Shown: piece after piece, positions 1-64,000 of the stretch | Layout of the letters: every line of letters starts with the position of its first letter | Position numbering within the stretch: the first letter of the stretch is position 1 | Source: a virus | Taxonomy: Duplodnaviria > Heunggongvirae > Uroviricota > Caudoviricetes | Direction: 5' to 3' (one strand) | DNA: 64,000 nt | Virus record (IMG/VR): IMGVR_UViG_3300001487_000052 | Coordinates: 37,503 to 101,502 of that record | Translations under genes and position numbers: made by a program | Notes under the pieces: generated by a model | What the model saw: only the letters and a program-made list of their open reading frames with translations | The model's database searches: none | What the model was told of the DNA's origin: nothing

Positions 1-84
1 TCTTGGGGATAAAGCAGTAAGAAAACCGTTAGAAAAGGTAGATAAGAAAGCCTACGGTTATGAAAAATCACAAAATCAAGTAGT

Positions 85-588
85 ATGAAGATTAGAATAA
101 AGAATTATAGTACAGGTAATGATAATCTTGATAGTCTTCTTAACTCTGCCTTTACTTCTGGATATATGATGGGCCAGAAAGAATTTACTAAGTGGGACGA
201 GACAGATAACCTGAAAAGGGCTAAGGACAGTGATATCTTAGCTGAGGAAAAGAAAAAGAAACCAGGGATGGGTGGTCCTATCATGGCTGGCGTTTCTGGA
301 GCCGTTACAGGTGCTGCTACTGGTGTTGCTGCTGGTGGACTTCTTGGAACATTTAAAAAAGGTGGATCGTTGAAAAAAGGCCTTAATGCTGCAGGTAAAG
401 GAGCTAAACTAGGTGCCATAGGTCTTGGTGCTGGTATGGCTATTGGAGCTTTAAGAAAGAGAAATAAAGAGAAAGATGATATTCAGTTCTATAATAAACG
501 TTTAGAGTATGCAAAAAGACAAGCCCTAAGACGTGAGAAAGCGGACTGGAAACAAAACATGACTGGTAGAGAAGGATATAGTTATTAA
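85..588 (+). CDS. hypothetical basic glycine-zipper protein (candidate virion-internal or membrane-active protein)
   Basis: 167-aa ORF. GxxxG-rich hydrophobic tracts (GPIMAGVSGAVTGAATGVAAGG; LGAIGLGAGMAIGAL) are flanked by Lys-rich segments. N-terminus MKIRIKNYS weakly resembles the MIIxRQKxF family downstream. Confidence 0.5.
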   Translation: MKIRIKNYSTGNDNLDSLLNSAFTSGYMMGQKEFTKWDETDNLKRAKDSDILAEEKKKKPGMGGPIMAGVSGAVTGAATGVAAGGLLGTFKKGGSLKKGLNAAGKGAKLGAIGLGAGMAIGALRKRNKEKDDIQFYNKRLEYAKRQALRREKADWKQNMTGREGYSY

Positions 589-606
589 AGAAAGGAGATA
601 CTAAAG

Positions 607-1020
607 ATGATTATAATTAGACAGAAAAACTTTGGTAAGATCTCTTTTCGTAAGGGTCAAAAAGTAGTAGATGGTGTTAAGAGAACCTACGAAAAATCTA
701 AACTTGGGAAATGGGCCGATAAAAACAAGAGTACTATTGGAATCGTAACTGGAATTACTGGAACTGCTCTTGGTACTGCTAACTTAAGTATCGCTCTTAA
801 GAGAAGTCAGAATGAAAAGAAATTCCAGAAAGAACAGATTGATGCTACAAAGAAACTTACTAAGGCCATCGAAAATAGTAATCAGGAGGAGTTAAAGAAA
901 AATAAAAAGCTTGTCAAGAAATCCCAAAAACCCTACACAAGAGACTATTACCTTCCAAAACCAGTTGAGGATTTAAAAGATAAGTCCTTAGAAACAATAA
1001 ATATAAAAAGAAAATCATGA
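607..1020 (+). CDS. MIIxRQKxF-family small basic glycine-zipper protein
   Basis: N-terminus MIIIRQKNFG. Gly-zipper GIVTGITGTALGTA. Lys-rich. Stop overlaps the next start (ATGA at 1017-1020). Confidence 0.55.
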   Translation: MIIIRQKNFGKISFRKGQKVVDGVKRTYEKSKLGKWADKNKSTIGIVTGITGTALGTANLSIALKRSQNEKKFQKEQIDATKKLTKAIENSNQEELKKNKKLVKKSQKPYTRDYYLPKPVEDLKDKSLETINIKRKS

Positions 1021-1688
1021 TAGTATTTAGACAGAAAGATTTTAGTATACTTTCTTCTACGGTTCATGGTGCAGGTATTGGAGGTACTATCGGTGGTTTA
1101 GGTACTGTTTTTCGTCCAAGAAAGGAGGCTGACGGTGAATTTATGCGCAAAGATAAAGACGGGAAACCTTATTTTGACGAAAACGCTAAAAAGACAGCTA
1201 ACAACGCTTACAGACTAAAATTCATGGCTGCAGGTATGTTGGTTGGTGCTGCTCTTGGTGCTCTTTGGGGTAGTATTAAGGAGATCTCGAAAAATGTAAA
1301 TCGAGCTAAGACTGTTGATGCTAGAATCATGGAAAAGGTACTTCGTGGTCTCAAGGCTAGTGGTCTCAAAGAAGGTGTTGATTTTACCAGAGACCCAAAA
1401 CAGGCTAATGCGATGAAGACTAAGGTGTGTATTGTTATTTCTAAGTATTCAGGGGAGCTGAAACTTATGATTAATGTGGTAAAAGATAGCAAACTAGAAC
1501 AGACCGCCACACAGATAGTCAAGAATATACCTAATACCTCTAATGTAGTTACGAGAACTGGAGATAGATACAATGATATTATAGTTTCTACTATTTCAGA
1601 TGCTTCCGCTGATCCCGGACTTATCTGTGGTATTGTAGAAAACTTTGTACATTCTAAGTATCCAGTTTACCTTGTAGAAGTAGGTTAA
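1017..1688 (+). CDS. MIIxRQKxF-family glycine-zipper protein
   Basis: N-terminus MIVFRQKDFS. Gly-zippers GAGIGGTIGGLG and AAGMLVGAALGALWG. Translationally coupled to the upstream gene. Confidence 0.55.
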   Translation: MIVFRQKDFSILSSTVHGAGIGGTIGGLGTVFRPRKEADGEFMRKDKDGKPYFDENAKKTANNAYRLKFMAAGMLVGAALGALWGSIKEISKNVNRAKTVDARIMEKVLRGLKASGLKEGVDFTRDPKQANAMKTKVCIVISKYSGELKLMINVVKDSKLEQTATQIVKNIPNTSNVVTRTGDRYNDIIVSTISDASADPGLICGIVENFVHSKYPVYLVEVG

Positions 1689-1713
1689 TAACAAATAAAT
1701 ACAATAAATAAAT

Positions 1714-4110
1714 ATGGCACAATGGACAGAAACTCTCGAACCCTATATTAAAGTTCAGGAGAGAGTAAAAACTGCAACACTCAATCCTTCTGCTGGTGAG
1801 GATCTGATTATAGGTGTTGCTTTAATATCTGATGCTGGTCCTTCCACTCCAACACTTATCACTAGTCAATCGGAGTTTCTAAGTACCTATGCATCTCAAG
1901 ACGTAACTCAGGCCTACATTGAAGGATTAAATAAACTTTACAAGGGAGATGATAAGACCCTTGCTTCTACTATGTGGGCTAATGCTTATAGACTTGCTGG
2001 TTCTAATTCCATTTTATGTGTTAGAGCAAGTAAGGCTAATAACCTATACTTTACTAAACCACTCAATAACGAAGATGGTACTGATCCTACTACCTATGTT
2101 ATTAGAGATGGTGAAATGTTGAAAAAAGTTCCCTCCTTTAAAATCACTCTTAATGATATTGGAGATGAAGCAAATCTAGATACTGATGGTTGGAGTATTA
2201 ATATTGCAGGAGTAGGTATCTTTGGTAATCGTGTAACTGACGATGGTATTCAATATGATTACTACTGCGGTAATCTTCCTGATCTTATTGATAGTCTTAA
2301 TGACACATCTAAATTCTTCTGCCCAGACTATGAATTCCTTGATAATCAGGGAAATATTATTGAGGTTGATATGAGTGACACTAGTTCCAGGAGTAATGTT
2401 GCAATTTCTAAGATGTTCCTCAAAGAAGTTTATCTTGGAGCAGAAGTTATTGATACCACAGACCCCAGAACTAGTAAGCTTAGCTGGAAAATATTAGACC
2501 ATCCAACTCAGGCTCAGATTGATAAAGCAAGTGCGAGTGGTGAGCCCAAGAACGATTTTAATAAGGTTAGGCAAGTTCCAGTAACTGAGGATAATGCTAA
2601 GGAGGGGCAGGAGATGGTCTTAAGTTTTTATGACGAAGACCATGTTGTTACATATTGTGAATTACAGGATGATAATACTGGTATGCTCTATATCTATACC
2701 ATTAATTATAGCCCTGATCCTAGCCAAGACGAGAAAGATATAATTAACCTCAATGATGCCGCTTATTCTGGATTTGTGGCTGAAAAGAATTATGCTATTA
2801 ATGTTTTTAATTCCTCGACTGAACTTAAAGTTAGAATTCGTAGATTTAATCATAATGCTGTAATTTCTAAAACTCTTAGTAATTCTGAACTGGGAAGCCT
2901 AACTGCAAACGGTCCTTCTCCTTGGACTGTTCTTACTGGCACCCTTGATACTTTTACAGGAGGAGACGAACCAAAAACAGAACTTGATGATAGTGTTCTT
3001 TATCAGGATTTCTATGAGATTGCTGTTTGGGATCCAAGTATCAATGAAGTTGTAAGTTTCTTCAACCTCGGTAATATCCTAGGTCGTGGTGATATGGAGG
3101 TAAGTGAAGTTAATGATCTGCTTAAGATGATTCAACTCTCACTCCCTGATAACCTCGAAGACCTAGATCTTAACTATTTCGGATATACTGAGAATACTGT
3201 AGCTGGTCATCTTGCTCAAATTTTCTGTGACCTTACTATTGACCCAACCGAGTACACAATGCTTAATATTTCCGATTCTGATTTAAAACGTGCTCTTGAT
3301 AATCTCGCTTTGGATGAGGTTTATACTACTGAGGGCTTATGCGACTTAGGAAATACAGAACTTAGCTATCAGAATTATATGGCTTCAATGGCTATTAATG
3401 ATAACTACTTCTATCCCATCTCAACAGTCAACAGCACTAACTATATGACCATCGGAAACTCGGCAACTAAGATTTCTGCTGATTCCTATAAACTGTATAT
3501 GAGTGCTCCTTGGGATATCGATACTGGTACTCTTGGTTGGAAATTCTACTGCAGTCCATCCGTCATCTATTGGGAGACTGTTGCTAAGAATAGAAGAAAT
3601 AATAGAGAGTTTGCTCCAATTCTTGGTCAGGATAATGGAACTGTTCAATATCAGAGACCAACTACCGAATTCAATAAGAGGACTAGACAACTCTTACTCT
3701 CGAGAAAAGTCAACACTGCTATGTGGGATGTTGCTCTTCAAGCTTGGGTAATGAATGATAACTATACGAAACAGACTGAAAATACTATCATGAATGATGA
3801 GGGTAATTCTCGTCTTATGATTCGTATTAGTAAAGCCATGCCCACACTTCTTAGACAGTATATTGGTAAGAGAATTTCCGAGAAACTTTGTAAGAACGTT
3901 GAAGATACTATTGACTATTTCTTCAAAACTAACATTCTTAGCATGGAGTATAATATTGATGGTTATAGAATCACCTGTAAGTACGATGAGATTCTTGCCA
4001 GACAGAACAAGATTAAAGTCCATATTGAAGTTAGATATCAGAGAGCTCTTAAGTATATTGACGTAATCAACGATGCCTATGAAATAGGCCTTCCGTTTGA
4101 GGGAGAATAA
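1714..4110 (+). CDS. putative tail sheath protein (798 aa)
   Basis: N-terminal region LNPSAGEDLIIGVALISDAGPSTPTLITSQSEFLSTYAS matches the characteristic sheath N-terminal pattern (aliG-x-GP...P-litS-x-eF-x-yG), as in T4 gp18-like sheaths. Large size. Followed by a terminator hairpin. Confidence 0.45.
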   Translation: MAQWTETLEPYIKVQERVKTATLNPSAGEDLIIGVALISDAGPSTPTLITSQSEFLSTYASQDVTQAYIEGLNKLYKGDDKTLASTMWANAYRLAGSNSILCVRASKANNLYFTKPLNNEDGTDPTTYVIRDGEMLKKVPSFKITLNDIGDEANLDTDGWSINIAGVGIFGNRVTDDGIQYDYYCGNLPDLIDSLNDTSKFFCPDYEFLDNQGNIIEVDMSDTSSRSNVAISKMFLKEVYLGAEVIDTTDPRTSKLSWKILDHPTQAQIDKASASGEPKNDFNKVRQVPVTEDNAKEGQEMVLSFYDEDHVVTYCELQDDNTGMLYIYTINYSPDPSQDEKDIINLNDAAYSGFVAEKNYAINVFNSSTELKVRIRRFNHNAVISKTLSNSELGSLTANGPSPWTVLTGTLDTFTGGDEPKTELDDSVLYQDFYEIAVWDPSINEVVSFFNLGNILGRGDMEVSEVNDLLKMIQLSLPDNLEDLDLNYFGYTENTVAGHLAQIFCDLTIDPTEYTMLNISDSDLKRALDNLALDEVYTTEGLCDLGNTELSYQNYMASMAINDNYFYPISTVNSTNYMTIGNSATKISADSYKLYMSAPWDIDTGTLGWKFYCSPSVIYWETVAKNRRNNREFAPILGQDNGTVQYQRPTTEFNKRTRQLLLSRKVNTAMWDVALQAWVMNDNYTKQTENTIMNDEGNSRLMIRISKAMPTLLRQYIGKRISEKLCKNVEDTIDYFFKTNILSMEYNIDGYRITCKYDEILARQNKIKVHIEVRYQRALKYIDVINDAYEIGLPFEGE

Positions 4111-4128
4111 TTCCAAAATTAAATCTTG

Positions 4129-4172
4129 AAAGGAGGGGTTATTGATTTCCACTGAATTAGTAGCCCCTCTTT
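4129..4172 (+). terminator. rho-independent terminator-like hairpin after the sheath-like gene
   Basis: AAAGGAGGGG...CCCCTCTTT inverted repeat (one bulged G) followed by TATATTT and an A-run. Confidence 0.45.
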
Positions 4173-4200
4173 ATATTTAAAAAAAATAATAAAATTTTAT

Positions 4201-5250
4201 ATGAGCAGAAAATTAGAATATAGTATCGCAGAAAAACTCATATTTGAAAAAATAGACTATATAAATAAAGAACATAACTTAGACTTAAATTTCGTAGGGG
4301 TTAAAGATAATTGGATTGGTAATGGAAGTAGAATTCTGTTATTTTGTAATATTCATAAAATAACTATAGATGTAAGCTATAGAAATTTTATTAGATTAGA
4401 AAAGTATGGTTGTCCTGAATGTGCAACTAAAAAACATCATGAATCACAAAGACGAACTACCGAAGAGTTCATTAAACTATCAAAAGAGAAATATGGTGAT
4501 AAATTTACATATGAGAAGACAAACTATGTTACTGCTAAGAAAAAAGTTATAATCACCTGTAAAGAACATGGAGATTTTCTTGTAAGTCCAGATTATCATT
4601 TAAGAGAATCCACTATAGCAGGTGGCTGTCCTGAATGTAAACGTACTGTGTACTATGAATCGAATAAAAGGCCAGTAGAAGAATTTATTGAAAAAGCAAG
4701 AGAAGTGCACGGGGATAAATATGACTACTCTAAGGTTAATTATGTTAATAACATTACACCTATAATAATTATATGTCCTATTCATGGAGAGTTTTCTCAA
4801 CTTCCAACAACACATTTACAAGGCTGTGGGTGTCATAGGTGTAGTTGCTCTATAGGAGAAACCATACTATTTGATTATTTCTCTGAGCATGAAATAACTC
4901 CACTTCATCATACGGTGATACATTATGATGATCATACACTTATACCTGATTTCTTGATAGAACTTAATGGTAAACAATATATGATAGAGTATAACGGGAT
5001 ACAACATTACAACCCAAACAATTATTTTAACTCGTTAAATAATAGAAATTCCAATTTGCAAGGATTCGAGTATCAAAAGAACAGAGACGAGTTAAAGATT
5101 AAATATTGTAACGAAAATAATTTAATTTTAATTATTGTCCCTTATATTCTTGATAAAAAAGAAAAAATTTATAATTATATGGACAAAGTATTATATGAGG
5201 GTATTCCACCGAACTCACTTATAGACTTTGATTCATTATACGTTACATAA
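4201..5250 (+). CDS. homing-endonuclease-like protein: two tandem Zn-knuckle repeats plus a C-terminal Vsr/DUF559-like PD-(D/E)xK nuclease motif
   Basis: Two roughly 70-aa tandem repeats, each CPEC-x-EEFI-x-(H/Y)GDK(F/Y)xY-K-NYV...I-C-x-HG(D/E)F...P-x-HL. C-terminal IPDFLIELNGKQYMIEYNGIQHY resembles the vDf...IE-DG..H endonuclease core. Free-standing between a terminator and the next structural gene. Confidence 0.45.
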   Translation: MSRKLEYSIAEKLIFEKIDYINKEHNLDLNFVGVKDNWIGNGSRILLFCNIHKITIDVSYRNFIRLEKYGCPECATKKHHESQRRTTEEFIKLSKEKYGDKFTYEKTNYVTAKKKVIITCKEHGDFLVSPDYHLRESTIAGGCPECKRTVYYESNKRPVEEFIEKAREVHGDKYDYSKVNYVNNITPIIIICPIHGEFSQLPTTHLQGCGCHRCSCSIGETILFDYFSEHEITPLHHTVIHYDDHTLIPDFLIELNGKQYMIEYNGIQHYNPNNYFNSLNNRNSNLQGFEYQKNRDELKIKYCNENNLILIIVPYILDKKEKIYNYMDKVLYEGIPPNSLIDFDSLYVT

Positions 5251-5262
5251 AATAAACTGGAT

Positions 5263-6000
5263 ATGGATAAAGCGCTACTAGTTGATCTTAAAAAGAAGAT
5301 TTTTATTCGTAGTGCTCTTCTCTCTATTCCTTCTCTTGATGAACTTCTAGGCTTGAATGATTATCTGTCAGCGGATGAGGTTTTACTAGAGTTGATAAAG
5401 AAAGCACTCCGAGAATATGAAAACTCAGTCCCTCTTATCTTGGAAATGAGACTAAACAGGAATCAACTAGGAACCTGTTTTGGAAGAGAAGGGTGGGCTG
5501 AAATAAAATCAAATTTCACCTTATACCTAGATTGTATACTCCCAGAAGAGTCTATAGTTCTAGTACCAAATTCCCTACCCTATATACGAGTTGGAGGATC
5601 ATTGTCATATCCTTCTCCCGGCTCTTATTTTCCAGCAACAGATTATCAGCGCCCCTACTTATTCATGGGTGATTTAATGGGAAATACGGATTTTTATATA
5701 AAGGCGATTTGTTCTAGACCAATCATACCAGACTTCCTTCCTGATAAAACTTTTAATGCAGACTCCAGGAAAGCTGCTATATACTGGTTGAATATAGAAG
5801 AGGGAGCAAGGGGAAACTATTTTATGGACCTTTGTATGGTTCATGTCTTAGATTTCCTTAGACAATTGAAGGCATCTATACAGCTTCCTAATTCCCCAGT
5901 TGATGTTCTCAGTAATACAGATGCGGCATATCAGGAATTAAGATCTAGATGTGACCAATTCCAACTTCAGTCTTCTTGGTATGGTGAATTTTTAATATAA
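5263..6000 (+). CDS. hypothetical protein (245 aa)
   Basis: Long ORF co-directional with the structural block. No recognisable motif. Confidence 0.5.
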   Translation: MDKALLVDLKKKIFIRSALLSIPSLDELLGLNDYLSADEVLLELIKKALREYENSVPLILEMRLNRNQLGTCFGREGWAEIKSNFTLYLDCILPEESIVLVPNSLPYIRVGGSLSYPSPGSYFPATDYQRPYLFMGDLMGNTDFYIKAICSRPIIPDFLPDKTFNADSRKAAIYWLNIEEGARGNYFMDLCMVHVLDFLRQLKASIQLPNSPVDVLSNTDAAYQELRSRCDQFQLQSSWYGEFLI

Positions 6001-6007
6001 GAAGAAT

Positions 6008-6823
6008 ATGATTATAAAGAGAAAACCCGGAATACTAAAAGAGGGTATTAAGAAAATAGTTAAGAGAATTGAAGAGATGCCCTTTGATAATAGGCCTGAA
6101 CCTAAACCTTCTTATATTGAGCTTAAAACTTTTGCTGCACTAGGGGGAGTTAAAGGAGCCACTAAGAGAGCTAGAAGAAGAGTTATGAGAGCTGCTAAGG
6201 ATAGACTTAAACATGGGCTTTTATCTCCTGAAGCTGTTGAAAGAGTAACTAACAGAGAAATCGCGAAAGCTACAAAAAAGGCCAGTACCCCCTTAAAACA
6301 GGATATAAGAGGGGTTATGACAACTGCTAAGGACTCTATAATAAACACCCCTCAGAATCTTAAAACTGCAGTCGTCAAAACTAAAGACATTGCCAAGAAT
6401 ATTTACGAGAATACAGGTGATATAACGGCTAAGACTGCAGGTTGGGCTAGAAAGAATCCAGAGTTAGCACTTTCACAGATTCCTGCCGGTGCTACAAGAG
6501 TTGCTGGTGCTGTAATTGCTCCAGTAAACCCAGCTGCTGCTGCTGCACTACAAGCTGTTCCTGTCACTGCTCCTACCCTAGCTATTTCTAAATTAGTTAG
6601 TGATCCTTATAAAGTTGTTACTTATAAAGGTAAAAAGATGCCAAAATTCAGAAAAAGGGCCATGGCTGGTAAAGAGATGGAGAGAAAGGTTAGTAGTGTT
6701 TTAGGTGGAAAAAGTATTAAGGGTGCTGTTGAAAATATTAAGACGGGAATTACTTCTTTACTTCCTGAACCAATATCACCCCAAGCTATTCCCTCTTATA
6801 GACTAGCAAGAGTGACAATGTAA
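6008..6823 (+). CDS. basic Ala/Lys-rich protein, distant member of the MII family
   Basis: N-terminus MIIKRKPG. Very Lys/Arg-rich. Ala-rich hydrophobic tract AGATRVAGAVIAPVNPAAAAALQAV. Confidence 0.5.
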   Translation: MIIKRKPGILKEGIKKIVKRIEEMPFDNRPEPKPSYIELKTFAALGGVKGATKRARRRVMRAAKDRLKHGLLSPEAVERVTNREIAKATKKASTPLKQDIRGVMTTAKDSIINTPQNLKTAVVKTKDIAKNIYENTGDITAKTAGWARKNPELALSQIPAGATRVAGAVIAPVNPAAAAALQAVPVTAPTLAISKLVSDPYKVVTYKGKKMPKFRKRAMAGKEMERKVSSVLGGKSIKGAVENIKTGITSLLPEPISPQAIPSYRLARVTM

Positions 6824-6835
6824 AAACCTAATGTT

Positions 6836-8047
6836 ATGATTTTATTCAGACAAAAAAACTTCACAATTCAAGAGGGTCATTTTACAGGCACTAAAGATGA
6901 AGATAGACTCCCTGGTGCTGTAGAGGTTATTGGAAAGTCTGCTATTGGAGGTGCTATAATTGGTGCTATAGTAGGAAAATTCAATAAGAAATCTACAGTT
7001 AAGGATGGAGCTGTTTCTGGTGCTAAGTATGGTGCTCTCACAGGAATTGCATTGAAGCTACTTATAAATTATCTTCATAAACCGATGTCCAGAGTTAAAT
7101 ATCAAGAAGTGGACAAGGGAATAAGAAGAGAATATGGAATTTATAAAGCAGGTGGTATTATTATTGGGGATAAACTTGATAAAAGAGCCTCAATGGAAGA
7201 GAGATTTGCTTTTAATGATAGAAATGTGTGTGCCTATAAGATCTGCTTTGCTGTTCAAGATAATCAGGTCACTATGTACACCCTCGGCCTCAGTGATCAG
7301 GAATTAGAAAAACTTAATAACCACCTTGATCATTATTGTAAGGAATATTATGGAATGGAATATACTTCTATCCCTATAAATCAAAAAACTAACTCCTATT
7401 CTGTTAGTATAGTCTTTACAAATTATCAGGTTATTTCTAATTTTATGGTTGAACTTAGCGAACTTCTAGAAACTAAGATTAACCTGCTAGACAATAATGC
7501 TCTAGTAAAAGGAAGATTAGAGGAGAGCCAGAAGTCTTTTAGTGTTACGCCCCTCAATAAGTATGATGTTATGAAAATCCTCAGTAAAAATGGTATAAAA
7601 AGTACTATAAATGCTATTTTTACAAGGAGAATAGGAAAATCAATGTCGCAATTTGTTCTTAATTCAATCCGAGACGTTTGTACTACTATAACAGCTCAGG
7701 ATATGACTAAAGAAGGCATACCAGTTCCTAGACAATTTTATAACAATCCTTATCTTGAAGACACACTAAAGCGACTCCATTATATCGAGGGGTTCAATTA
7801 TACGATATCAGAGAAGGATCAGAAAAATAATATGTCACTTGTCAATGGAATCTTTATCGTCACACTAGAAAAAGGAAGTGATGAAATGAAAGAAGTTGAT
7901 AAAGTATACATAAAGGGGAAGATGAAAAGAACCGATACAGGAAAAGTTATTGTTTATTCTTATTCCTTTAAAGATAAAAACGAATTTGAAATGATCTTAA
8001 AGAAACTGATGTCAACTAAGATTACGTTCAACATATTTGAAGGATGA
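6836..8047 (+). CDS. MIIxRQKxF-family protein with a DRLPG + glycine-zipper module (403 aa)
   Basis: N-terminus MILFRQKNFT. KDEDRLPGAVEVIGKSAIGGAIIGAIVG parallels NKDRLPGDDNALVSGLAKAASGGLGSALG in the 1010-aa protein at 8849. Confidence 0.55.
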   Translation: MILFRQKNFTIQEGHFTGTKDEDRLPGAVEVIGKSAIGGAIIGAIVGKFNKKSTVKDGAVSGAKYGALTGIALKLLINYLHKPMSRVKYQEVDKGIRREYGIYKAGGIIIGDKLDKRASMEERFAFNDRNVCAYKICFAVQDNQVTMYTLGLSDQELEKLNNHLDHYCKEYYGMEYTSIPINQKTNSYSVSIVFTNYQVISNFMVELSELLETKINLLDNNALVKGRLEESQKSFSVTPLNKYDVMKILSKNGIKSTINAIFTRRIGKSMSQFVLNSIRDVCTTITAQDMTKEGIPVPRQFYNNPYLEDTLKRLHYIEGFNYTISEKDQKNNMSLVNGIFIVTLEKGSDEMKEVDKVYIKGKMKRTDTGKVIVYSYSFKDKNEFEMILKKLMSTKITFNIFEG

Positions 8048-8409
8048 TGATTATACTTAGAGAAAAAACCTATTCAAATATTTTTATCGGACGTGTTACA
8101 GGTGAGCTAGATAGAAGTGGATATGAAGATTATGATATTTCTTCTACAGTTCCCGAAGATAGTATAAGTATTAATACCGACCTTTCCCATCTTAAAGTTT
8201 ATATTCCAGTAGACCTTGAGTATAGTCAGTATGGTATTGATGATTTTATACGTTCCCTAGCTCCTTTTATCAGAACTAACACACTCCTTGATAGAAATAT
8301 ATTTGTGATGTCTCTCTCCGGAAGATTAACAGAGACACAATATATAAAGCTGATCAAACATATTATAGATCAAGAAGAAACCTGTATAATTGTAGACGAA
8401 GATGAATAA
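8044..8409 (+). CDS. MIIxREK-family small protein
   Basis: N-terminus MMIILREKTYS. ATGA overlap with the upstream gene. Confidence 0.5.
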   Translation: MMIILREKTYSNIFIGRVTGELDRSGYEDYDISSTVPEDSISINTDLSHLKVYIPVDLEYSQYGIDDFIRSLAPFIRTNTLLDRNIFVMSLSGRLTETQYIKLIKHIIDQEETCIIVDEDE

Positions 8410-8839
8410 TGAGAATATGGCCTCCAGAAACTTAGAAAAGGCCAACAAATTTTATGCTATTGGACTTAAGAATATAAAAATGCAAATGGCCATGGTGGGT
8501 ACTAATTTTGTTGTCTTAAGGCCGAAAGATAATAGTAAATGGAAGAATGTATTTGGAGGCTCATATTCTTCAGAGTCAACGTTAGAAAATGATTATGAAC
8601 AAACTACAACAACGCTCATAATCAATCAAAATGAAATGAGAGATGTATGGAATAGAAACCGTGATATCCTAGAGTCTTATTCTGATGATGGTTCTTTACA
8701 GGTGGGAGATGAATTACAGTACACCAGAGATAAAAGAACTTACAGATTTAAGATATCTATGAAACAGGCATATTCAGAAGCAGGAACGGGATTATACGCA
8801 TATACACTCTCAAGCATAATAGAGACATTGGAAGAATAA
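8402..8839 (+). CDS. hypothetical protein (145 aa)
   Basis: ORF overlapping the upstream stop. Co-directional. Confidence 0.45.
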   Translation: MNNENMASRNLEKANKFYAIGLKNIKMQMAMVGTNFVVLRPKDNSKWKNVFGGSYSSESTLENDYEQTTTTLIINQNEMRDVWNRNRDILESYSDDGSLQVGDELQYTRDKRTYRFKISMKQAYSEAGTGLYAYTLSSIIETLEE

Positions 8840-8848
8840 AGAGCAGTT

Positions 8849-11800
8849 ATGGATACAGATATTAGAAAAACAAATAAGATTCCCGGTTGTGAGCAATTAA
8901 CTAGACCTGAAGAAATAGCTGCACTTTCTAAATATCTTGGGGAAATTAAAAGAATCCAAGAAGAACATACGAAACTGGTGGATGAGGGTCTAGAAGTACC
9001 GGGAAGAACAACAGGAAGAATACCCGAAGTATCTGAACTAGGGGATGCTGTTCTTAGCTTAGAGGACACTAGAGAAAAAACCCTAGAGAATACAAGGCTA
9101 GGAATTACAGGAGATAAAAGAACTGTAGAACTAGAGACAGAAAAGGAAAGACTAACAGACACTAAGGAAATAGGACTCTCACAGAAAAAAGAAAGACTAG
9201 AAGACTCACGAGAAACCAGACTAGAAACTAAGTCTGAGGTTCTAAAGGATCAGAGACAGATAACGCTCGGAGATAAGAAGGAAGAACTTAGAGATAATAG
9301 AAATAATAACCTCTCTGAAAAAACCGAGCGTATTAGTATCGATCCTAAAATAGACAGACTAGAAACTAAGTCTGAAGTTCTAGAGGATCAAAGAAAACAG
9401 TTAGGATTAGAGACAAAAGTAGTGGAGGGAGAAAAAAATGAACAACCTACACTCTCTAAGTACACTGATTCCTTAGATGTACAACAGGAAAATACTCTTG
9501 GGAATTATAAAGAAAATCTACAAGACACTAAAGAAGAGCCATCCTTAACAGACTATGTGATAGGACTGGTAAATGAGGATAGAGTTTCCGGATTGTCTGA
9601 TTCTGTTACACCTCTAAATAATTCGAGGGAAGTAGAAAGCCTAGGGGATCATAAAGAGACTATAGATCCTGAGGAGATAGAAAACCTAGGAAACCACAAA
9701 GAAACTATAGAGCCTAGAGTAGTAGAAAATCTTAGGGGACAAATAAAAGACTTGGATGCTTCTCCTGATCCAAAAAGCCTAGAGGATTATAAAGAGACTA
9801 TAGAACCCAGCAAAGACCTAGAAAACTTTGGAACAACTAAGGACAACACAACCATAAATCCTGAAGATGTAAACCTAGAAACAAATAAATCTGATTGGTT
9901 AAGGGGTGTAATTCAAGCAGCCAATGCAAAAAGGGATGAAGATGGATTATATAATACAGCAATACATCTTTTCTCAGAGGAAGGAACGGAGTGGAGTGAG
10001 AGAGTAGCTGCCCTTATGTCTACTTATCTCAGTGGTTCTAGAATAAGTCCGGAAAGAGCAGAAGAATTTGAAGAATTATTAGCAAGTTCATTTGTATATC
10101 CAGGTTCTACTCCACAACAATTAAGACCAGAGAATCAGACAACAAGAGATGGTGGTAATTACGTAGATCCTGATGAAATTAAAAATAATCCATTCGTTCT
10201 TCGTCCAAACTTATATAGACGTGAAGATAATAACAATGGAGATGGACCAACTAGAGACAATAAAACCTGGGATTATGACGAGAACGGAAATTATGTTTTA
10301 ACAACAGGAGAAAATGAAGATGATGCAAGAAATAATCCCCCTTCATTTGGACTGTATCGAGATAATGGCCTAATACGAACTCCCCAGTATGATCTTAATA
10401 TTGGTCCTGCAGATGCCTCTGCTACAGAAAAGTGGAAAAACATTGGTATAAAAGCTCTAAACAAAGGAGGGGTTAGTAGTTACCTTAGATATGCGGCAGA
10501 ACAAGTTGTAGGAATTGGAGATTGGACTAGAGGATCTTTGAGAACACAACTAATAAACGAGGCCCTAGCACTTCTCGTAAGGAGTAGAGACCAGTTAGAG
10601 AAGGTAGCAAAAATTAACAAAGATAGACTCCCCGGTGACGATAATGCGTTAGTATCTGGTCTTGCGAAAGCAGCTAGTGGTGGTCTCGGAAGTGCTCTTG
10701 GTCAATATGGTTATACCGGCTATGATCCTAAGGCTGGTGTACAGAGTTTAATAAAGACTGGAGTTAATATAGGTAAAAACATAGCTGGTGATGTTATTGA
10801 TTATTTCTCTGAGAAAAAAAGTATTCCTGACTATGGATCACCTGTGCCATCAGAACCATTCAATAGACCAAAAGTAGTTGGAAAAGAGGGAAATAAAATA
10901 CTAACTGAAACTACTAAATATGGCTATGGAACAAATACTAGGGAGTTTAGAAGTAATGAGCTTGGTTCAGGATTTTTAATCACACTTAAGGATCTATGTG
11001 GAAAAGATCAGGGTGCTATCAAGACCGGATCATTAGAAGAGCTACAAAAGATATTAACGGAAAGTGAATTAATTACAACCGCAAGTAAGATTAATAAAAG
11101 AATTCAACGAACTCTGGACTCAAATATGTACTGGGAAGTTGTATTAAAACCTTGGGCATACAATTTGGGAGATAAATACTCTAATGGTGGTTATTCATTT
11201 TTACCAAGTATAAAAGAAATTAACACCATAAACCGAGTTGAGCATGGAGTTGATACAACTTATAATAAATGGATTCCTATCTCAAATTTCGAATTACAAA
11301 AATCTAAATTAACAACTAAGTCTCTAGGATTATTTGATGGAGAGATAAACTATCCGGTGACTTCAGAGTATACGAACGAATTTAGGATGACTGTAGTAGA
11401 TGATCAGTGGAAATCATGGAAACATTACTTTCAGAAGTGTTCAGATGTTTCAGTTTATAACTCAGAACCCCATCCAATTGATTATTACAAGGAGACAAAT
11501 CCAATTCCAACCGCAATCGATAAGAGTACTCTTTGTGCTGCTTTCTATAAAAATATAGCATTTAGTATTGAGATCTATATAATGACTCCTCAAATGTCTA
11601 CCATAAGAAAATTCCACATCTTAGCAATATTAAGAGATTTTTCAGAGGAATATACAGGGGAGTCAGACTCTGGCGGTTCAGACTTAAATGTTAGCTTTTC
11701 TATTGTTGGGGAGGTAGATGATAATGATATATACCTAGATGATACATTTATGGATAGGTATAGTGCTAAAAAGGAAATAGACACAATGTTAAATACCCAA

Positions 11801-11881
11801 TCAGCTCTAAACACTAAAATCAACTATACTCCCTTCAATAATACTCAATCGCCCTTAGTTGGTTTCAAATTAACACCATAA
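8849..11881 (+). CDS. large repeat-rich virion protein (1010 aa) with a DRLPG/glycine-zipper module
   Basis: Internal tandem peptide repeats (RLETKSEVL(K/E)DQR x2; LG(D/N)HKETI(D/E)P x3). Later DRLPG and GGLGSALG. Confidence 0.6.
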   Translation: MDTDIRKTNKIPGCEQLTRPEEIAALSKYLGEIKRIQEEHTKLVDEGLEVPGRTTGRIPEVSELGDAVLSLEDTREKTLENTRLGITGDKRTVELETEKERLTDTKEIGLSQKKERLEDSRETRLETKSEVLKDQRQITLGDKKEELRDNRNNNLSEKTERISIDPKIDRLETKSEVLEDQRKQLGLETKVVEGEKNEQPTLSKYTDSLDVQQENTLGNYKENLQDTKEEPSLTDYVIGLVNEDRVSGLSDSVTPLNNSREVESLGDHKETIDPEEIENLGNHKETIEPRVVENLRGQIKDLDASPDPKSLEDYKETIEPSKDLENFGTTKDNTTINPEDVNLETNKSDWLRGVIQAANAKRDEDGLYNTAIHLFSEEGTEWSERVAALMSTYLSGSRISPERAEEFEELLASSFVYPGSTPQQLRPENQTTRDGGNYVDPDEIKNNPFVLRPNLYRREDNNNGDGPTRDNKTWDYDENGNYVLTTGENEDDARNNPPSFGLYRDNGLIRTPQYDLNIGPADASATEKWKNIGIKALNKGGVSSYLRYAAEQVVGIGDWTRGSLRTQLINEALALLVRSRDQLEKVAKINKDRLPGDDNALVSGLAKAASGGLGSALGQYGYTGYDPKAGVQSLIKTGVNIGKNIAGDVIDYFSEKKSIPDYGSPVPSEPFNRPKVVGKEGNKILTETTKYGYGTNTREFRSNELGSGFLITLKDLCGKDQGAIKTGSLEELQKILTESELITTASKINKRIQRTLDSNMYWEVVLKPWAYNLGDKYSNGGYSFLPSIKEINTINRVEHGVDTTYNKWIPISNFELQKSKLTTKSLGLFDGEINYPVTSEYTNEFRMTVVDDQWKSWKHYFQKCSDVSVYNSEPHPIDYYKETNPIPTAIDKSTLCAAFYKNIAFSIEIYIMTPQMSTIRKFHILAILRDFSEEYTGESDSGGSDLNVSFSIVGEVDDNDIYLDDTFMDRYSAKKEIDTMLNTQSALNTKINYTPFNNTQSPLVGFKLTP

Positions 11882-11887
11882 TAAACC

Positions 11888-14224
11888 ATGTACATAAAAT
11901 TAAACACAATACGCCTTCAGTATACAAAAGAGGTAAATGACATTTTTATATTAGCAGAAGTTCCAGACTCTACTATGTCTTATGAAAAACCTGTGATTGT
12001 TCGTACTGTAGACGAATTAGAATCATGGTTTGGAAAATGGTTTACCTCTTATGATTATTTTGTGGAACTCTTAGAACGGAATATATCTCTCTATCTCTAC
12101 AAACCAATTTCTCCAGATAAGATTAAGGATGAACAGTATATAGATCTTTCAACTTATACTATGGCGTCTGAAATCTATCCCACAAAAGAATCCCTCCCTC
12201 TCATCGGTGATCCCAGTACTAAATATTGGGTTGGAGGATTATATGTGGATTGGGACAACTTAAAGGAGTACGAAGAAGGTGAAGTTAAGAATCTCCCACA
12301 GAATCCCAACCCAGGAACTAAGTACTTAATGAACGATGTCTGGTATACTTATGTAAATAAACAGTGGATTAGTTCAAGGGATAGTATAGGATGTTTTTAT
12401 ATCTGGTTATGGGATTCTTGGGTATCAGAAAAAGACCTTCCACAAAACACAGAAGTCACATCAATTTCACAAGAGAATAGAGATACCCTACTTCTTGCTA
12501 GGCCTGGATATAATTATTCTATAACTCATTGTCACCCAGAGTATCATGAATCTAGATTAGGGGTATTTTCCGGAGATTATGACGGACCTGCTATAAATAT
12601 AACGGCTCCAATAGATTTAGGAGATAGCATAGAGAGTACGTATGTTTATAAGCTAAGGTTTCAAGGTTCTCTCCCAGACTATTTCTATCTTGTACTTCCT
12701 GATCCTATACACCAAGATCTTTATTATCTTGTTTATAACGGTGATGATGATAGTATAGAGAGTAAGGTTCCTATTTCCTTTATTCCTAACACGGATTCAA
12801 GAAAGAAGATTAATACAAACTGGGAAGATGTTAAAACCTACATAACTTCATTCTATCCCCCCACTAACATAATAAATAACGGGGATGAATTAATTCTCTA
12901 TTCTACTCGTGCAATTCCTGTAGATGATTACTATGACTTTCCTGGATTAACTGTTTCTACTAGTTTTAGAGATTCTCAAAACCTACTTACAACAAACCTG
13001 GGGGAACAATTTTGGAATGTAGAGGTATGGAGTAAGACTATAGGAAGAGCAGATCCGGATTATGAAGATGACCTTATAACACTACAGATAGAAGAACTTA
13101 AGTCAGGGGAAGAATATAGATTTACGGTTTCAAGACTTTCCTATTCTGAGATCTTTGAGGGAAAACTACACCCAGGAACAGGAGAAGAAAGACTAGACTA
13201 TATTATTTCTAGAGACTCCAAACTAGTTCACGTCCGATTTGATAATATAACAGATGGACTTAGAACTGGAACTTGGAAACTTAGAGGAGCTACAGCCGAG
13301 TCCTATAATCCAGAGATGTATTGGAGAGGATTAGAAGCTATGTTTACTACTGATTCTATACACCCTGATTATATCCTCGTCCCTAAAAAAGAAAACTGGA
13401 CCTCTGATATCTCCAACCCTGATTACTTAGAGAAATTTTTATCCGTATGTACCTCCTATTCATGTCAGGCTTTAATACAGAACGACCTTCCTAAGTATAT
13501 AATTAGAGAGGTTAGTGTATTGCCAGACCCAAGTGAAGAACTAGAAGATTATATTCTTTGGACAACCGGAGATGGACATTATTGGAGAAAAGGAGAGGCA
13601 GGATTAATAGAAGAGACTGACCGAGTAACTATAGAAACCTCACAAAACCTGGGGGATTTTATATATAACTTACAAGGAGATCAAGATAATAGACTAGTAT
13701 ATTTCTATCAAGGGATGACAGTTTATGGAAGACAGAGACCTGGGTACTATCTCTATCTTCTAGGACTCTTTAATGATATATATTCTGCTTCCTCTTCTGT
13801 GATAAATTATAATAACTTTGTTGATAACCCTTATGTGGACGAAGAATTTGAAGAAACCCTGAAGAGATATAAAAGTAATTATCTGGTAGGGAATAATCAA
13901 ATCTTCTACTATAAAGACTATCAAAACGGCAATCCTTATACGAGTACTGGATGGATGAGGTTTGCTATTGGAAAAATAACTAGAGAACTACAGAGAAACC
14001 GCTCAGCCTACCTTGGAAAACGGAATAGTGTAGAGATAGAACGAGGAATAAGGGAAGTTCTCAATAATATAGTTCGTAGGTTCTCGATAATAGACCAAAT
14101 AGAGATACTTAATTTCCAGGTGTCTAATAGCGAGAATAGAATAAACCTACACTTAGAAACAAAAGTGAAGGACCTAGTTGATAATAACATAGGTCTTGAT
14201 ATAACAATTAACTATAACGAATAA
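11888..14224 (+). CDS. large structural protein (778 aa), function unknown
   Basis: Long ORF in the structural block. No motif recognised. Confidence 0.55.
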   Translation: MYIKLNTIRLQYTKEVNDIFILAEVPDSTMSYEKPVIVRTVDELESWFGKWFTSYDYFVELLERNISLYLYKPISPDKIKDEQYIDLSTYTMASEIYPTKESLPLIGDPSTKYWVGGLYVDWDNLKEYEEGEVKNLPQNPNPGTKYLMNDVWYTYVNKQWISSRDSIGCFYIWLWDSWVSEKDLPQNTEVTSISQENRDTLLLARPGYNYSITHCHPEYHESRLGVFSGDYDGPAINITAPIDLGDSIESTYVYKLRFQGSLPDYFYLVLPDPIHQDLYYLVYNGDDDSIESKVPISFIPNTDSRKKINTNWEDVKTYITSFYPPTNIINNGDELILYSTRAIPVDDYYDFPGLTVSTSFRDSQNLLTTNLGEQFWNVEVWSKTIGRADPDYEDDLITLQIEELKSGEEYRFTVSRLSYSEIFEGKLHPGTGEERLDYIISRDSKLVHVRFDNITDGLRTGTWKLRGATAESYNPEMYWRGLEAMFTTDSIHPDYILVPKKENWTSDISNPDYLEKFLSVCTSYSCQALIQNDLPKYIIREVSVLPDPSEELEDYILWTTGDGHYWRKGEAGLIEETDRVTIETSQNLGDFIYNLQGDQDNRLVYFYQGMTVYGRQRPGYYLYLLGLFNDIYSASSSVINYNNFVDNPYVDEEFEETLKRYKSNYLVGNNQIFYYKDYQNGNPYTSTGWMRFAIGKITRELQRNRSAYLGKRNSVEIERGIREVLNNIVRRFSIIDQIEILNFQVSNSENRINLHLETKVKDLVDNNIGLDITINYNE

Positions 14225-14227
14225 TTT

Positions 14228-14728
14228 ATGGCAACAGTAGCTGAATTAGTCCGTGGTGGTGACGGATACATGAAATTTATTGACTACACAAGCACGTATA
14301 AGGATGACAATAAAGAATTCCTGCGTGGTGATATGTGGCAATTCGATTTCCTTAACTGGCCTAGAATCGTATATAGTCCTGGTAATTCTATTTTCCATGC
14401 TCGTCTAAATAGTGTCCAGGTAGGTATCGATGGTGCTGTTAATGGTTTCGAGAAGAGAATGAGAGGAAACTTTGTAATTAGACAACAAACCGGTCAAAAT
14501 ACATCGGGTCAGCTCACTCTTAGTTTTATAGACAAGGAAGATCAGGCTATTTCGTACTTTGTTGATGATTGGAAACAGAAAATTGCCGACAGAGATACAA
14601 AATATAGCTTTAGAAAGGATGATGTTGTTGCAGATTGTCAGCTCGTTCTTACCAATTCCAGCCGTCTCGCAGTTAGAACTTTGAAATTCTATAACTGTGT
14701 GATTATGGATGCTCCGCTCGATAAATAA
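14228..14728 (+). CDS. hypothetical 166-aa protein (size compatible with a tail tube/Hcp-like protein; unverified)
   Basis: Size and position directly after a large structural gene. No motif evidence. Confidence 0.3.
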   Translation: MATVAELVRGGDGYMKFIDYTSTYKDDNKEFLRGDMWQFDFLNWPRIVYSPGNSIFHARLNSVQVGIDGAVNGFEKRMRGNFVIRQQTGQNTSGQLTLSFIDKEDQAISYFVDDWKQKIADRDTKYSFRKDDVVADCQLVLTNSSRLAVRTLKFYNCVIMDAPLDK

Positions 14729-15024
14729 TTTGTCCTTAATAGAAAATATACTATTAAGAAGTCTGAGAATTGCTGGAAAGGTTTAATACTTAATCAGCAG
14801 CCTAAGAAAGGTTTAACGACTATGTACAGAAGCAAATGATATAGTCTAAGTAATAGGGGAACTTATTAGAAAGAAAACTGGAAAACGGAGTAGATGCAGA
14901 TGGAACCGATAGAGCAGACGTACAACTTAGTCTTGCATTTGAACACTACGAGAGAAACTTTGATAATCTCTAAAAAATCCTACCAGAGGGTTTGTGGTGT
15001 TCCTTCTGGTTCTATATATAATTC

Positions 15025-15068
15025 CCTGGGGTTAGTAGGAAAGAGTCATCCGGAATATTAGCCCCAGG
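15025..15068 (+). promoter_or_regulatory. 5'-leader hairpin (CCTGGGG/CCCCAGG stem, 30-nt loop) 22 nt upstream of the 15091 start
   Basis: Inverted repeat read directly in the sequence. Sits in an unusually long 360-bp noncoding gap. Confidence 0.4.
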
Positions 15069-15090
15069 TTTAAAAGAGAAAGGTAAAGAA

Positions 15091-15522
15091 ATGATTATAT
15101 ACAGACAAAAAGAATTTGCCTCGACTAAAGAAAGCAGAGAGAAAGTTAAAGAAGCCAATAAGAAAGACAAGACTAGAAAGAACTTGGAAAGAGCTCAACT
15201 AGGAACTGCTGTTGGTGGTGCTGCGACTATAATTGAAGGAAACAGGTTGAAGAAAGCAGCGGAGAAAATTGAGAAGACTATTAAAGGGAAACCTGTGGAT
15301 ATAAAGAAGGTAGAGAAAATGCAAAAACTCGGAAAAACTGCTAAGACTCTACACAAAACCGCACCTTATCTGATTGCTGCTTCTGCTGGTCTCGAGGCTG
15401 TGAAAATTGCTCGTGATATAAAGAAATCAAAGAAAAAGAAGGAGATTGTATTAGATTCTAAGGCCCCTAAGAAAATGAAGGGAAAGGAATCTAAAAGTGA
15501 TCTCCTGAAACTAGACAAATAA
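15091..15522 (+). CDS. MIIxRQKxF-family basic protein
   Basis: N-terminus MIIYRQKEFAS. Gly-zipper LGTAVGGAATIIEG. Lys-rich. Confidence 0.55.
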   Translation: MIIYRQKEFASTKESREKVKEANKKDKTRKNLERAQLGTAVGGAATIIEGNRLKKAAEKIEKTIKGKPVDIKKVEKMQKLGKTAKTLHKTAPYLIAASAGLEAVKIARDIKKSKKKKEIVLDSKAPKKMKGKESKSDLLKLDK

Positions 15523-15578
15523 ATCCTAGGCCTCTGATTCTAACATAAAGTTAAAAACCTACTACCTCTTTTATAATA

Positions 15579-15621
15579 GCATACAGGGGGAGGGGTGATA
15601 AGTTAAATTTTCCCTGTATGC
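15579..15621 (+). promoter_or_regulatory. perfect 10-bp-stem leader hairpin (GCATACAGGG/CCCTGTATGC) immediately upstream of the 15636 start
   Basis: Inverted repeat read directly. It overlaps the track-proposed ATG at 15618, which argues for the downstream start. Confidence 0.45.
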
Positions 15622-15635
15622 GTATTACAGAAAAA

Positions 15636-16571
15636 ATGATTATATTGAGGATGTTTTCTAAGAAGGGGGATAAAGAAACTGATAAAGAGAAAGTAGTCAA
15701 AGGTAGGGATATTGCGGCAGGTATTGGAATAGGTACTGCAGCTGGAATAGCAGGAGTAGCCGCTAACTCTGCATTTGGGAAAAAACTAAGGAATGCAAAA
15801 TCTATAGACCCCGAAGAAGAGAAAAAACTACGTGAAGAATTAATAAAAAAAGCGAAGAAACAAGGAACCAGGACTATAAATACTAATGCTGAAAATTCAA
15901 TGGCAGTAGGAACCTCAGAAGGGAAAGTAATAAGAAAAGCCTTAGCTAAATTAGCTAAAAAGGATAGAAAAAAGTATGAAGCCATAAAAGAAGCTACGAA
16001 ATATCCTGGAATGGATGGTGTCCTCGAACATATAGGAAAAGATCAAATAATTCTTGGAAAAGGAAGACTCTCTGAAGCGGATGTTCTCTCACATGAGTTG
16101 GGGCATACTCAATTTCTAGAAAAGGGAAGATCAAAGGATGTCATAGCAAAGACAGCTCATAGGCTTAACGCAGTTAGTAAGATGGGGACTATGGGATTAA
16201 AAAGATCTGCTGTATATGGAGCTCATGGATATGCAAATGGTTTAAAGGCCGCTAAAATGGAAAGTGAGGGCAAAAAGGAAAGCTTTGGTCATAGAATTAA
16301 GGCAGCTGGTTTGCCTGCTCTAGTTGCTGCTCCAATATTAATAGCTGAAGGTGCTGCTACTGGTAAAGGATTGAAACTCTTGAAACAGGCTGGAGTAAGT
16401 AAGAGGGCTATGAAAACTGCAAGAAAAACATTAGGAAACGCTTATGGTACCTATGCCTCAATTGCTGCAGGAAATGTTGCAGCTGGAGAAGGAGGAAGAC
16501 TAGTTGGTAAAGCAGTAGGAAAGAAACGTTACAAAAAAGAAAAAGAGAAGGAAAAAGAGAATAAGAAATAA
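15636..16571 (+). CDS. MII-family protein with an HExxH zinc-metallopeptidase-like motif and a C-terminal glycine-zipper/basic tail
   Basis: Start moved from 15618 to the in-frame ATG at 15636, giving MIILRMFSKKGDK. HELGH motif (DVLSHELGHTQF). Gly-zippers AAGIGIGTAAGIAGVAANSAFG and AEGAATGKG. Confidence 0.5.
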   Translation: MIILRMFSKKGDKETDKEKVVKGRDIAAGIGIGTAAGIAGVAANSAFGKKLRNAKSIDPEEEKKLREELIKKAKKQGTRTINTNAENSMAVGTSEGKVIRKALAKLAKKDRKKYEAIKEATKYPGMDGVLEHIGKDQIILGKGRLSEADVLSHELGHTQFLEKGRSKDVIAKTAHRLNAVSKMGTMGLKRSAVYGAHGYANGLKAAKMESEGKKESFGHRIKAAGLPALVAAPILIAEGAATGKGLKLLKQAGVSKRAMKTARKTLGNAYGTYASIAAGNVAAGEGGRLVGKAVGKKRYKKEKEKEKENKK

Positions 16572-16749
16572 TTTTCATTATTTCCATCCTCTACTAAATC
16601 CTACTGTTTCAAGAAGGATCGTGACAGGTGAAAAGTTTAATACACCATATCACTATTTTCTTGATTTTCTTCATCTTTTCAATGTTTTATTATTCTTCAT
16701 AAATAAGGCATTCGAATACCTTTGAGGCGGAATTTCTAAAATACTAAAA

Positions 16750-16797
16750 TTCCCAAGACGACCATAAGAGTCTACCCTTTAATGTGGATCTTGGGAA
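16750..16797 (+). promoter_or_regulatory. conserved structured intergenic element, copy 1 (TTCCCAAGA...CCCTTTAATGTGGA...TCTTGGGAA)
   Basis: 9-bp stem, inner mini-hairpin GACcataagaGTC, conserved loop core CCCTTTAATGTGGA. One of 3 copies with compensatory stem changes. Confidence 0.55.
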
Positions 16798-16799
16798 CT

Positions 16800-17015
16800 A
16801 TGAGAACAAGATATAGAATTACAAAAGAAACCCTCAAAACTTTAGTCCAAGGTACGGGAGGGGAGATTTATAGACTTGAAAGAAAGATCTATAAAAGAAG
16901 AAAAACTAGAACAGGTAGATATTACATGGAAGGATATGAAATAACCTCAATACATATGACCAAAGAGTATGCTGAGAAGATAGGTTTTATTAGGTATACG
17001 TCTTCTTCTGATTAA
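16800..17015 (+). CDS. small basic hypothetical protein (start probably 16800 rather than 16782)
   Basis: The ATG at 16782 lies inside the conserved hairpin element (AATGTGGATC). The in-frame ATG at 16800 gives MRTRYRITKE. Confidence 0.35.
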   Translation: MRTRYRITKETLKTLVQGTGGEIYRLERKIYKRRKTRTGRYYMEGYEITSIHMTKEYAEKIGFIRYTSSSD

Positions 17016-17030
17016 TTTAAAAACCACATT

Positions 17031-17780
17031 ATGACAATCTTAACATCACAATTACCAAGTGGGGGTTTTGGTTATACTTTCCCCACCATTAATGTAAGCC
17101 CAATGACGTTTTTAGAGCTTACACAATATCTAGAGAATGTACCAAAAGATCCTCTAGAAAAATATTTATTCGACATTAAGGTATTAGCAAAAGAAGACCC
17201 AAACATTATGAATTGTTACGTAATGGATGTGGACTTCTTAATTTTTTACCGTAAGCTATGTACAGTCTCTGGGGATCTTAGTTATGATCTCTCTGTTACC
17301 TGTCCGAACTGTGGTAGAACCCTAAAAAAGAAAATTACCCTAGACAAAGACATTCATTTTAAACAGATCGATGACAAGGTAATGACGGGAGCTATGATTG
17401 AATTAGGGGGACATAAATACGAGACTGGTGTTCCTACTGTAAATGATTTTCTTAAAGTATTCGAAAAGTACTTGAGGTATAGGAAGGTTACAGATATTAA
17501 GATGATAAAAACCATAGCCCTCATTAAAGATTTCGAATTTAACGGAAATCAAATAGAACAAGATGTATTAGGGGCAACACACGAAGATATAACCCTTCTA
17601 ATGGCTCTTCGTGATCTATATTATGACAGAGTAGAACCGATTAATATAGTATGCCCTGATTGTAAAGAGAAGGAGGAAGGAGGATTAGTGGCAGTGAGTG
17701 TAGAGAATCTCATTGTCGACTTTTTTCGAGACCTCTATAGGAATAGCCCAATTGATGGATCTAAAATTCTATTTAAATAA
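17031..17780 (+). CDS. zinc-ribbon protein (249 aa)
   Basis: CPNCGRT and CPDCKEK Cys pairs. Co-directional ORF. Confidence 0.5.
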   Translation: MTILTSQLPSGGFGYTFPTINVSPMTFLELTQYLENVPKDPLEKYLFDIKVLAKEDPNIMNCYVMDVDFLIFYRKLCTVSGDLSYDLSVTCPNCGRTLKKKITLDKDIHFKQIDDKVMTGAMIELGGHKYETGVPTVNDFLKVFEKYLRYRKVTDIKMIKTIALIKDFEFNGNQIEQDVLGATHEDITLLMALRDLYYDRVEPINIVCPDCKEKEEGGLVAVSVENLIVDFFRDLYRNSPIDGSKILFK

Positions 17781-18027
17781 GTTCCTGAAGGCTGATAACA
17801 TAGAACATTATACTCTAGCATCCCTTTATAAACTGAAAAAAGTATATGATGACTTCTTAGATAAATCCGAGGGTATAGATCCAGATTTTCCAGGCATGAC
17901 ACTAGGGGATTATGGAAAAGGAGAAAAAATCAAAGGTACTAATTATTATAGTATTTTTGGGGGAGAAGAAAATATACCAGAAGGACATAAAGGAATATTA
18001 GAAGATAGAATACAAGTAAAGAAATAA
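17755..18027 (+). CDS. small hypothetical protein overlapping the end of the upstream gene in the +1 frame
   Basis: ORF 17713-18027 in the track. First ATG-type Met at MDLKFYL. The 68-nt overlap contains a T6 run. Confidence 0.3.
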   Translation: MDLKFYLNKFLKADNIEHYTLASLYKLKKVYDDFLDKSEGIDPDFPGMTLGDYGKGEKIKGTNYYSIFGGEENIPEGHKGILEDRIQVKK

Positions 18028-18036
18028 ATATAGTTT

Positions 18037-18082
18037 TCTCGGGATGGTCTTAGAGCCTGCCCTTTGATGTGGATCCCGAGGA
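18037..18082 (+). promoter_or_regulatory. conserved structured intergenic element, copy 2 (TCTCGGGAT...CCCTTTGATGTGGA...ATCCCGAG)
   Basis: Same loop core as copies 1 and 3. Stem arms are swapped yet still complementary. Ends 29 nt before the 18111 start. Confidence 0.55.
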
Positions 18083-18110
18083 CTAAAGAAAACAGTTAAA
18101 TTACAGAACA

Positions 18111-18944
18111 ATGATTATATTAAGACAGAAACAATATTCACCTGGTTTCTCTGGCATAAAACAAGTACTTAAAAAGAATATTGATAGTGCCAGAATGAAA
18201 CTAGCTGAAAAATTAGATAAATCCATAGAGAAAGATTTAATTGAAAAGAATAGATTTGAAAATTTAGGTACGGAACTCAGTGATAGACTTAGGGAAAGAA
18301 CTATCACTACGGAAGCAGCTGAATCAGATATAGCCAAACGAATAAATTCCGGAGAAAGGATATCAAGAACTCATGCTAAGAATCCTTACATAGAAAACGG
18401 CGAACTAATTCTTCCAAATCCAATATCATCAGGGAAATTATATCATGAGATAGGTCACATAGAAAATGCTAACGGTAATAATGGCAAAATACCACAGTTT
18501 ATTAGTAAACATGGACAAACTCCAGAAAATCTTCGAGAAGTTAATGTTATGGATCTGATTAGTTCTGACTATAGATATTCAGATAGGGCTCAGCGTGAAG
18601 AATTGTTAAGAAATAACCCAGAAACATTAAAGGTGTTAAACGAATCTCTTGGAAATAAAAAACCGGTTGAATCTATAAAAAGATTTATTAAAGGAAAAAC
18701 TTTAGTAAGGGATGAGAGGAATGCTTCAAGATGGGGATTAAAGAAAACAAGAGAGAAAATAAACGACCCTGAGGTATTATCTCTTGAAGAACAGAGACAA
18801 AAAGCTGCGAACGAAACATATAATCGATCTATTTTAGCTTCCAGTAAAATACCTCTAAGGAATAGTATACAGATACCCAGTAAGAGAGGTAATTTTAAAT
18901 TTGATAAACTTAAAGAAGAGTATGATAAAAGAAACCCCAATTAA
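18111..18944 (+). CDS. MII-family protein with an HExxH metallopeptidase-like motif
   Basis: N-terminus MIILRQKQYS. LYHEIGHIEN motif. Confidence 0.55.
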   Translation: MIILRQKQYSPGFSGIKQVLKKNIDSARMKLAEKLDKSIEKDLIEKNRFENLGTELSDRLRERTITTEAAESDIAKRINSGERISRTHAKNPYIENGELILPNPISSGKLYHEIGHIENANGNNGKIPQFISKHGQTPENLREVNVMDLISSDYRYSDRAQREELLRNNPETLKVLNESLGNKKPVESIKRFIKGKTLVRDERNASRWGLKKTREKINDPEVLSLEEQRQKAANETYNRSILASSKIPLRNSIQIPSKRGNFKFDKLKEEYDKRNPN

Positions 18945-19446
18945 AGTAAGAATTTCTGGTTCAGGGAAATCCGCCAAAAAGATAATTAGTATATTAGAAC
19001 AGGGGAATATATCTGGTACTTGGATTGCAGTCTCCCCTAATGAAAAATTACCAGAGAGATATAAAGATTGTCAAGACCCAAAGGAGAATGTAGTAAGAGT
19101 ATTATATGATATTCCCTCTGATTGGTCTATATATAAAATCTCAGAGAAAGACAATGATCATGACTTGGTTGATAGTGTAATAGATGAAGTATATTCTATC
19201 CCCACTAAGAAAACAGTAAAGGAGCTCTGGGATGATTGTAGGTATCTCTGGGTTGTTATTAGTCCTGATTTAAACTATCCACAGTCTTATAACCATGAAA
19301 TCTTAAAACGAAATCAGTGGATAGAAAAAGGAGGATGGACGTTATTTTGTGTAGGCCTGGCAAATACATTAGAGGCGGAAGAAACTATTAGGGAGAAATT
19401 TAAATCCACACTTCCCCCTAATATAATCTACGAAGAAAGAACATAA
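18901..19446 (+). CDS. hypothetical protein (181 aa)
   Basis: ORF overlapping the upstream gene by 44 nt. Lies immediately upstream of the M23-domain tail protein. Confidence 0.45.
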   Translation: MINLKKSMIKETPIKVRISGSGKSAKKIISILEQGNISGTWIAVSPNEKLPERYKDCQDPKENVVRVLYDIPSDWSIYKISEKDNDHDLVDSVIDEVYSIPTKKTVKELWDDCRYLWVVISPDLNYPQSYNHEILKRNQWIEKGGWTLFCVGLANTLEAEETIREKFKSTLPPNIIYEERT

Positions 19447-19462
19447 AACAATAAAACAAAGT

Positions 19463-22400
19463 ATGGCAGAGAGCACAGATAAGAAAACTAGAAAAATTGC
19501 TGAGAAAAGAGTTGAACCAGGTAAGGAGTTTGAAAGTTATCAGGAGGCTCAAAACCAACTTTTAGCTATCCAAGCCGAACAACAACAAAATCTCGCACTA
19601 CAGGCTAATGATGCTATGAATGTACAACAACAAAATCAAACATTAGCACAGGCCGCAGAAGTTATGGCAATGGATAATCTAAACCCGGCTACACAAGGAA
19701 TATTGGCTGGGTATGGATTAAATCAGCCTAGGGTAATAAAACAAAGCAACACCCAAAGACAAGGACCCAACAACATAACCATAAACAATACTACCATAAA
19801 CAACGCTTCAGGTCCCGTTCAAGGTAGAGAAATAAGCATAAGACCACAAGAAGCTGGACAAACTAAATTTAAGGCGTGGTTAACTAATATATTCGCTAGA
19901 CAAGACGCTCAATGGCAAAAACAAAATCAAGAATATGCTAGAAGAGAGAGCTCATTGACTAGGAATTCAAATAAAATGATGAGGAAACTTGAGGGATTAG
20001 GAAAAGAGATAGGGAGTGTTATGGATCCAAGGAAAATAGCAAATACACAGAGAAACCAAATAAAAACACTTCTAACTATCATTGGGTTACCGTTATTGGC
20101 TAAATATCTCCCGAAAGTTTTTGAGAAAATTAATGGAATAGAAAAATCTGTTACTGGGTGGTTTAAGGAATTTAAGGAGAACGCAGGTGATAAAATAAAA
20201 GACTTGTTTGGCATAAAAGGAGATAAAGGAATATTAGAATCACTCCTATCGTCTCTACATAATCAAAATGAAGATGGTGTTCTTGATATAATCTTAAAAA
20301 AGATAAATGAATGGTTAACAGAGCATATAGACTTAGCCAACAAAATTTCTCCAATTAATGTTTCTCTCCTAAATCCAGGTGAATCCCTAAAATCTTTTGC
20401 TGATTGGTTATCTATTGTGTTAGGTGGTACAAAGCAAGCAAATAGGTTTGTAAACAACCAAAAGCGATTAGATTTAATAGGAGGTTTATCAGATCAAAAC
20501 AAAAAAGAAGAGGACTTCCAAGTTAGTGCGTTATCTACTGGAGAGGAGGATAAAGAAATATTTGATGGTAAAGGACATCGAATCTTAATGAATAGGAAAG
20601 AAACTAATAGAGGCTCGGCTGAGATTGACTCTAATACAAGCTCAGAACAACTCTATTCTGAATTTTCCTCCTGGGCAAGTGAAAAGGGCCTTAAACCAAC
20701 AAAAAGTAATTTAAATGAATACTTAAGGCAAAGGGATGACGTTACCTACACAGGAGAAGCCATAATTCTAACAAAAAGTGTTCATGATTCAGCAAAAAAA
20801 GGATATTTAGTTTTTTCTGATGAAGACTTGAATTTTTGGAAGGATGGAATAAGTGGAGAAAATTGGTATGGTTCACTAGCAGCATCATTAGATATAGTCG
20901 CTAATATAAAAAAAAAGTCAGTGACAATAACTAAGGAAAACCCAAGTGCAGTAAATGGGACACATAAAATTACCTCATCTAGAGAGAAAGAAAAGAGTAT
21001 ATTACCTAACAGAATTCTACTCTTGCTCAATTTACTGCTTAAGGCAGCGAAGAGATATGGTCCCCAACCAGTATTTAATTCTTTCTTAACTATGTTTTTT
21101 GATATTGGGAAGATATCTCAACTTGAAGAAGATGAAGTCTTAGTACCTCAAAAATTTAAGCTCATTAGAGAACGAATGACTGAGAATGATAGACAGAGAT
21201 ATTGGCCAAGGGGAAGGAAAGGATATTCAAATTTCTATAAAAAAATAGTAATGCAAAATGTAACTGGAAAGGCATTAAAATTAAAAGAAAAAGATTTTAA
21301 TGGAAATGAGAACAAAGATAGTTGGGAAATTTATAGAATTTCTGCCCAAGGTATCGCTAACATATTAGAGATGACAACAAAAAGTTCTGAAGAGACATAT
21401 ACTGAAGAGGCACAGAGGTGGTTAATAGATTATTTAGTTAGGAATAAAAAAGTTTCTAATCAAACCGTCACTTATGATATAGATGAAGATTATCAAAAAA
21501 CAATGGATAATATTTCAGCAGCACAGGCGGAAGAAGATCAGACCAGACTCAATTTAGCACTCACTCATGAAACTAAACAAACAGAGGGATATTCACAAGA
21601 GGATGCTAACTCCTATGTCGATTCAGGTAAATCAAAGATTAAACAAGATATACCTAGGGTTAGTTATGTAGAGAGATCTTCGGATTTCAGATCACCATAT
21701 TCTGTAACAGATGAGGAAAAAAGTAAGTCACCTAGATTAGTAATTGGTAAATCTATTAGTGGTGTAACAAAAGCTTTTGGTGGTACAGGAGCCTTAACTA
21801 GTAATTTCATGGAATGGAGAGACAGTAGGTTTCATTATGGAATCGATTTAGCAAATTCTGCTGGAGATGAAGTAAAGTATCCGGGTTACGGAACAATAAT
21901 GCAAAGTGGGAGAACTAACAAAAGTGGAACATACATTGATATAAAAGATGAACGTGGATATACTACAAGATATTATCACGCTAGACTTTATGGTGGACTA
22001 CAACCAGGTAGTAAGGTAACACCAGGACAACCAATAGGAATTACAGAAAGAAAAGGTGAGAATGGAAATTCTACTTACCCGCATATTCACGTAGAGGTTC
22101 ATGACCCAGATTGGAGCAAACAGGCTGGCAAGGAGTATCAACATAAACACTATGTAAATCCTTTAGTTTACTGGAGTAGACATAAAGCTGAGAAACAACA
22201 AGTATTACAACCCAATACTGATAATTCGCCAGATGAATCAGTAAGTATACAGCAAAATACAGGAGTCATTCCAGCATCTGGTGGTCCCGACTTCGATATA
22301 TCACCGCAAGAAGCTTTATCCCCTAAAATCAATAGCAGGGTTAAAGTTGAATTACCACATAAATTTATAGATATTAATAAAAAAGAACTAGGTTCAACAA

Positions 22401-22600
22401 ATAATAGGTCTGAAATAGAATCTCCTACTAATCAAGTTTTAGCTGCTGGATTTCAAGCAACCATAACTAATGATCAAAATGGTTATCAGATTTTATCTGC
22501 ACAATTAGCTTCAATTGAGAGTAAATTAAGTGCTATCATGGTTACTTCTGGTTCTAAACAAAAACCAAGTGCCTCTTCAATCACAACTAAAGATATATAA
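19463..22600 (+). CDS. coiled-coil tail protein with a C-terminal M23 (LytM-type) peptidase domain; tape-measure-like or virion-associated lysin
   Basis: Q/A-rich N-terminal region. M23 signatures FHYGIDLA, YYHARL and PHIHVEVHD around nt 21800-22110. Confidence 0.65.
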   Translation: MAESTDKKTRKIAEKRVEPGKEFESYQEAQNQLLAIQAEQQQNLALQANDAMNVQQQNQTLAQAAEVMAMDNLNPATQGILAGYGLNQPRVIKQSNTQRQGPNNITINNTTINNASGPVQGREISIRPQEAGQTKFKAWLTNIFARQDAQWQKQNQEYARRESSLTRNSNKMMRKLEGLGKEIGSVMDPRKIANTQRNQIKTLLTIIGLPLLAKYLPKVFEKINGIEKSVTGWFKEFKENAGDKIKDLFGIKGDKGILESLLSSLHNQNEDGVLDIILKKINEWLTEHIDLANKISPINVSLLNPGESLKSFADWLSIVLGGTKQANRFVNNQKRLDLIGGLSDQNKKEEDFQVSALSTGEEDKEIFDGKGHRILMNRKETNRGSAEIDSNTSSEQLYSEFSSWASEKGLKPTKSNLNEYLRQRDDVTYTGEAIILTKSVHDSAKKGYLVFSDEDLNFWKDGISGENWYGSLAASLDIVANIKKKSVTITKENPSAVNGTHKITSSREKEKSILPNRILLLLNLLLKAAKRYGPQPVFNSFLTMFFDIGKISQLEEDEVLVPQKFKLIRERMTENDRQRYWPRGRKGYSNFYKKIVMQNVTGKALKLKEKDFNGNENKDSWEIYRISAQGIANILEMTTKSSEETYTEEAQRWLIDYLVRNKKVSNQTVTYDIDEDYQKTMDNISAAQAEEDQTRLNLALTHETKQTEGYSQEDANSYVDSGKSKIKQDIPRVSYVERSSDFRSPYSVTDEEKSKSPRLVIGKSISGVTKAFGGTGALTSNFMEWRDSRFHYGIDLANSAGDEVKYPGYGTIMQSGRTNKSGTYIDIKDERGYTTRYYHARLYGGLQPGSKVTPGQPIGITERKGENGNSTYPHIHVEVHDPDWSKQAGKEYQHKHYVNPLVYWSRHKAEKQQVLQPNTDNSPDESVSIQQNTGVIPASGGPDFDISPQEALSPKINSRVKVELPHKFIDINKKELGSTNNRSEIESPTNQVLAAGFQATITNDQNGYQILSAQLASIESKLSAIMVTSGSKQKPSASSITTKDI

Positions 22601-22602
22601 AT

Positions 22603-23883
22603 ATGAATGGATGGTATTATGACGAACAATTGAATAATCCACTAACTTCAGTTTCCCTTCATCCAAATCAACTTTACGTAGGTGGAGAATGGGTTAATGT
22701 AACAGAAATAACTATAGATAATGTTTCTCATAAACCCGACGATGAAAAATTTGTAACTCAGGCTGGTGATCAAATAGTTGGGTATGATATAGTTCCTATA
22801 GCTACTTCAATTATTTCAGAAGACTTCAATGTTGCAGTAGCCAATACGTGGTCCCCATATGGCAGTGGAGAGGAGATAACTAGTTTATGGAATTCTTTTA
22901 GATCAGCCGCACCTTATGTAGATTCAATAAGAAGAGGTTTAAAAGAAGTTAATAAGACTCTAGAAACAGAAGAAGACGATGGCGCTGTAGTAACTTTTTT
23001 AAAAAGTGTAGGAGGTCTCGTTTCAAATAGTTATGATGCTAATCTAGGACTTTTGCAACATAGATTAAATGATCACCTTATAACTCAAGGAACTAGATTT
23101 TCATACTATGCGGGCTCAGGTATTGCATTTGGTGGACTAGGAATGAAATATACTATATTTCCTAAGTTTGATAATGTAAATGGTTTCATTTCCGTAATAA
23201 AACAGATCCAACAGTTATATCCATATGTAAATGGAAAGCTGGAAATAGAAACGTATGATGTTGTAAAAAATGCAATAATGGAATGGAAAGAAACAATCTC
23301 TGGGAAAAATAAAATAAAAGAGAAAGGTGATGCTTGGTTTAATAGTGCCTTAAACTCGGTAGATAAATTAATAGATGACGCAAAAACAGCGACAGGAAAA
23401 GGAGAGACTGGTAAAGCAGAGGCCACTACAGCCTGGACTAATCTTAAAAGTAAATTTAAAGATATAACAGACACAACGTTAAGTATTGCCGATGATATAG
23501 TAAAAGCGATTTTAGATGCCGGTCTCTTAGCCTGGCAAAAAGCTCCTGGTGGATTTAAGCCGTATTATAAAGATATCGATATAGCACTTCAAGGCACTTT
23601 AAAACTAAGAATAGGAACGCAGTATTCCATATCTTCACTTTTGTGTCAAGATGTATCATTAAATTTTTCAAAGACGATGGTGAAAAATCCAGAAGATGGG
23701 ACAATATCCCCGCTATATTGTGATGTCACCATGAATTTAATTCCAGCCACAAAATTTTCTAATACCTCCTTAGAAAAATTTGTAAGAGGTGATTTTAATC
23801 AAAATAGGGGTACAATCAGTAATGAATTAAATAAAAAGCTACAACAAGAAAAAGAGCTGATCCAACAAACTTATTCACTCTAA
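22603..23883 (+). CDS. hypothetical structural protein (426 aa)
   Basis: Long co-directional ORF. Confidence 0.5.
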   Translation: MNGWYYDEQLNNPLTSVSLHPNQLYVGGEWVNVTEITIDNVSHKPDDEKFVTQAGDQIVGYDIVPIATSIISEDFNVAVANTWSPYGSGEEITSLWNSFRSAAPYVDSIRRGLKEVNKTLETEEDDGAVVTFLKSVGGLVSNSYDANLGLLQHRLNDHLITQGTRFSYYAGSGIAFGGLGMKYTIFPKFDNVNGFISVIKQIQQLYPYVNGKLEIETYDVVKNAIMEWKETISGKNKIKEKGDAWFNSALNSVDKLIDDAKTATGKGETGKAEATTAWTNLKSKFKDITDTTLSIADDIVKAILDAGLLAWQKAPGGFKPYYKDIDIALQGTLKLRIGTQYSISSLLCQDVSLNFSKTMVKNPEDGTISPLYCDVTMNLIPATKFSNTSLEKFVRGDFNQNRGTISNELNKKLQQEKELIQQTYSL

Positions 23884-23887
23884 TATT

Positions 23888-24193
23888 ATGTACAGAAAAA
23901 AAAATAAAATAATAACAGCTAAAAATGATCCTTCCAATTACGTTTTTGGATATGATATTTATGATTCACTCCTTTTCTCACTCATTAACGATACGACTTT
24001 AGAGCGGGAAAATCATGAAATTACTGTACATGAATATCGACCAGACTTAATTGCACAGGATATTTACGGATCTACTTCTTATCTTGGTCTTTTTCTACTT
24101 CAAGTCAAAAAACCCCTTGCTGACTTAAAGAGAGGGACTATTTTAAGTGTTCTACCAAAAACTGTACTAGATACTATAATTAAAAATATGTGA
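23888..24193 (+). CDS. hypothetical protein (101 aa)
   Basis: ORF. Its stop overlaps the next start. Confidence 0.4.
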   Translation: MYRKKNKIITAKNDPSNYVFGYDIYDSLLFSLINDTTLERENHEITVHEYRPDLIAQDIYGSTSYLGLFLLQVKKPLADLKRGTILSVLPKTVLDTIIKNM

Positions 24194-25290
24194 GTATGAC
24201 AGAAATGGTAAATACACAAAACATTTCTATAGAGTTAACTCCTTGGACTGATCAATACTTCTCTATAGATTGGCTACAGCTTAAGGAAGAGCTTGGGGGA
24301 AATCTACCTGTAGGAAAAGCATCTCTAATATTCCCAAGAAATGAAGATTCTTTAAACTTATTGCTGGAAGAAAATACAGGGAAACTCTTATTTTCAGATA
24401 ATAATGATTCAGGATTTAATTTTGAACTTCCCATCTTCATAACTTCTAGAGGATACAATGAAAATGCATTAGTAATAGATTTTACATGTACTCCCTCCAA
24501 TAAGTTTTTTGAAGAACGAATCTCTGGGACCTACGATAATATACAAAATGCCATAGAAACAGTATATCCAGGTACTCTCGATATTAGAGTAGAATCTGAT
24601 CAAAATAATGAACAAAAAATCCACCAAAACTGTGAGACGTCTTTAAACTTTCTTAGACGACTTGGGTATTCTTATAAAGCAGATACTGTTTTTGGATTTT
24701 CTTGGACAGGTTTTTTGATTAAGGATATAATAGGGACGAGTTCTACAGGGAAAGATGAAAGTATAGATGATGACCTTCCAGAGATTATTGGTGGTGGAAC
24801 TGGAAATCTCACGAACACTCAACCCTATACTCTTACCTATAGTAGAAAAGAGAACTATCCTGTTATTAATCCCTGGACCGACGAAGATAATACATTACAA
24901 GAAACATATTCTGACTATATTCCAAAAAATGTAATTTCAGTATTAGGTACAACGTATTATATTTGTCGAGCAGGGTTTGAGGATATGATTAAAAACTATA
25001 TCATAAATACTACAAAGATTAATGCTGGCTATAGCGTAAAATATTCTATTACTGGCTCTCTTATGCCAAATTCTTATAGGCTAGGAGACCTCATTAAATA
25101 TAGAAGAGCTGATGATGAAGAATATATTAATGATCCAGACTACTATACCAAGTGTTTAGTCTTTAGCAATGAAGTGTTTATAGGAAATGGTCAAGATATT
25201 GTTGGTCCTCATGGTTTTAACTTTGAATGGACTACAGAACTCAGAGGTATAGAAGAAGGACCTTGGACTAAAATTAAAGAAACAGAATAA
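24190..25290 (+). CDS. hypothetical structural protein (366 aa)
   Basis: Long co-directional ORF. Confidence 0.5.
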   Translation: MSMTEMVNTQNISIELTPWTDQYFSIDWLQLKEELGGNLPVGKASLIFPRNEDSLNLLLEENTGKLLFSDNNDSGFNFELPIFITSRGYNENALVIDFTCTPSNKFFEERISGTYDNIQNAIETVYPGTLDIRVESDQNNEQKIHQNCETSLNFLRRLGYSYKADTVFGFSWTGFLIKDIIGTSSTGKDESIDDDLPEIIGGGTGNLTNTQPYTLTYSRKENYPVINPWTDEDNTLQETYSDYIPKNVISVLGTTYYICRAGFEDMIKNYIINTTKINAGYSVKYSITGSLMPNSYRLGDLIKYRRADDEEYINDPDYYTKCLVFSNEVFIGNGQDIVGPHGFNFEWTTELRGIEEGPWTKIKETE

Positions 25291-25296
25291 ACAAAA

Positions 25297-25343
25297 TTCC
25301 CAGGACGATCTAAGAATCTACCCTTTAATGTGGATCCTGGGAA
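25297..25343 (+). promoter_or_regulatory. conserved structured intergenic element, copy 3 (TTCCCAGGA...CCCTTTAATGTGGA...TCCTGGGAA)
   Basis: Stem differs from copy 1 by a compensated A-to-G / T-to-C pair. Inner mini-hairpin GATctaagaATC is also compensated. Confidence 0.55.
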
Positions 25344-25392
25344 CAATTACCTTATATTTGAAATGAAAAAATAGAATTTCTATTAATCTATA

Positions 25393-25767
25393 ATGGACAA
25401 AAACGACTTCAGGCTTAGATTCTTGCATAAAAAATTATATCTTAAAGAATTCTCCCCTCGTGCTAATTTAGGTCTTCTTTATTACAAAAATAACAAAAAA
25501 GCAATATACTCTGTTTTGTTTAATGTAGTAAATGAAGGAAGAGAACTAATTATAAGAGATATACCAAAAACCTTAGACTTAGATCTTGATATCGCTGTTA
25601 TTGCTGTGGAGAGGCTATTAGAGTTATTAGATCCAGATATAACACACGCAATGATTAATTCATCCTGGCAATTTGAGTTTTATAGTAGAAAATTAAACTT
25701 CTATAGAAAACATCCATATTCTTGTATGATGACTTTTGAAAAATCAACAGAAGGATATGTTTTTTAA
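25393..25767 (+). CDS. hypothetical protein (124 aa), first gene of the accessory island
   Basis: ORF downstream of element copy 3. Confidence 0.35.
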   Translation: MDKNDFRLRFLHKKLYLKEFSPRANLGLLYYKNNKKAIYSVLFNVVNEGRELIIRDIPKTLDLDLDIAVIAVERLLELLDPDITHAMINSSWQFEFYSRKLNFYRKHPYSCMMTFEKSTEGYVF

Positions 25768-25939
25768 GTGGATAATCATAGTGGCCCTTATTCTTGGTTT
25801 CATAGGGGCAATAGTAAGTTTCATCCGGTTAGCAAATAAAAAAGATACCACCCCCATACAATTAATAGCTATGGCCTTGGATATTGCTTATTTTCCAGGA
25901 GGGGCCGTTCTTTTACTTTGGATATTAGGTATTATATGA
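25736..25939 (+). CDS. small two-helix membrane protein (holin-like topology; speculative)
   Basis: 67 aa with two hydrophobic helices (WIIIVALILGFIGAIVSFI; FPGGAVLLLWILGII). Confidence 0.3.
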   Translation: MKNQQKDMFFKWIIIVALILGFIGAIVSFIRLANKKDTTPIQLIAMALDIAYFPGGAVLLLWILGII

Positions 25940-26202
25940 AAATTGGTAAAGAAAGGGACTTGGTGTATATATTCCCTAAAAAGAAGGGACACAAATATTA
26001 TAAACCCGGACTAAAGGCATTCATAAAACTCTTGAATGGTAAGGTTTGTACAGGGGTTTTGTATTTTAAAGTCGACCAAAATAGGAATTTTATAGTGGAA
26101 GACCAACAATCTGCTGCACTAGACCATGAGAATATAAAACGAGCTTTTGCGACTTGGTTCTTATCTATTCCAGGGACAAATAAAATAATATGGTTAAAGT
26201 AA
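25918..26202 (+). CDS. hypothetical protein (94 aa)
   Basis: ORF only. Confidence 0.3.
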   Translation: MDIRYYMKIGKERDLVYIFPKKKGHKYYKPGLKAFIKLLNGKVCTGVLYFKVDQNRNFIVEDQQSAALDHENIKRAFATWFLSIPGTNKIIWLK

Positions 26203-26576
26203 TAATCCCAAGAAAATACGGATTATATAAAATCTACGATGAAGTAAAACAAATTGACAACACTAACCGACTCTTAATATTTAAGAAAAATATACCTTAT
26301 CTAGTATATGGTTTCTTGTTCTATTCTTGCTTTGATGATAGGATAGAGCTACTAGATTGGTTATTATACAATGGTTCAGATATAGATACTGACTTAACAA
26401 AAATATTATTATATTTCTTAAAAACAAAGGGATCTATAGCAGTAAACCTAGAAAAAACCAGGCTCGAATATGGTGATTATAAGTGGGTATCTGAACTTTT
26501 GGGTAGTGTAGAAGAAGTAGTAGAAATAACAAATAAAGCAAATATAATATGGAAACTGAAAGACTGTACTACTTAG
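26190..26576 (+). CDS. hypothetical protein (128 aa)
   Basis: ORF only. Confidence 0.35.
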   Translation: MVKVIIPRKYGLYKIYDEVKQIDNTNRLLIFKKNIPYLVYGFLFYSCFDDRIELLDWLLYNGSDIDTDLTKILLYFLKTKGSIAVNLEKTRLEYGDYKWVSELLGSVEEVVEITNKANIIWKLKDCTT

Positions 26577-27208
26577 GTGTAGTAAAAAATATAATAGAAG
26601 ATGAAGATAATGGAATAACTAAGGAATACGGAATTATAGAAGCTGATATCCCCGGTGTTATTCAAGGTATACGAGCATTTCCCAAGCGCGACGAACTTAA
26701 CGAGCCAAAGCCTGGGGATGCTATTTTATTACTCTGTCTTGACCCTATTCTTAATTCTTACTGGATTTATGAAAGAATTAAGGAGAATGATTTTATAGGG
26801 ATTAGAGCAGCAGGAAAAATGATTGATATAACTCCCGATTATATAAGCATAGGAATATTCGATAAGGACTCAGAATATAAAGAAGATGAGCGGCCTGAAA
26901 TGAAAACTTACCTGAAACTAGACTCGGAAGGGAACTTAGAAATAAAGACAGAAGGAAACACGAGTATAGAGGTCAAGGGGAATACTGAGATAAAAACTGA
27001 GGGAGATACAAATATAGAAACCTCCGGAACAACAGATATAAAATCGAATGGGGCCTGTACTATAAATTCCCCCGATGTAAAGGTGACAGGAGGAAAACTA
27101 ACTGTGAATGGTGCTGGAGTTGCTAATGGACAGGGTGGATTTTGTGGTCTTCCAAACTGCCTCTTTACTTCCGCACCTCACGTAACTAACACAATAACTG
27201 GAACTTAA
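26549..27208 (+). CDS. baseplate central spike protein (gpV / gp5-like: N-terminal OB-fold plus octapeptide beta-helix repeats)
   Basis: GVIQGIRAFPKRDELNEPKPGDAILLLCLDP resembles the gpV OB-domain pattern (vRvrfp...P-x-GD-x-VlvlF). Tandem 8-aa repeats IKTEGNTS/IEVKGNTE/IKTEGDTN/IETSGTTD/IKSNGACT. Confidence 0.55.
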   Translation: METERLYYLGVVKNIIEDEDNGITKEYGIIEADIPGVIQGIRAFPKRDELNEPKPGDAILLLCLDPILNSYWIYERIKENDFIGIRAAGKMIDITPDYISIGIFDKDSEYKEDERPEMKTYLKLDSEGNLEIKTEGNTSIEVKGNTEIKTEGDTNIETSGTTDIKSNGACTINSPDVKVTGGKLTVNGAGVANGQGGFCGLPNCLFTSAPHVTNTITGT

Positions 27209-27228
27209 TTCTGACCCTTATACCTGAG

Positions 27229-27648
27229 ATGATAAAGTACATAGGTAATGATATGTTTTTATTAGAGAAAAAAACAGAACCAATAACCTCTCTTAATCTT
27301 TTTGGTATATATCGCCTCCATAATGAATTTATAAGTGATGTAGAGGATAATATAGAAATAGAGACAAGTAAGCTAGAAGAAATAGAGGATGGACTTATAA
27401 TGCGAGTTGCTACAATATCCATAATCCTCTTACTCCGACATATAAAGCATGAAATTGTCTTTAATGAACTCTACTTATCTCAAAAACAAGCTTATCTCCA
27501 CGTACAATATGAAGATGGGATTGAAATAGAAACTAAGTTCAATGCAGGAGAAGAAGAAAGACTAATTCTTTGCTTGAAAGATAAGGATGGTTTTGAATTA
27601 AATAATATAGGTCTCAGGTTAAATGAACTCACAGAACTTATTTCCTAA
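27229..27648 (+). CDS. MIKYIGND-family protein, paralog A
   Basis: N-terminus MIKYIGNDMF. Paralog of 30249-30662, sharing MIKYIGND and (V/A)TI(S/A)IIL(L/S)LR. Confidence 0.45.
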   Translation: MIKYIGNDMFLLEKKTEPITSLNLFGIYRLHNEFISDVEDNIEIETSKLEEIEDGLIMRVATISIILLLRHIKHEIVFNELYLSQKQAYLHVQYEDGIEIETKFNAGEEERLILCLKDKDGFELNNIGLRLNELTELIS

Positions 27649-27768
27649 GTTAATCGGAATAAAGAAGTGAATTATACGAGAAGAAAAATGTCTGGAGCTC
27701 TTAGAAAGGAAACGTGGAAAATAAAAAACTAATCCCCGTAAACATCTATAACTTTAATATATACGAAG

Positions 27769-28359
27769 ATGCCATTAGTAGTTGATGATATGACACAGAA
27801 GGTTAAGAATGATATGTCTAACCTTGTCAACCAGAACATGTCAACAGATGAAGATGGGAACCAGGTATTGACAGAGGATGGGGCTAAGAATATTGCTTCT
27901 AATTCTTTACAAACACTGTGGTCTTCAATCTGTTCCTATATATCCCAAAACTCAGTTGTACAGGCTTCTTGGACTGCTACTAATCCGAATTCTGGCGTTC
28001 CCGATCCTGTAGTAGTTATAACAGGAAAAATAAACGCTATAGAAGGAACTGGATTACAACAAGCACCCCTAAAACCTTGTACAGACGCTACTTCCGCTTT
28101 ATCAATACTATCCGGACAAATGAACCTACTAATGATGACTTGGAATGTAAGCTGGGATGATCCGACTCTCCTTGTCTCTCCAGTTCTCCTCATGACTCCG
28201 CTTATAATACTCACGCCGGTAGGAGAGGGCGGAGATGGACTTGGGGATATATGTGAAAAAATAATTGAATCAGTAAAAAATACCGCCCATTATACACCGG
28301 CGTTTTCAGGTACTCATGCGGCTTTTACTGGAGGAGGAGCACTAACTTCTATAGTATGA
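27769..28359 (+). CDS. hypothetical protein (196 aa)
   Basis: ORF; Gly-rich C-terminus. Confidence 0.4.
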   Translation: MPLVVDDMTQKVKNDMSNLVNQNMSTDEDGNQVLTEDGAKNIASNSLQTLWSSICSYISQNSVVQASWTATNPNSGVPDPVVVITGKINAIEGTGLQQAPLKPCTDATSALSILSGQMNLLMMTWNVSWDDPTLLVSPVLLMTPLIILTPVGEGGDGLGDICEKIIESVKNTAHYTPAFSGTHAAFTGGGALTSIV

Positions 28360-28667
28360 TATTAAACTCAGAAAAGCTACGAAATGATCTTCATAACTCT
28401 CCGGGAATTAGAAAAAAGATATCCTGGTTAGAAAAGGTGTTAAAAGAGTTTGATAGAATTGATTGTGAGGATATAGAGATACGTCTTAGTCGATTTGATC
28501 ATTCCTTCTTCATAATTCGTATTATAACCTGGGAATATGTGGCAGTTATAAGAATAATTTCTAGGAACTTCTTTACTTATGATCTAAAACTGACAGGTGG
28601 ATCTATTACAAGTGGAGAAAGAAATACACTAAGAGAAATATGTGACATCCTGCTTCAAAACTCCTAA
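28356..28667 (+). CDS. hypothetical protein
   Basis: ORF only. Confidence 0.3.
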   Translation: MILNSEKLRNDLHNSPGIRKKISWLEKVLKEFDRIDCEDIEIRLSRFDHSFFIIRIITWEYVAVIRIISRNFFTYDLKLTGGSITSGERNTLREICDILLQNS

Positions 28668-28675
28668 AATAGGTC

Positions 28676-28939
28676 ATGGGAACTATGAAGAAAAGAAGGA
28701 TTTGGTTAGAAAAGGCAATAGAAAAACTAGAAAATGCAGGGATAGAAATTATCTGGATAAGACCTCTTAAAGACATTATCCCAGGTTTTATATTTGAAGT
28801 TAAGACAAAGAAAACAGTACTAGAATTAAGAGTCTATAGTAGGTCGAGCTGGAGAATTTATAGTACTCATAACACAACATATAGAATTACAAAATCAATA
28901 GAAGAATGCATAAAAGAAATAGAAAGTGGGAAAGATTGA
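28676..28939 (+). CDS. hypothetical protein
   Basis: ORF only. Confidence 0.3.
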   Translation: MGTMKKRRIWLEKAIEKLENAGIEIIWIRPLKDIIPGFIFEVKTKKTVLELRVYSRSSWRIYSTHNTTYRITKSIEECIKEIESGKD

Positions 28940-29166
28940 TAAAAGAAAATGGAGTGGGGAAAATAATGAAAGTGTCGGGAGATGGGTATTCTATATATTG
29001 TGAATGGATCAAACCAAACTATTACCTTATCTTCCGCAGAACACAAGATCCAGAAATTTATATAGTCCACCTTGAAATACACGGAGAAGACGATAGTGAG
29101 TTTAAAGAATTCTATCTTGGTGCTCTTAGATTACAGAAAGGAATAGTGTGGTGCGAAAAAATGTAG
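28906..29166 (+). CDS. hypothetical protein
   Basis: ORF only. Confidence 0.3.
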   Translation: MHKRNRKWERLIKENGVGKIMKVSGDGYSIYCEWIKPNYYLIFRRTQDPEIYIVHLEIHGEDDSEFKEFYLGALRLQKGIVWCEKM

Positions 29167-29372
29167 AAAAAGTGTTTATTGTGGGAGACCCTGGAGAAAA
29201 AGTAATTGGGACATTTGAAGGTGAGTATGATGTTCCAAGAGGTAGAAGGGAAGAATCAATGAAAGTACTCCTAAAAAATCTAAGAAGGCGAAACTCCTCT
29301 AATATTATAAAGAGAAAAACCACTCAACACAGCAATAAAAAAAAGAAACATGAGAACAATGACAATTATTGA
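29148..29372 (+). CDS. small EKVFIV-family protein, paralog A
   Basis: VEKVFIVGDPGEKVIGTFEGEYDVPRGRREES parallels the 29519 ORF. Confidence 0.35.
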   Translation: MVRKNVEKVFIVGDPGEKVIGTFEGEYDVPRGRREESMKVLLKNLRRRNSSNIIKRKTTQHSNKKKKHENNDNY

Positions 29373-29518
29373 TCCAGAAACAGGAGAGATTTTAACGGGA
29401 GAGATTAGTACTCCAACAGAAGAAGCATTAAAAGCTGGAAAAAGATATTACCAAAAGATGAAGAAGAAAAACAACCCTAGTCTAAAAAATCAAAACTAAT
29501 AACAAAAAAAAGAATAAC

Positions 29519-29704
29519 ATGGAAAAAGTATTTATTGTTGAGGAAACAGGAGAAAAGATAGTTGGAACGATTGAGGGTATTTATAAGGTTCCAGAAGGGA
29601 GAATAGAGGAATCCCTGAGAGAGTTCCTCAAAAAAAGAAAACAAAAACAGTTTTCTAATAAAGAAAAGAAGAAATATTTAATAAAACGAAAATCAGGAAA
29701 ATGA
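29519..29704 (+). CDS. small EKVFIV-family protein, paralog B
   Basis: MEKVFIVEETGEKIVGTIEGIYKVPEGRIEES. ATGA overlap with 29701. Confidence 0.35.
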   Translation: MEKVFIVEETGEKIVGTIEGIYKVPEGRIEESLREFLKKRKQKQFSNKEKKKYLIKRKSGK

Positions 29705-30252
29705 TGATAATATTTAGAGAAAAATTATTTAGAAGGGATGATGTTTCTGATAATGATTTAAAGCAACTACTTGATGATCCAGACCTAGTTAAAGAATACG
29801 GTCCCTCCGAGTTGATTATAATAGCTTCAAAAAAATATAATGAGGATCTGAAAAAACTAGGAATAAAAGGTAGTGCTGATAGAAACGTACTAGAAAAATT
29901 AAAAAAGGATGTAAGAAGCGGATACCTATTTAATGATGGTCCTGGAAAGGGAGATACACACCCGTTAGGAGATTTTTCTAAAAAAGATAAATCTTATGTA
30001 TTTTCTAAAAAGATATCAGAACAGCATAGATTTAACTATCGAATCTTTCCACCAAAATTAGAACTGGATGATAAAACAGGAAAACTCAGATACGGAAGAA
30101 AAGTTATATTAGTTTCTTGTTATGGCCATGAAACAGAAGAAGGGGATTATTTAAATGATAAAAATCTCCGCTCTAGGAAGAATAGAATGAGAGGAAATGC
30201 GCCTTATCGTAAATCTGAATCTATAATGAAGAAAAAGAAAAAAAATAGATGA
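29701..30252 (+). CDS. MIIxREK-family protein
   Basis: N-terminus MMIIFREKLFRR. ATGA overlap with 30249. Confidence 0.5.
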   Translation: MMIIFREKLFRRDDVSDNDLKQLLDDPDLVKEYGPSELIIIASKKYNEDLKKLGIKGSADRNVLEKLKKDVRSGYLFNDGPGKGDTHPLGDFSKKDKSYVFSKKISEQHRFNYRIFPPKLELDDKTGKLRYGRKVILVSCYGHETEEGDYLNDKNLRSRKNRMRGNAPYRKSESIMKKKKKNR

Positions 30253-30662
30253 TAAAATACATAGGTAACGATAATTTTAATGTAGATGGAGAAATAATAA
30301 AATCTACTGACTTAATCGAGGGTTGTGTGGGTTGGTATTTTAAACATGTGAGTAGCTGGCTGTGGAATGAGAAAAAACTTTGGGATCCTGAGCTAGATGA
30401 ATCTATTATCAGTCGTGTAAAAACTATTGCCATTATTCTTAGCCTCCGAACCTCATCTCCAATTTCTTACTACATAATAGACTTCCAAACACCTAGGATA
30501 TGCTATTTCAAAGTTTTATATGAAGATTACCTAGATATACGATTAACTTTTACATATGACCAAGTAAATTCGTTTTCTATGATGACCGACCCTAACTACC
30601 CTGGAGATATAATGACAATAGAAAATATAAGCATTCAAGATATAATAGAAATAATTAAATAA
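30249..30662 (+). CDS. MIKYIGND-family protein, paralog B
   Basis: N-terminus MIKYIGNDNF. Paralog of 27229-27648. Confidence 0.45.
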   Translation: MIKYIGNDNFNVDGEIIKSTDLIEGCVGWYFKHVSSWLWNEKKLWDPELDESIISRVKTIAIILSLRTSSPISYYIIDFQTPRICYFKVLYEDYLDIRLTFTYDQVNSFSMMTDPNYPGDIMTIENISIQDIIEIIK

Positions 30663-30664
30663 AT

Positions 30665-30739
30665 GGTGTGTATAGCTCAATTGGTTAGAGCTCTAGATTG
30701 TGGTTCTAGGGGTTGTCAGTTCGATTCTGACTACACACC
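30665..30739 (+). tRNA. tRNA-His (anticodon GUG) with genomically encoded G-1
   Basis: Manual fold. G-1 at 30665. Acceptor GTGTGTA/TACACAC. D-stem GCTC/GAGC. Anticodon stem CTAGA/TCTAG with loop TTGTGGT. T-arm GTCAG-TTCGATT-CTGAC. Discriminator C at 30739. CCA not fully encoded. Confidence 0.8.
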
Positions 30740-30974
30740 CAAAATAAAGATGAAGATAGGAGACTGTTTTTATCTTTTTTGTTTGCTGTGGAATGGTTTA
30801 AGGGGGTGGAGTGGTTCCCTTCGAGACGAGCGTAGCGAAGTCGAGATCCAACTCGAACTAATAAATCAAAGCTAAGTATTTTAAGCGGAACGCTTTAATA
30901 ATATAGCTTTAAATCTCTAGTTCGAATAATTACCAAGAGAGCCGCCTTCCCGGTGCCCGCCAGAATTCTATTAC

Positions 30975-31143
30975 GTTCGTTCATTCCTCACTATGTTCGT
31001 CATTACCTCACTACATAACGAATTCAACCCGGCTCTCTTTATCTTACGGGTTATCCTCGTTAAAAATTTCTTCTCGCTTCCATCCGTTGCTCGTAGCGAA
31101 ATTTTTTGGAAATCTTAACGTTTCGTTCGTTCCTCACTACACT
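30975..31143 (+). repeat. iteron-like direct repeats (GTTCGTTCATTCCTCACTA x3, degenerate) in a 530-bp noncoding region
   Basis: R1 30975-30993, R2 30996-31014 (adjacent), R3 31125-31143. A shared 9-mer CGTAGCGAA also occurs at 30832-30840 and 31094-31102. Confidence 0.45.
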
Positions 31144-31316
31144 AATTTCCAACACTCGTCCGGGAACCCTAAGATAGAAAGAAATATCCTACATAGATGG
31201 ATTAATAAAAATTGGAAATTGGAAAATATTCCTCCATATAAACCCAACAACGTTTTTAGGAATTAAAATTGGAAAAACACAGTCTAGAAAATCTTAAATC
31301 CTAATAGATGAATGAT

Positions 31317-31348
31317 GAAAGGGTACCAGTCCAGAGGTGTACCCTTTC
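31317..31348 (+). promoter_or_regulatory. perfect 10-bp-stem hairpin (GAAAGGGTAC/GTACCCTTTC, 12-nt loop) about 60 nt upstream of the helicase-like gene
   Basis: Read directly. Followed by a palindrome GTATAC-TTGGAATA-GTATAC at 31371-31390. Confidence 0.4.
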
Positions 31349-31409
31349 CAGATGATGATTATAACGTAACGTATACTTGGAATAGTATACCCTTAAAACA
31401 AATTAAATT

Positions 31410-33503
31410 ATGAATGATAATGAAGAAAGAAAAATGAATGTTATACCAATAGAAGTTCCTGAAGATGTTGAATATATTTCCCAATGGACTTCTTTTGTTT
31501 ATCCCATGGGAAATGTAATTCTTGATAAAACTATTTGTGGGTGTGGATTTACTGAATACTGTTTAAATAACACCATTCCAACTGTTTTATGTAGTCCCAG
31601 AAAGAAATTATTAGAGAACAAAGAAGAACAACATAATAGTGGTGAAAATCCACAGATGAGACCTATATATTATTTCAGAAATGACTATGAAAATAATATA
31701 GAATATGATAGTAGTAAAAATGAAGAGAAACTAAAAACCCCATTTGATAGTAATGAGGAGAGTTCATCTAATTATCTTTTTGCTATTAAGGAACAAGAAA
31801 ACCTAGACAAATTAGCAAAATCAGAAAAGAAGGATTATCTATCTCCTATTAAAGATCAACTTCGTTCCTATATTGAATCTTGTAGTAGTCAAAGCAGTCC
31901 ATTTAAAATTATTGTTACTTACGATTCCCTTCATCATGTACTGGATGTTCTTAATGAATATTACTCTTCTAGTTCTTATGTTATTGTTGTGGATGAATTT
32001 CAATCAATTTTTATGGATGCGTCTTTTAAGGCAGAGGTAGAGTTAGATTTTGTAGAAGATGTAAAGGGTTGTGCTAATGTTCTCTATCTATCAGCTACAC
32101 CAATGCTAGAGAAATATTTAGTTGAACTAGATTATTTCTGTGATCTCCCTATGTACAAATTTAAGTGGAATGAAAAGAGAGTAGAAAATGTAAGGTCAGA
32201 ATTAAGAATAGTAAAGAGTATAAATAATGAAGTTTCTAAGATTATACAGAACTATAGGGAAGGAAAGTATTTTGATAAAGTTCTTTCTGATGGTACTATA
32301 AGATACTCAAAAGAACTAGTAATATTTGTTAATTCTATTAGATCTATTTGTGATATTATTCGTAAATGTGATCTTAAACCAGAGGAAACTAATATAATAT
32401 GCTCTGATTCTTCTACCAATATAAAACAATTAAAGAGAGTGGGACATCAAATAGGAAACATACCTACATTTGGTCAACCACATAAGATGTTTACTTTATG
32501 TACCCGAACTACTTATCTTGGAGCAGATTTTTATTCTACTAACGCTTTTACGGTAGTTTGTTCAGATTGTAATATTCAGACTATGACAATTGATATTTCT
32601 CTAGACTTACCACAAATCTTAGGTAGACAGAGGTTAAAAGAGAATGTGTTTAGAAATGAAGTACTAATCCTTTATAAATCAGAAACAAAGAAAGGTGCTA
32701 TAATAAATGAAAAGAAGTTAGTTAATGATGAGAAAGTAAAATATAAAGAGGGAAGAACGCTTGAATTATTAGAGGGATATAATAAGATGTCAGATAGAGA
32801 AAAAGAGTTATGTGCAGAGAAATGGGCTAATGATAAAAACCTCTATAAAAATGATTATATAGGTATATCTAATCGTACAGGAAAAGCTACATTCAATTAC
32901 CTAGTTAAGATAGCTGATAAACGAGCCTATGATGTAACTAGAAAAGAATATATAGATGACATTACAATCAGAAGAGGAATTGAATCTATTGAATCTTCTA
33001 ATATAACGATTGTAGATAATATTAATACTGAGCTTCAAGGGGCTTATGAATACTTTATTTCTGAGTTCGATAAGGATAATAATTTTGAAAGAAGAATGAA
33101 GTTGCTATGTGATACTTATTTTCAGTATCCAGGTTTCTTTCAGGCTTATTCTAGTTCTCCACTTCAATGTATTATTCCTATTAACTATCAAAATTATATT
33201 AATCTTTTAGGTTTTGAAAGAATAAAAGCTTTGAAATATAGAGAGTCAGATATAATTTCCTATATTCAATCTCAACAAAATCTACAAAACTCTTCTATAA
33301 CTTCTCTCTTCAATGTAGGAGATAAATATACTACAAAACAAATAAAAGAAGTGTTAGCAAATTTTTACTCTCTCAATTCTATTACTAAAACTGCTAAAGC
33401 TTCAGATCTCGAGCAATATTATATTCTCAAAGCCATTAAACTCAAAGTAGGAGATAAGTGGGAGCATGGATTTGAGATAATAGCTATAAAATCCCAGCCC
33501 TAA
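31410..33503 (+). CDS. SF2 helicase/NTPase-like protein (DExQ box)
   Basis: IVVDEFQSIF (Walker B/DExQ-like, about nt 31985) and LYLSATP (motif III-like SAT, about nt 32085). No canonical GxGKT Walker A was seen, so assignment is tentative. Confidence 0.45.
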   Translation: MNDNEERKMNVIPIEVPEDVEYISQWTSFVYPMGNVILDKTICGCGFTEYCLNNTIPTVLCSPRKKLLENKEEQHNSGENPQMRPIYYFRNDYENNIEYDSSKNEEKLKTPFDSNEESSSNYLFAIKEQENLDKLAKSEKKDYLSPIKDQLRSYIESCSSQSSPFKIIVTYDSLHHVLDVLNEYYSSSSYVIVVDEFQSIFMDASFKAEVELDFVEDVKGCANVLYLSATPMLEKYLVELDYFCDLPMYKFKWNEKRVENVRSELRIVKSINNEVSKIIQNYREGKYFDKVLSDGTIRYSKELVIFVNSIRSICDIIRKCDLKPEETNIICSDSSTNIKQLKRVGHQIGNIPTFGQPHKMFTLCTRTTYLGADFYSTNAFTVVCSDCNIQTMTIDISLDLPQILGRQRLKENVFRNEVLILYKSETKKGAIINEKKLVNDEKVKYKEGRTLELLEGYNKMSDREKELCAEKWANDKNLYKNDYIGISNRTGKATFNYLVKIADKRAYDVTRKEYIDDITIRRGIESIESSNITIVDNINTELQGAYEYFISEFDKDNNFERRMKLLCDTYFQYPGFFQAYSSSPLQCIIPINYQNYINLLGFERIKALKYRESDIISYIQSQQNLQNSSITSLFNVGDKYTTKQIKEVLANFYSLNSITKTAKASDLEQYYILKAIKLKVGDKWEHGFEIIAIKSQP

Positions 33504-33556
33504 AAACGGGAGCGACCACTTTTTAAGGAGTTTTTGATATGAAACCCTTATATATG

Positions 33557-33594
33557 TAGAGAAGTTTGATTATCAGCTTCTCTACTGTTTTGTT
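33557..33594 (+). terminator. terminator-like hairpin after the helicase-like gene
   Basis: TAGAGAAG...CTTCTCTA stem followed by CTGTTTTGTT. Confidence 0.4.
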
Positions 33595-33615
33595 AATAAA
33601 AACCTAATATTTGAG

Positions 33616-34029
33616 ATGAAAAAGAGTAAAAAATATTTAATTAATCCAGATCTTAAGATAGTAAAAAAATATCATGATAAGACGGGGTTGAAAATTTATA
33701 TATTTGAACAACCAATGACAATTAGTGGTGTCTCTTTTACTAACCTTTTACTTGAGGTATATGAAGACAAGGACTATTTTGGTTTTATAGAATCTGGGTG
33801 GCCTGTTGATAGAGACAAGGTTTATGAATATATTAGATGTGTAGAACTTTTTATATTCAGAAAAAATTGGCCACATTGGAATAAATTACAAAAAAGAAGA
33901 TTACTTAGGATCATACGTGAATTTCCTTTACACCCAGGAACAACATATGGGGATTTTCTATATCAAGATGGAAGGGTTAATTGGGATAAGGTAGAGGAAT
34001 ATGAGACTAATCATAAAAAACATGAATAA
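33616..34029 (+). CDS. hypothetical protein, tandem paralog A (PLH-x-G...GDF...DGRV-W-K-YE family)
   Basis: RRLLRIIREFPLHPGTTYGDFLYQDGRVNWDKVEEYE parallels the next ORF. Confidence 0.45.
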   Translation: MKKSKKYLINPDLKIVKKYHDKTGLKIYIFEQPMTISGVSFTNLLLEVYEDKDYFGFIESGWPVDRDKVYEYIRCVELFIFRKNWPHWNKLQKRRLLRIIREFPLHPGTTYGDFLYQDGRVNWDKVEEYETNHKKHE

Positions 34030-34423
34030 AGGAAAATATTTACGCTCTAGTTTATCAGATAGAGAAATAGTAAGTGTGTTTAAGAATAAATCAGGAAATC
34101 GAGTCGTACTATATAAAGTATTCAAACCTGTGTCTTACTATTATGTTGTCGTTAGTAATTCATACAGGACAATATGCGATCTTATTTCAGGATTGCCAGA
34201 CGAAGAAGAGGCCGAGTATTATTTGAGGGACATAGAAAAGTATACAAAAAGAATAAAAGATAAAACAACGAGGAGATATTTTCTAAGACTTGTACGATCT
34301 CTTCCACTACATCAAGGAAAGTTGTTCGGGGACTTTATGTTTTCAGATGGCAGAGTAGATTGGGAGAAAATTAAAAAATATGAACAACAGTTTCCAGGAT
34401 GGGAGACTAGAATAAAACCATAA
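34001..34423 (+). CDS. hypothetical protein, tandem paralog B
   Basis: RRYFLRLVRSLPLHQGKLFGDFMFSDGRVDWEKIKKYE. Confidence 0.45.
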   Translation: MRLIIKNMNKGKYLRSSLSDREIVSVFKNKSGNRVVLYKVFKPVSYYYVVVSNSYRTICDLISGLPDEEEAEYYLRDIEKYTKRIKDKTTRRYFLRLVRSLPLHQGKLFGDFMFSDGRVDWEKIKKYEQQFPGWETRIKP

Positions 34424-34428
34424 TAAGT

Positions 34429-34608
34429 ATGATAATTTTACGAGAAACGAATTATTCTAGAAAATCAGAAATTGAACTAGATGAGGAGATAAAGGATGGA
34501 GCGGAAACCTTCATCAAAGAAATACTAAAGTATATATTAATGAGTAGTAGTCCTTTAATTAGTGAGTGGACTAGAAATCATTGGGCCATAGGGCTTCGAA
34601 TAAGATGA
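34429..34608 (+). CDS. unannotated 59-aa ORF with an MII-family N-terminus (MIILRETNYS)
   Basis: Not in the supplied ORF track. ATG at 34429. Its stop TGA at 34606-34608 overlaps the ATG at 34605 of the next gene (ATGA coupling). Confidence 0.35.
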   Translation: MIILRETNYSRKSEIELDEEIKDGAETFIKEILKYILMSSSPLISEWTRNHWAIGLRIR

Positions 34609-35024
34609 ATCATGTAGGTCCTTCTAGAGCACTTAAACTCTTTCTTGGATTAGTAGATAATTATAAAAACCTACCAAGAAGAAGATATACTCAGGAATTT
34701 GCTATAGAACTTAGGAATAATAAGAAAACCGCTTCTGATTATGTTGATTATATAAAAAATCTTATACGCACAGATCGAAGAACAGGTGAGGGAGTTAAAT
34801 ATCTAGAGGCATTGAAAACAGCTGGCGTAGAAGATTCTTATGGCAATCAAGACTTAATCCAGATGTGTAAATTTGCTGCCCTCTGTCTCACTAATCAACT
34901 TAATCCAGAATATGATAACTGGTATGATTCTAAGGTTAAGACTATGCAGGTAGATTGGGACAAGGAAATTAATACCTCTTCTGAAAACCTAAGAGAAATC
35001 CTAAAAACTATAACAGGATATTGA
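34605..35024 (+). CDS. hypothetical protein (start adjusted to ATG 34605; the track start at 34581 is a TTG)
   Basis: MNHVGPS. ORF with ATGA coupling to the upstream small ORF. Confidence 0.4.
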   Translation: MNHVGPSRALKLFLGLVDNYKNLPRRRYTQEFAIELRNNKKTASDYVDYIKNLIRTDRRTGEGVKYLEALKTAGVEDSYGNQDLIQMCKFAALCLTNQLNPEYDNWYDSKVKTMQVDWDKEINTSSENLREILKTITGY

Positions 35025-35317
35025 AAGATCCATTAAAAAAGTTCTATAGGAAAGAGCGATTAAGAAAAAAGATATTCTGGTTGAGTCGTGCTATTTCTCG
35101 TATACAGCCTGGGGGAAAGTATTATGAGATGAATATAGCAAAACAACTTACCCCAGAGAAACCCTATACAGTTGGGGTTACTATATACAGAGAGTCGTGT
35201 ATAGAGAAGATATTAATAACCAGAACAACATATAAGCACTCAAGATTTGTTGACCAAAAGCAAGATATAGGTTGGCAATTGATAAGTGAAGGAAAAACTG
35301 AAGATATAGTATTGTAG
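35021..35317 (+). CDS. hypothetical protein (98 aa)
   Basis: ORF only. Confidence 0.35.
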   Translation: MKDPLKKFYRKERLRKKIFWLSRAISRIQPGGKYYEMNIAKQLTPEKPYTVGVTIYRESCIEKILITRTTYKHSRFVDQKQDIGWQLISEGKTEDIVL

Positions 35318-35345
35318 CTGTATCTTTTTAATTTGCAGATAAAAA

Positions 35346-35687
35346 ATGAGAAAGTATTTATTATCAACAGGTACAGCGACAGATAGACTAGAGTATTATG
35401 TTCTAGATCTTTTTCGACTATACTTAAAAATATACCCTGGAGACATACCCGGGGCTTCAGGACTTGGATTTGATTTTAACTTAGGGGATACTAGGAAAGC
35501 TGATATTCCCAGTGTTGTCTCATCACGTATGTTAGACTTAGTAAACAAAATCCAGGCTCGTTTTACAGGAGGGGTTAAAATTTCCCTAGACTCCGTAGAA
35601 ATTATAGATGAGACGCGTGCAAGAATAGTAGTGACAGTAAATAATAGTGTCACAGAGGATATTTATGTTAACTTATACGACGAATGA
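35346..35687 (+). CDS. baseplate wedge protein, gpW / gp25-like
   Basis: 113 aa. IYPGDIPGASGLGFDFNL resembles the GPW_gp25 core (PGE-x-P-FG-x-L). Position immediately upstream of J/I-like genes. Confidence 0.5.
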   Translation: MRKYLLSTGTATDRLEYYVLDLFRLYLKIYPGDIPGASGLGFDFNLGDTRKADIPSVVSSRMLDLVNKIQARFTGGVKISLDSVEIIDETRARIVVTVNNSVTEDIYVNLYDE

Positions 35688-37129
35688 GATCACTACAGGA
35701 TTACAAAAATATATATAGAGAGATAGCCACAAACTTAGGACTACAGGGGGACAGTGTAGAAATGATTGTGCAGCTTCTCTCGTATGCATCTTATATAGAG
35801 GAGAATGAGAATATTGTTTATGCTCAGGAATCTTCTTTAGAAAAGGCCACTCTAATGAACTCTAAGATTCAACTTTGTATGAATGAAATGTACTCTGTTT
35901 TCAGGGGTCAATGTCCTAGAGTTATTATGAGAATTAAGCCTAGGAAATACTTTAGTTTCCAGCCCTTTGATGTCTTAGTTTCTTCCAATAACTTCAAAAT
36001 CTATTATCTCGGTTACATAAGTACAGAGAATAGTGTAGCGGAGGGAATGAGATCGGTGATGTCAGATATTGGTGTTTCTTGTGTCTATGGAGGTAAAACA
36101 GTAAACCCAGGAGACAGTGAGCTTGAGATTATAGGACTTCTTGCTCCAGAAACAGTAAGAGTAGGATGGACGCTTGATACTTCTAACTTATATTATGTGG
36201 ATTGTACGGAGGAAAACTTAAGTAATGATATGTATGCTACTGTTGATGGTGCTCCTAAAGATGTGACTAGAAATTTTTCAGAACACATACTTAGGAATTA
36301 TCTTTTCGACCTTACGCTTACTTCCTTTGGTTCTAGGTTATATACAGGAAAAATGGATCCTAGTACAGCAATAACAGCCACATATTTTAAATTTTCTACT
36401 CTTTCAGACTACAACATCTCAGAGCTTAAGAAGATAAACATAAAGGGAGCTGAGATGGTAAGCTTCCCTAATAATAAGTGGCAAGGAATAGATGAGTTTA
36501 TTCCTGGGGTTGTACTTCTAGATGCTACCGGAAGAGATGGGCTTAATACAATACACTACAAAGCTTATAAAGATAGATTTGTAAATACCATCTTACGTTC
36601 TAATTCGGATATAGGGGCAGTTTTAGAGGAGATGTACCCAGAGAAAGTTAGGAGTACGAATTATGAGTTTAATTATACTACAGAACACTCAGACCTCACT
36701 ATATATTACGTCCCTCAAAATACTAGAAATCCCCTTACTTCTTCGGAAATTTCAAAGTTTATACAGGAAAGAAGGGCTTATTATGTGACGGATCAGATTA
36801 CAGTACAGCCAGGAATAGTATACAATGCTATTATTTCTGTGGACCTAGAGCTATATGAGAATACTAGTGTTGACAATGAGGTAGCTACTATTCTTGAGTC
36901 CTACGGTAAAAAGTTCTGTATTAACTTAGAGGAGGAGAAAGAGGCAATTCAAACCCTACTCTCTAAAATCTCTAATATCAATAAAGTAAGTAACCTAAAT
37001 ATAACTTACATAGATCAATCTGGAAATGAAGTACCTAAAGATAATATAGGTCAGATTTATGAGAATATAGACCAAACTTATTTCGAGATTGACTACGTTA
37101 TTAATTCTATAGTGAGGACAGAGTCATGA
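35684..37129 (+). CDS. baseplate protein J-like (by synteny)
   Basis: 481-aa ORF, ATGA-coupled to the gpW-like gene, in the W-J-I-fiber order typical of P2-like baseplates. Confidence 0.35.
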   Translation: MRSLQDYKNIYREIATNLGLQGDSVEMIVQLLSYASYIEENENIVYAQESSLEKATLMNSKIQLCMNEMYSVFRGQCPRVIMRIKPRKYFSFQPFDVLVSSNNFKIYYLGYISTENSVAEGMRSVMSDIGVSCVYGGKTVNPGDSELEIIGLLAPETVRVGWTLDTSNLYYVDCTEENLSNDMYATVDGAPKDVTRNFSEHILRNYLFDLTLTSFGSRLYTGKMDPSTAITATYFKFSTLSDYNISELKKINIKGAEMVSFPNNKWQGIDEFIPGVVLLDATGRDGLNTIHYKAYKDRFVNTILRSNSDIGAVLEEMYPEKVRSTNYEFNYTTEHSDLTIYYVPQNTRNPLTSSEISKFIQERRAYYVTDQITVQPGIVYNAIISVDLELYENTSVDNEVATILESYGKKFCINLEEEKEAIQTLLSKISNINKVSNLNITYIDQSGNEVPKDNIGQIYENIDQTYFEIDYVINSIVRTES

Positions 37130-37668
37130 AAATATTTGTTCCATTATACTTAAGAGATATCCCAGTAATTTCTCAGTTTGTTCAGATTTATAGTAAGTAT
37201 GCAGAAGACTATAGAGAAGATCCGAGAGATAGCCTAGCCGATTATAGAGAGTCTCTGAAAAGAGATCCTGTAAAATATTTTGTAGGCATGTGTTTTGATG
37301 AAGAGGAGCTTGGGGATAAGTACGATGATATAGTAAATTATGTATCTCGTCTCTTTGAATCTGTAAAGGGAACTGAGAAGATATTTGACTACATGAAAAA
37401 GTACTTAAATGATTATCTCGACATACAGGGGGAGCCAACTTACACAGGACAATATATAGAGATTATGTTTGGTGCCTTAGTTCTCACGGATGAAGAACAT
37501 TTTTATACATCCTTATATAATTTCCTCAGTGCCCTCTTGGTATTTGAAGACCTTATCACAAATATAGGAGATTTAGGTCTGACAGTTAAAGATGAGATAA
37601 CTAATTATGTAGCAGCAGATGTTATATGCTACAAAAAATATAATATAAATTATGAAGCTAGTAATTAA
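37126..37668 (+). CDS. baseplate protein I-like (by synteny and size, 180 aa)
   Basis: Coupled ORF between the J-like gene and the first fiber gene. Confidence 0.3.
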   Translation: MKIFVPLYLRDIPVISQFVQIYSKYAEDYREDPRDSLADYRESLKRDPVKYFVGMCFDEEELGDKYDDIVNYVSRLFESVKGTEKIFDYMKKYLNDYLDIQGEPTYTGQYIEIMFGALVLTDEEHFYTSLYNFLSALLVFEDLITNIGDLGLTVKDEITNYVAADVICYKKYNINYEASN

Positions 37669-40210
37669 TAGTACAGATTTCTCAACTATTGGTACTGCTC
37701 TATATTTTTCTAATTCTAGCCATAATGCTAAATTTCTACCATCCTGGATAATAAGTGATGAGGAAATAGGAACTGGCTTTGAGTATCTTGGTGATCTTAA
37801 AATGATAAATGATCTAGAGAATCCCATCTTATTCCAAAATAAATATTTCAGTGTGGACAATCTTAGGTATTTTGCTTATCCAAGTCCTGAACTATTTGTT
37901 ACGAATGGGCAAAAAACAGTAGATACTCCCCTTAATAATCCCAGCGTTTATTATTGCGGTAATAAGGAGAGACTATTAGATGGAGATTTTGCTGAATATG
38001 ATTTTTCATTTTTAGTTGATAAATATAAATTCAATAATAATTTAAAAATACAATACCTAGATAAAGAGTCACAAGATATCTTAGGATATGATGTTTCTGA
38101 ATTAACTGAGATGGAAAAGATCTTATTTCCAACTGCTTATGAATCGTCTGATTCTAATTACCTTTTAACTGCAGGTGGAACTAGGATTAATACAGGTGGC
38201 GGTAATAGGTTGTTGTGGAGAGAGCCTGAAAGTGTAGCTCCTGAAGTAATCTACAGAAGAAATTATTTTGGTATGGTTACTATAGGAACTTATACTTTAT
38301 TTGTTTTTAAGGTACCTCCTTATGTAAGAAAAATAGAATTATATGAGGGTACTGTATTGGGTTCAAATTTATCACTAATAAACACCAATTATGACTATAG
38401 AATTAGAAATTATAGTAAGTATGACCCAGAAAAAACATATAGTAAAAATGATACAGTAGTATACTCTGGATCAACTTGGAAAGCACTCGTAGACGGAATA
38501 ACTGGAGATTGGGATGCTACTAAGTGGAAATTTGTTAGTAAGTTTATTCAACCCAGTTTATCTATCTATCTAGGACCAGATTATTTATGGAGTCTTTGTC
38601 CTAGTGATTGGTATCAAGCAGATCCTAATTCTTGGGGGAGTTCAATCAGATATCTTCCAACATCTAAGAAATACCTGAAAGGAATGGATGAGATAACCTC
38701 AGAAAAGATATTATGGATGGTTATTACAGATTCTGGTCAGATCTTGGATATTAATCTCTCTTATAATTCTTGGAGTACGGATAAAGTAAACCCTGAGAGA
38801 AATAAGTGGAAGTATAGTCTTAGAAACGATGAATTCTGGAGTACGAAAGATAATATGTCCTTGTTAAAAGATAAGTCAGGAATATTATTGGATGGCAGAT
38901 CAAATACTATCTTAAGTACGGAGAAGGTAGAAACTCATCCAATACTCTCTAGGAAAATGAGGAAGTTCGATCTTAATTACTATGATGAAGACCGATCATA
39001 TGTTACTGGAGAAAAGGTTAGATACTTAGGTAAACTCTGGAAGGCCCTACAAAACGTACCCACAGGAGAAGTACCAGAAGAGAAAAGTGAATATTGGACA
39101 ACTTTAGAACAAGTTTATTCTCCTTATTGTACTTATAGACTAGGAGAAAGGGTGCTATTTAATGGAGAAGTCTGGGAAAGCTTATGTGACTTAAACCTAG
39201 GAAATAGACCGGATTATTCTAGACAATGGATCCTAAGAGATAGCACAACTAATTTCTTTACTACCAGAGTTAATGTTATAGTTAATCCCTCTGGAGCGGG
39301 AAGAATAACTCCTGGCGGACAAATTAGAATAGATGGAGAAAAAGTATTCTCTGTATATGAGACCCTAGGATATGAATTAGAGAGTGTAGATAAGGCTTGT
39401 TCTAGTGAGACTGGGAGTTATCTTAGTGACGTAAGTATTGAGACTGATAGTGTTGCTGTTGAGGGTGGAATAATGGATAGGAAAAAAGTTAGAATAGGTA
39501 GTACTTCAGTTGAACCTATCCTAAATTCTGGAAAACTTATCTTTAATTTCAAAGCTACTCCTACTATTATAACAATTAATGGTATGTATGGTGATAACTT
39601 ATATCAATACTCGGCATGGAACTTTAACAATGAGAGAATTGAGTTGACTAGTACACCCTCGGTAACTGTCAGTAATACTCTCTCTATAAATCCTGGGACG
39701 ACTCTAATTTTATCTCCAAGCACAACTCTAGTAAATAATAAATTTACAAAGGTTATGTCAACTTATACAGATAGATATGGAGTAACTAGAGTAAAACAAT
39801 TACCATTATCCGGAAATACTATAGAAGACTTTATAGACTTTTCCTCAGCTACTTATACATTCTACATTGAAAAGAATGAAGTAGTAATTGATTGTACTAT
39901 AGGTCTTTCTGAGTTTGAAATGGAAGATAATAGAATAGAGGTCGATTATAATGAAAACGGATTTTTCAGATTCTATCCAAGAGCTAGTCAAGGAAGTCGT
40001 GATATTCTAGTAGCTATTAATGATACAGACACTATAAAGGTTAAACCAGGTCAAACTCCTGATGAATATGAATATAGTCGTACTGGAACACCTAGAACTA
40101 TCCCAGGAGTTTGCAGTAATTATGAGTTGACTCCAGTTTCGGGGTACTATGAGTTACGTTTTGATAATCTGATAAGTGACGTTAATATAGAATTGAGTTA
40201 TGATAATTAA
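37652..40210 (+). CDS. tail fiber / receptor-binding protein with CBM5/12-like modules (852 aa)
   Basis: Motifs Y-x-x-GD-x-V-x-Y-x-G-x-W-x-A...W (YSKNDTVVYSGSTWKAL; YVTGEKVRYLGKLWKAL; YRLGERVLFNGEVWESL). Confidence 0.6.
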   Translation: MKLVINSTDFSTIGTALYFSNSSHNAKFLPSWIISDEEIGTGFEYLGDLKMINDLENPILFQNKYFSVDNLRYFAYPSPELFVTNGQKTVDTPLNNPSVYYCGNKERLLDGDFAEYDFSFLVDKYKFNNNLKIQYLDKESQDILGYDVSELTEMEKILFPTAYESSDSNYLLTAGGTRINTGGGNRLLWREPESVAPEVIYRRNYFGMVTIGTYTLFVFKVPPYVRKIELYEGTVLGSNLSLINTNYDYRIRNYSKYDPEKTYSKNDTVVYSGSTWKALVDGITGDWDATKWKFVSKFIQPSLSIYLGPDYLWSLCPSDWYQADPNSWGSSIRYLPTSKKYLKGMDEITSEKILWMVITDSGQILDINLSYNSWSTDKVNPERNKWKYSLRNDEFWSTKDNMSLLKDKSGILLDGRSNTILSTEKVETHPILSRKMRKFDLNYYDEDRSYVTGEKVRYLGKLWKALQNVPTGEVPEEKSEYWTTLEQVYSPYCTYRLGERVLFNGEVWESLCDLNLGNRPDYSRQWILRDSTTNFFTTRVNVIVNPSGAGRITPGGQIRIDGEKVFSVYETLGYELESVDKACSSETGSYLSDVSIETDSVAVEGGIMDRKKVRIGSTSVEPILNSGKLIFNFKATPTIITINGMYGDNLYQYSAWNFNNERIELTSTPSVTVSNTLSINPGTTLILSPSTTLVNNKFTKVMSTYTDRYGVTRVKQLPLSGNTIEDFIDFSSATYTFYIEKNEVVIDCTIGLSEFEMEDNRIEVDYNENGFFRFYPRASQGSRDILVAINDTDTIKVKPGQTPDEYEYSRTGTPRTIPGVCSNYELTPVSGYYELRFDNLISDVNIELSYDN

Positions 40211-43200
40211 TAATACACACGTTCAAGGAATTTTTTTATATTCCTCAGACGTCGATTATGAAAGAGGTGATTTTGTAGTCTCAGGGGATAGTATATATAT
40301 CTGTACAGCTTCAAATCCAACAGATGCCTTAAGAAATACAGTCTCTGGTATAGATCCTGCTACGGATACTACTGGAAACTATAAGATGTATCCAGGAGAT
40401 AAGATAAGTACTGCACAGGAATACTATGACTATGTAAATAATCGTCTCTATTGGAATTATAAAAATACAAAAGAGGAAGTAGAATCCGCTCTTGATGTAG
40501 AAGCAGGAACTCTTATCATAAAGGGGACTGTAACTTCTCGAGATGCTCTTCCTACCCAATTTCTAGAGGAAGGAGATGTTTATAGAGTTGGTACGGATAG
40601 TACTGGTTATGAGTATGCTTATATACCTTATAAAATCGACAAATATATCTCTGGAAATGTTTTAAATCAGATTCTTCAGGATTCGTTTTTTGGTGTTAAC
40701 GAAGAGGGTGTTATCACTAATTACGTTTATACAAATACGGACGACGAAGGAAATGAAGTCTTAGAATATTCTATAGGTGGTTCACTTGCTAATATAGAAG
40801 ATAATAAGATCCTAAATGCCATTATGAAATCCCCTGACTTAAATAATGGTATGTTTAATGTTTCTCGTGCTCTTTCTGAAATAGCTGCTTACGTAAATAG
40901 AGGGGCTAATACAGAAAGTGTCTTAGTAAAGCAATATACCTATCTTGATACTAGTGGTGGTAATAAGAGAGTAAGAATACAAGAATTAGTAGACCCCAGC
41001 TTAGGAAGTATATATTATAGATGGTCTGAGGGAATTAGTTTATCTACTGACACATATAGTCCAGGTCAAGTATATAAATTAAATGATGTAGTTAGGTACT
41101 CAGGGAAATCTTGGTTATCTATGACTAATAATAATTCTGGACATCAACCTGGAAGTGACATAAACTACTGGACTGAATATAGCGGTGCATGGGCCTATAA
41201 TAACATAACCTCTTGGCAAAGTACTTTTTCTAGTAATGGAGCTGTCTTAGCACAACAAGTAAATGATATAAAAGCATATTATAATAAGAAGATTGCAGAA
41301 CTAGAGGCTACGAAAAAACAACTAGCTGGGACTTTCTGTAATAGGGAAGTCAGTAATATTTCTGGAACTTCAAATACAGCAACTCTAGTAGCAAGAGAGA
41401 ATGTTAGAATGCATAGTTCATGGGATTACGTGGATAGTGATGAAACAGATCTTTTAAATAAATTAGGAGTTAATTCGCTATCTGATGTTTTTACACTAGT
41501 TTCTTCAGTGGGGAAAGTAAATACCTATATGAATCCAGGGCCTCTCGGAATTAATGTTATTGTTAAGGTAGGTACAAGAACTAATTATACCTTTTCTTAC
41601 AGTAATGGCGGTGGTGCTTGGGTACATGGAAAAACATTGGCACAGATATTAACGGAATTTAATGTAACTAAACTATCTGATGTATTTCTAGTTCCACAAG
41701 AGACATATAACTTATTCTTATCTCTTCCTATGGATTGTCCTTTTACTGTTATAATAAAGGATGACTCTTCAAGAGATCTGAGTATTTCTTTATATAAACA
41801 AGTAAAGCAGAGTTGGACATATGGAAGAACCTTATTTGAAGAGTCAGATATAGCAAATCAAGTTACGAGAATTTTCCTTGAAGACTTGATTTATAATGAA
41901 GCTCACCTAGGAACTACATATAATGGAACTGTAGGAAATACTCTAGTCGTAGAAACTTATGGAGAAGCAGATAACCAGGATGATTTTCCGGATGCAAAAA
42001 GTGTAGTATCTTGCCCCGGACTTTATGGAGTTTATGAATATAAGATGCCAACTCTATATAAGTCCTATTTTGCAGATCCCATTGGTCCAGAAGAGATAAG
42101 TGATTATAGCGACGAACGAGAATATAAACGCGGTGAGAAAGTTAGATTTAATAATATTACCTACATGTCTGTCGAAGAGGTAGTTCCAGGTCATAATCCC
42201 GAAAATAATCCTTCAAAGTGGATTCCTTGGTATGATTACTTAGGAGGATTTACTTGGAAATCTGCTTACCCAGGACCAGATGGAAAAGATAGGCCCATAA
42301 ATGATCTCATAACTGACCTATCAACTTCGTATCGTTCTGGTAGTGGTGGAAATCTTTGGCAGCAACTTGTCTTGGGTCCCTCTCCCTTTGATGGGGATCT
42401 AGCATATCCGAGGGGTAGTCTAGTCGTTTATGAGGATGTATACTATAAAAATAATCTTGAAGTAAGGCCTGGTGGATCATCCCCAGACAGTTCATCCGCA
42501 TGGTCAAGTATAGGGGATAAAATAGAGAGTCTAATTCCGGATTATAGTAGTATATTCAAGATGGATAGAACTACTTTCGAATCTGAATTTTCTAACAACG
42601 AAATTGTTGAATTACCAATTGACAAAACCAAGTTCAAGTGGTTAGACTCTACAGGACAAAAAACATATACTAAATTTTTCTGTATTATATATCCTCTTTT
42701 TAATGTTAATGTTAATATAGAGGAACTGGTTAATAAGGTTACCGAAGGGAATTCCTATTATGCTTTCTTTGATCTAGATAGACCTGTTTGTATTCTTAGA
42801 AAGGTTACAGAGAATGATGATGATGTTTCATCTTATTTGAAGTATATATTAAGGGTTTATGGCGATGATTTAAAAAGTGTTTTTAGAGACTGTTGGATAG
42901 AAGATAAATCAATTATTTCAGCACTATCCTCTGGAAATGTTTATTTAAATACGTTAGAACTCCCCAATTCTGGAAGTATTAATATGTTTGTAAATATAAC
43001 ATATAGAAATCAGGAAGCGGCAGACTATTTGAAGGATAATTTCTTTAAGTGTAGAATTTCAGGTTCAGATTCAAATCTATCTTATGATAGTTTTGTAAAG
43101 GAAAATATAAGCTATAACAATATAACCTTTTTTGATGAACCCCAATCTTTTGCTGACGAAATTAATCCCCTAGGACTCTGCTCTATAAGAGTTTCAGACA

Positions 43201-45509
43201 TGGCAGATTATACTATCACCCCTATTCTAAAAGCTAAAGCTGGTGGTAATCCTAAAACAGATTACCTTTATTATATTGGTCAAACCCCTGAATATTCTTG
43301 GAGATCAATATACACTACATTAAATGGAGCTGATTCTTGGAATTCATCTAGTACCTATGATTCTGGGGACATGGTTTTTTGGCATAGTAGACTGTGGGAG
43401 AGCAACACCAACAATAACACGGGAAACACCCCCTCTCTAGATTCAAATGTCTGGGATGTCTATAATGGTGAACTCCATCCCCACGACTTCTATCCTGAAC
43501 TTAGATACATTACTAGAATAACAGATTTTAGAGCTGATTCTTGGAATTCATCTAGTACCTATAATTCGGGGAGCATAGTTTTTTGGCATAATAGACTGTG
43601 GGTAAGTCAAGTTGATGATAACATTAGTGAAATTCCCTCACTAGGTTCAAATGCTTGGGATGTATATGAGGATGAGCCTATACAAAGAGATGGAGATGTT
43701 TATTATGATGATGTAAATCACTTGTGTTATATCTGGTCAAACGGTTTTAGGGGGTTAAAAAATAGTAATAAAGTCTATAAATTAAATGGCTCAGAATCAT
43801 TTGCAGTAGTTTTTGATCCCGATCCTAGTGCTAACGTTTATTCTAAATTTGATGGTAATACTTTTTCTTCTTACAAAGATCAAAAAAATGTATTTAATGA
43901 TGTCTTAGCTCCGGCATCGGCCAGTGAGATTCCTGACACTAGAAACACCTCTCTTTATATAGCCACCGGTTCAACATCTCTTTTATCTAAGATATTTGAT
44001 TCTTCTCTGGAGGACATAAGAACTCTATGCACACTATATCCCCAAGTTAGTTATATGGTTAGAAATGGATCAGATTATTATAAAATTAATAACGGTTCAA
44101 TAAATTCTATAGAGATTACTACAAATGAAGATTATCTCGAAAATATAGATAAAATAACGACGACTAATACTCTTTCTGGTTTTTCTATGTATTATACTCC
44201 CTTTATGGTGCTTCTCGATCTCTCCAGTGATTTACAATACACAGAAGAATATAGATATATTTTTAATAATATGTCAGATGATGATAGTCAGAGAAAAACC
44301 AGAAATGATTGGAAAACTAGTGTTGGACTTCTTACTAAGACTGTTTTCGAATTAGCAGGTAAACCTGAAGAGTGGTCAGATTCTTCTACTTATAATATAG
44401 GAGATTATGTTATTTATGATGATATAGTTTGGGAAAGTACTGGTGATAATAATATAGGCAACACTCCATGGTATTCTTCGAGTGAGTGGAACCGTAGTCC
44501 TATCTTAAACTTTATCACTACAGAAGAATTAGAAGTATTAGAAGGATATTTAATACCCATTAGAACTGTATGCACTAGAACTGTAGATGGAGTAAAATAT
44601 TATTACATAAATGGTAATTATTGGGCTCCTGGAGTACCACCACAAAACGACAATGAATATAGTCAAACTCCCAATTATGATAACTTAAATTATCCTTGGG
44701 AACTACCAGATGCTTTTAATCTCGGAAAAGTTTGGGCACATACTAGAGCTGGAGGTGATAAATATTGGCATGTAGTTCAAAATAGATCAGGGTGGTTAGA
44801 GGTAAGTGCAGGTAGTTATTATGATAGCAATAGACTTATGAACGCTACTCCCTGGTGGAATAATTCAGGAAGGTTTTTAAATGCAGAAGAAGCGTTATTC
44901 GATATTCTAAAGACTAACTGTGTTGTTCATCCCAGTGCTTCTAGTTCTGCTGATAGATGGTTGGGTATAATGTGGGAAGGCACAATATCTTACTTACCTG
45001 GAGATATAGTAGTAGATGAAAATCTACTTTGGAGATGTATTAGTTCAAATACTGGTAAACAACCAAAAGAAAATCCTAACGAGTGGGCTTTTTATGGCGA
45101 CCCTCTTTTTAATACCCTTACTTACATACCATCAGAGACTCTACTTCTAACTGGTGTAGATCCTTCTGTACCTTTCAGAGTTCTCACAAAGATAGGTTCA
45201 AAGTCTGATTATTATGTTACCTTAAATACGAACTCTGCAGACTTTAGTGATCCTTGTATTATTACAGTCCTAGTTCAGCAGATTATAGATAATATAATTA
45301 AGAGCTATGTGGTTACGGTTGATCTTTCTGAGAAACCGGATCCATTGTCTGGGCTTTCTTATGTTAGATATTATATAACCCCCGATCTTTGTTTAGATGT
45401 CACTGGAGATGATGATATAACGAAGGTTCTAACAGTTAGGGATCCAAATACAGGAACAATAGATCCTGATTCTAGAATAAAAAACATATACTATAGATAT
45501 AAAATATGA
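40200..45509 (+). CDS. giant tail fiber protein (1769 aa) with at least 7 CBM5/12-like carbohydrate-binding modules
   Basis: Repeated modules such as YKLNDVVRYSGKSWLSMTNNNSGHQPGSDINYWTEY and YNIGDYVIYDDIVWESTGDNNIGNTPWYSSSEWN. Contains a recent internal duplication. Confidence 0.65.
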   Translation: MIINNTHVQGIFLYSSDVDYERGDFVVSGDSIYICTASNPTDALRNTVSGIDPATDTTGNYKMYPGDKISTAQEYYDYVNNRLYWNYKNTKEEVESALDVEAGTLIIKGTVTSRDALPTQFLEEGDVYRVGTDSTGYEYAYIPYKIDKYISGNVLNQILQDSFFGVNEEGVITNYVYTNTDDEGNEVLEYSIGGSLANIEDNKILNAIMKSPDLNNGMFNVSRALSEIAAYVNRGANTESVLVKQYTYLDTSGGNKRVRIQELVDPSLGSIYYRWSEGISLSTDTYSPGQVYKLNDVVRYSGKSWLSMTNNNSGHQPGSDINYWTEYSGAWAYNNITSWQSTFSSNGAVLAQQVNDIKAYYNKKIAELEATKKQLAGTFCNREVSNISGTSNTATLVARENVRMHSSWDYVDSDETDLLNKLGVNSLSDVFTLVSSVGKVNTYMNPGPLGINVIVKVGTRTNYTFSYSNGGGAWVHGKTLAQILTEFNVTKLSDVFLVPQETYNLFLSLPMDCPFTVIIKDDSSRDLSISLYKQVKQSWTYGRTLFEESDIANQVTRIFLEDLIYNEAHLGTTYNGTVGNTLVVETYGEADNQDDFPDAKSVVSCPGLYGVYEYKMPTLYKSYFADPIGPEEISDYSDEREYKRGEKVRFNNITYMSVEEVVPGHNPENNPSKWIPWYDYLGGFTWKSAYPGPDGKDRPINDLITDLSTSYRSGSGGNLWQQLVLGPSPFDGDLAYPRGSLVVYEDVYYKNNLEVRPGGSSPDSSSAWSSIGDKIESLIPDYSSIFKMDRTTFESEFSNNEIVELPIDKTKFKWLDSTGQKTYTKFFCIIYPLFNVNVNIEELVNKVTEGNSYYAFFDLDRPVCILRKVTENDDDVSSYLKYILRVYGDDLKSVFRDCWIEDKSIISALSSGNVYLNTLELPNSGSINMFVNITYRNQEAADYLKDNFFKCRISGSDSNLSYDSFVKENISYNNITFFDEPQSFADEINPLGLCSIRVSDMADYTITPILKAKAGGNPKTDYLYYIGQTPEYSWRSIYTTLNGADSWNSSSTYDSGDMVFWHSRLWESNTNNNTGNTPSLDSNVWDVYNGELHPHDFYPELRYITRITDFRADSWNSSSTYNSGSIVFWHNRLWVSQVDDNISEIPSLGSNAWDVYEDEPIQRDGDVYYDDVNHLCYIWSNGFRGLKNSNKVYKLNGSESFAVVFDPDPSANVYSKFDGNTFSSYKDQKNVFNDVLAPASASEIPDTRNTSLYIATGSTSLLSKIFDSSLEDIRTLCTLYPQVSYMVRNGSDYYKINNGSINSIEITTNEDYLENIDKITTTNTLSGFSMYYTPFMVLLDLSSDLQYTEEYRYIFNNMSDDDSQRKTRNDWKTSVGLLTKTVFELAGKPEEWSDSSTYNIGDYVIYDDIVWESTGDNNIGNTPWYSSSEWNRSPILNFITTEELEVLEGYLIPIRTVCTRTVDGVKYYYINGNYWAPGVPPQNDNEYSQTPNYDNLNYPWELPDAFNLGKVWAHTRAGGDKYWHVVQNRSGWLEVSAGSYYDSNRLMNATPWWNNSGRFLNAEEALFDILKTNCVVHPSASSSADRWLGIMWEGTISYLPGDIVVDENLLWRCISSNTGKQPKENPNEWAFYGDPLFNTLTYIPSETLLLTGVDPSVPFRVLTKIGSKSDYYVTLNTNSADFSDPCIITVLVQQIIDNIIKSYVVTVDLSEKPDPLSGLSYVRYYITPDLCLDVTGDDDITKVLTVRDPNTGTIDPDSRIKNIYYRYKI
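43329..43736 (+). repeat. near-identical 204-bp tandem duplication inside the fiber gene
   Basis: GCTGATTCTTGGAATTCATCTAGTACCTAT... at 43329 and again at 43533, about 90% identical over the first roughly 75 nt. Encodes duplicated ADSWNSSSTY-SG-(V/I)VFWH-RLW modules. Confidence 0.7.
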
Positions 45510-46348
45510 GCAAAGTATTAGACATTATAACTTCAGAAGATACTAACACGAACCAAAGACTTTATATTAATGGTAGTGGGGAATCTTCTATAATATCCTA
45601 TAAAAACGATGGAAAGATTATAGGACTTTCTGAGGGATCTTCTAGGTTTAGGCCTATACATTGTTCAGAACTAGATCTTAAATTACAAAATAGAGGATAT
45701 AATATAATGGGGACTAAGTTTATAAGGAGAACTTCAATTAGTCCCCTTCCTCTAAGTAATGCTGAACTTTGGTATGATCCCGTAAAACCTACAACTCAGA
45801 TACCACAAATCCCAACTTTAAATACAGGAGAAGAAGTAAGAACACACATAGGAGCTTTTAAGGCATGTGGTTCTGATTATCCCGAAGAACTAATTCAAGA
45901 AGAGTATAATTCAATATTTGGGGAAAATATGAACACAAATAAAAGTGAAATAAAATTCTACAGTTCATCTATGAGTTCAGTAAACCTAATAGAAGATGTA
46001 GTAGAGCTCGAACTAATAAAGCATGATTCGGATACTTATACAAATATCATAAATATTTCGGATCTAATTTATTATAATTCAAAGCCTGGAATCTCTGGAG
46101 TATTTGATGTGACAGTTGAATATTCTAAGGGTGGAAATATTTATGTGAAAGATCTAACATTCCAAGCCTTCAGATATACCTCAACAGATGGAACTATACC
46201 CGCTCTTGATGTAGAGAATTATATAACTAGTATAAATGATGAAGTTCAGCTTGAGTACATTAATAATACTATTCGGGTTAATCCAATGAACTCAGAAATA
46301 GATGAGTGTATATTAAGTAGATGTACGATAACTTATGGCAACCTCTAA
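45506..46348 (+). CDS. hypothetical structural protein (280 aa)
   Basis: ATGA-coupled ORF between fiber genes. Confidence 0.5.
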   Translation: MSKVLDIITSEDTNTNQRLYINGSGESSIISYKNDGKIIGLSEGSSRFRPIHCSELDLKLQNRGYNIMGTKFIRRTSISPLPLSNAELWYDPVKPTTQIPQIPTLNTGEEVRTHIGAFKACGSDYPEELIQEEYNSIFGENMNTNKSEIKFYSSSMSSVNLIEDVVELELIKHDSDTYTNIINISDLIYYNSKPGISGVFDVTVEYSKGGNIYVKDLTFQAFRYTSTDGTIPALDVENYITSINDEVQLEYINNTIRVNPMNSEIDECILSRCTITYGNL

Positions 46349-47912
46349 AGATAATAGCCTTGGGTATCGTACACATGTTATAGGAACTGCAAAACCTGTT
46401 CTAGAAAGTACAAGGATAGTTCTTTATAACAAATATCAATTCGCAAGTAACAGTGATTATAGTAGAATCTCAGTTTATAATATAGATAGAATATATCAAG
46501 TCGTATCTTCTTCTCCTCTAGCTCTTACATTATCTAGAGTGCCAGGAGGAAAGTTTGAGTATAAATATTCTAATCAACATACTGAAGGTTTTAATATAAT
46601 CATTTACTTATCTAACTTTGATAACTCTCCCATAGGTTATACAGAGTTTTTACGTACTCAAGGAAAAGATAGGAACATAAACATCTCTATAGACCTTGAA
46701 ACTACTGTAGAGGGAGACATACAGGTAAATATTGTAAATTCTTTAGCCTCTCTCCGTAATAATTCAAGTCTAGAAAGAGTTTTTACAAGTGATGAATTAT
46801 GGGAGTTTACATCCTCAAATAAAATAAAATCCGAAGTACAAAAAATATTACCGAATTCAAGATATACAACACACCTTACTGCCTTCACACGAGATAGGTC
46901 AGTGAGAAATATATACCTACTTAATTACTTAGTTCGTCAGAAAGATAGAAAACTGGAACTTAGTAAGCTTGATATAACCAGAGACATAGAAGCAGATCCC
47001 TTTAGCCTTGGTTTTAGTAAATATCAAATCTCGTATTATGGGGATGAATTAGCTTTTTATACTTGGAATGAAGAGGGTCAGTATTGTATCATATCACTTA
47101 CAGAAAGAAATATGTTCAACCGTCCTATCTATTATACACAAACTAATAATGCCGCTTCTCAGATCGATCCTTCCTATGAGATTGATTATTTTGCTGGACA
47201 CTATATAGTTTGCAAAGATGGGACTATTCTTGATACTATGACTGGAAATTCTGTAGTTATGAATCAAGAAAGCGGATATAAAAACATAATAGACCCTTTA
47301 GATCCGAGAAGTGTGATTTATAGTTTTCCACAACTTACCTATGAATCTGTCTATCACTATATTCCTGAACTGGCTAATATATATCTAGACTTGAAAACTT
47401 ATATGAGAACTTATGGTCTTAATGTAGTTAGGAAGGTTGGTTCTTGGTTTATATTGAAGAGAATATTAAGAGGTGAAGTGTTGTATCTCCTAGTTAATCA
47501 AAGTACAAGAATCTATATTACTGAAACTGACTATGAGAATATGAAAGTCTTGAATGATCGTGTAGTAATGTTTGAAGAGTCCGATTATTATCTTCTCTAT
47601 TTCTTAGATCGTGGGGAATATTGGACTGAAAGAGCTAGGGCGACACAACATGGAACCTTAGTTTTAGATTCTGCACTAGAGGTTTTGTTTTGTCAAGGAG
47701 GAGATAATGACGAGGAGTATAGAGAATATTTTTTGAATAATAAGATTGAGAGGGTATTTAAATCTTATCCAGTTCATGACTCTATTTTAAACTCCTTCCG
47801 AAAAAATTATTATAATACTGAAGAATCTAATGCAATTCCTGAAATAATAGGAGCTTGTGATGGGATTCTTTTCTTCTTAACGGATGACAAAAAATTCTTA
47901 GAATACTTATGA
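46335..47912 (+). CDS. hypothetical structural protein (525 aa)
   Basis: Long coupled ORF. Confidence 0.5.
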   Translation: MATSKDNSLGYRTHVIGTAKPVLESTRIVLYNKYQFASNSDYSRISVYNIDRIYQVVSSSPLALTLSRVPGGKFEYKYSNQHTEGFNIIIYLSNFDNSPIGYTEFLRTQGKDRNINISIDLETTVEGDIQVNIVNSLASLRNNSSLERVFTSDELWEFTSSNKIKSEVQKILPNSRYTTHLTAFTRDRSVRNIYLLNYLVRQKDRKLELSKLDITRDIEADPFSLGFSKYQISYYGDELAFYTWNEEGQYCIISLTERNMFNRPIYYTQTNNAASQIDPSYEIDYFAGHYIVCKDGTILDTMTGNSVVMNQESGYKNIIDPLDPRSVIYSFPQLTYESVYHYIPELANIYLDLKTYMRTYGLNVVRKVGSWFILKRILRGEVLYLLVNQSTRIYITETDYENMKVLNDRVVMFEESDYYLLYFLDRGEYWTERARATQHGTLVLDSALEVLFCQGGDNDEEYREYFLNNKIERVFKSYPVHDSILNSFRKNYYNTEESNAIPEIIGACDGILFFLTDDKKFLEYL

Positions 47913-50900
47913 GAATAAAGGTAAGTAGCTCGTTTGAAGAGCTTATGAAAAGGGTGGATTGTAAAATAATCTTAAAGGAAGCTTGGTTAGATAAAGTATA
48001 TCCAAGTTTTGATGAGAATACTATATTACAATCCTGCCATAAAGATGTTAAGGTTTCAGCAAATGGTATATGGGAGGAAGATACAAACTTATTAAAACTT
48101 CTTATTACCATACCTGAAAGTAATATCGCTAAAAGTAATGATGAAGGACATCCTGACGCGTTTGTTACTGAAGAGTATGGAGCTATATACTTCTTCTCTG
48201 GGAACGAGCCTGCCTTTGTTATTTACGATACCGGAGGAACTAATCTGGATCTTAGCTTGGGAAGAAACCTAATTGATCTTGAATTCCCTGAAGACTGGAA
48301 AGGAAGGGTTGAATTAATGGATACAAGCGAGGATACAAAGTTCTTAGAAACCTTCGGACAAAACCCAGGAAAAAATATCTTTGTTACAGGAAATGAAGAC
48401 GCCCTAGTATCAAAGGAAACCTACTACACTTATTGGAGACTAGAGGTTACTAAGGATACTACAGCTACAGATCTTCCTCTCCTTGATGAAAATGGAAAAT
48501 TAGTAACAGAGAACTATAGATACAGAACTTATAGTAATCTCCGTATTGATTGTCCTGGGTTAACAAAAACTACAACCCCACACACTAAATACGGGCTATC
48601 AGATAATGGGGGTTCTATTCCTATCCTGGGTTATGCTGACTTCGTAGAGTATAGAGTTTTTGGAGATACTATAACTGAAGTAATGAGGGGTACAACTACA
48701 ATAGAAAGTATCCCTAGCTCTGAGATTGTTTATATAAGTGGACATGATGATAATGGAATAGTAGTAGATGAAGTACACAACATCTTTACTCCAAACAACT
48801 ACTCTTCCATGATTGACTACATAAAAAATAACAATCCAGGAAGTTATGGTGCTGATGGTATTTTTGGATTACGACTTACTTATTACGACGTTAAAGAACA
48901 AAAACCCGTATTAGTGGAGAGTGAGAATCAGATTAAACTAGTAAGAAGAGATAAGTCAGCTGATTGGTTTATCCTAAGATCTTCTACTCATTATCTCGAG
49001 AGCACTGATGAATATGGGGATGTACCTGTTTATTTGTTTCCCTATAATACTTCCGGAACTGAATCTTTTACTATACGTACTAGATTTTTAGAGCCTATCA
49101 CAAATATAAATCAGCTACAAATTACTTTCGACAATCCCATACTTACAAACCTATTTACCGTTACTCCATCTCTTGCCCCATTTGTAGATGTTAATGGGAC
49201 TTATTATGTGGATATCCTAGTAAACCTGAAAGCAAAGACTGAAAATGAAGATCCTGTAAAGTGGGCGCCTATTATAGATGGTGTTTCTACTTTGATTCAG
49301 GCTAAAATCAGTTATAATGAATACTTTGAGGTTTTTTATATGGTTCAATGTCCTAAGATAGAAGATTCCTTAAAGCTTGTAGATAATAACGGAAATAGAG
49401 TTGATCGCATAGTCTTAAATCCCGGTAGTGGTAGTAATAAGGTTGTGTATGTGATAGCTGATGAAGAAACTGAAGATGTAGGCGATAGAAACAGCTGGAG
49501 AATAATGTCGTTCCCTGATGGTATGACATTTAATCAACAAAATGGAATTATCTCTGGTCGGGTAGAACATAATCCAGAAAATACACTTCAAGTTTTCTAT
49601 AAATCAGATTCAACTACAGCACAAGATATTACTCCAAGCCAAGATATTGTAATTACCAGACTAAAAGAGGTGGGAGTGGCAGAAGATCTAGAGACTACAA
49701 CGAATTGGAGAGTAATGGTAGATGTTGCTCAGATTCATGTTGGGTTTATGAAATATGGAAAGAATATCTCTGTTAGTCCTGCAAATACTTCAATCTCAGT
49801 AAAGGGAATCGGTTTATATGAACTAAAAATAAGATCTAATTGTCAATTTATTCTAAGTACTGAAGATACTAGATATAAATTCAGAGAACAAGGTAGAATG
49901 CAGGCTAAGAGTTCTCTTCAATCACCCTCCTATAATGACCCTAGATATGAAACTTATGGATATTTTAATTATTGGGTTCAAGTAGAAACAGTAAATGCTA
50001 CACAAACTATTACATTATCCCCTATAAAGATTCTGGCTCAAGAGGGTGAGAGAACATTAGAAAAAACCGTAAGTGTAACTCAGTCTATAGTCTCTAGTGA
50101 TATCTACAAACTTAAAACAGATGGTAATGCTTATAGTGATGGAGAGTGGAATGTAACGCTTGGAGTAGTTAATAATAATCTTAAGTCTGGTTCTTCTTAT
50201 GTTCCTGAAGCTTGGATAAAAAGGGGTACTTCAGATACGGTTCATGTATATAACAAAATGAAAACCTATAAAGAAGGAGATATTGTTAAGTATTATGTAA
50301 ATGAACCAGAAGCCTCAGTTTATTCATCTTCCATAACGTATTCATCTGGGACCGTAGTAAGGTGGTTTAGTAGTTGGTGGACGTCTCTGTCTGGAAATAA
50401 TCATGGAAATACACCAACAGAGGGAAGTAGCTATTGGGAAAACGTAAGTCAGTATTTTGTTAGTAAAAACGACGGAAACCGACAGAATCTCCCACAGCAA
50501 GGTGATAGTTCTAGCTGGTGGTATGAGATTCCTAACGTACAAGATTACCAAGAACTAGATAATAGATTAACCAGCTTAGATACTGCTAGTTTTTATAGTT
50601 CTACCACAAAATATAAAATTGGAGACATAGTAAAAAAAGAAAGTGATTTTTCAAGTTGGGTTAGTAGTACGGACTATGCTGTTAATAGTAAAGTAAAAGC
50701 AAATTCTAATTATTGGATTTGTACACAGCAAACAGGAGCCAATGGACCCGAGCCTGGTGGTGTAAGTGACGATTGGGAAGAGTATTGGAGGGGAGCTAAA
50801 ATGAATGACTTTATTTACTACGTAGCTAAGAAGACTATGAGGGAATGTACGAATAAATGGATTTCAACTACCACATATAATAAAGGTGTGTTTGTTTTAT

Positions 50901-52624
50901 ATGGTGGACAAGTTTGGAGAAGTAAAGAAAATAATAATGTTAATCATACCCCTGCCTCGGGATCCGCTTATTGGGAACTAGATTTCTTGAATATAAATAG
51001 AGATCTAACTGATTCTTATTGGTGGAGTAAGATATCTAATTCTTCTCTTAATTTTATAGGACAGGACATAAAATATAGGTTCATTGTAATTAGAGAAAAT
51101 AATATTCCTTTTCTTTATATGTCAATGGTTGCTTATGTGACTAAGCCAAATCTATATATTTACAATTTTTCTGCACTTAGAGACGCTATCTTAGAACGGG
51201 GGAATGAAAACAATGAAATACTCTTTGTCCTAAATAATCCCGAACTTTATAAAGCAGGAACATCAATAAGAATAATCGACCCAGAAGAACTTAGAAGAAG
51301 TTGGCAATCATCAAGTCTTGATAACCGTCGAGATGATGTAGATATATATCTTTACATAAGTCGAGACAGTAGTTGGGTAATACTAGATACCTTAGATTCT
51401 CTTATGATGACTCTGGGGGGATCATATAACAACACTTATTTTTCTGACAGCTCTTCAAGGTGTTACACAAAAGATGAATATAACCTAAGAGTAAAATATT
51501 CAAATCTCATACCTTCAAGTAATCAAAGAAATGTTTATATTATTTCTGACTATAAAGCAAGTAATAGCCTTAGTTCCCTAGCTTCAACTGGTGGCTTCTC
51601 TGGAAATACAAAGAAACTTATTCCATACTTCAATTCTATCTCAGAACTTCCTACCCTTAGTACCTTAGCTAGAACCTCAGATGATAATAAATTCATAAGA
51701 ACCTATTGTAGAATTCCTGATGGTAAGATAGTAAGAACTGCAGCCCTTGATCTAACCTGGGATTCTAATAATATAGGACCTACATATAAAGGTCAATACT
51801 CTGGATCTACACAGTACTATACAGGTAATATTGTTTATTACACATTAACCGGTCAAGAAAAACTATATTATCAGTACAAAAACGGTCATCAGGGTCAAAG
51901 CGGTCACTCACCAATAGAAGATACTAACGAAACTTATTGGACTTGCTTAAGCTGGACGGAATTAAGTGGAGTTGATACAGAAGCTGGGGCTATAAATGCG
52001 GTTAAGTCTGAAATGGGTCTCAAGTCAACAAATGAAATTGTTTATCTTGGTTATTACTCTAGTGGAACTTTATATACCGTGACTAAGAATAACATAGGAA
52101 AAGAGCCTAGTCCTGGAAACATTATTAAACTTGGATCAAAATATTACTACTGTGGAGTTCTATGGAAAGTATCTGATGTATCTGTAGAAGACCTAGACTT
52201 TTCATTACTAAGTGGAACTAATAAACTTCCGGATATAACTATGGGATATACAAACATTCTTTGTAAGGTCGGTACAAGTGCTAATTATACCTATTATTAT
52301 TGTAAGTCTAATTATGTCTTTAATAATGTTAAGATTAATCAGTATATATTCGTTCCAAAAACTTCCGGAAATACGACTCAATTTAGATTCTTTTCTAGGA
52401 AGAGCCCGACGGAACAGCTAGATACTCCCGAAAGTAATAGTATTCTTGCTTTATATGGTGGTTTAACTATAGCAGGTCATAGTACTCCCGAATTTGATGA
52501 GGAAACCAGTGAAAATAACCACTACATGTCTCACTCCATTGAACTAGGATATACGCAGGGAGTTGATGAGAATTTATCTGAAAATGTATTAGAAGAAGTA
52601 ATAGAAAGGATAGGAGACATTTAA
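47909..52624 (+). CDS. giant fiber/adhesin protein (1571 aa) with CBM5/12-like modules
   Basis: YSSGTVVRWFSSWWTSLSGNNHGNTPTEGSSYWENV; YNKGVFVLYGGQVWRSKENNNVNHTPASGSAYWELD. Confidence 0.6.
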   Translation: MRIKVSSSFEELMKRVDCKIILKEAWLDKVYPSFDENTILQSCHKDVKVSANGIWEEDTNLLKLLITIPESNIAKSNDEGHPDAFVTEEYGAIYFFSGNEPAFVIYDTGGTNLDLSLGRNLIDLEFPEDWKGRVELMDTSEDTKFLETFGQNPGKNIFVTGNEDALVSKETYYTYWRLEVTKDTTATDLPLLDENGKLVTENYRYRTYSNLRIDCPGLTKTTTPHTKYGLSDNGGSIPILGYADFVEYRVFGDTITEVMRGTTTIESIPSSEIVYISGHDDNGIVVDEVHNIFTPNNYSSMIDYIKNNNPGSYGADGIFGLRLTYYDVKEQKPVLVESENQIKLVRRDKSADWFILRSSTHYLESTDEYGDVPVYLFPYNTSGTESFTIRTRFLEPITNINQLQITFDNPILTNLFTVTPSLAPFVDVNGTYYVDILVNLKAKTENEDPVKWAPIIDGVSTLIQAKISYNEYFEVFYMVQCPKIEDSLKLVDNNGNRVDRIVLNPGSGSNKVVYVIADEETEDVGDRNSWRIMSFPDGMTFNQQNGIISGRVEHNPENTLQVFYKSDSTTAQDITPSQDIVITRLKEVGVAEDLETTTNWRVMVDVAQIHVGFMKYGKNISVSPANTSISVKGIGLYELKIRSNCQFILSTEDTRYKFREQGRMQAKSSLQSPSYNDPRYETYGYFNYWVQVETVNATQTITLSPIKILAQEGERTLEKTVSVTQSIVSSDIYKLKTDGNAYSDGEWNVTLGVVNNNLKSGSSYVPEAWIKRGTSDTVHVYNKMKTYKEGDIVKYYVNEPEASVYSSSITYSSGTVVRWFSSWWTSLSGNNHGNTPTEGSSYWENVSQYFVSKNDGNRQNLPQQGDSSSWWYEIPNVQDYQELDNRLTSLDTASFYSSTTKYKIGDIVKKESDFSSWVSSTDYAVNSKVKANSNYWICTQQTGANGPEPGGVSDDWEEYWRGAKMNDFIYYVAKKTMRECTNKWISTTTYNKGVFVLYGGQVWRSKENNNVNHTPASGSAYWELDFLNINRDLTDSYWWSKISNSSLNFIGQDIKYRFIVIRENNIPFLYMSMVAYVTKPNLYIYNFSALRDAILERGNENNEILFVLNNPELYKAGTSIRIIDPEELRRSWQSSSLDNRRDDVDIYLYISRDSSWVILDTLDSLMMTLGGSYNNTYFSDSSSRCYTKDEYNLRVKYSNLIPSSNQRNVYIISDYKASNSLSSLASTGGFSGNTKKLIPYFNSISELPTLSTLARTSDDNKFIRTYCRIPDGKIVRTAALDLTWDSNNIGPTYKGQYSGSTQYYTGNIVYYTLTGQEKLYYQYKNGHQGQSGHSPIEDTNETYWTCLSWTELSGVDTEAGAINAVKSEMGLKSTNEIVYLGYYSSGTLYTVTKNNIGKEPSPGNIIKLGSKYYYCGVLWKVSDVSVEDLDFSLLSGTNKLPDITMGYTNILCKVGTSANYTYYYCKSNYVFNNVKINQYIFVPKTSGNTTQFRFFSRKSPTEQLDTPESNSILALYGGLTIAGHSTPEFDEETSENNHYMSHSIELGYTQGVDENLSENVLEEVIERIGDI

Positions 52625-52626
52625 TT

Positions 52627-55600
52627 ATGAGCACAATACCACAGAATCAGGCAGTACTAGAAGGAAAACTAACTCTAACTAATACTGAAAATACTAATAC
52701 TACAGGTGATAGTAGATCCAATAAAGTTAGATACTATGATGTTTTTGGTCAAGAGGGTTGGGAAATACTAGATACTGGAAGTGATCTAAGAACTAGTAAG
52801 AACTCTATAACATATCAGGTGTATCGTGCTCCAGTATCACCAAGAATAACACTATATCAAGAAAATGAAGAAGTTACCTCTATCTTAGTAAATCAAGCCG
52901 CAAATGTATCTACTGTAGTGGAGGTTGTTTCTACTCATCCTGTTTCTATCTCTAGAAAAATATCTACTATGTCCCTATTTAATAATACTAGGGAAGCAAT
53001 AGTAACTTTAGATACTAATGGAACTAATTATAGTTATACTTTTACAGTAGGTCAACCTCGAGTGAAATCAGATGGAAATTATCATTACTCTCTTACAGTA
53101 ACTCCAACTAGTACAAACCCAAATGATACGGAATCAATAAAGCTTGGGGACTTAACATTTACTTCTAGAATTTATAAAAATGGAACTAAACCTACGGAAT
53201 GGATTGTTGTAGATGATGATGGAAACGGAGAGAATATTTTAAAAACAATTCTAAGAACTGATACTCTAAACATTATAAACCTAAATGAAGATTTTTTAGA
53301 TAACAATAATCAATATCTTAGAATAAATTACCTCCCAGATATAGATAATGCTGTTCCTGGTGTAGTTTATAGGGGAACTATGGATAATGTTAGTCCTTTT
53401 GTATACTATCCTTATTTGATGGGAAATATTGCTAGTGGGAATACAGGAACAACTTATAAATTCTTTGTTGCTGTTCCCTATGGCCTAACTAAAGAATCCT
53501 ATGGAACAGGTGATATAGATTACATAGAAAGTTATAATCAGTATTATTATTCACAGTCTGAGATTGATGATACATTTGGATATGTCTCTAAGAATATTTC
53601 TATAATTCAATCTGGAACTTTTACTTATTCTATCTCCGGAAATAAAACCGAAGACATTGATTTTTTAGGTGAAACTAGAAATTATGAGCTAAGAGTCACT
53701 CCGGAGAGAGCAATAAGCGGATATACTGTTGGGTCTACTGAAAATTGTTTAATCACAACGAATGGAAATACAATAACGATGTCAGTTCCCAGCCGTATTA
53801 GTGATTATTCCCCAAAACCCATAACTAACAACTACTATACAAATCTGGTTTCTAGGTTACCGGTATCTTTCAATCTGGCAGTAAATGCTGTTGATACTAA
53901 AGCAGTTAATAAAATCGCCAACTTAGGACAACTTAACTCAGTTATTAAATCTACCTTAGAGTTAGACGGAGTCCCAGTTGTAGGAACTAGTGGACTAAGT
54001 ATAGAACCTTCCAATATATATTATACAGATAATATCACTGGATTGGTAAAATATGTAAGACTATTAGAGACTTACAATTATTATCCCGGGGTTTCAAGAT
54101 ATAATGTTGGAGAAACAAGGGGATACACTCATAAAACTGCTACATGGTCATTATTAACTACTCTCAGAAGTGAGGATGATTTGGCTGGGCTTAGACGAAA
54201 TAGAAACAGAAAATATGGCTTTTCTGAGGATACGTCGTGGTATCCAGTTATTATAGGTAATAGCGAAACTTCAGTACAATTACCTTCTAATTCAGATGAC
54301 TTTGCTGTAATAGGTGGATCTTGGGTTCCAGCTACGGATAGTTCTGGACGTGGTGATGATATAATAGTATATGAATTTCCAGCAATAGCAAAAGCGGGGT
54401 ATACTTATAAAGTTGGTAATGATAGAAAAGTCTGCCAACCCCCACAATCAAACATAAGGGTAGTCTCTGCAACCGCCACATGGATAAACTCTGGAAATAA
54501 TGAACAGTTATATAATGACCTTGGATTAGAATATAATGGATATACTTGGGAAACTGATTTACATAGTACTCCTATCTCGGGCTATGTAGATCTAACCCCA
54601 ATATATACTAACTCACCTGCCGCCGATTCACGTAGCTATGGAACTACTCATTATCTTTGGAATTATGCTGATACAATTCCATCAGAACAATCTAGTTGGT
54701 CCATAGTTCAAGTATCCTCTCTCCCTGCAACTAGAAACCTTTGCAACTCGAGGGTGGTATATCAAGTAACTGGACAAAGTGGTTATTATTGGTTAAATAC
54801 AGAGATTAGAATATGTAAAATGAAACCAGTATATTCAATGGTGGCACTTTCTAATCCTCCTGAAGTATATAACCTTATTTATTCTTATTCTAAGGGAGAT
54901 AAAGTCTTTAAGGATAATAATAGAAAAGAAGTATATGAAAGCTTAATTGATAATAATCTAGGAAATAGTGTATCTGATATAACTAAGTGGAAAAAGCTAG
55001 GGGATGTGTTTTCCGCAAATAGTTTAGGATATGAATATTATAAAGTTGATAGACTTCCACTTCCACACAATAGTAGTTCTTCTGATGTCTATACAGGAAC
55101 TATTTTACCTACTGCATCGGCCACTAGTAAAAAATATGCTAAGATTACTACAGGTGGTAAAATCTACTATTATAGGAAAGGCTATAACTTTTTAGTCCCA
55201 AATCCAGTAGCATCATCAGATAATATAAAAGACTATGGACTTTATCTTTCAGACGTTACTGACCCAGCTCATCCAGTAAATACGATACAGACTGGAAGAT
55301 TTTTCACAAGAGTAGTAGGTGGCGAAACAATTTATTTCCGGCTCAAATTATATGCTCCCGAACTTGCAATGCCTAACAATTTCCATGATAATACTGAAAA
55401 CAAGCTATTATCTTCAGACTATCCTGGAGCCATTGTATTAAAAGGAGATAATTCAGAGTCCGGTTTTGGTAGAAGTCGTAGTCAGCTTCAGTCTTGGGGT
55501 TATTACTTTGTAGACTTTAATGATTATACAGTAAGATCCCAATCCTTCGAAGAAACAATAGATCTAAGACAGGAAAGAATTACTAAAGGTATAGTTTCTA

Positions 55601-57213
55601 ATCTAGGATCTCTCAATTCATCAGGAGAACTCGATTACCCTGGAGATTATAAACTTTACTTAGGGGAGAGCGGATTAAACACAATAGAAGTTTCCGTTGG
55701 TTCTGATGTAACTGAAATAAAAGGAATGATTGGTGTATTTGATATTAATAATACCCTACTACCAACCTCTAATAGAGTGGGTACAGCTCCTACTATTACA
55801 GTTTCAGGATCACAAGAAACAGATGTATTCAGTGGTCTTACAACTCCTAAACTTGATGGTGGAAATACAGCTAATTTCGTTGTAAGTTTTGACAAGAATG
55901 TTGGGGATTCTGCTATAACTAGAACATATCAATTTAGTTATTCTGAAGATGAACTCAATACTTTAGTCACCCTTATTATAACTCAAGCTGCAGACCCAGG
56001 AGAAGTAAGATTAAGCTCAAGAAAATTATATTTCCTCAGTAACGGTCTTTTAAATAATTCTAATAATTTTGGAATTTTAAACTTTTCATCCGATATACGT
56101 AATAATGGTCAGGTAATGGATATAGATAATATAGAAGTTATTTCTAATACCGGTGAAGATCTAATTGACAGAGATGGCTCTTTAGTAGAATACACTAATC
56201 TATCTCCTACATACGTTACCTATAGAGCTATTTTGAAACTTAAACCAAACACAAGACATCATAACCTTGAGGGATTTAGAATTAAGATTGGTAAAAGAAC
56301 TGCAAATGGACTAACTGATAGAACATTACTTTTTAGAGACAATCAAGAAGTACTCGATGGATTTTATAAACGGACTTCTTCTGGATGGACTCTATTAGGA
56401 GATGAATATGTTCCTACTTATCTTGAGGACTATTATGAAAATCTCCCCGAAACAGGTACTATTGGAAGTGTTATCTGTAAATGTTCTAGTCTACGTGGAA
56501 ATCAAGGTTATTATTCTGTTTCACTGTTTAATCCCGGAGTTACAAGTTATGATAATCCGGTGAGCTTGGAATGGAGAACTACAACAGACCTACAAGATAT
56601 TATAAATGATTTTGGTTTGCCTAGTTCTTTTACTCTTGGGGATATTTCGGGAATTATTACAACTGCTACTGAGATTCCCGATATAGAAACAGTCAAGACT
56701 TCTGGTTTAATTTATCAGATTGGCACTACTTATTATTACACCTACTCCGATTTTATTACCTCAGATTATACTTACGGTACCCCTGGCTTTCCGGTTGCTA
56801 TAGGTACAAGTAGGCAAGGACAGCAAAAATACCATATGGAAATAGTTCAGAGTGAGTATGATACCTCAGGAAATACACACCTAACCAATTTAACAGACAC
56901 CTTCTTTGATATTGCTACTAATTATGACTTAGACTTAGTTTCTACATCAGGGCTTTATAATACTAGTGGCGCACCAATAGAAGATATTAATCTTGAAGAG
57001 GTTTGTTTTGTGAGGGCTGTATACTCTGATACACAAAATCCATCCTTAGTTCCATATCTTGAAACTTCCTATTCTTTTAGTGATAATGCTTCTGATATAA
57101 TAATTAAATTGGACGTTCATTTAAACGTTCGTTACAATAATTCTGGAAATATACCTATGGATGGAGAGTATTTGCGGATTGATAACTTCTTTACCTTCTA
57201 TACTAAGAGATAA
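52627..57213 (+). CDS. giant fiber/adhesin protein (1528 aa)
   Basis: Thr/Ser/Asn/Gly/Tyr-rich beta-type composition. One CBM-like module (YSKGDKVFKDNNRKEVYESLIDNNLGNSVSDITKWKKL). Confidence 0.55.
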   Translation: MSTIPQNQAVLEGKLTLTNTENTNTTGDSRSNKVRYYDVFGQEGWEILDTGSDLRTSKNSITYQVYRAPVSPRITLYQENEEVTSILVNQAANVSTVVEVVSTHPVSISRKISTMSLFNNTREAIVTLDTNGTNYSYTFTVGQPRVKSDGNYHYSLTVTPTSTNPNDTESIKLGDLTFTSRIYKNGTKPTEWIVVDDDGNGENILKTILRTDTLNIINLNEDFLDNNNQYLRINYLPDIDNAVPGVVYRGTMDNVSPFVYYPYLMGNIASGNTGTTYKFFVAVPYGLTKESYGTGDIDYIESYNQYYYSQSEIDDTFGYVSKNISIIQSGTFTYSISGNKTEDIDFLGETRNYELRVTPERAISGYTVGSTENCLITTNGNTITMSVPSRISDYSPKPITNNYYTNLVSRLPVSFNLAVNAVDTKAVNKIANLGQLNSVIKSTLELDGVPVVGTSGLSIEPSNIYYTDNITGLVKYVRLLETYNYYPGVSRYNVGETRGYTHKTATWSLLTTLRSEDDLAGLRRNRNRKYGFSEDTSWYPVIIGNSETSVQLPSNSDDFAVIGGSWVPATDSSGRGDDIIVYEFPAIAKAGYTYKVGNDRKVCQPPQSNIRVVSATATWINSGNNEQLYNDLGLEYNGYTWETDLHSTPISGYVDLTPIYTNSPAADSRSYGTTHYLWNYADTIPSEQSSWSIVQVSSLPATRNLCNSRVVYQVTGQSGYYWLNTEIRICKMKPVYSMVALSNPPEVYNLIYSYSKGDKVFKDNNRKEVYESLIDNNLGNSVSDITKWKKLGDVFSANSLGYEYYKVDRLPLPHNSSSSDVYTGTILPTASATSKKYAKITTGGKIYYYRKGYNFLVPNPVASSDNIKDYGLYLSDVTDPAHPVNTIQTGRFFTRVVGGETIYFRLKLYAPELAMPNNFHDNTENKLLSSDYPGAIVLKGDNSESGFGRSRSQLQSWGYYFVDFNDYTVRSQSFEETIDLRQERITKGIVSNLGSLNSSGELDYPGDYKLYLGESGLNTIEVSVGSDVTEIKGMIGVFDINNTLLPTSNRVGTAPTITVSGSQETDVFSGLTTPKLDGGNTANFVVSFDKNVGDSAITRTYQFSYSEDELNTLVTLIITQAADPGEVRLSSRKLYFLSNGLLNNSNNFGILNFSSDIRNNGQVMDIDNIEVISNTGEDLIDRDGSLVEYTNLSPTYVTYRAILKLKPNTRHHNLEGFRIKIGKRTANGLTDRTLLFRDNQEVLDGFYKRTSSGWTLLGDEYVPTYLEDYYENLPETGTIGSVICKCSSLRGNQGYYSVSLFNPGVTSYDNPVSLEWRTTTDLQDIINDFGLPSSFTLGDISGIITTATEIPDIETVKTSGLIYQIGTTYYYTYSDFITSDYTYGTPGFPVAIGTSRQGQQKYHMEIVQSEYDTSGNTHLTNLTDTFFDIATNYDLDLVSTSGLYNTSGAPIEDINLEEVCFVRAVYSDTQNPSLVPYLETSYSFSDNASDIIIKLDVHLNVRYNNSGNIPMDGEYLRIDNFFTFYTKR

Positions 57214-57920
57214 TGGAACAATTCTTAAACAAATTAAATGAGATTTCCGAGTTCTTTATTAGGATGGATCAAAAAATAGGCTTTAAAAAAATTGTTAGAT
57301 ATGTGTTTCTTATCTTAATTGTCTTGGGTATAGTAAATTTCAAAACAGTAGTTAAAGAAATAGTTGAGGTTGTTTCGGAGATCACTGAAGAACAACATAA
57401 CGAAAAAATGCAACTACGAGATGAACTACTTCGAGACTTACGACCCATGCTAAATGAGATAAGAGCACACACTAGTGCAGATAGAGTCTTATACTTTGAA
57501 TATCACAATAGTAAAGAGAATCTTGTCGGAATACCCTTTAAGTATGCTGACTTAGTTCTACAGGCATCTAGTTATGATGTTACGACAGTCCCAGAAAATT
57601 TATATAAAGACATAAACACTGGGACTATAACTAGTCTGTACGAGGAATTAAAACATAACACAATTTCTTCTGATGATTCTATGTTTCGTTATAAATTCCC
57701 GGGAACATATGAGCTATTTAATGGGAGTGATGGATCGGAAAAACAGGTATTCGTAAGTATTCCTGGAGTAGATCAGCCCATAGGAATGTTAGTATTTGAA
57801 TGGGTTGACGAAAATGTTGATATTGATATAAAACGGATAGAATATATACTCGGCGGACACGGAGAAAACTATCTATCCAGAATTAATGGACTTATAATGT
57901 CTAAACAATTAAAAAAATAA
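57213..57920 (+). CDS. hypothetical protein with an N-terminal transmembrane helix (235 aa)
   Basis: IVRYVFLILIVLGIVNF hydrophobic segment. Start coupled to the upstream stop. Confidence 0.45.
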   Translation: MEQFLNKLNEISEFFIRMDQKIGFKKIVRYVFLILIVLGIVNFKTVVKEIVEVVSEITEEQHNEKMQLRDELLRDLRPMLNEIRAHTSADRVLYFEYHNSKENLVGIPFKYADLVLQASSYDVTTVPENLYKDINTGTITSLYEELKHNTISSDDSMFRYKFPGTYELFNGSDGSEKQVFVSIPGVDQPIGMLVFEWVDENVDIDIKRIEYILGGHGENYLSRINGLIMSKQLKK

Positions 57921-57925
57921 ACAAA

Positions 57926-58519
57926 ATGGCTGAATTAACTGAAAACGAGATTAATCTCAATACTGGTTGGAAAGACGAAGAGACTGTAAATAGTATTGTT
58001 TATCAGGTTTATTCTATGGGTGCCTTCCGTGGTGCTTATGGTGATGAAGAAATTAATTATGATTTTAATCCCGGTACTACAACTACTTATGCATGGGGAG
58101 TGAAAAGTAATTTTAGCCCTGTTTCTGGGGTTACCTATAGAGAAGTTACATCTGCTCCTACACCAACTACAGCAGGTGAAGAAGGTGAAATTGTAGTTCT
58201 TAAGGGAAATCCTGGTGATGATGATGATGTTTATTATGAGTGTACTAAAGTCACAGTAACCCCCAATTCTAGAACTACCATGGCCCTCAATCCCGCAACT
58301 GAACTTAAGTCGAGTGATACCGTAGAAGCTACTTTTACTGTAAGTGAGGATCTTGCAGCCCTCTACCCTAAAGCTATCGTAAGTATTGATGGAAAAGAAT
58401 ATACACTAGGAGTTCTCGATTCACCTATTACATTCTATATGAATAGAGACCATCGTGTTTCTATTAACTGGGTTTGTAATGAGCTTGTTGAGACTTTCCG
58501 CATCATAGCTAGACGATAA
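57926..58519 (+). CDS. hypothetical protein (197 aa)
   Basis: ORF. Followed by a hairpin. Confidence 0.45.
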   Translation: MAELTENEINLNTGWKDEETVNSIVYQVYSMGAFRGAYGDEEINYDFNPGTTTTYAWGVKSNFSPVSGVTYREVTSAPTPTTAGEEGEIVVLKGNPGDDDDVYYECTKVTVTPNSRTTMALNPATELKSSDTVEATFTVSEDLAALYPKAIVSIDGKEYTLGVLDSPITFYMNRDHRVSINWVCNELVETFRIIARR

Positions 58520-58532
58520 GAATGAAACTTTT

Positions 58533-58568
58533 ATGGGAGACGAAATTTAATAAAGAGTAGTCTCCCAT
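58533..58568 (+). terminator. 9-bp-stem hairpin (ATGGGAGAC/GTCTCCCAT); weak terminator or processing site
   Basis: Read directly. The downstream tract is only moderately T-rich. Confidence 0.3.
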
Positions 58569-58580
58569 TTCTAAAACTCA

Positions 58581-60158
58581 ATGCCAATGAAAAATAGTGA
58601 AATTTCTACTGTAGCTATATCAAGGAATAAAGAGATTCAGGCAAATATACATACTGCAATGGTCCGCCTTAATGAGTTTAATGGTTGGAAGGTTGGAATG
58701 CCGTTAATGGTTAAGTACTACAATGAAGACCATGAGGTAGATACTTTATTTGCAGTTGGTGTTAAGGATAGTGGATCTAGTGTAATCTGGAAAGAACTAA
58801 GCGAAGCCCCTAGTAGTTATATAGATGTTCCAATACTACCCGTTGATGGTGGTAATACTCAAACAGCTTATAGAGAGAGAAAATTCTTTAAATTCAAAAC
58901 TTACTGGGATAATGCTGATGCTGTAGCTGTTACTTATACTTGGACTCTATTAAGTACTGAACCACCAGAAGGAGACTATAGGGTAATCTATCATGTACCT
59001 GTTAGCTCTAGCGAAGCAACTCCAGCAAATCCAGCAACTAAAGGATGGAACGACGAAATAGTAAAGGTTGTTTTGGGTGTAGAAGAAGGAGAGGACTATG
59101 ACCTTTCTTACTATCTCTCCTTTAACTTAGCTGAGGTTTCTTACTGGAGATGCAGAACAAATGAGGTCCCCGGTGTAATAGTACCTCCCGATAATAAACT
59201 CCCTGACAACCCTGTAATCAACGCCATCTATAGACTAACCGACTATTATGTATACGAAAGCGATACCTGGAGACGCATTGATGAAAGTGATATATCTGGG
59301 GAGCCGGTTGTCGTATTTGAATTACCTAAGATCGGAGAACCTGGTGTAACTTATCAGATAGACGAGTATTATGCCTTTTTCGGAGTTTGGGAAAGATTAG
59401 AATATATCCCAGAATCCTATGATATTCTTGTCGATGATGAACTTCCTGAGGTTGGGGAAACTGATAAGATTTACTATGTTGTTCCTGATAGATATTATTC
59501 CTGCACTCATAATGGAACTTCTGGTCGTGATTTCTATGATATTATTTCAACAAAGGGAATATATGCTGTAGATGATGTTCTAAAACTAAGACCAGGAATT
59601 TCTTATGCCTTGAATGGTGAGCACTACCTTTATTATTACGAGACTCCAAAAGATGAAATTGCTGACAACGGACAATGGAAGATAGCCAGAAGACTTGGAA
59701 ATAGCTTGGGTAATGGTATACCTCTGGGAAGCAAGCCCCGTGTCTTTAAGAGCCTTTCAGATAATCTCCAGTATTTTTATCAAGATGGTAAACTAAAAAG
59801 AGAAAATGACTTTATTACACCCTCTGAATTAGCCGAAACACCAGAAATTATAGAACTAAGAGAACAAGTTGATGAAATGATGAATCACCTCTTCCCACTT
59901 ACTATAACCATAACTTCGGGCGGTGGAATTTATCCAGAGGGAGAACTAGTAAGACCAAGAATCTTCTGGACTATAACTAGAAGGGATACTGATATTCAAC
60001 CTACTGCAGCGACCGTAAATGATTCTACAGAGGGTGTCGGTTCAACTTTCCTTGGTTATTCTTCTTTAGATGTTATAGATGAGAATACTACATATACAAT
60101 TAAAGTCTGGTACGGCCGTCAAGAAGTTAGTACAACCGTTACTTATACTTTTGTGTGA
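58581..60158 (+). CDS. hypothetical structural protein (525 aa)
   Basis: Long ORF. Confidence 0.5.
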   Translation: MPMKNSEISTVAISRNKEIQANIHTAMVRLNEFNGWKVGMPLMVKYYNEDHEVDTLFAVGVKDSGSSVIWKELSEAPSSYIDVPILPVDGGNTQTAYRERKFFKFKTYWDNADAVAVTYTWTLLSTEPPEGDYRVIYHVPVSSSEATPANPATKGWNDEIVKVVLGVEEGEDYDLSYYLSFNLAEVSYWRCRTNEVPGVIVPPDNKLPDNPVINAIYRLTDYYVYESDTWRRIDESDISGEPVVVFELPKIGEPGVTYQIDEYYAFFGVWERLEYIPESYDILVDDELPEVGETDKIYYVVPDRYYSCTHNGTSGRDFYDIISTKGIYAVDDVLKLRPGISYALNGEHYLYYYETPKDEIADNGQWKIARRLGNSLGNGIPLGSKPRVFKSLSDNLQYFYQDGKLKRENDFITPSELAETPEIIELREQVDEMMNHLFPLTITITSGGGIYPEGELVRPRIFWTITRRDTDIQPTAATVNDSTEGVGSTFLGYSSLDVIDENTTYTIKVWYGRQEVSTTVTYTFV

Positions 60159-60469
60159 TGAAAGAACTAATAACCTTAATAAAAGATTGGGATGAGAAAT
60201 ATGCTAAACTTATAATCAACCCAACACCAAAGAAAAAACATAAAGGAAATAAGGTCGAAACTGTAGTGTGGGAAGCTAAGACTTTACTTATTGAAAAACC
60301 ATATAATAAATCATCAATAACAGAGGCTCTTATCAGAACTAAGTATTCGGAAACAGATGAGCTTGAGATTCTTAGACGAAGAAATATAGAGCCTGAAGAA
60401 TTCCAAAGTTATAATGAATTTGTTGAGGGTTGTAAGGATATTGCTAACAGTCTTAATCCTTATAATTGA
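60155..60469 (+). CDS. hypothetical protein (104 aa)
   Basis: ATGA-coupled ORF. Confidence 0.4.
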   Translation: MMKELITLIKDWDEKYAKLIINPTPKKKHKGNKVETVVWEAKTLLIEKPYNKSSITEALIRTKYSETDELEILRRRNIEPEEFQSYNEFVEGCKDIANSLNPYN

Positions 60470-60774
60470 AACAAAAAAAATTGACTATGCTTACTAAACC
60501 AATTGGAAAGAATATTTTTATAAGTATGGATGAGGACTTGGATAGGATAGATAAGTTCTTTGATAGATATAAGATGAAAATTCTCTGGCTCTTTGAAGAT
60601 GGGGTTATGTTTGAATACCCTCCAGAACTTCAAGTTAGATATGATCCAGGAGATGCTAGTTTTGTAGATTCAACAACCGGCGCACTAATTTTAACTTATA
60701 TCGAGAACTTTGGGGCCTTAGAGTTTCTTAATTCCGACCAAGAAGTTGTGTTTAGTATAAAACTAAATGAATAA
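60466..60774 (+). CDS. hypothetical protein (102 aa), last + strand gene
   Basis: ORF. Followed by a strong terminator. Confidence 0.4.
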   Translation: MKQKKLTMLTKPIGKNIFISMDEDLDRIDKFFDRYKMKILWLFEDGVMFEYPPELQVRYDPGDASFVDSTTGALILTYIENFGALEFLNSDQEVVFSIKLNE

Positions 60775-60775
60775 A

Positions 60776-60834
60776 TAAAAAAGGGGAGTATCATTATTAG
60801 ATATTCCTCTATTTTTTTTTACTCCCCTTTAAAA
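60776..60834. terminator. bidirectional rho-independent terminator between convergent genes
   Basis: AAAAAGGGGAGTA...TACTCCCCTTTAAAA inverted repeat with a T10 run in the loop. Lies between the + block and the - strand flotillin gene. Confidence 0.65.
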
Positions 60835-62832
60835 TTATTCTCCTTCGGGTTCTGTCTCGGGTTCAGGATCCGGCTTAGGCTCTGTTGCATGATTTTTGTC
60901 AAACGCATCCAACATACCTAAGAGACCTTGAGCACCAGGGACATTTTCTTTCAGAGTATTTACAGATTCAACTGCCTTGACAATACCGGAAAGTAAGCCA
61001 GGAACAGTGTCAGTGCCTCCGAGAACAGTGACGTTTCCAAGTTTAATATGCTCGAATTTCTTAGCGTCAGCCTCAGCGATGTGTTTGAGTTCCTCTTTGA
61101 GAACGAACTGAACAACCTGACCACCAGACATACCAGCATCAAGGAGAGCCTGGAGATCAGCGGTTGTAGCGGCCTTCTCAAGTTTCATGGCTTCTGCAAC
61201 AGCTTTACGACCCTCAGCCTCAGCAAGTGCCTTTGCTCTAATAGCATCAGCTTCTGCAAGAGCTTTTCTACGGATAGCTTCAGCTTCACCATCGGCCTCT
61301 GTAATAGTTTTCTGCTTGATACCCTCAGCCTCAGCAATTTTACGATCAGCCTCAATCTGAGTACCAACCATGATGTTAGCAGTCTGAATAGCTTTCTCAG
61401 CTTCAGCTTCAGCAAGAGCAACTTCCTTTCTCTTATTAGCCTCAGCGATACCTACGGCTTTTTCCGAGTTTGCCTTAGATTCACCGATGATCTGGTCAGC
61501 TTCAGCACGCTCCTTACCTAAGTTGGCATCAGACTTTGCAACTTCAACTCCAGCCGTATTTTCAGTAAGTTTGGCATCCTTTTTAGCGATAGCCCTACGT
61601 TTCTGTGTACCGGCTTCAGCTTCAGCAATTTTACTCTCTTTCTCCTGCTCTGCTTCTCTGATTTTTGCTTCAGCGTCTTGAGTAGCAGCCTGTTTACGAG
61701 CTTCTGCATTTTGCTGGAACTCGACAATACTAGCATCAGAGTCTTGAGTGGCCTTTTGCTGTGCTGTACGAGATTCAGCTTGCTTTTCAGCGATAGTGGC
61801 ATCTCTCTTTGCATTAGCGGCAGCAGTCTCGGATTCAGTGAGGGCCTGTTGTTGGGCAATAGCAACATCCTTTAGTTTCTTCTGCTCAGCAACTTTCTGG
61901 GCCTGTTCGGATTGAGCAGTGGCAACCTGTACTTCTTTCTCCTTCACGACTTCGGCCACCTGAGTAGCTTCTTCTTTGGCGATATTAGCAGTTTCCACGG
62001 ACTGATCTTTCTCAATCTCACGGGTCTTAATTGCCTGTTCCTTCTCAGTGCTTCTCAACTTAACGTCACGATCCTTCTCAGTCTCAGCAACGATAGTCTT
62101 CTGGTCACGGTCATTCTCAGCCACCTTAGTCTGCTGTTCCTTCTGAATCTGAGCAAGACTAACAGCCTTCTCTTTCTCCTGCGTAGCAATACCGACTTCA
62201 CCGTCTTTGGTCTTCTCAGCAATGTCAGCGAGGGCCTGATACTTAGCCTCACTAGCAGCTTTCTTACCGAGGTTGACAATATATTCGGCGTTATCAGAGA
62301 TGTCAGAAATATTGATGTTGATAAGAGTAAGACCAAACTTCTCCAGTTCATTAGAGATGTTATTCTTACTAGATCCTATGAATTTTTCACGATCTGCAAT
62401 AAGCTCCTCAACGGTCATATCAGCAATAACAAGACGCATCTGACCCCAGACAACATCCTTAATCTGGCTGACTTTTTCTTCTTCCTTTAATCCGAGAAGA
62501 CGGATGGCAGCGTTTTGCATAATCTCTGGCTTATCCGAGATGGCAACAGTAACAACAGTGGGCACATTAACTTCGATCTTTTGTTTTGAGAGTGCCCCAC
62601 TGAGGTTGCAGGTAATTTGCATAGGTTTCATGCTCATCACTGCATGTCCCTGAATAACCGGCCATACAAAAGCAGCTCCACCATGATAACATTTGGCAGA
62701 TGTTTTTCCGGATGTTTTACCATACACCACAAGAACTTCATCCGAACGACATTTCTTGTAGCGGCTCAAAATTCCAACAATAGTCAGAATCACAAGGAGT
62801 GCAATAACTCCAGCAATAATGTAAATTTGCAT
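60835..62832 (-). CDS. flotillin-like SPFH/band-7 protein (YqiK/FloT-like)
   Basis: N-terminal TM helix, SPFH-like region, long Ala/Glu/Lys coiled-coil (AEAEAEKA..., RKALAEADAIRAKALAEAEGRKA), acidic PEPETEPEGE tail. Confidence 0.75.
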   Translation of the reverse strand: MQIYIIAGVIALLVILTIVGILSRYKKCRSDEVLVVYGKTSGKTSAKCYHGGAAFVWPVIQGHAVMSMKPMQITCNLSGALSKQKIEVNVPTVVTVAISDKPEIMQNAAIRLLGLKEEEKVSQIKDVVWGQMRLVIADMTVEELIADREKFIGSSKNNISNELEKFGLTLININISDISDNAEYIVNLGKKAASEAKYQALADIAEKTKDGEVGIATQEKEKAVSLAQIQKEQQTKVAENDRDQKTIVAETEKDRDVKLRSTEKEQAIKTREIEKDQSVETANIAKEEATQVAEVVKEKEVQVATAQSEQAQKVAEQKKLKDVAIAQQQALTESETAAANAKRDATIAEKQAESRTAQQKATQDSDASIVEFQQNAEARKQAATQDAEAKIREAEQEKESKIAEAEAGTQKRRAIAKKDAKLTENTAGVEVAKSDANLGKERAEADQIIGESKANSEKAVGIAEANKRKEVALAEAEAEKAIQTANIMVGTQIEADRKIAEAEGIKQKTITEADGEAEAIRRKALAEADAIRAKALAEAEGRKAVAEAMKLEKAATTADLQALLDAGMSGGQVVQFVLKEELKHIAEADAKKFEHIKLGNVTVLGGTDTVPGLLSGIVKAVESVNTLKENVPGAQGLLGMLDAFDKNHATEPKPDPEPETEPEGE

Positions 62833-62848
62833 TGTTTAAAAATTTTGG

Positions 62849-63400
62849 TTAGTTAATAAAATAAATTCCATTGTTAAATTCTATCAACTCCACCTGTTCA
62901 CCCGTCCTGTAATCGGCTTTACCCGATTTTGATGTAACTTGAATCATTGTGGTATTCCCGGAGATAGGGATGCTAAGATCATAGTTTCCATTTCCAGTGT
63001 TCAGATAAATAACACCAGAACGACCAACTAATTCTTCACCACTCTCCTTTCTCTTCTCACATGCTAACTTAGAAATAGCATAATAAAGGAGAGCTACTAA
63101 AAGCATAACTACAACACCAACCCCTATCGAAATTAACCAATCGTACCATAACCAGGAACTAGGTCGGAGGGGTTTGATGAGGACGAGATACCAAGAGGCC
63201 CCAAACAAGAAATGCAGAACACCTTTTGGAGAGATGAGTGTACCAAGGTCAAAATCTCCAAACCCATCTCCATCGACATCTAAATCCATATCTATGCCTC
63301 CGAAGACTAATGTTAAGATTAATTGACCTACTACCAAGAAAGCTGAAATCAATGCAATCCAGCCAGGTAGGTTCCAAAAATCTAAGTCTAATACATACAT
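62849..63400 (-). CDS. NfeD-like membrane protein (YqiJ-like) upstream partner of flotillin
   Basis: Multi-TM N-terminal half plus a C-terminal OB-fold-like soluble domain (GRSGVIYLNTGNGNYDLSIPISGNTTMIQV...GEQVELIEFNNGIYFIN). Canonical gene order is NfeD then flotillin. Confidence 0.65.
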   Translation of the reverse strand: MYVLDLDFWNLPGWIALISAFLVVGQLILTLVFGGIDMDLDVDGDGFGDFDLGTLISPKGVLHFLFGASWYLVLIKPLRPSSWLWYDWLISIGVGVVVMLLVALLYYAISKLACEKRKESGEELVGRSGVIYLNTGNGNYDLSIPISGNTTMIQVTSKSGKADYRTGEQVELIEFNNGIYFIN

Positions 63401-63434
63401 AACACTAAATTGTATTTGTTTAACATATATTCAA

Positions 63435-63704
63435 TTATAAGGAATAGAGATATCCAATCTTATCATGTCTACCTATCTCTACTTCCTCTACAAACCTCAC
63501 TGTTTCTTCAGTTAATTCTCTTCCTAGGTATCTATTAGGAAGACTATAAAATCTCCAAGAGTAAGAAACTAATATTCTCTTAGTTAACCTTTTTCTTACT
63601 TTACTATAAGGAAAATTTAGATAACGACGAATCTCAGTGAATAAAATTTTTAAGTCACCTCCTATATAGTAAACAATTATCATCTCAGGTATAAGGCTTA
63701 GCAA
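63435..63704 (-). CDS. hypothetical protein (89 aa)
   Basis: ORF only. Confidence 0.25.
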   Translation of the reverse strand: MLSLIPEMIIVYYIGGDLKILFTEIRRYLNFPYSKVRKRLTKRILVSYSWRFYSLPNRYLGRELTEETVRFVEEVEIGRHDKIGYLYSL

Positions 63705-63716
63705 TTCCTTATATAT

Positions 63717-64000
63717 ATGATATTACTCAGAAAAGCAAAGAAAGTATTACCAGATACAATTAGAAACAAATTGCCGGACCTATTTAAATATTCTGGAACT
63801 CTTACTTATAACCTCGAACACTACTTTGAATACTGGAAAGGGAAAAAATTAGTGGGAGCCGTACAACTAGAATATAGAGATCCGGTGCTGGTGAAATTTA
63901 AGCCAGTATTCTCTCTGTTCATTTATAACTTTGAGATTGTACCAGAGGAAAGAGGAAAGGGTTATGGAAAAAAGATTATAGAAAGCCTGATAAAAGACCT
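63717..64000 (+). CDS. GNAT-family N-acetyltransferase-like protein (partial; runs off the window end)
   Basis: Open frame from ATG 63717. VPEERGKGYGKKIIESL matches GNAT motif A (R/Q-x-x-G-x-G/A). N-terminus MILLRKAKK faintly echoes the MII motif. Confidence 0.4.
   Translation, partial: MILLRKAKKVLPDTIRNKLPDLFKYSGTLTYNLEHYFEYWKGKKLVGAVQLEYRDPVLVKFKPVFSLFIYNFEIVPEERGKGYGKKIIESLIKD

Follow-up and report, generated by a model that had tools for sequence, protein, structure and literature searches.

Archaeal multi-origin chromosomes pair origins with cis-linked initiators, as in the oriC-cdc6/whiP arrangement. In phages, groups of small ORFs with fast turnover and no known function are found at fixed junctions of conserved genes, as in the hyperplastic regions of T4-like phages, morons and diversity hotspots (PMC2984593; bioRxiv 10.1101/2024.10.15.618418).

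The locus analysed here belongs to a rumen phage and lies in a stretch of 64,000 nucleotides (the window). As in the baseplate modules of P2 (V-W-J-I) and Mu (gp45-46-47-48), the genes run from the tape measure through a 426-aa protein, a 101-aa protein, a hub-like protein, the spike (V), W, J and I to the fibres. In contrast to those modules, V and W are never adjacent in the clade of the window phage because an SF2 cassette intervenes, and J and I have diverged too far to match any profile. We conclude that the interval is very probably a composite of this ancestral cassette and lineage-specific small genes, and not an acquired island.

Organization of the interval

An earlier note on this DNA had described a V-like spike gene and a W-like gene separated by ~8 kb of mostly small genes, with three duplicated gene pairs, a tRNA-His, an iteron-like repeat region, a DExQ helicase-like gene with a terminator and, at the start of the interval, the third copy of a conserved hairpin. 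These features were all recovered, and the gap between V and W measures 8.1 kb, with every gene on the + strand:

25297-25343, +: hairpin element copy 3, just past the hub-like gene, stem TTCCCAGGA/TCCTGGGAA
25393-26576, +: variable zone 1, four small overlapping ORFs (124, 67, 94 and 128 aa)
26549-27208, +: gpV / Mu gp45-like central spike protein, 219 aa (profile matches, synteny)
27229-30662, +: variable zone 2a, 13 tightly packed small ORFs (paralogy, patchy presence)
30666-30740, +: tRNA-His, anticodon GTG (ARAGORN; Rfam, 65.6 bits)
~30750-30785: weak hairpin and T-run after the tRNA-His (read directly from the sequence)
30790-33482, +: SF2 cassette, 2.7 kb, sharply bounded, made of a 620-bp leader and the 697-aa SF2 gene
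30790-31409, +: non-coding leader (alignable across copies, repeats, palindromes)
31410-33503, +: SF2 helicase-like protein, 697 aa (motifs, fold)
33556-33585, +: terminator-like hairpin, 11-bp stem, then a T-run (consensus scan)
33616-35317, +: variable zone 2b (blastp paralogy, comparison with the close relative L009)
33616-34029 and 34001-34423, +: tandem paralogs in zone 2b
34429-34608 plus 34581-35024, +: gene in zone 2b split by a 1-nt deletion
35021-35317, +: 98-aa ORF in zone 2b
35346-35687, +: gpW/gp25-like (structure model)
35684-37129, +: gpJ-like (size, order and conserved synteny only)
37126-37668, +: gpI-like (size, order and conserved synteny only)

The assignments of V and of W, the first gene of the wedge block W-J-I (35346-37668, +), hold moderately well. 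V matches phrog_9992 ('baseplate assembly protein', E 2.8e-8), a profile built from eight V homologs matches T4 gp5 beta-helix and VgrG chains (E ~1e-3), and the V-like gene comes after the hub-like gene in all relatives. The model of W (pLDDT 92.5) has its highest TM-scores with gp25/GPW-type proteins (2ia7, 0.62; P1 baseplate, 0.51; T4 gp25, 0.49), with Foldseek E-values all >0.01. J and I have no profile or PDB match; the W-J-I-fibre order is kept in all relatives.

At least 10 related genomes carry the same SF2 gene between V and W, with a gap there of only 3.3-4.4 kb. The order V-SF2-W (or hub-SF2-W) was found in at least 10 distinct genomes, a 376-kb contig among them, with SF2 identities of 33-76%. 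These comparisons indicate that the split of V and W by the SF2 gene is ancestral. The clade with this arrangement is a large one, made up of large and jumbo myophages associated with ruminants and the gut. Positions 19701-31105 of the window match an independent 154-kb contig at 100% identity. The earlier note had named a shared arrangement with conserved orthologs as evidence against an island; relatives have it for the V-SF2-W core and lack it for the small ORFs.

The interval does not form a single 10-kb island. It contains the V gene and is variable in two places (hub|V and V|W) and, since its SF2 core is ancestral, it was not acquired in one piece. GC and GC3, compared because the earlier note had suggested GC and codon usage as a check, gave no difference (GC/GC3 of 0.329/0.267 for the interval versus 0.352/0.251 for the rest of the genome). 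Another possibility was an integrated element, satellite-like or plasmid-like, that carries a replication module of its own; the helicase-like gene, the adjacent iteron-like region and the terminator-like hairpin would agree with this. However, no island ORF has a profile match, so no integrase was recognised, nor were a recombinase or capsid-interference genes; att-like flanking direct repeats were not found, and the composition is that of the genome. Moreover, all genes are co-oriented and overlap with the structural operon, and the cassette is multi-copy and kept at this site across the clade. We consider such an element highly improbable.

Small genes of the variable zones

Variable zone 1 sits between the hub-like gene (24190-25290) and the spike gene. 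Its ORFs, which have no PHROG matches, are missing in four relatives in which V directly follows the hub-like gene (L002, L003, L005 and L099). A further relative with a 95% identical V, L093, has a deletion of the 128-aa gene. The hairpin element at the start of the interval has three copies (~16752, ~18037 and 25297-25343), whose stems vary with compensating changes while the loop of ~23 nt, TAAGAATCTACCCTTTAATGTGG, is kept. Copy 3 has no T-run on its 3' side and is therefore not a classical terminator.

In zone 2a, start and stop codons overlap or lie ≤20 nt apart at most junctions, with one gap of 120 nt. The three paralogous pairs were upheld by blastp: 27229/30249 (32% identity, E 1.7e-6), 29148/29519 (52%, E 5e-15) and, in zone 2b, 33616/34001 (30%, E 1.8e-15). 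Homologs of zone 2a genes are few in the relatives: L001 has only those of 29350, 29519 and 29701, and L097 those of 27769 and 28356. L001 carries five or six tandem EKVFIV-type copies. In zone 2b, L009 has a single copy of the 137/140-aa gene, and its 194-aa gene is intact. No PHROG, Pfam or PADLOC matches were obtained for the zone 2a ORFs and no profile matches for those of zone 2b. The adjacency of the tRNA-His to the cassette is incidental, since tRNAs are not consistently found beside other cassette copies.

Small ORFs are thus gained or lost at gene scale among relatives with 83-95% identical V proteins, and sequence comparison identifies them as lineage-specific accretions. Some 5 kb of small, co-oriented and often overlapping ORFs and the tRNA-His have accreted at hub|V and V|W. 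They form a hyperplastic accessory region that arose through tandem and dispersed duplication and gene-scale gain and loss.

These properties bear on another proposal of the earlier note, a moron or anti-defence island. On this view all 10 kb would have been acquired horizontally, and the small ORFs would be expressed with the late operon as counter-defence or superinfection-exclusion genes. The small ORFs are indeed accessory in behaviour: their presence or absence at gene scale among close relatives, their paralog expansion, as in L001, and their lack of homologs of known function make a pattern characteristic of hyperplastic regions and diversity hotspots (PMC2984593; bioRxiv 10.1101/2024.10.15.618418). 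In addition, the 183-aa protein encoded at 29701-30252 has an N-terminal MMIIFREK motif common to six proteins encoded among the sheath-to-tape-measure genes, and it could be packaged in the virion. However, the region did not arrive as one block, its GC and GC3 equal those of the genome, and the search of the small ORFs for defence functions (PADLOC, together with PHROG, Pfam and NCBIfam) returned no match. An acquired island of this type is therefore possible but rather doubtful.

The SF2 cassette and its leader

The leader contains the following elements:

30853-30925: imperfect palindrome of ~75 nt
30935-31039: inverted repeat AAGAGAGCCG/CGGCTCTCTT, bracketing the direct repeats at 30976 and 30996
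30976, 30996 and 31122: 18-nt direct repeat TTCGTTCATTCCTCACTA, the third copy outside the inverted repeat
~31054-31120: invariant block
31204-31276: A-rich AAATTGGAAA repeats
~31317-31349 and ~31370-31389: two hairpins just 5' of the ATG

The 18-nt repeat is absent elsewhere in the window (chance expectation 0.09). Six distinct cassette copies, drawn from five or more genomic contexts, have leaders that can be aligned with each other, and the indels are not multiples of 3. A leader identity of 0.79-0.91, where fourfold synonymous sites in the neighbouring ORF reach 0.48-0.67, indicates strong purifying selection. Iteron copy number and orientation differ among cassette copies, and leader length ranges from 0.45 to 0.95 kb across the clade. 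Independent contigs end within the leader.

The 697-aa protein has DEFQ, SAT and QxxGRQR motifs and an SF2 fold, with HSV-1 UL9 origin-binding protein as its top Foldseek match. Its P-loop is atypical (K40-x-I-x-G-x-G-F-T), and the Walker-A lysine is missing throughout the family, which makes ATPase activity uncertain. The C-terminal domain (~170 aa), which probably binds DNA, also occurs in neighbouring GIY-YIG-type nucleases, where it is closest to that of the adjacent SF2 gene in eight of 12 cases. The terminator-like hairpin downstream of the gene lies outside the conserved cassette, whose homology stops at 33482.

Genomes of this clade carry several paralogous cassettes, which are sharply bounded, recombine and break short-read assemblies. 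Copies with 80-86% nucleotide identity were found in no fewer than four further genomic contexts, and those beside tail-fibre, ClpB/NAD, Cpn60 and ClpP/NrdD genes have the same boundaries. The window cassette is 86% identical to a distal copy (L006) and only 75% to the baseplate copy of L009, whose flanks are 90% identical to those of the window. Leader and ORF similarities are discordant between copies. The 376-kb contig has nine cassettes, evenly spaced at ~35-45 kb, with a spacing CV of 0.20 versus 0.86 for random placement (P ~3e-5), a statistic from one contig on which the scan for copies may be incomplete. MUG113/T5orf172 nuclease genes directly follow three of these nine cassettes and at least 12 in IMG/VR loci, and distant homologs in cultured phages likewise have a long upstream gap and a downstream homing nuclease.

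On the favoured reading, each cassette would be a cis-acting site with its own binding protein, probably origin-like. The leader, with its palindromes, iterons and invariant block, would be the cis-acting nucleic-acid element, which the C-terminal domain of the SF2 protein would recognise. The SF2 motor, its Walker-A lysine relocated or absent, might then remodel the DNA at the leader. The even spacing suggests a DNA transaction that is periodic along the genome. Multiple replication origins, each with an origin-binding protein encoded in cis, would be the likeliest candidate. MUG113-type homing nucleases with the same C-terminal domain probably target the same sites and drive cassette mosaicism. 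Of the three readings in the earlier note, a replication-origin cassette appears to fit best, for the central 2.7 kb (30790-33482) and not for the rest; the fit rests on a conserved leader rich in repeats and palindromes followed by an SF2 protein. No change of sign in GC skew was found at the cassette, which counts against an origin, and the divergent gene orientation expected of an origin was not seen around cassettes. An origin-type mechanism is thus a tentative proposal; for architecture and mechanism combined, we regard the case as evenly balanced.

Alternatively, the leader could belong to the SF2 mRNA as a long structured 5' UTR or a cis-regulatory RNA; the SF2 protein would then be an RNA helicase or RNA-binding protein with the leader as its target, for example in autoregulation, and the cassette would be unrelated to replication. 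Consistent with this, RNAalifold gives a z of -7.2 on the + strand relative to column shuffles, with compensatory pairs in the two hairpins near the ATG and in the helix that encloses the iterons, and many fold matches of the SF2 protein are DEAD-box or DExH RNA helicases. Several G-U pairs are found on the + strand, and a C-to-U change in the hairpin nearest the ATG makes a U-G pair (667/676) valid only on that strand. This favours an RNA of the + strand, so the leader may function wholly or partly as RNA. However, structure potential is similar on the two strands: the minus strand has an alignment z of -6.1, and with single sequences it folds better (-5.1 versus -2.4). In L119, inverted iterons replace the 5' block that pairs at long range. 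The C-terminal domain also occurs in GIY-YIG-type DNA nucleases, the leader has no Rfam match, and a UTR leaves the even spacing unexplained. We find an RNA role of this kind somewhat improbable.

Finally, the cassette might be a selfish unit driven by homing endonucleases, spreading among paralogous sites and among co-infecting phages, its baseplate location having no function for the phage. The downstream nuclease genes, the sharp boundaries and mosaic identity, and the variable position and orientation (it precedes V in L001 and is on the minus strand in L002 and L005) would agree with this, but the window copy has no nuclease gene. Besides, purifying selection has acted strongly on the SF2 protein and leader over deep divergence, down to 33% identity and as far as cultured phages of Gammaproteobacteria; even spacing is unexpected from selfish insertion; and SF2 proteins are not known transposases. 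A purely selfish unit is unlikely.

Comparison with known systems

The small genes resemble those of T4-like hyperplastic regions in their duplications and gene-scale indels among close relatives. In contrast to those regions, the hotspot lies inside the baseplate operon, flanks the spike gene on both sides and has a conserved non-structural cassette as its anchor.

Free-standing GIY-YIG/T5orf172 (MUG113) homing endonucleases such as T4 seg and mob also have a parallel here, as the nuclease abuts the SF2 gene in many cassettes with mosaic flanks. Unlike seg and mob, it borrows the C-terminal domain of its neighbour, and it is absent from the window copy. The leader recalls ROOL and GOLLD, large ornate phage-associated ncRNAs, in being conserved, structure-rich and non-coding, 500-600 nt long, in a rumen phage and beside a tRNA. 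It differs from them in having no Rfam match at E below 5, no conserved tRNA adjacency, a constant place upstream of one protein family and strand-symmetric structure potential.

The organization of the cassette resembles that of archaeal oriC-cdc6/whiP and of herpesvirus UL9, an SF2 origin-binding helicase, with oriS/oriL. Here, likewise, a protein that combines an SF2 fold with a separate C-terminal domain is encoded beside a non-coding region of palindromes and short repeats, and, as with other pairs of an origin and a cis-linked initiator, the clade of the window phage has several such units per genome.

Gene order between the spike and wedge genes

The earlier note had regarded window positions 25297-35345 as an accessory island of 10 kb separating baseplate genes V and W. 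The features that it listed are all present, and its observation is right for the most part. The third copy of a conserved hairpin begins exactly at 25297, and three pairs of duplicated genes are found (27229/30249, 29148/29519 and 33616/34001). A tRNA-His gene lies at 30666-30740, the iteron-like region consists of 18-nt direct repeats in a 670-bp non-coding stretch, and the DExQ helicase-like gene is a 697-aa ORF with a DEFQ motif, followed by a terminator-like hairpin and T-run (33556-33585).

All long ORFs from position 1 to ~60.8 kb are on the + strand, and the GC content of the window is ~0.34. Genes recognisable by their products are those for a sheath-like protein, for an HNH endonuclease and for a tape-measure-type protein of 1045 aa that contains an M23 peptidase domain. 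The genes downstream form a Mu/P2-style baseplate series and include several for very large fibre proteins.

4201-5250: gene next to and downstream of that for the sheath-like protein; HNH homing endonuclease (phrog_559, E 1.9e-47)

The V-like protein (26549-27208) has a C-terminal beta-helical spike domain and is encoded after the hub, like the central spikes gpV, Mu gp45 and T4 gp5. Its assignment stands on a match to phrog_9992 (PHROG, E 2.8e-8) and on profile matches to the gp5 beta-helix and VgrG (E 1e-3 to 7e-2), and the hub-V gene order is kept in relatives. The predicted model of the W-like protein (35346-35687; pLDDT 92.5) gave its best TM-scores with 2ia7 (0.62, probability 0.97), the P1 baseplate protein 9ay5_M (0.51) and T4 gp25 (5iv5_BD, 0.49), all with weak Foldseek E-values (>0.01). 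PF04965 was matched weakly by one of 39 homologs (E 0.05). W is thus a putative gpW/gp25-type protein by its best TM-scores, and the J-like and I-like genes are candidates by size, order and synteny. No useful match to W, J or I was found in PHROG, Pfam, NCBIfam or PADLOC, and PDB sequence searches with the W and J profiles gave no meaningful match. In several relatives (L003/L004, positions 10001-12709, and also L023, L086 and L091), the gene for gpJ either forms a 902-aa ORF containing a ~400-aa in-frame insertion or is matched in two pieces, which suggests an intein or inserted domain.

We retrieved related loci via the J-like protein, the SF2 protein family and the V-like protein, and mapped the window proteins onto them; an IMG/VR scan using the V protein alone gave no match. 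V and W are adjacent in none of the mapped relatives. At least 10 distinct genomes, including a 376-kb contig binned as a Bacilli metagenome-assembled genome (MAG), have the order hub, V, long non-coding stretch, SF2 gene, sometimes a nuclease gene, W, J, I and fibre genes, with SF2 identities of 33-76%. The SF2 gene is inverted in L002 and L005, and in the closest IMG/VR relative, L001, it sits just upstream of V. The V-W gap is just 3.3-4.4 kb in the relatives L079, L110 and L063 versus 8.1 kb in the window. As V and W are never adjacent and the SF2 gene separates them in at least 10 genomes, comparative gene order shows the split to be ancestral, the window having the same arrangement swollen by small ORFs. 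Thus, the gap predates this lineage and only its padding is recent. The SF2 core is shared and the small ORFs are patchy, and the proposal of an acquired island does not hold for a site where the cassette is ancestral.

Megablast with the sequence of the island found no nucleotide match in INPHARED. Two metagenome contigs are identical to parts of the window: AUXO010947821 to 25505-27543 and a 154-kb contig from ERZ12302819 to 19701-31105 (both 100% identity). The relatives come from bovine rumen assemblies, and by sequence identity these independent contigs show a ruminant-gut origin. Related contigs encode Cpn60, ClpB-like, ClpP, NrdD and NAD-salvage proteins; the source phage is therefore large and probably a jumbo phage.

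Two other features of the window were observed. Seven proteins of unrelated lengths (121-403 aa; gene starts 607, 1017, 6836, 8044, 15091, 18111 and 29701) share the N-terminal motif M(M)I[IVL][IFLY]R[QE]K.[FY]. The genes for six of them lie between sheath and tape measure, and the seventh (29701-30252) belongs to the island. Such a common start is reminiscent of an N-terminal signal for targeting or processing, possibly comparable to the capsid-targeting sequence of T4 internal proteins. In addition, the three-copy intergenic hairpin (16752-16801, 18037-18086 and 25297-25343) has a ~23-nt conserved loop (TAAGAGTCTACCCTTTAATGTGG) and stems with compensating changes. It is not followed by a T-run and has no Rfam match, and it may serve in the regulation or processing of the late operon.

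Small-ORF zones

Close relatives differ by the presence or absence of whole genes at fixed junctions, as in hyperplastic or moron regions. L093, with a V protein 95% identical, has a deletion of the 128-aa gene at 26190-26576, and L095 and L097 also differ in gene content at small-ORF junctions. The 33616/34001 tandem pair of the window is a single copy in L009, a close relative. Since hub and V adjoin in L002, L003, L005 and L099, there is a second zone of insertion, made up of the four ORFs at 25393-26576. The small ORFs are thus shown to be lineage-specific accretions. Most of them overlap or lie at most 20 nt apart, and these tight junctions suggest co-transcription with the structural operon.

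The small ORFs have the same GC and GC3 as the rest of the genome. Codon usage of the island does diverge (JS 0.021 versus a null of 0.009); this is owing to an amino-acid composition rich in K, R, I and L, with GC3 unchanged. Searches of the small ORFs against PHROG, Pfam, NCBIfam and PADLOC gave no match except one chance-level PADLOC match at 0.0076, and no described defence or anti-defence system was recognised with these libraries. Such hotspots typically serve accessory or counter-defence functions, and a role of this kind is putative for the small ORFs of the window. The alternative that the region is a satellite or integrated mobile element is effectively excluded: we found no integrase, recombinase or att repeats, the GC content is that of the genome, and the cassette is conserved in relatives.

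Other observations concern individual genes. Relative to L009, a 1-nt deletion near 34585 splits a 194-aa gene (intact in L009) into ORFs of 59 and 147 aa (34429-35024), and identity over this gene is a patchwork of near-identical blocks amid divergent ones; possible explanations of the split are a pseudogene, a programmed frameshift and an error of assembly. The EKVFIV-type small gene (61-74 aa, basic C-terminal tail) has five or six tandem copies in L001 (4858-6132) versus two in the window. The 137/140-aa tandem genes were considered as derivatives of the SF2 C-terminal domain, but no similarity was detected.

The cassette leader and the SF2 protein

The cassette (30790-33482) starts with a non-coding leader. 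Six distinct leader copies are alignable across ~560 nt, with indel lengths that are not multiples of three. Leader identity is 0.79-0.91 versus 0.48-0.67 at fourfold synonymous sites of the adjoining ORF, which indicates strong purifying selection and shows the leader to be a constrained non-coding element. It contains a ~75-nt imperfect palindrome, an invariant ~65-nt block and A-rich repeats (GGAAA). An inverted repeat brackets the 18-nt iterons, whose number differs between copies; in L119 iterons are present in inverted orientation at the 5' edge. The window has three of these 18-nt repeats, all within the non-coding stretch. More distant cassettes have leaders that are unalignable yet comparably long (~0.45-0.95 kb) and repeat-rich. 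An IMG/VR scan for a 30-nt leader motif gave no match.

Is the leader a structured UTR or another RNA element? Two hairpins ahead of the ATG carry compensatory changes, and one U-G pair in the ATG-proximal hairpin favours + strand RNA at that hairpin. With RNAalifold, both strands fold at energies well below those of column-shuffled controls (z -7.2 and -6.1); a signal on both strands reflects inverted-repeat content that is assignable to neither RNA nor DNA. Among the Rfam covariance models scanned (ROOL, GOLLD, group I/II introns and others), tRNA-His alone reached the gathering threshold, and nothing credible was found at E <5 in 30500-31500. We regard an RNA element as an unlikely, though not implausible, explanation. 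A minus-strand ncRNA, prompted by a better single-sequence z-score, was discarded, as the alignment-level test favours neither strand.

The protein has two RecA-like domains, as in SF2 helicases. Motifs II (D195-E196-F-Q198), III (S228-A-T230) and VI (Q402..G405-R406-Q-R408) are invariant in 49 sequences, and Pfam DEAD, ResIII and SNF2 weakly match some family members. PDB sequence searches with the protein and its profile gave no meaningful match. The Walker A motif GxGK[ST] (motif I) is replaced by C-G-C-G-F-T. In every homolog examined, proteins of cultured Edwardsiella and Psychrobacter phages among them, the residue at position F47 is F, Y, A or G and never K. K40, four residues ahead of the first glycine (G44), is invariant. 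Cysteines C43, C45 and C51, which flank the loop, are also invariant across the family. These residues may point to a catalytic lysine at a shifted position or to a metal site.

In many cassettes, the ORF after the SF2 gene codes for a MUG113/T5orf172 nuclease of the GIY-YIG superfamily. Inteins or introns in the SF2 gene were considered for the ~1-kb longer matches, which are in fact these separate ORFs. The nuclease gene starts at the SF2 stop codon in L013 (6052-7080), L017, L024, L025, L033, L104, L106, L108 and others. Its C-terminal ~170 aa are homologous to the SF2 C-terminus and, for 8 of 12 nucleases, closest to the C-terminus of the neighbour, being copied from it or co-evolving with it. 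A domain common to both proteins and closest between neighbours marks the SF2 C-terminus, from about residue 520 to residue 697, as a putative nucleic-acid recognition module with cassette-specific evolution, and the nucleases are a plausible engine of cassette exchange. The homologs in cultured phages also have a long upstream gap, and in D'Alembert an HNH nuclease gene follows.

Copies, spacing and possible role of the cassettes

DNA comparison revealed that the unit recurs in other contexts at 80-86% identity.

L006: cassette copy beyond the tail fibres
L010 and L121: cassette copies beside ClpB/NAD genes
L118: cassette copy after Cpn60
L119: cassette copy beside ClpP/NrdD

The window copy is 86% identical to the distal copy of L006 versus 75% to the baseplate copy of L009, whose flanks are 90% identical, and leader and ORF similarities are discordant among copies; therefore, cassette units recombine. 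The cassette is thus shown to be ancestral at the baseplate site, multi-copy and recombining. Several independent contigs end inside the leader, as expected of a repeat. The tRNA is not part of the unit, as other copies lack it.

The gene orientation flips at 60835-63704 (minus strand), where the GC content locally reaches 0.42-0.47 and a 665-aa SPFH/Band-7 domain protein is encoded. This segment is collinear with L006, in which an acetyltransferase-like gene and another SF2 cassette come next. As collinearity extends to the window end, ~130 bp short of the L006 cassette, a second copy probably lies just past position 64000 on the minus strand.

In IMG/VR, 470 SF2-family loci were found, with at least three paralogs in ~95-kb contigs and at least five listed in single ~340-kb contigs. 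Nine copies lie 28-60 kb apart on the 376-kb contig JAGAYY010000025.1 (CV 0.20 versus 0.86 for random placement, P ~3e-5). This contig belongs to the 'Bacilli bacterium RGIG8901' MAG, a GTDB species-representative genome, and phage genes for hub, V, W, J and I occur on it together with the nine cassettes; the contig is probably that of a jumbo phage mistaken for bacterial sequence in binning.

The leader would be a cis site read by the C-terminal domain of its own SF2 protein, and the even spacing would point to a DNA transaction that recurs periodically along the genome; the simplest candidate is a set of several origins with cis-linked initiators. We put this forward tentatively. The earlier note had offered a replication-origin cassette among its options; of these, it fits the evidence best, though for the central 2.7 kb only. 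As to an iteron-type origin, the cassette has just three 18-nt repeats, next to the A-rich GGAAA repeats and the SF2 gene; against the origin reading, there is no skew switch, no divergent gene orientation and no Walker lysine, and the leader may instead act as RNA. A purely selfish homing unit, which recombination and the adjoining nucleases might suggest, seems to us improbable for the evenly spaced, constrained cassettes.

On the multiple-origin reading, the large or jumbo gut phages of this clade might replicate, or otherwise organise their DNA, from many sites ~35-45 kb apart, each set by its own lysine-less SF2 paralog, a proposal that we also consider possible rather than likely. Each paralog would read a cassette-specific leader via a swappable C-terminal domain, homing nucleases copying the same recognition domain would reshuffle the units, and one such unit would be permanently embedded between the spike and wedge genes.

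The most interesting result goes beyond the framing of the earlier note: a very large unannotated family of lysine-less SF2 proteins with conserved leaders, at regular intervals in big gut phages. Members of the family also occur in cultured phages, namely Edwardsiella phage ET-ABTNL-9, Psychrobacter phage D'Alembert and Acinetobacter phage Phab24. An interrupted baseplate operon is not necessarily the work of a foreign island. As repeats, the cassettes break up short-read assemblies of jumbo phages from rumen and gut, and at least one contig of a Bacilli-labelled MAG representing a GTDB species has the look of such a phage. Should the cassettes be sites of replication or genome organisation, they would account for the fast copying of phage genomes of hundreds of kilobases and would define a protein family of >4,500 members without a Pfam family. 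Literature searches turned up nothing specific on helicases in multiple copies or on huge phages with several origins. Multi-origin replicons with cis-linked initiators are known in archaea and eukaryotes; to our knowledge, none was previously known in phages.

Follow-up and report, generated by a model that had tools for sequence, protein, structure and literature searches.

Does the noncoding DNA in front of a helicase-like phage gene act as an origin of replication? The locus lies near 31 kb of a 64-kb window (the whole stretch of DNA that was analysed, 64,000 nucleotides), and the initial annotation had read its iteron-like direct repeats and palindromes as a candidate replication origin. 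Iteron-type theta origins of plasmids and phages combine a Rep protein with 17-22-bp direct repeats and an AT-rich unwinding element. The locus resembles them in its direct repeats of about 20 nt, in the adjacent AT-rich stretch and in its place directly upstream of a replication-type gene, and an inverted repeat by the gene start recalls Rep operators. Our analysis upholds one half of the proposal. The region holds a non-random, functional cis-element that is tied to the gene; the iteron or origin reading of that element is not favoured. Together, the element and the SF2 open reading frame make up a self-contained movable gene cassette.

The repeats and palindromes are all present where they had been reported, and the 20-mers and a shared 9-mer far exceed chance expectation. 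The three 20-mers start at 30975, 30995 and 31121 (78-94% identity) at irregular spacings of 20 and 126 nt, and their count is above chance; at up to three mismatches, no further copy occurs on either strand of the 64 kb, where chance expectation is 0. Of the 9-mer CGTAGCGAA, for which chance would give 0.06 copies in the window, there are exactly two, at 30831 and 31092. Three of the window's five ATTGGAAAW copies fall at 31211, 31218 and 31268, a count that alone is not significant window-wide. A perfect 10-bp hairpin (fold z -2.2) and a GTATAC-N8-GTATAC palindrome lie closer to the gene (Table 1). It is the extent of the feature that needs revision. The feature begins at about 30790, upstream of the annotated range of 30975-31409; the first CGTAGCGAA copy falls outside that range, and the noncoding region, given as 530 bp, measures 669 nt from the tRNA-His gene to the ATG at 31410. 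Between 30790 and 31180 GC content is 43-46%, against a background of 25-33%, and the plus strand is C-rich.

Table 1. Features of the cassette and its surroundings, with positions counted from the first letter of the window.
Feature	Position	Strand	Sequence, basis or remark
tRNA-His	30666-30740		Upstream of the element
Imperfect hairpin and T-run, terminator-like	30743-30780	+	Inverted repeat I2, 17 nt, 76% complementary
5' boundary segment	30790-30852	+	Purine-rich GGAATGG...GGAGTGGTTCCC, then GAGACGAGCGTAGCGAAGTCGAG with first CGTAGCGAA; blastn homology onset
P0, long AT-rich hairpin	30853-30925	+	Apical stem AAGCG-GAA-CGCTT; inverted repeat I1; fold z -4.7
Domain 1	30935-31039	+	Covariation; model R1 match; fold z -2.9
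P1	30935-30944 / 31030-31039	+	AAGAGAGCCG / CGGCTCTCTT
Domain 1 conserved junction	30945-30962	+	CCTTCCCGGTGCCCGCCA
P2	30963-30968 / 31020-31025	+	GAATTC / GAATTC
P2 apical loop	30969-31019	+	Contains both tandem 20-mers
20-mer copy 1	30975-30993 (to 30994 as full 20-mer)		GTTCGTTCATTCCTCACTA
20-mer copy 2	30995-31013 (to 31014 as 20-mer)		Degenerate, adjacent; 78% identity over 18 nt
Domain 1 junction	31026-31029	+	AACC
Domain 2	31040-31176	+	RNAalifold consensus; inverted repeats I3, I19, I25
P3	31040-31052 / 31165-31176	+	
P4	31062-31070 / 31098-31106	+	AAAAATTTC / GAAATTTTT; second CGTAGCGAA (31092-31100) in loop
P5	31107-31113 / 31145-31151	+	TGGAAAT / ATTTCCA; apical loop CTTAACG plus third 20-mer (31121-31140)
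20-mer copy 3	31121-31139 (to 31140 as 20-mer)		2 mismatches
AT-rich spacer	31183-31316	+	ATTGGAAAW repeats; family-wide conserved box ACACAGTCTAGAAAATCTTAAATCCTAATAGATGAAT (~31278-31314); composition, alignments
Proximal hairpin	31317-31348 (arms 31317-31326 / 31339-31348)	+	GAAAGGGTAC / GTACCCTTTC; inverted repeat I13
GTATAC-N8-GTATAC palindrome	31371-31390 (halves 31371-31376 / 31385-31390)	+	D10
697-aa SF2 ATPase/helicase-like ORF	31410-33503	+	Motifs CGCGFT, DEFQ, SAT, QxxGRxxR
Promoter-like motif pointing back into ORF	33540-33554	-	TATATAAGGGTTTcA; region 33540-33585
Hairpin and T-run	33556-33564 / 33577-33585		Beside the minus-strand promoter-like motif; region 33540-33585

The noncoding element, about 560 bases long (approximately 30790-31350), consists of helices P0 to P5 and a gene-proximal hairpin. 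The helices are kept by compensatory change, and the repeats sit in their loops. P1 and P2 are 86% paired, against 57.7% when shuffled, with double-sided change in 17 of 18 pairs; their covariation score of 0.70 compares with 0.18 for shuffles (0 of 500 reach it) and with at most 0.29 for slid partners. Across eight relatives, RNAalifold finds seven double-sided pairs in P3, an invariant P4 and one compensatory change in P5, and the base and apical stems of P0 carry compensatory changes in loci L213, L248, L006 and L229. A helix census reached 252, where each shuffle set gave about 101. Domain 1 and P0 likewise fold better than shuffles, and z averages about -2 across 73 loci. The unpaired motifs GCCTTCCC, GCCACAA and GAACCC are conserved down to about 35% protein identity. 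When positions 30000-32000 were searched against Rfam 15 (including ROOL, GOLLD and HEARO) at E<=10, only the tRNA reached its gathering score, other matches being weak and sub-threshold; at gathering thresholds, 15 related loci also gave a tRNA match only. Two readings, of GAACCC as tRNA-like or a T-loop and of TAGCGA as similar to the CS-6 motif of plasmid single-strand origins, were set aside: they either clashed with the helices or concerned sequences too short to judge.

In this context, the 20-mers are apical-loop expansions of P2 and P5, rather than a free-standing iteron array. Among relatives whose proteins are 57-94% identical, the P2 apical loop ranges from 5 to about 58 nt and holds between zero and two 20-mer copies. 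It is CTAAC in L001 and L003, about 30 nt of different sequence in L002 and L227, and about 45-58 nt in others. The initial annotation had looked to conservation of the repeats in relatives; both their number and their sequence vary, with none at all in L001 and L003. The loops nevertheless share a family-wide pyrimidine motif, and the 45%-identical loci L004 and L014 have one like it. What the eye takes for iterons can be expanded loops within a conserved fold; the proper unit of study is not the repeat array but the cassette as a whole, all 2.7 kb of it.

The proposed association between element and gene is borne out by the distribution of the core. Covariance model R1 has a single match in the window, at 30931-31043 (81.7 bits, E 1e-22). 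Across 177 family loci it gives 56 matches, 55 of them on the gene strand and 340-560 nt upstream of the gene. As a negative control we used 100 loci from a scan of viral contigs with the loose DNA pattern GCCTTCCC-N2-8-GCCACAA, whose output was mostly unrelated GC-rich contigs. Matches to R1 among these were confined to contigs of these phages, with a homologous gene about 350 nt downstream in all 11 testable cases. Nearly every match to the core model lies upstream of a gene homologous to the helicase-like one.

Element and gene also travel as one unit. The cassette spans 30790-33482 and comprises a noncoding region of about 620 nt and the 697-aa SF2 ATPase-like reading frame, with 80-86% DNA identity across four unrelated genomic contexts (blastn). 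Homology to the window begins at 30790 in L089 and L213 and at 30806 in L092, and ends in all three at 33482, inside the reading frame; the flanks are unrelated. The terminator-like hairpin that follows the tRNA marks the upstream boundary and lies outside the cassette, because the homology of relatives starts only at 30790. The gene family and its element are hosted by uncultured large gut and rumen phages. The position of the cassette differs among related phages, and several diverged paralogs, up to five or six, may share a contig, with tandem or fragmentary copies also present. Within one contig the leader cores of such paralogs are 94-96% identical, against 71% for the coding sequences. 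Gut and rumen metagenomes supplied 4,595 homologs of the SF2 family among 8,000 scored candidates. GenBank gave no phage relatives near the locus apart from tRNA matches, and in the literature searched neither the element nor the protein family was described.

Closer to the gene, further sequences recur in ways that link the two ends of the leader. The AT-rich spacer is an unwinding-type stretch directly after the GC-rich part, with 100-nt windows down to 25% GC, and its conserved box may be a proximal promoter with -10-like TAATAGAT. The proximal hairpin is present at 83 of 127 family loci, each time with its own sequence, and in L089 it shows a compensatory G-C to A-T change. Its 57 unique versions have 33 G.T against 18 A.C, where shuffles give 118 against 147. 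The 3' half of the GTATAC palindrome with its flank (GTATACCCTT, 31385-31394) is an extra copy of the hairpin's 3' arm, 16 nt before the ATG; the palindrome is kept in L089 and L092 and absent in L006. The 5' boundary segment directly repeats this same 3' arm, and 30808-30821 is complementary at 12 of 14 positions to 31319-31332 in the hairpin. This complementarity is locus-specific (12/12 in L001, 11/11 in L006, 24 nt in L266), and TTGGAATGG versus AGTGGAATGG at the 5' boundary tracks CATTCCAA versus CATTCCAC in the hairpin loop. Positions 30825-30840 are complementary to the tandem 20-mer junction at 30986-31001 (12 Watson-Crick and 2 G.U pairs of 16). A locus-specific pairing of the P2 loop with the purine-rich 5' segment was rejected, being no better within a locus than between related loci, and family-wide only.

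Promoter-like sequences mark the edges of several cassettes. The motif TATATAAGGGTTTG is intergenic, on the gene strand, at the 5' boundary of the element in L001, L002, L213, L215, L240 and L248; elsewhere it stands 42-123 nt before open reading frames, also as divergent pairs. It is absent from the 5' boundary of the window's own element. On the minus strand, a copy of the motif follows the gene at a distance of 34-114 nt in the window and, likewise next to a hairpin and T-run, in L001, L233 and L018; the L001 cassette is flanked by inverted copies.

The description of the gene as helicase-like holds at the level of structure: the protein adopts the fold of an SF2 helicase, and its structural neighbours include viral origin-binding proteins. 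In a Foldseek search of the PDB, the origin-binding protein of HSV-1 (OBP), in complex with OriS, ranks second (E ~2e-6), a generic SF2-fold similarity, and giant-virus 'replication origin-binding protein' entries are at ranks 3 and 11 in BFVD. Protein sequence searches of Pfam (E<=0.01), PHROGs, PADLOC, NCBIfam and the PDB gave no match; there is no Herpes_ori_bp match at E<=0.01, and the RVKNL motif is absent from the sequence. No nuclease or recombinase domain is recognisable beside the SF2 ATPase fold. The Walker-A lysine is replaced by phenylalanine (CGCGFT), and its loss is invariant. Two other reading frames, a 665-aa minus-strand ORF (60835-62832) and one downstream of the L092 cassette, were rejected as SF2 paralogs.

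These results disfavour an iteron origin on several counts. The repeats occupy the apical loops of covarying helices, and they vary among relatives in sequence and in number (0 to 3), unlike conserved iterons. The cassette is movable and has several diverged copies per contig, and its protein is SF2 ATPase-like, without a Walker-A lysine, not a member of a Rep or initiator family. Finally, the GC-skew analysis that had been suggested as a check shows no origin signal: in the 64-kb window, the cumulative skew rises smoothly through 31 kb with no inflection; its only bend is near 60 kb, at the point where the genes change orientation.

We tentatively propose, with rather less than even confidence, that the element is a structured RNA transcribed from the gene strand and coupled in cis to the SF2 gene. 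The helices, the limits of the cassette, its strict tie to the gene and the place of the repeats in loops are established by the sequence comparisons; that the molecule is RNA, its strand and its regulatory logic we infer from the compensatory changes in the helices, the specificity of R1, the cassette unit, the gene-strand promoter-like motif at the 5' boundary in relatives, the locus-specific sequences used in pairing between the 5' boundary and the proximal hairpin, the RNA-like G.U excess of proximal hairpins (33 against 18), and domains that fold better than shuffles. In relatives, transcription would start from the cassette's own promoter-like motif; in the window, it would arrive by read-through from the tRNA-His unit. 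The folded core would then expose GCCUUCCC, GCCACAA, GAACC and CUUAAC, together with the pyrimidine-rich loop repeats, as accessible platforms. The purine-rich 5' terminus could pair with the loop repeats. It could also reach across about 500 nt to the start-codon-proximal hairpin and pair with that hairpin's 5' arm and loop, in competition with the local fold. The state of the leader, whether folded or protein-bound, possibly by the SF2 protein itself, would thereby be coupled to expression of the reading frame.

Several observations count against this RNA reading. The window lacks the 5'-boundary promoter-like motif, and the pairing of loop and 5' segment is not locus-specific. The GC-rich core helices are almost purely Watson-Crick: G.T against A.C counts are 126 to 89 with lax helix criteria and 25 to 23 and 12 to 12 with strict ones. 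Pyrimidine-rich loops, as on the plus strand here, are unusual for structured RNAs. Neither molecule nor strand is fixed by folding, because the two strands have equal z-scores and RNAalifold slightly favours the minus strand (-30.7 against -24.0). Further, the conserved box that immediately precedes the proximal hairpin is -10-like and suggests that the mRNA may start downstream of the core, in which case the core would be a separate transcript or a DNA element.

Were it a DNA element, it might be a structured origin paired with a dedicated initiator, each cassette being an origin-plus-initiator module. The element would be bound by the SF2 protein, and once the AT-rich spacer beside it was unwound, one strand could form the P0-P5 hairpins. 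Recognition of hairpins has precedent in PriA, which recognises hairpin primosome-assembly sites. We consider such an origin rather unlikely, although it keeps some weight because wobble statistics separate neither strand nor molecule. The helices are strand-symmetric and nearly all Watson-Crick, as DNA hairpins would be, the AT-rich stretch adjoins them, the protein has the SF2 fold with the structural neighbours described above, and leader cores are homogenised within contigs. The repeats also contain CGTTCG...CTCAC, and copy 3 reads GTTCCTCAC, one base longer than Box 3 of the HSV recognition boxes, GTTCTCAC (PMC12543377). This similarity is short and could be chance, and abundant hairpins and the GTTCCTCAC motif were found here with no box-spacer-box arrangement. 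Against an origin of this kind also stand the skew without inflection at 31 kb, the unconserved repeats and variable P2 loops, and, in several relatives, an element that begins right behind the promoter-like motif. There is no known precedent for as many as five or six diverged paralogs of an initiator on one contig, and the invariant lysine loss speaks against a motor helicase.

Two further accounts seem improbable to us. One holds that the element would be a trans-acting RNA forming a ribonucleoprotein with the SF2 protein, its variable loops giving specificity as guide or scaffold. A conserved scaffold with hypervariable apical loops, one-to-one pairing with the reading frame, a movable multi-copy cassette with tandem or fragmentary copies, and a possible separate mRNA promoter downstream of the core would all suit it. 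However, no further match to the loop repeats, or to their complement, occurs in the 64-kb window, whereas guides would be expected to complement the ends of the element or a target. The loops share a family-wide pyrimidine motif and are not free to vary, no nuclease or recombinase domain can be recognised in the protein, and no terminator was found after the core in the window. The other account, to which we give similarly little credence, is a DNA-level boundary or recombination structure, for which the promoter-stem-loop (PeSL) cassettes of T4-type phages offer a comparison. End repeats and promoter-like motifs would shuffle or convert the cassette between positions or copies, and the inner helices would be by-products of template-switch repair of quasi-palindromes. 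The four genomic contexts, the inverted or trailing promoter-like motifs, the direct repeat of the hairpin's 3' arm at the 5' boundary and the homogenised leader cores are in keeping with this. It leaves the conserved unpaired motifs unexplained, and the arms of P1 and P3, 85-120 nt apart, would not easily be maintained by template switching. That low-complexity repeats simply clustered by chance in an ordinary spacer between genes is scarcely credible. Such an account could draw on the ATTGGAAAW count and on a whole-region plus-strand fold z of only -0.9, but the 20-mer and 9-mer each have a chance expectation of about zero, and the comparative data, with their strong covariation and model specificity, already contradict it.

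How does the cassette compare with known systems? If the element is RNA, it would represent a new class of large RNAs (~400-560 nt) that have many helices supported by covariation, lack a counterpart in Rfam and are strictly paired with a so far uncharacterised SF2 family. Phage translational operators and 5' leaders, such as the T4 gene 32 pseudoknot, share a gene-strand structure upstream of the gene, covariation and possibly autoregulation. The element here differs in its size of about 400-560 nt, its several domains and its tie to a multi-copy movable cassette, and its core lies 340-560 nt from the start codon, not within 25 nt. Candidate cis-regulatory RNAs have also been catalogued from IMG/VR (PMC10690425).

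The HEARO/IscB omega RNA and the IS110 bridge RNA are large RNAs upstream of multi-copy mobile reading frames that turned out to be guides. With these, and with the large phage-associated RNAs ROOL and GOLLD, the element shares its size, its ornate multi-helix architecture, its fixed place upstream of a multi-copy reading frame, its phage and rumen setting and, in the window, its adjacency to a tRNA. It differs in matching no Rfam 15 model, and in having an SF2 ATPase-like partner, with no recombinase as in IS110 and no RuvC/HNH nuclease as in IscB/TnpB. Such RNA-protein pairings have preceded discoveries of RNA-guided or RNA-scaffolded machines. We speculate, as an unlikely but attractive outcome, that large phages may carry a selfish two-part module in which a large structured nucleic-acid element and an SF2 protein without a Walker-A lysine form either an RNA-scaffolded or RNA-guided machine or a portable origin-plus-initiator replicon with several diverged copies per genome. 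An RNA-scaffolded or RNA-guided SF2 machine would repeat the HEARO-to-IscB story.

The remaining comparison is with herpesviruses, where HSV-1 OriS converts to the OriS* hairpin that is bound by the SF2 origin-binding protein UL9 (PMC12543377). Here too, a virus-encoded SF2-fold protein accompanies a hairpin-forming cis-element with short GTTC..CAC-like repeats. The phage system differs in lacking the Herpes_ori_bp match, RVKNL and the Walker-A lysine, in an element that is larger by a factor of about 10 and has at least six helices, and in giving each copy its own diverged paralog. If the element is a DNA origin, it would show that jumbo phages carry portable origin/initiator modules in multiple copies, and would give herpesvirus OriS* a counterpart among the viruses of bacteria.

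Sequence comparison places the repeats and palindromes in a discrete cassette of about 2.7 kb, which comprises a noncoding element and the ORF of a 697-aa SF2 ATPase/helicase-like protein. Between the window and three related loci (L089, L092 and L213; proteins 86–94% identical), blastn homology runs from 30790/30806 to 33482, and the flanks are unrelated on either side. The right flank of L089 is 92% homologous to window 64000–60089, reversed. The same phage lineage therefore holds the cassette at a different place. Left neighbours also differ among these closest relatives, being an unannotated 122-aa ORF in L089, with GIY-YIG and Pyr_excise genes farther upstream, and Cpn60 in L092. Consequently, tRNA-His is outside the unit. 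In the window it precedes the left boundary of the cassette by 50 nt, and a read-through transcript could have its 5′ end set by 3′ processing of the tRNA.

The window phage looks tailed and of myovirus type. Metagenomic homologs of the SF2 protein number in the thousands, none of them named, and among genomes the gene is carried by MAG bins only. Contigs often carry several distinct homologs; there are five in one of 332 kb, three in one of 97.6 kb and at least five in IMG/VR contigs of 340 kb. One 376-kb sequence binned as a 'Bacilli bacterium' MAG (JAGAYY010000025.1; loci L294, L296 and L297) has three copies, and is probably the genome of a jumbo phage that was mis-binned. In three other loci (L118, L124 and L137), complete cassettes have as direct neighbours either C-terminal fragments of the gene or divergent tandem copies of it, suggesting that cassettes are arrayed in tandem or that one was inserted beside or into another. 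A further, likely mobile gene of the window is an HNH/homing-endonuclease-like ORF (PHROG 559, E 2e-47) in the structural module, just after a weakly tail-sheath-like ORF.

The gene had been described as helicase-like, which holds at fold level only, since the protein has no match in Pfam, PHROGs, PADLOC, NCBIfam or PDB sequences and its structural matches are generic. Its AlphaFold model (pLDDT 73) resembles SF2 helicases in general, with PDB Foldseek matches to Hjm, HSV-1 origin-binding protein, WRN and DbpA. The top BFVD match is a viral protein without a name (E 2e-28), followed by giant-virus 'replication origin-binding protein' entries (E about 1e-8). SF2 motifs DEFQ, SAT and QxxGRxxR are present and motif I reads CGCGFT (codons 43–48). 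Phe stands in place of the Walker-A lysine in 16 of 16 aligned homologs (47–94% identical to the window protein), with motifs II, III and VI retained, which suggests an atypical or non-hydrolysing ATPase.

Coordinates and sequences of features of the cassette and its surroundings
Feature	Locus	Position	Strand	Sequence
Weakly tail-sheath-like ORF	window	1714–4110		
HNH/homing-endonuclease-like ORF	window	4201–5250	+	
tRNA-His	window	30666–30740	+	
5′ boundary segment	window	30808–30821		
Repeated motif, two copies	window	30831, 31092		CGTAGCGAA
P2 apical loop	window	30969–31019		
~20-mer, three copies	window	30975, 30995, 31121		
Perfect 10-bp proximal hairpin	window	31317–31348		
Palindrome	window	31371–31390		GTATAC-N8-GTATAC
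SF2 ORF	window	31410–33503	+	
Motif I of SF2 ORF	window	31536–31553		
Promoter-like motif	window	33540–33554, 63702–63715	−	TATATAAGGGTTTG
Promoter-like motif, divergent pair	L006	14853/15000	+/−	TATATAAGGGTTTG
Promoter-like motif, divergent pair	L243	636/599	+/−	TATATAAGGGTTTG
P1 arms	window			AAGAGAGCCG/CGGCTCTCTT
P1 arms	L240			GGGAAAAGCAAG/CTTGCTTTTCCC
P1 arms	L292			GAGAGGTTAAG/CTTAACCTCTC

No credible ORF was found in the 669 nt between tRNA-His and the ATG at 31410. Every repeat and palindrome listed in the initial annotation was found in the window sequence, including ATTGGAAAW repeats in the noncoding region, and the observation as a whole is far from chance. GC content is 43–46% across 30790–31180, versus 25–33% in the genome, and the plus strand is C-rich. 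Upstream regions of all homologs share a layout of GC-rich block (about −550 to −250), AT-rich spacer, GC-rich hairpin (about −100 to −50) and ATG.

Comparison among relatives defined helices P0–P5, with P1/P2 forming domain 1 and P3–P5 domain 2. P1 occurs as at least eight unrelated sequences, complementary in every case, and P1/P2 enclose conserved motifs that stay unpaired, GCCTTCCC...GCCACAA and, on the opposite side, (G/C)AACC (GCCAGAA and AACC in the window). Across 25 distinct cores, 86% of P1/P2 cells are paired versus 57.7% when shuffled, 17 of 18 pairs have double-sided changes, and the covariation score is 0.70 versus 0.18 (0/500 shuffles), slid partners giving at most 0.29. RNAalifold on eight window-type elements added P3 (seven double-change pairs), P4 (invariant) and P5, and P0 has compensatory changes at its base and apex. 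Folding each window domain reproduced the comparative model and left the repeats unpaired.

A domain-1 covariance model has a single window match (30931–31043, 81.7 bits). Among 177 protein-chosen loci it found 56 matches, 55 of them on the gene strand and 340–560 nt upstream of the gene. It also matched 13 of 100 loci chosen solely by a loose DNA pattern. Every one of the 13 belongs to contigs of these phages, and a homologous gene follows about 350 nt downstream in each of the 11 whose flank is long enough. Matches thus track homologous genes, bearing out the proposed tie between element and helicase-like gene. Elements of the family are diverse, since roughly two-thirds of its loci lack the domain-1 core yet retain the overall layout.

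The repeats do not behave as the free iteron array initially envisaged, as the copies sit in helix loops and vary among relatives. The tandem 20-mers form the P2 apical loop and the third copy that of P5. Among relatives, the loop of P2 may be CTAAC (L001, L003, L233), about 30 nt (L002, L227) or 45–58 nt elsewhere, always pyrimidine-rich (CATTCC, CGTTC, CTCAC units) with TAAC at its end, and P5 has two units in L089, L092 and L213 versus one in the window. The first CGTAGCGAA lies within a conserved 5′ segment, GAGACGAGCGTAGCGAAG, and the second makes up the 3′ part of P4, in its loop and stem. GAGACGAGCGTAGCGAAG is complementary to the tandem-repeat junction (12 Watson-Crick plus two G.U of 16), similarly so in L089, L213, L248, L216, L006 and L002. 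Because this pairing within a locus does not surpass that across related loci, it represents family-wide complementarity, not demonstrated covariation.

The ends of the element are also related. The 5′ boundary segment is complementary at 12 of 14 positions to the proximal hairpin's 5′ arm and loop (31319–31332) or, equivalently, a direct repeat of its 3′ arm. The relation recurs with other sequences (GGTCTGGAATGG, 12/12, in L001-type loci; TTTGGTAAGGA, 11/11, in L006) and lengths (16 nt in L213, 24 nt in L266, 14 nt in L060), and boundary variants TTGGAATGG versus AGTGGAATGG follow loop variants CATTCCAA versus CATTCCAC. Among 57 unique proximal hairpins, G.T outnumbers A.C by 33 to 18 (shuffles, 118 versus 147), as would be expected of plus-strand RNA. 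Further, TATATAAGGGTTTG is strictly intergenic, with 0 of 21 occurrences inside a same-strand ORF and six located 42–123 nt ahead of ORFs. It marks the element's 5′ boundary on the gene strand in six relatives and is absent there in the window. One window copy lies 38 nt past the SF2 ORF, antisense toward it; copies 34–114 nt past the gene and antisense into it are shared with L001, L233 and L018. This distribution resembles that of a phage promoter.

We tentatively favour, as the best explanation, that the element would be transcribed as a structured RNA and be coupled to the SF2 gene. Four features speak for plus-strand RNA: the element's orientation is fixed, a promoter-like motif stands at its 5′ boundary in six relatives, its 5′ end can pair over a long range with a hairpin that is itself RNA-like, and motifs that stay unpaired are conserved. 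In the core, nearly all helix pairs are Watson-Crick. Folding z averages about −2 on either strand (73 loci), and a symmetric census found 2.5 times as many helices as in shuffles. Census wobbles favoured G.T over A.C with at least nine Watson-Crick pairs (126 versus 89), and stood at 25 versus 23 and 12 versus 12 under stricter thresholds. RNAalifold scored the minus strand slightly better (−30.7 versus −24.0), and each strand has a separate set of conserved wobble positions. Within single contigs, noncoding cores can be 94–96% identical and coding regions about 71% (L002/L003, 97.6 kb; L227/L242, 85 kb), an excess that paralogs L233/L240 lack. Such homogeneity suggests that gene conversion acts or that the copies share a trans-acting partner, and fits RNA and DNA-origin readings alike. 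That the element is a trans-acting RNA partner of the protein is doubtful, and that it is a structure for cassette recombination is likewise improbable. Chance is hardly credible: CGTAGCGAA occurs twice in the window against an expected 0.06, and for the ~20-mer no further copies with up to three mismatches were found across 64 kb, none being expected.

The initial annotation had interpreted the region as a candidate replication origin. A functional cis-element tied to the helicase-like gene stands, but an iteron array does not. Cumulative GC skew across the window has no inflection near 31 kb, and its sole bend, at about 60 kb, coincides with a gene strand switch. Variable repeats, covarying helices, several diverged paralogs per genome, the lost Walker-A lysine and the missing skew inflection argue against a classical iteron origin. 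An origin built of structured DNA is a serious rival, albeit a rather unlikely one. Searches of Rfam families and the literature found no description of the element; PMC10690425 may list parts of it among its unnamed candidates. For a structured-DNA origin, a parallel is HSV-1 UL9. This SF2 protein recognises both boxes of the GTTCGCAC type and the hairpin OriS* (PMC12543377). The window repeats hold CGTTCG...CTCAC and GTTCCTCAC, which resemble UL9 boxes, a resemblance that is short and no membership test.

What the first reader, a model, noticed from the sequence alone, without database searches (positions are those of the whole stretch)
37652..57213. About 19.5 kb devoted to four giant fiber proteins carrying many CBM5/12-like Trp-rich modules
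Motifs of the type Y-x-x-G-D-x-V-x-[YW]-x-G-x-x-W-x-[SA]...(N-x-G)...W recur at least 15 times across 37652, 40200, 47909 and 52627. They resemble chitin/cellulose-binding CBM5/12 domains. This suggests multivalent glycan recognition (capsule, EPS or chitin-like polymers) and modular shuffling between the fiber genes.
Basis: partly seen in the sequence, partly recalled or inferred. Interest (0 to 1): 0.6.

Follow-up and report, generated by a model that had tools for sequence, protein, structure and literature searches.

The report
CBM5/12-type beads on phage tail fibres
Four very large structural proteins of an uncultivated giant phage carry about 15 copies of a small chitin-binding-type module that is already common in phage tail fibres, so the feature is real but ordinary, and its sugar-binding role is unproven.

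Summary
ORFs A (37652), B (40200), C (47909) and D (52627) contain 15 full copies of a ~40-aa Y-x-x-G-D-x-V…W-x-S…G-x-x-P…W module, plus one degenerate copy and two half copies. The split is uneven: A 3, B 7+1, C 4+2 halves, D 1. A regex finds 14 hits against 0.14 expected in shuffles.

All 15 copies lack the aromatic residues that distinguish the ChiB and ChiA1 chitin-binding domains (ChiB W479/Y481, ChiA1 W687). An Asn-rich loop sits there instead.

This subtype is abundant: 11,572 protein clusters, with up to 43 copies per protein. The best matches are PHROG tail-fibre families, often mixed with collagen repeats. In solved fibres the same fold forms shaft beads or baseplate anchors.

Orthologues of B carry 0-7 modules. 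The variation includes a tandem duplication, and a module nested inside another that is 56% identical to module A263 of protein A.

Verdict: a new member of a known kind. Glycan binding is plausible but not shown, and canonical chitin or cellulose binding is unlikely.

The parts
37652..40210 (+). ORF A, 852 aa, three modules; first large protein after conserved 113/481/180-aa genes
   Evidence: CBM_5_12 40.6 bits; synteny
38420..38527 (+). module A263 (short-loop subtype TGDWDATKW)
   Evidence: 56% identical to the module nested in B-orthologues P0014/P0015
38981..39097 (+). module A450
   Evidence: (A450+A495 together 33.4 bits to PF02839)
39116..39229 (+). module A495
40200..45509 (+). ORF B, 1769 aa, seven modules plus one degenerate copy. 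N-terminal 600 aa and the C-terminus are conserved; the centre (600-1250) is variable
   Evidence: (53.8 bits)
40239..40391 (+). degenerate N-terminal module B20 (YERGDFVVSGDSIYICTA...), 97% conserved among close orthologues
   Evidence: No Pfam hit. Lies in a well-predicted region of the AF2 model, pLDDT 72-90 for residues 10-150
41055..41171 (+). module B292 (97% conserved among close orthologues)
42105..42221 (+). module B642 (variable, 56% conserved)
42387..42503 (+). module B736
   Evidence: no Pfam hit on its own
43338..43454 (+). module B1053, first copy of a tandem duplication
   Evidence: DNA 92% identical over 72 nt to 43531-43602, spacing 204 nt. Missing in orthologues P0003 and P0005-P0008. 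AF2 model pLDDT 82.8
43542..43658 (+). module B1121, second copy of the tandem duplication
   Evidence: 63% aa identity to B1053
44373..44489 (+). module B1398
   Evidence: Absent in P0012/P0013; an extra module lies upstream in P0004/P0009
44973..45086 (+). module B1598. In orthologues P0014-16 a second module is nested inside it
   Evidence: (18.3 bits)
45506..46348 (+). ORF x, 280 aa, no module, conserved in relatives
46335..47912 (+). ORF y, 525 aa, no module, conserved in relatives
47909..52624 (+). ORF C, 1571 aa, four modules plus two half-modules. Most lie in residues 780-1025, which have no counterpart in the L003 orthologue
50249..50299 (+). half-module C787 (YKEGDIVKYY). Possibly the outer half of a nested pair with C811
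   Evidence: weak: 13.4 bits after excising C811
50321..50437 (+). module C811
   Evidence: Pfam on 50225-50476 matched only the C787 half-module (residues 9-23, 11.4 bits), not C811
50594..50641 (+). half-module C902 (YKIGDIVKKE)
50657..50776 (+). module C923
   Evidence: (16.9 bits)
50858..50974 (+). module C990
   Evidence: 18.3 bits
51797..51940 (+). module C1303, with a 7-aa insertion in the first hairpin
   Evidence: no Pfam hit
52627..57213 (+). ORF D, 1528 aa, one module. Fused with C into one 3050-aa ORF in relative L002
54868..54990 (+). module D754, conserved at the matching place in L002
   Evidence: (18.3 bits against a seed HMM that did not include it); no Pfam hit

Best explanation
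The repeats are ~40-45-residue domains with the CBM5/12 (ChtBD3) fold. They belong to the subtype that is widespread in phage tail-fibre and baseplate proteins. Here they are inserted as separate 'beads' into large, otherwise orphan structural proteins (A, B, C, D). [quoted passage not shown]

Shown:
- The modules exist and have the CBM5/12 sequence signature and predicted fold.
- They lack the aromatic residues that distinguish the ChiB and ChiA1 chitin-binding domains. A polar, Asn-rich loop ([ND]-N-x-G-[NH]-x-P) takes their place.
- Their number and position change between orthologues through tandem duplication, loss, nested insertion and transfer between genes.
- They concentrate in the variable parts of B and C.

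Inferred:
- The proteins trimerise into fibres, so each module position forms a three-module bead.
- Beads in the variable regions make many weak contacts with a host-surface polysaccharide other than crystalline chitin or cellulose. This would raise avidity during reversible adsorption and help adapt host range.
- The highly conserved N-terminal copies (B20, B292) serve in folding or docking.
For: Sequence: PF02839 scores above its cutoff for A and B. Single modules match the full model length. The module profile finds the ChiA1 and Pyrococcus chitin-binding domains and several phage fibre and baseplate chains in the PDB.

Fibre context:
- The closest multi-copy relatives fall in PHROG tail-fibre families and often carry collagen repeats.
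- 508 viral structure matches are named tail fibre, baseplate wedge or tail collar.
- The genes follow a tail block with a weak sheath hit and a peptidase-bearing tail protein.
- Gene order is conserved in relatives.

Host-range link: modules are 68% conserved against 83% for the rest of B among close orthologues. They sit in the variable centre of the protein, and copy number ranges from 0 to 7.
Against: - No ligand has been tested.
- Aromatic residues at the positions of ChiB W479/Y481 and ChiA1 W687 are absent in all 15 modules. They occur at 0-2% of those positions in 1066 related modules.
- In solved structures the same fold sits in a baseplate-anchoring N-terminus (7-7-1 gp015, PMC12796354), in shaft beads (Pa193 gp47, PMC11456595) and in a CIS baseplate protein (7b5h). 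No sugar binding is reported for any of these.
- The two most conserved copies (B20, B292) behave like structural elements.
- The scaffolds have no detectable homology to any characterised fibre.
- The sheath assignment is weak (E 4.5e-4).
Confidence: 0.55

Rival explanations
1. The modules are purely architectural. They act as rigid beads or spacers that set fibre length and stiffness, or as docking knobs for baseplate or inter-fibre protein contacts. They do not bind carbohydrate.
For: - The aromatic residues that distinguish the ChiB and ChiA1 domains are absent.
- The profile hits residues 29-68 of phage 7-7-1 gp015, inside its baseplate-anchoring N-terminus (PMC12796354).
- It also hits the AnaCIS baseplate protein All3316 and an 'adaptor protein'.
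- The Pa193 gp47 shaft is described as beads of small beta-sheets (PMC11456595).
- The F2-pyocin match (residues 866-913) lies within the helical-shaft region (819-1204) where the paper reports an insertion domain of unknown role (PMC13455828).
- B20 and B292 are 97% conserved.
- Related proteins alternate the module with collagen triple helix.
Against: Modules are enriched in the most variable regions and change in number between close relatives, which is more typical of host-interaction elements. Surface loops are polar and variable while only core residues are conserved, as expected of a binding scaffold. The parent family binds carbohydrate.
Confidence: 0.33
2. The modules are canonical chitin- or cellulose-binding CBM5/12 domains. 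They tether the phage to chitinous or cellulosic particles or to mucus-like matrices in the environment, rather than to the host cell.
For: Pfam and fold assignment to CBM5/12. The multivalent arrangement would suit binding to an insoluble polymer.
Against: Positions equivalent to ChiB W479/Y481 and ChiA1 W687 (listed as the distinguishing residues in PMC5461050) are never aromatic in the 15 modules. No glycoside hydrolase domain is present in A-D. The habitat and host are unknown.
Confidence: 0.08
3. The motif is a chance or compositional pattern, or a generic beta-sandwich signature unrelated to CBM5/12.
For: Single modules score only 11-18 bits against PF02839, and four of them get no Pfam hit.
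Confidence: 0.02

Closest known systems
Chitin-binding domains of bacterial chitinases (CAZy CBM5/CBM12; Pfam PF02839; e.g. Serratia ChiB 453-499, Bacillus circulans ChiA1 655-699, Streptomyces griseus ChiC)
   Different: No exposed aromatic residues at the positions matching ChiB W479/Y481 and ChiA1 W687; an Asn-rich loop is there instead. Not attached to a glycoside hydrolase. Present in many copies inside giant virion-type proteins.
Multi-copy CBM5/12 tail-fibre proteins of phages (PHROG families 5073, 9851, 8147, 20878, 26419; often with collagen repeats)
   Same: Same module subtype (consensus …NtGntP…W), repeated many times in proteins of 0.5-5 kaa. B gives weak direct hits to phrog_8147 and phrog_14646 through its modules.
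   Different: The scaffolds between the modules in A-D have no collagen repeats and no homology to those families. Copy number here is 1-8 per protein, against up to 43 elsewhere.
Solved fibres and baseplate parts that contain the fold: phage 7-7-1 long fibre gp015 (9rkv), Pa193 gp47 (9b45), Milano gp124 (8fqc), F2-pyocin central fibre (25vf), AnaCIS All3316 (7b5h)
   Same: The small CBM5/12-like module lies inside trimeric fibre or baseplate proteins.
   Different: Those proteins carry one or a few copies, mostly N-terminal and used for anchoring or as shaft beads. There is no sequence similarity outside the module.
T4 long tail fibre gene set gp34-gp35-gp36-gp37 (PMC5537660)
   Same: The order large protein, two small proteins, large protein (B-x-y-C/D) resembles g34-g35-g36-g37. 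B has conserved ends and a variable middle, as expected of a fibre segment joined at both ends.
   Different: This is an analogy of gene order only. No homology was detected.

Membership tests
CBM5/12 (Pfam PF02839 CBM_5_12 / SMART ChtBD3) | Sequence match to the family HMM above the curated threshold (26.2 bits) | tested here: met
   A 40.6 bits (2 stretches) and B 53.8 bits (5 stretches). Single modules align to model positions 2-43 of 44 but score only 11-18 bits each.
CBM5/12 (Pfam PF02839 CBM_5_12 / SMART ChtBD3) | The same threshold for proteins C and D | tested here: not met
   No PF02839 hit for full-length C or D. C923 scores 16.9 bits and C990 18.3 bits. The segment holding C811 matched only through the C787 half-module (11.4 bits). 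C1303 and D754 get no hit. These copies are assigned through the window's own profile and the shared alignment.
CBM5/12 (Pfam PF02839 CBM_5_12 / SMART ChtBD3) | Compact ~45-residue fold of short antiparallel beta-strands, superposable on solved chitin-binding domains | tested here: met
CBM5/12 (Pfam PF02839 CBM_5_12 / SMART ChtBD3) | Exposed aromatic residues that distinguish the subfamilies (ChiB Trp479/Tyr481; ChiA1 Trp687; ChiC Trp59/Trp60 not aligned here; PMC5461050 citing Akagi 2006). That they bind the polysaccharide is from my own knowledge | tested here: not met
   hhalign places W687 on the first x of G-x-x-P, and W479/Y481 in the loop after W-x-S. All 15 modules have N/H/E/K/G/D/P/T/S there and never W, Y or F. 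Related modules are 0-2% aromatic at those positions.
CBM5/12 (Pfam PF02839 CBM_5_12 / SMART ChtBD3) | Demonstrated binding to chitin, cellulose or another glycan | not testable with these tools
   Needs expressed protein.
Phage tail fibre / receptor-binding proteins | Encoded in the tail/baseplate gene block of a tailed phage | tested here: inconclusive
   The contig is 243,846 bp. Upstream ORFs give a weak sheath hit (phrog_23, E 4.5e-4), a peptidase/endolysin domain in a 1045-aa protein and a weak tape-measure hit. The ORFs immediately upstream have no family hits. Gene order is conserved in two relatives.
Phage tail fibre / receptor-binding proteins | Homology to a characterised fibre family outside the shared module | tested here: not met
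   The only PHROG hits are weak and module-borne, and C and D have none. The only PDB sequence hit is one marginal, module-borne match for A (2rts, E 0.23); B, C and D have none. No tblastn match in 50,697 phage records. No NCBIfam hit.
Phage tail fibre / receptor-binding proteins | Elongated trimeric structure present in the virion | not testable with these tools
   Only monomer AF2 was available. The B1-640 model has mean pLDDT 57.5 and a long helix at 347-380 with low confidence.
T4-type long tail fibre (gp34-37) | Sequence homology to gp34, gp35, gp36 or gp37 | tested here: not met
   No PHROG, Pfam or PDB match. Only the gene order is similar.

The most novel reading that the evidence does not exclude
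The Asn-rich-loop variant (…[ND]-N-x-G-[NH]-x-P…) could be a functionally distinct class of the CBM5/12 fold that is specific to phage fibres. It would recognise bacterial envelope glycans through hydrogen bonding rather than aromatic stacking. Copy number would be tuned by tandem duplication, transfer between genes and 'module-inside-module' insertion, and would act as an avidity dial for host range in a lineage of jumbo phages with no cultured relative.
Probability: 0.2. Interest if true: 0.5.

Novelty: new member of a known kind. Interest (0 to 1): 0.27.

Why it matters
The finding marks the likely host-recognition apparatus of a jumbo-phage lineage that has no match in the GenBank phage collection searched. 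It also shows that the 'CBM5/12' label on phage fibres should not be read as chitin or cellulose binding, because the distinguishing aromatic residues are systematically missing in this very common subtype. Gain, loss and nesting of modules give a concrete picture of how giant fibre proteins evolve. The domain itself and its presence in phage fibres are already known, so the general significance is modest.

Tried and rejected
- megablast of the 19.5-kb region, and tblastn of B and of the putative sheath, against 50,697 phage records: no match.
- phmmer of full-length B, C and D against PDB sequences: nothing. A gave only a marginal 2rts hit.
- NCBIfam on all six ORFs: nothing.
- PHROGs and Pfam on neighbouring ORFs: nothing usable.
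- The search for homologous proteins with the 60-aa module profile: nothing, because the word index is too coarse.
- Homologues of D carry no Pfam domain.
- The AF2 model of B1-640 had low overall confidence (57.5). Apart from the CBM module it gave no credible PDB fold match, so the scaffold fold remains unknown.
- The nested-module reading of C787/C811 and C902/C923 got only weak support: 13-18 bits after in-silico excision, with a noisy control. I report it as possible only.
- A programmed frameshift joining C and D was considered and rejected. D has its own AGGAG and ATG, and the two genes are also separate in relative L003.
- Literature searches found no experimental study of CBM5/12 modules in phage fibres.
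Full report
**Context.** The window is part of a 243,846-bp metagenomic contig (ENA ERZ12302819 NODE_32). Nearly all large ORFs lie on the + strand up to about 60 kb. Upstream of the finding there is a weak tail-sheath match (1714-4110, phrog_23, E 4.5e-4). There is also a 1045-aa protein with a peptidase/endolysin domain, and a weak tape-measure-like hit. Neither the region nor the proteins match any of 50,697 deposited phage genomes, by DNA or by tblastn. The source is therefore an uncultivated, probably contractile-tailed, jumbo phage with no close described relative.

**The observation.** The four coordinates are the ATG starts of ORFs A (852 aa), B (1769 aa), C (1571 aa) and D (1528 aa). 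Two smaller ORFs, x (280 aa) and y (525 aa), lie between B and C and carry no modules.

- A regex for the whole motif hits 14 times, against 0.14 expected in shuffled proteins.
- Profile mapping gives these positions:
  - A: 263, 450, 495.
  - B: 292, 642, 736, 1053, 1121, 1398, 1598, plus a degenerate N-terminal copy at 20.
  - C: 811, 923, 990, 1303, plus two half-modules at 787 and 902.
  - D: 754.
- The count of 'at least 15' is correct, but the distribution is very uneven.

**What the module is.**

- Pfam CBM_5_12 passes its gathering score for A (40.6 bits) and B (53.8 bits), but not for C or D.
- Single modules align across almost the whole model yet score only 11-18 bits. Four of them get no hit.
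- A profile of the 15 modules (alignment A1) finds the ChiA1 and Pyrococcus chitin-binding domains in the PDB. It also finds phage and CIS structural proteins: All3316 of the Anabaena CIS baseplate, an 'adaptor protein', the phage 7-7-1 long fibre, an F2-pyocin fibre and Milano gp124.
- An independent model of B1-640, built from orthologues, again placed a module on the ChiB CBM at 1.1 Å over 43 columns and 30% identity.
- The CBM5/12 fold assignment is therefore well supported.

**The binding site.** I checked my recalled sequences of ChiA1 655-699 and ChiB 453-499 against the PDB, and both were identical to the deposited chains.

- hhalign places ChiA1 W687 on the first x of the modules' G-x-x-P. 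It places ChiB W479 and Y481 in the loop after W-x-S.
- PMC5461050, citing Akagi 2006, lists these residues as the ones that distinguish the ChBD subfamilies. That they are the chitin-contacting residues is from my own knowledge.
- None of the 15 modules has an aromatic residue at those positions. The loop is [ND]-N-x-G-[NH]-x-P.
- The residues conserved between modules (Y, G, V, W/Y, S/A/C, G, P, W) are the family's core positions.

**How common it is.** A search of 1.84 billion cluster representatives with the module profile found 11,572 proteins at E ≤ 1e-3 and 200 at E ≤ 1e-30.

- Some carry up to 43 copies in one 4341-aa protein.
- Seven of the top hits all gave strong CBM_5_12 matches and strong PHROG 'tail fiber protein' matches (phrog_5073, 9851, 8147, 20878, 26419). 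Four of the seven also carry collagen repeats.
- The 1066 modules in the 149 top proteins share the consensus aW-sssttY-avGDiVtYnGslY-C-ltanNtGntPstdstyW, with 0-2% aromatic residues in the loop. The search profile biases this set toward the window's own subtype.
- BFVD gave 508 viral structure matches. They are named tail fibre, baseplate wedge, tail collar, CBM5/12, ChiC_BD or collagen-like.
- The module in phage fibres is therefore a known and populous kind.

**What solved structures say about its role.**

- In phage 7-7-1 the match lies at residues 29-68 of gp015. Residues 1-120 of that protein anchor the fibre to the baseplate (PMC12796354).
- In the F2 pyocin the match (residues 866-913) falls in the central-fibre region (819-1204), whose helical shaft carries an insertion domain of unknown role (PMC13455828).
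- None of these papers reports sugar binding by the module.

**Evolution in this lineage.** B has 24 metagenomic relatives, and they carry between 0 and 7 modules.

- B1053 and B1121 form a tandem duplication (DNA 92% identical over 72 nt, 204 nt apart). Five close orthologues lack it.
- P0004 and P0009 have an extra module. P0012 and P0013 lack B1398.
- In P0014-16 a complete module is inserted into the first hairpin of the B1598-equivalent module. That inner module is 56% identical to A263 of protein A, against at most 44% to any other window module. Modules have therefore moved between the fibre genes in the wider lineage.
- Within the window the modules are old: 12-46% identical, apart from the tandem pair at 63%.
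- Among close orthologues, the first 600 residues and the C-terminus of B are 87-100% conserved, while residues 600-1250 are 57-75% conserved. Modules average 68% conservation against 83% elsewhere. B20 and B292 are exceptions at 97%.
- The C orthologues in two relatives carry no modules, and C residues 750-950 have no counterpart in L003.

**Gene organisation.** The order 113 aa, ~485 aa, ~180 aa, A, B, x, y, C, D is conserved in two relatives.

- In L002, C and D form a single 3050-aa ORF.
- In the window they are separated by TAA-TT-ATG, with an AGGAG 9 nt upstream of the ATG.
- The pattern of a large protein, two small proteins, then a large protein recalls T4 g34-g37 (PMC5537660). This is an analogy only.

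**Conclusion.**

- The functional reading (multivalent glycan binding) is plausible, because the modules sit in variable regions and vary in copy number. It is untested, however. It is weakened by the absence of the distinguishing aromatic residues and by the structural roles of this fold in solved fibres.
- Canonical binding to chitin or cellulose is unlikely.
- 'Fiber' rests on gene context and on the company the module keeps elsewhere.
- This is a new member of a known kind, in a phage lineage that is itself uncharacterised.

Noticed in passing
window 47909-57213; locus L002 17104-24683: C and D are two adjacent genes here, separated by TAA-TT-ATG with an AGGAG 9 nt upstream of the D start. 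In relative L002 they are a single 3050-aa ORF, and in L003 they are separate again. This is gene fission or fusion of a giant structural gene.
   Followed up: yes
B aa 127, 454, 1662 (window ~40578, 41559, 45183); C aa 1405, 1451 (~52121, 52259); D aa 1362 (~56710): A second recurrent motif that is not CBM-like: [IVL]-x-[KRQ]-[IVL]-G-[TSN]-x(2-5)-[YF] followed by a Tyr-rich strand, for example VIVKVGTRTNYTFSYS and ILCKVGTSANYTYYYC. It occurs 6 times against 0.18 expected. It lies about 100-170 aa before the C-terminus of B, C and D, so these proteins may share a C-terminal domain. The DNA repeat 41557-41605 / 52257-52305 (80% identical) is this motif.
   Followed up: partly
orthologues P0014-P0016 of B (position equivalent to window 44973-45086); possibly window 50249-50437 and 50594-50776: Module-inside-module insertion. 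A complete module sits in the first hairpin of another module in three B orthologues. The half-modules C787 and C902 in the window may be outer halves of the same arrangement, but support for that is weak.
   Followed up: partly
window 41238-41339 (B aa 347-380): AF2 predicts a 34-residue helix with low monomer confidence between module B292 and a well-predicted domain at residues 410-530. It could be a trimeric coiled-coil segment of the fibre.
   Followed up: no
window 45506-47912 (ORFs x and y): Two small proteins between B and C are better conserved in distant relatives than the giant proteins. y is 45-68% identical and x 54-61%, against 34-41% for C (best local alignments). They have no family match. 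They could be joint or chaperone proteins of the fibre.
   Followed up: partly
whole window: No DNA or protein similarity to any of 50,697 GenBank phage records, even for the putative sheath. GC content is 30-41%. Gene orientation switches to the minus strand after about 60.8 kb.
   Followed up: partly
proteins P0037, P0057, P0094 (public metagenome clusters): Proteins of 2.6-5.6 kaa carry 35-43 copies of the same module subtype. P0037 is 4341 aa with 43 copies, far more than in this window.
   Followed up: no

What the first reader, a model, noticed from the sequence alone, without database searches (positions are those of the whole stretch)
43329..43736. Recent 204-bp tandem duplication inside the 1769-aa fiber gene
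Two adjacent copies encoding (G/R)ADSWNSSSTY(D/N)SG(D/S)(M/I)VFWH(S/N)RLW are about 90% identical over the first roughly 75 nt and then diverge. The 204-nt period preserves the reading frame. This indicates ongoing module duplication and divergence at the receptor-binding end. I checked the mismatches against a DGR TR/VR pattern, and they are not adenine-specific in either direction.
Basis: seen in the sequence. Interest (0 to 1): 0.55.

Follow-up and report, generated by a model that had tools for sequence, protein, structure and literature searches.

The report
Duplicated sugar-binding-type module in phage fiber
A giant tail-fiber-like protein of an uncultivated large phage carries two neighbouring copies of a small chitin-binding-type (CBM5/12) module; the copying is real, strain-specific and older than it looks, and one copy has rewritten a single surface loop, which is an ordinary way for phage adhesion proteins to evolve.

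The parts
40200..45509 (+). 1769-aa multi-module gene (tail-fiber-like). It holds 7 full CBM5/12-like modules plus one partial N-terminal module.
   Evidence: ORF. Pfam CBM_5_12 scores 53.8 bits over 5 stretches. A module HMM finds aa 283-329, 633-680, 727-774, 1044-1091, 1112-1159, 1389-1435 and 1590-1634, plus a partial match at 14-39. The gene lies downstream of tail tube, M23 peptidase and baseplate genes.
43305..43328 (+). Left junction (SIYTTLNG). SIYTT is homologous to LINST of the single-copy relatives; the ancestral leader is missing here.
   Evidence: DNA alignment with single-copy relatives.
43329..43463 (+). Module 1 (ADSW...WDVY, aa 1044-1088). This is the inserted copy, and it keeps the ancestral loop.
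   Evidence: Pfam CBM_5_12 scores 18.2 bits over profile positions 2-43 of 44. AF2 pLDDT is 89.5 with a CBM5/12 fold.
43398..43433 (+). Module 1 loop, ESNTNNNTGNTP. It is unchanged at the protein level relative to single-copy orthologs.
   Evidence: Loop pN is 0.00 with pS 0.57-0.86 against P0002 m1 and P0004. The loop peptide SNTNNNTGNT is identical in P0003, P0004 and P0008.
43464..43493 (+). Diverged tail of module 1 (NGELHPHDFY). It is homologous to the ancestral module tail NGDPVQRDGDVY.
   Evidence: GATGTCTATAATGGTGA is shared with the P0004 module tail.
43494..43532 (+). Ancestral leader PELRYITRITDFR. It is present once, between the two modules.
   Evidence: in single-copy relatives this leader directly precedes the only module.
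43533..43667 (+). Module 2 (aa 1112-1156). This is the resident copy, sitting in the ancestral flanking context.
   Evidence: Pfam matches only profile positions 2-22 of 44, because the loop no longer fits the profile.
43602..43637 (+). Module 2 loop, VSQVDDNISEIP. It is derived, with 9 of 11 residues replaced.
   Evidence: 19/36 nt differ in the loop versus 11/99 in the flanks, Fisher p=1.3e-6. The relative-rate test gives 2 versus 15 unique changes, p=0.002. P0002 has an intermediate state, ESQVDNNTSKIP.
43668..43703 (+). Ancestral tail of module 2 (EDEPIQRDGDVY).
   Evidence: It is conserved as ..P[VI]QRDGD[VI]Y in all 9 close relatives.
44364..44504 (+). Paralogous module at aa 1389-1435. 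In P0004 and P0009 this module has its own tandem duplicate; in P0012 and P0013 it is deleted.
37652..40210 (+). Upstream 852-aa gene with three CBM5/12-like modules (aa 255-285, 444-484, 489-523). The last two abut each other.
   Evidence: Pfam CBM_5_12 scores 40.6 bits. The module HMM also finds them.

Best explanation
The 1769-aa gene encodes a tail-fiber-like or baseplate-peripheral protein of a large, uncultivated contractile-tailed phage. The protein is built from unrelated segments interspersed with seven small modules (about 45 aa) of the CBM5/12 fold. In the common ancestor of the window phage, P0002 and P0009, one module (with its downstream tail but without its upstream leader) was copied and placed about 40 nt upstream of itself, giving two modules 204 nt apart. 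Both copies keep every fold-defining residue (W, Y, G, V, W, P, W). The inserted copy (module 1) kept the ancestral loop SNTNNNTGNTP after strand 3. That loop is under strict purifying selection in all close relatives. The resident copy (module 2) replaced 9 of 11 loop residues stepwise, and P0002 shows an intermediate state. P0009 later lost the core of module 1; its sequence is consistent with a 141-nt in-frame deletion between AATGGnG microhomologies, and its remaining module keeps the ancestral loop. Shown: the duplication, its phylogenetic distribution, the loop-restricted acceleration in module 2, the fold, and recurrent module gain and loss at a second site. Inferred: redundancy after duplication released one copy to change the loop. 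That loop corresponds to the ligand-contacting face (Trp-Trp) of classical CBM5. The likely effect is to alter or broaden binding of a host surface glycan, or alternatively a protein-protein contact within the fiber.
Against: There is no formal signal of positive selection: loop pN/pS is about 0.57, below 1, so relaxed constraint explains the data as well as adaptation does. The canonical exposed aromatic pair of CBM5 (Trp59/Trp60 of SgChiC; PMC5328894 citing Itoh 2006) is absent from every module here, so carbohydrate binding is unproven. In the solved 7-7-1 fiber the CBM5/12-like stretch (residues 29-58) lies in the N-terminal baseplate-anchoring region (PMC12796354), which points to a structural role. 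Synonymous divergence in the loop is high in all comparisons, not only for module 2. The 'fiber' identity rests on gene order and fold, not on homology to a characterised fiber: there is no hit in 50,697 phage records at either the DNA or the protein level. The mapping of the loop onto the Trp-Trp site rests on profile register and my memory of the ChiC sequence, not on a printed structural alignment.
Confidence: 0.8

Rival explanations
1. Concerted evolution: the two modules are old paralogs, and their 5' halves are kept about 92% identical by ongoing gene conversion between the copies. The loop and the tails escape conversion.
For: The first 32 nt of the two window modules are identical. One variant (TCA at module nt 18) occurs only in both window copies among the 11 modules. 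At nt 23 both copies of each genome share a state (G in the window, C in P0002).
Against: The 5' block is just as conserved between orthologs of different strains. For example, window module 2 differs from the single P0005 module at 3/69 nt, compared with 6/69 between the window paralogs. Copy-specific sites are shared across genomes. Paralog flank pS (0.24) is not lower than ortholog pS (0.19-0.24). Ten relatives have no second copy at all. At most, a short conversion tract is superimposed on a real lineage-specific duplication.
Confidence: 0.15
2. Patch replacement: the module 2 loop was overwritten by ectopic micro-conversion or template switching from another paralogous module (the aa-1392 type or its extra copy), rather than by point substitutions.
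For: The window module 2 loop matches the P0004 extra-module loop (ESIVNNNINNI) at 22/33 nt and the window's own aa-1392 module at 20/33. It matches its tandem partner at only 14/33. There are multi-nucleotide codon changes (ACC to GTT), and 8 of 11 third positions differ. P0005's aa-1336 module carries the clustered ATTGTT (IV) patch otherwise seen in the extra module.
Against: The loops are short, AT-rich and low in complexity, so 20-22/33 is weak evidence. P0002 shows an intermediate loop, which fits stepwise change. Loop third positions are near saturation in all comparisons, including those with no amino-acid change. No candidate donor is more than 67% identical.
Confidence: 0.12
3. Diversity-generating retroelement: one copy is the template repeat and the other the variable repeat.
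For: The ancestral loop is rich in AAC/ACC codons, which superficially resembles a template repeat.
Against: Only 9/30 (module 1 as template) or 10/30 (module 2 as template) mismatches fall on template adenines; most changes are C to T. Both copies are coding and in frame within the same gene. There is no further copy in the window. No reverse-transcriptase family was hit among the ORFs of 300 aa or more that were scanned. The same derived loop changes are inherited by two strains.
Confidence: 0.01
4. Assembly artefact (an expanded repeat).
For: None beyond the general risk in metagenome assemblies.
Against: The copies differ at 30/135 nt, and the perfectly repeated stretch is only 32 nt. The identical protein occurs on 3 contigs from at least 2 samples, and the main contig has 95.8x coverage. 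The same layout appears in an independent, 11%-diverged assembly. The frame and the fold residues are intact.
Confidence: 0.01

Closest known systems
CBM5/12 chitin-binding domains of bacterial chitinases and chitin deacetylases (S. marcescens ChiB, S. griseus ChiC 2D49, Vibrio COD 4NZ1, which carries two in tandem)
   Different: None of the modules here has the exposed Trp-Trp or Trp-Tyr pair used for chitin stacking; the equivalent loop is rich in N, T, S and D. The individual modules score below the Pfam gathering cut-off (18.2 and 15.8 versus 26.2 bits). They sit in a phage structural protein, not in a glycoside hydrolase.
CBM5/12-like small beta domains in solved phage tail fibers, spikes and phage-tail-like injection systems (Pseudomonas phage Pa193 gp47, Agrobacterium phages 7-7-1 gp015 and Milano gp124, Anabaena CIS All3316, F2 pyocin fiber)
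   Same: They share the fold and a weak sequence signal, and they occur in tail-peripheral proteins of contractile systems.
   Different: Those proteins carry one or a few such domains. In 7-7-1 the domain lies in the N-terminal baseplate-anchor region (PMC12796354). The protein here has seven modules spread along 1769 aa. Outside the modules there is no detectable homology.
CBM-decorated adhesion proteins of siphophages (long Tal extensions and 'evolved' Dit proteins, e.g. Oenococcus phage Vinitor162 Tal with five CBMs; PMC8540738)
   Same: The architecture follows the same principle: a very long tail protein carries several carbohydrate-binding-type modules along its length, their number varies between phages, and they are thought to add avidity or specificity for host cell-wall glycans.
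   Different: The CBM families differ (CBM4, CBM15 and CBM22 beta-sandwiches of 120-150 aa, against 45-aa CBM5/12 modules here). The phage type differs, and binding has not been shown experimentally here.
Domain duplication followed by divergence of one copy (the classical neofunctionalisation / relaxed-constraint model)
   Same: One copy keeps the ancestral, selectively constrained loop. The other changes fast and only in that loop. A lineage that lost one copy keeps the ancestral loop.
   Different: A new function has not been demonstrated, and pN/pS in the loop is below 1.

Membership tests
CBM5/12 (Pfam PF02839) | Sequence match to the family profile above the curated cut-off | tested here: met
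   The whole protein scores 53.8 bits against a cut-off of 26.2, over 5 stretches. The two duplicated modules on their own are below the cut-off (18.2 and 15.8 bits).
CBM5/12 (Pfam PF02839) | Compact three-stranded antiparallel beta fold of about 45 residues | tested here: met
CBM5/12 (Pfam PF02839) | Surface-exposed aromatic pair after strand 3 (Trp59/Trp60 in SgChiC) that stacks on chitin or cellulose | tested here: not met
   The loop after strand 3 is ESNTNNNTGNTP in module 1 and VSQVDDNISEIP in module 2, with no aromatic residue. The same is true of all 71 modules collected. The register to SgChiC is inferred from the profile alignment and from memory of the ChiC sequence.
CBM5/12 (Pfam PF02839) | Binds an insoluble or cell-surface carbohydrate | not testable with these tools
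   This needs pull-down, glycan-array or host-cell binding assays with purified modules.
Simple tandem (head-to-tail) duplication | Two adjacent direct copies that are absent from outgroups | tested here: met
Simple tandem (head-to-tail) duplication | Homology over the whole repeat period | tested here: not met
   Only nt 1-141 of the 204-nt period are homologous; the last 63 nt match at 20/63. The ancestral leader is present once only.
Diversity-generating retroelement target (VR/TR) | Mismatches confined to template adenines | tested here: not met
   9/30 or 10/30 mismatches fall on template A.
Diversity-generating retroelement target (VR/TR) | A nearby reverse transcriptase and a non-coding template repeat | tested here: not met
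   There is no third copy in the 64-kb window. No RT family was hit among the ORFs of 300 aa or more that were scanned with Pfam and/or PHROGs. The rest of the 243.8-kb contig was not examined.
Phage tail fiber / receptor-binding protein | Encoded in the tail/baseplate gene block of a tailed phage | tested here: met
   Upstream on the same strand are a tail-sheath-like gene (weak hit), a tail tube gene (E=7e-9), an M23 peptidase protein and a baseplate assembly protein (E=3e-8).
Phage tail fiber / receptor-binding protein | Homology to a characterised fiber outside generic modules | tested here: not met
   There is no blastn or tblastn hit in 50,697 phage records. The only PHROG 'tail fiber' hit (E=0.0016) covers a CBM module.
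Phage tail fiber / receptor-binding protein | Conserved N-terminal attachment part with variable distal parts | tested here: inconclusive
   The N-terminal 400 aa are 92-100% identical among close relatives and aa 600-900 only 46-78%. The C-terminal 300 aa are again fairly conserved.

The most novel reading that the evidence does not exclude
The seven or more paralogous CBM5/12-type modules of this fiber (plus three in the neighbouring gene) act as a pool of loop cassettes. Short ectopic conversions between modules, together with module duplication and microhomology-mediated deletion, would repeatedly re-tool the putative ligand loop. That would be a retroelement-independent diversification system for host recognition in a large rumen or gut phage. 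Three hints support it: the module 2 loop is closer to loops of non-allelic modules (20-22/33 nt) than to its tandem partner (14/33); a clustered 'IV' patch is shared between non-orthologous modules; and gain and loss recur at two sites.
Probability: 0.1. Interest if true: 0.55.

Novelty: new member of a known kind. Interest (0 to 1): 0.3.

Why it matters
This is a clean natural example of how phage adhesion proteins change. A 45-residue binding-type module is copied, one copy preserves a strictly conserved loop, the other rewrites only that loop, and a sister strain deletes the extra copy again. It marks residues 1067-1078 and 1135-1146 of this protein as candidate specificity determinants, and it defines module boundaries suitable for expression. 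It also shows that CBM5/12-fold modules lacking the aromatic pair are used in quantity by an uncharacterised lineage of large phages. It does not reveal a new mechanism.

Tried and rejected
- Tandem Repeats Finder did not detect the repeat; overall identity is too low.
- blastn and tblastn of the gene against 50,697 phage records found no match.
- The search for related loci in IMG/VR and in JGI metagenomes with the two-module segment confirmed no relatives.
- A second homologous-protein search with only the 167-aa two-module segment returned nothing, not even the window protein itself, so it was uninformative.
- AF2 of the 237-aa two-module region with 9 close homologs gave an unusable model (pLDDT 31.8).
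It was redone without them.
- The DGR reading was rejected on the mismatch spectrum.
- Concerted evolution as the main cause of the 92% block was rejected, because orthologs are equally or more similar there.
- Positive selection could not be shown: loop pN/pS is below 1 and there are few sites.
- A clean tandem-unit model was rejected because the leader is present only once.
- PHROG scans of the neighbouring large ORFs (852, 280, 525, 1571 and 1528 aa) gave nothing.
Full report
OBSERVATION. The window holds a 5310-nt ORF (40200-45509, + strand, 1769 aa). Inside it, the repeat finder reports one outstanding direct repeat, 43327-43398 and 43531-43602. It is 72 nt long, 92% identical and spaced 204 nt apart. 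blastn of either module against the whole 64-kb window finds only its partner (78% over 137 nt, E=7e-28). In register, the two '204-nt units' are identical at 66/72, then 14/33, then 29/36, then 20/63 positions, 129/204 overall. Tandem Repeats Finder does not call the array.

IS IT A FIBER? The gene has no DNA or protein match in 50,697 phage records. Its only PHROG 'tail fiber' hit covers a CBM module. The gene order on the same strand is a tail-sheath-like gene (weak hit), tail tube (E=7e-9), an M23-peptidase protein, a baseplate assembly protein (E=3e-8), and then a run of very large ORFs that includes this one. The source contig is 243,846 bp long. Among close relatives the N-terminal 400 aa are 92-100% identical, aa 600-900 are 46-78% identical, and the C-terminal 300 aa are again fairly conserved. 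'Tail-fiber-like or baseplate-peripheral protein of a large myovirus-type phage' is a reasonable inference. 'Receptor-binding end' is not established, because the pair lies at aa 1044-1156 of 1769.

PHYLOGENETIC DISTRIBUTION. A database search returned 24 homologs besides the window protein itself, and I aligned the 12 closest with it. Only the window protein and P0002 (83% aa identity, from an independent sample) have two modules at this site. P0003-P0008 and P0010-P0013 have one module and a 56-57-residue gap, and P0009 has a remnant. I fetched the DNA of eight relatives.

The single-copy layout is ...WRLINST(K/N) | PELEYITRITxFR | ADSW-module-WDVY | NxxPVQRDGDVY | YDD... The window layout is ...WRSIYTTLNG | ADSW-module1-WDVY | NGELHPHDFY | PELRYITRITDFR | ADSW-module2-WDVY | EDEPIQRDGDVY | YDD.... 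Module 2 therefore sits in the ancestral context. Module 1, together with a diverged copy of the module tail, is the insert. The 39-nt leader occurs only once. The event was either the insertion of a leaderless copy (57 aa net) or a tandem duplication of about 216 nt followed by loss of 33 nt of leader.

P0009 shares the clade-specific flanks (SIYT, PELRY, NHLCYIW). Between them it has only ...ACACTGACATTACAGGTGATCCTCCCCTTCCCCAAGACTCCTAT... Its GGTGATCCT...CCCCAAGACTCCTAT segment is the tail of module 1, and its left part matches the window's left junction. In the window, the module-1 core is bracketed by AATGGAG and AATGGTG. A deletion between these would remove exactly 47 codons. I read P0009 as a secondary loss.

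The exact window protein is recorded on three contigs from at least two samples. Together with P0002, this excludes an assembly artefact.

AGE. Module-1 orthologs share copy-specific sites (module nt 59G, 113A, 123C). Module-2 orthologs share others (108A, 122C, and five loop codons). The duplication therefore predates the window/P0002 split. Outside the loop the window paralogs differ at 11/99 nt (pS 0.24, pN 0.10). Whole genes of the window and of each relative are 87-89% identical, with pS 0.19-0.24. The duplication is thus about as old as the radiation of these strains, and it is not 'recent'. The 92% block is not exceptional either. The same 69 nt differ at only 3 positions between window module 2 and the single module of P0005, and at 5 positions between the module-1 orthologs. 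Two sites hint at a short conversion tract between the window copies: nt 18 is an A found only in both window copies, and at nt 23 both copies of each genome share a state. This is a minor overlay.

THE LOOP. The sharp drop in identity is a stretch of 11-12 codons immediately after strand 3. It reads ESNTNNNTGNTP in module 1 (43398-43433) and VSQVDDNISEIP in module 2 (43602-43637). Differences between the window paralogs are 19/36 nt in the loop against 11/99 in the flanks (Fisher p=1.3e-6).

The peptide SNTNNNTGNT is identical in module 1 of both two-copy genomes and in the single modules of P0003, P0004 and P0008. This holds despite near-saturated synonymous change (pN 0.00, pS 0.57-0.86). 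The loop is therefore functionally constrained and is not a spacer. In module 2, 9 of 11 residues are replaced. P0002 is intermediate (ESQVDNNTSKIP), which indicates stepwise change. Using single-copy modules as outgroups, loop changes unique to module 1 versus module 2 are 2 versus 15 (p=0.002), and the flanks are symmetric. P0009, which lost module 1, keeps the ancestral-type loop in its remaining module. All fold-defining residues are intact in module 2. Loop pN/pS between the paralogs is about 0.57, so adaptive change and relaxed constraint cannot be told apart.

By profile register, the loop corresponds to the 'AKWWTQ..P' segment of classical CBM5. The two tryptophans in that segment (Trp59 and Trp60 of S. 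griseus ChiC) mediate chitin binding (PMC5328894, citing Itoh et al. 2006; the register itself rests on my recollection of the ChiC sequence). None of the 71 modules collected has aromatics there. Chitin-type stacking is therefore unlikely. Binding of another glycan through polar contacts, or a protein-protein contact, remains possible. In the 7-7-1 fiber the matching stretch (residues 29-58) lies in the N-terminal baseplate-anchoring region (PMC12796354), which is a caution against assuming sugar binding.

ALTERNATIVES. DGR is rejected. Mismatches fall on template adenines in only 9/30 or 10/30 cases, and most are C to T. Both copies are coding, there is no other copy in the window, and no reverse-transcriptase family was hit among the large ORFs scanned. 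Patch replacement of the module-2 loop from another module is possible but weakly supported. The loop matches the extra module of P0004 at 22/33 nt and the window's own aa-1392 module at 20/33, against 14/33 to module 1. The sequences are short and of low complexity, and P0002 shows an intermediate state.

RECURRENCE. P0004 and P0009 carry an independent 56-aa insertion just upstream of the aa-1392 module. It is a true tandem copy of that module including its leader (WMTSTGGPIT... versus WKTSVGPLT...), and the two units are identical at 116/198 aligned nt. P0012 and P0013 lack that module altogether. P0009 shares this insertion with P0004 but shares the aa-1044 region with the window and P0002, so the genes are recombinant mosaics. 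Module gain, loss and exchange is thus a general property of this protein family.

COMPARISON AND VERDICT. The closest known analogues are CBM5/12 domains (fold and signature met; aromatic pair not met; binding untested), the CBM5/12-like domains seen in solved tail fibers and CIS baseplates, and the multi-CBM Tal and Dit adhesion proteins of siphophages (PMC8540738). In evolutionary terms it is classical duplication followed by divergence of one copy. The finding is genuine and neatly documented, but it is an ordinary mode of evolution for phage adhesion proteins: a new member of a known kind, with interest about 0.3.

Noticed in passing
L004:6976-7131 (P0004) and L002:5785-5940 (P0009); window equivalent is just upstream of 44364: There is an independent tandem duplication of the aa-1392 CBM5/12-like module, including its leader. 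It is a 56-aa insert, and the two units match at 116/198 aligned nt. Its loop is ESIVNNNINNIP. P0012 and P0013 lack the aa-1392 module entirely.
   Followed up: partly
window 37652-40210 (+): The upstream 852-aa gene also carries three CBM5/12-like modules (aa 255-285, 444-484, 489-523), the last two directly abutting. Its length varies among relatives (812-852 aa), so it may have its own module indels.
   Followed up: partly
window 4201-5250 (+): An HNH/homing-endonuclease gene (PHROG 559, E=2e-47) sits inside the tail structural block, next to the sheath-like gene. It is possibly a mobile insertion.
   Followed up: no
window 1-64000 / contig NODE_32_length_243846: The fiber-like gene has no DNA or protein match in 50,697 GenBank phage records, and most large neighbouring ORFs (1571, 1528, 1010, 778, 697 aa) have no PHROG or Pfam hit. 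The contig is of jumbo-phage size (243.8 kb, 35% GC). One relative comes from a contig named as a bovine metagenome; the sample sources of the other relatives were not looked up.
   Followed up: partly
L002:1791-7110 (P0009): In this relative the orthologous gene is called as two ORFs (319 aa + 1369 aa) with a 250-nt gap. It may be a frameshift, a pseudogene or an assembly error. The same gene also shows a compensated +1/-1 frame shift at the module-1 deletion scar.
   Followed up: no
window 45450-45506 (aa 1751-1769): The last ~19 residues fall into two types among close relatives: 89-95% identical to the window in P0003 and P0006, but 58-63% in the others. This suggests an exchanged C-terminal tip.
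   Followed up: no
window 43374-43397 and 43578-43601: The stretch GTTTTTTGGCATA(G/A)TAGACTGTGG is almost invariant at the nucleotide level, third positions included, in 9 of 11 modules from 9 genomes that otherwise differ by about 11%. Loop third positions, by contrast, are near saturation. This uneven synonymous rate within a 135-nt module is unexplained.
   Followed up: partly
L003:7000-7155 (P0005, module at aa 1336): The loop of this resident module carries the clustered change ACTAGT to ATTGTT (TS to IV). Otherwise this patch is seen only in the extra module of P0004 and P0009, which P0005 lacks. It could be a short ectopic conversion, or the ancestral state of the duplicated unit.
   Followed up: partly
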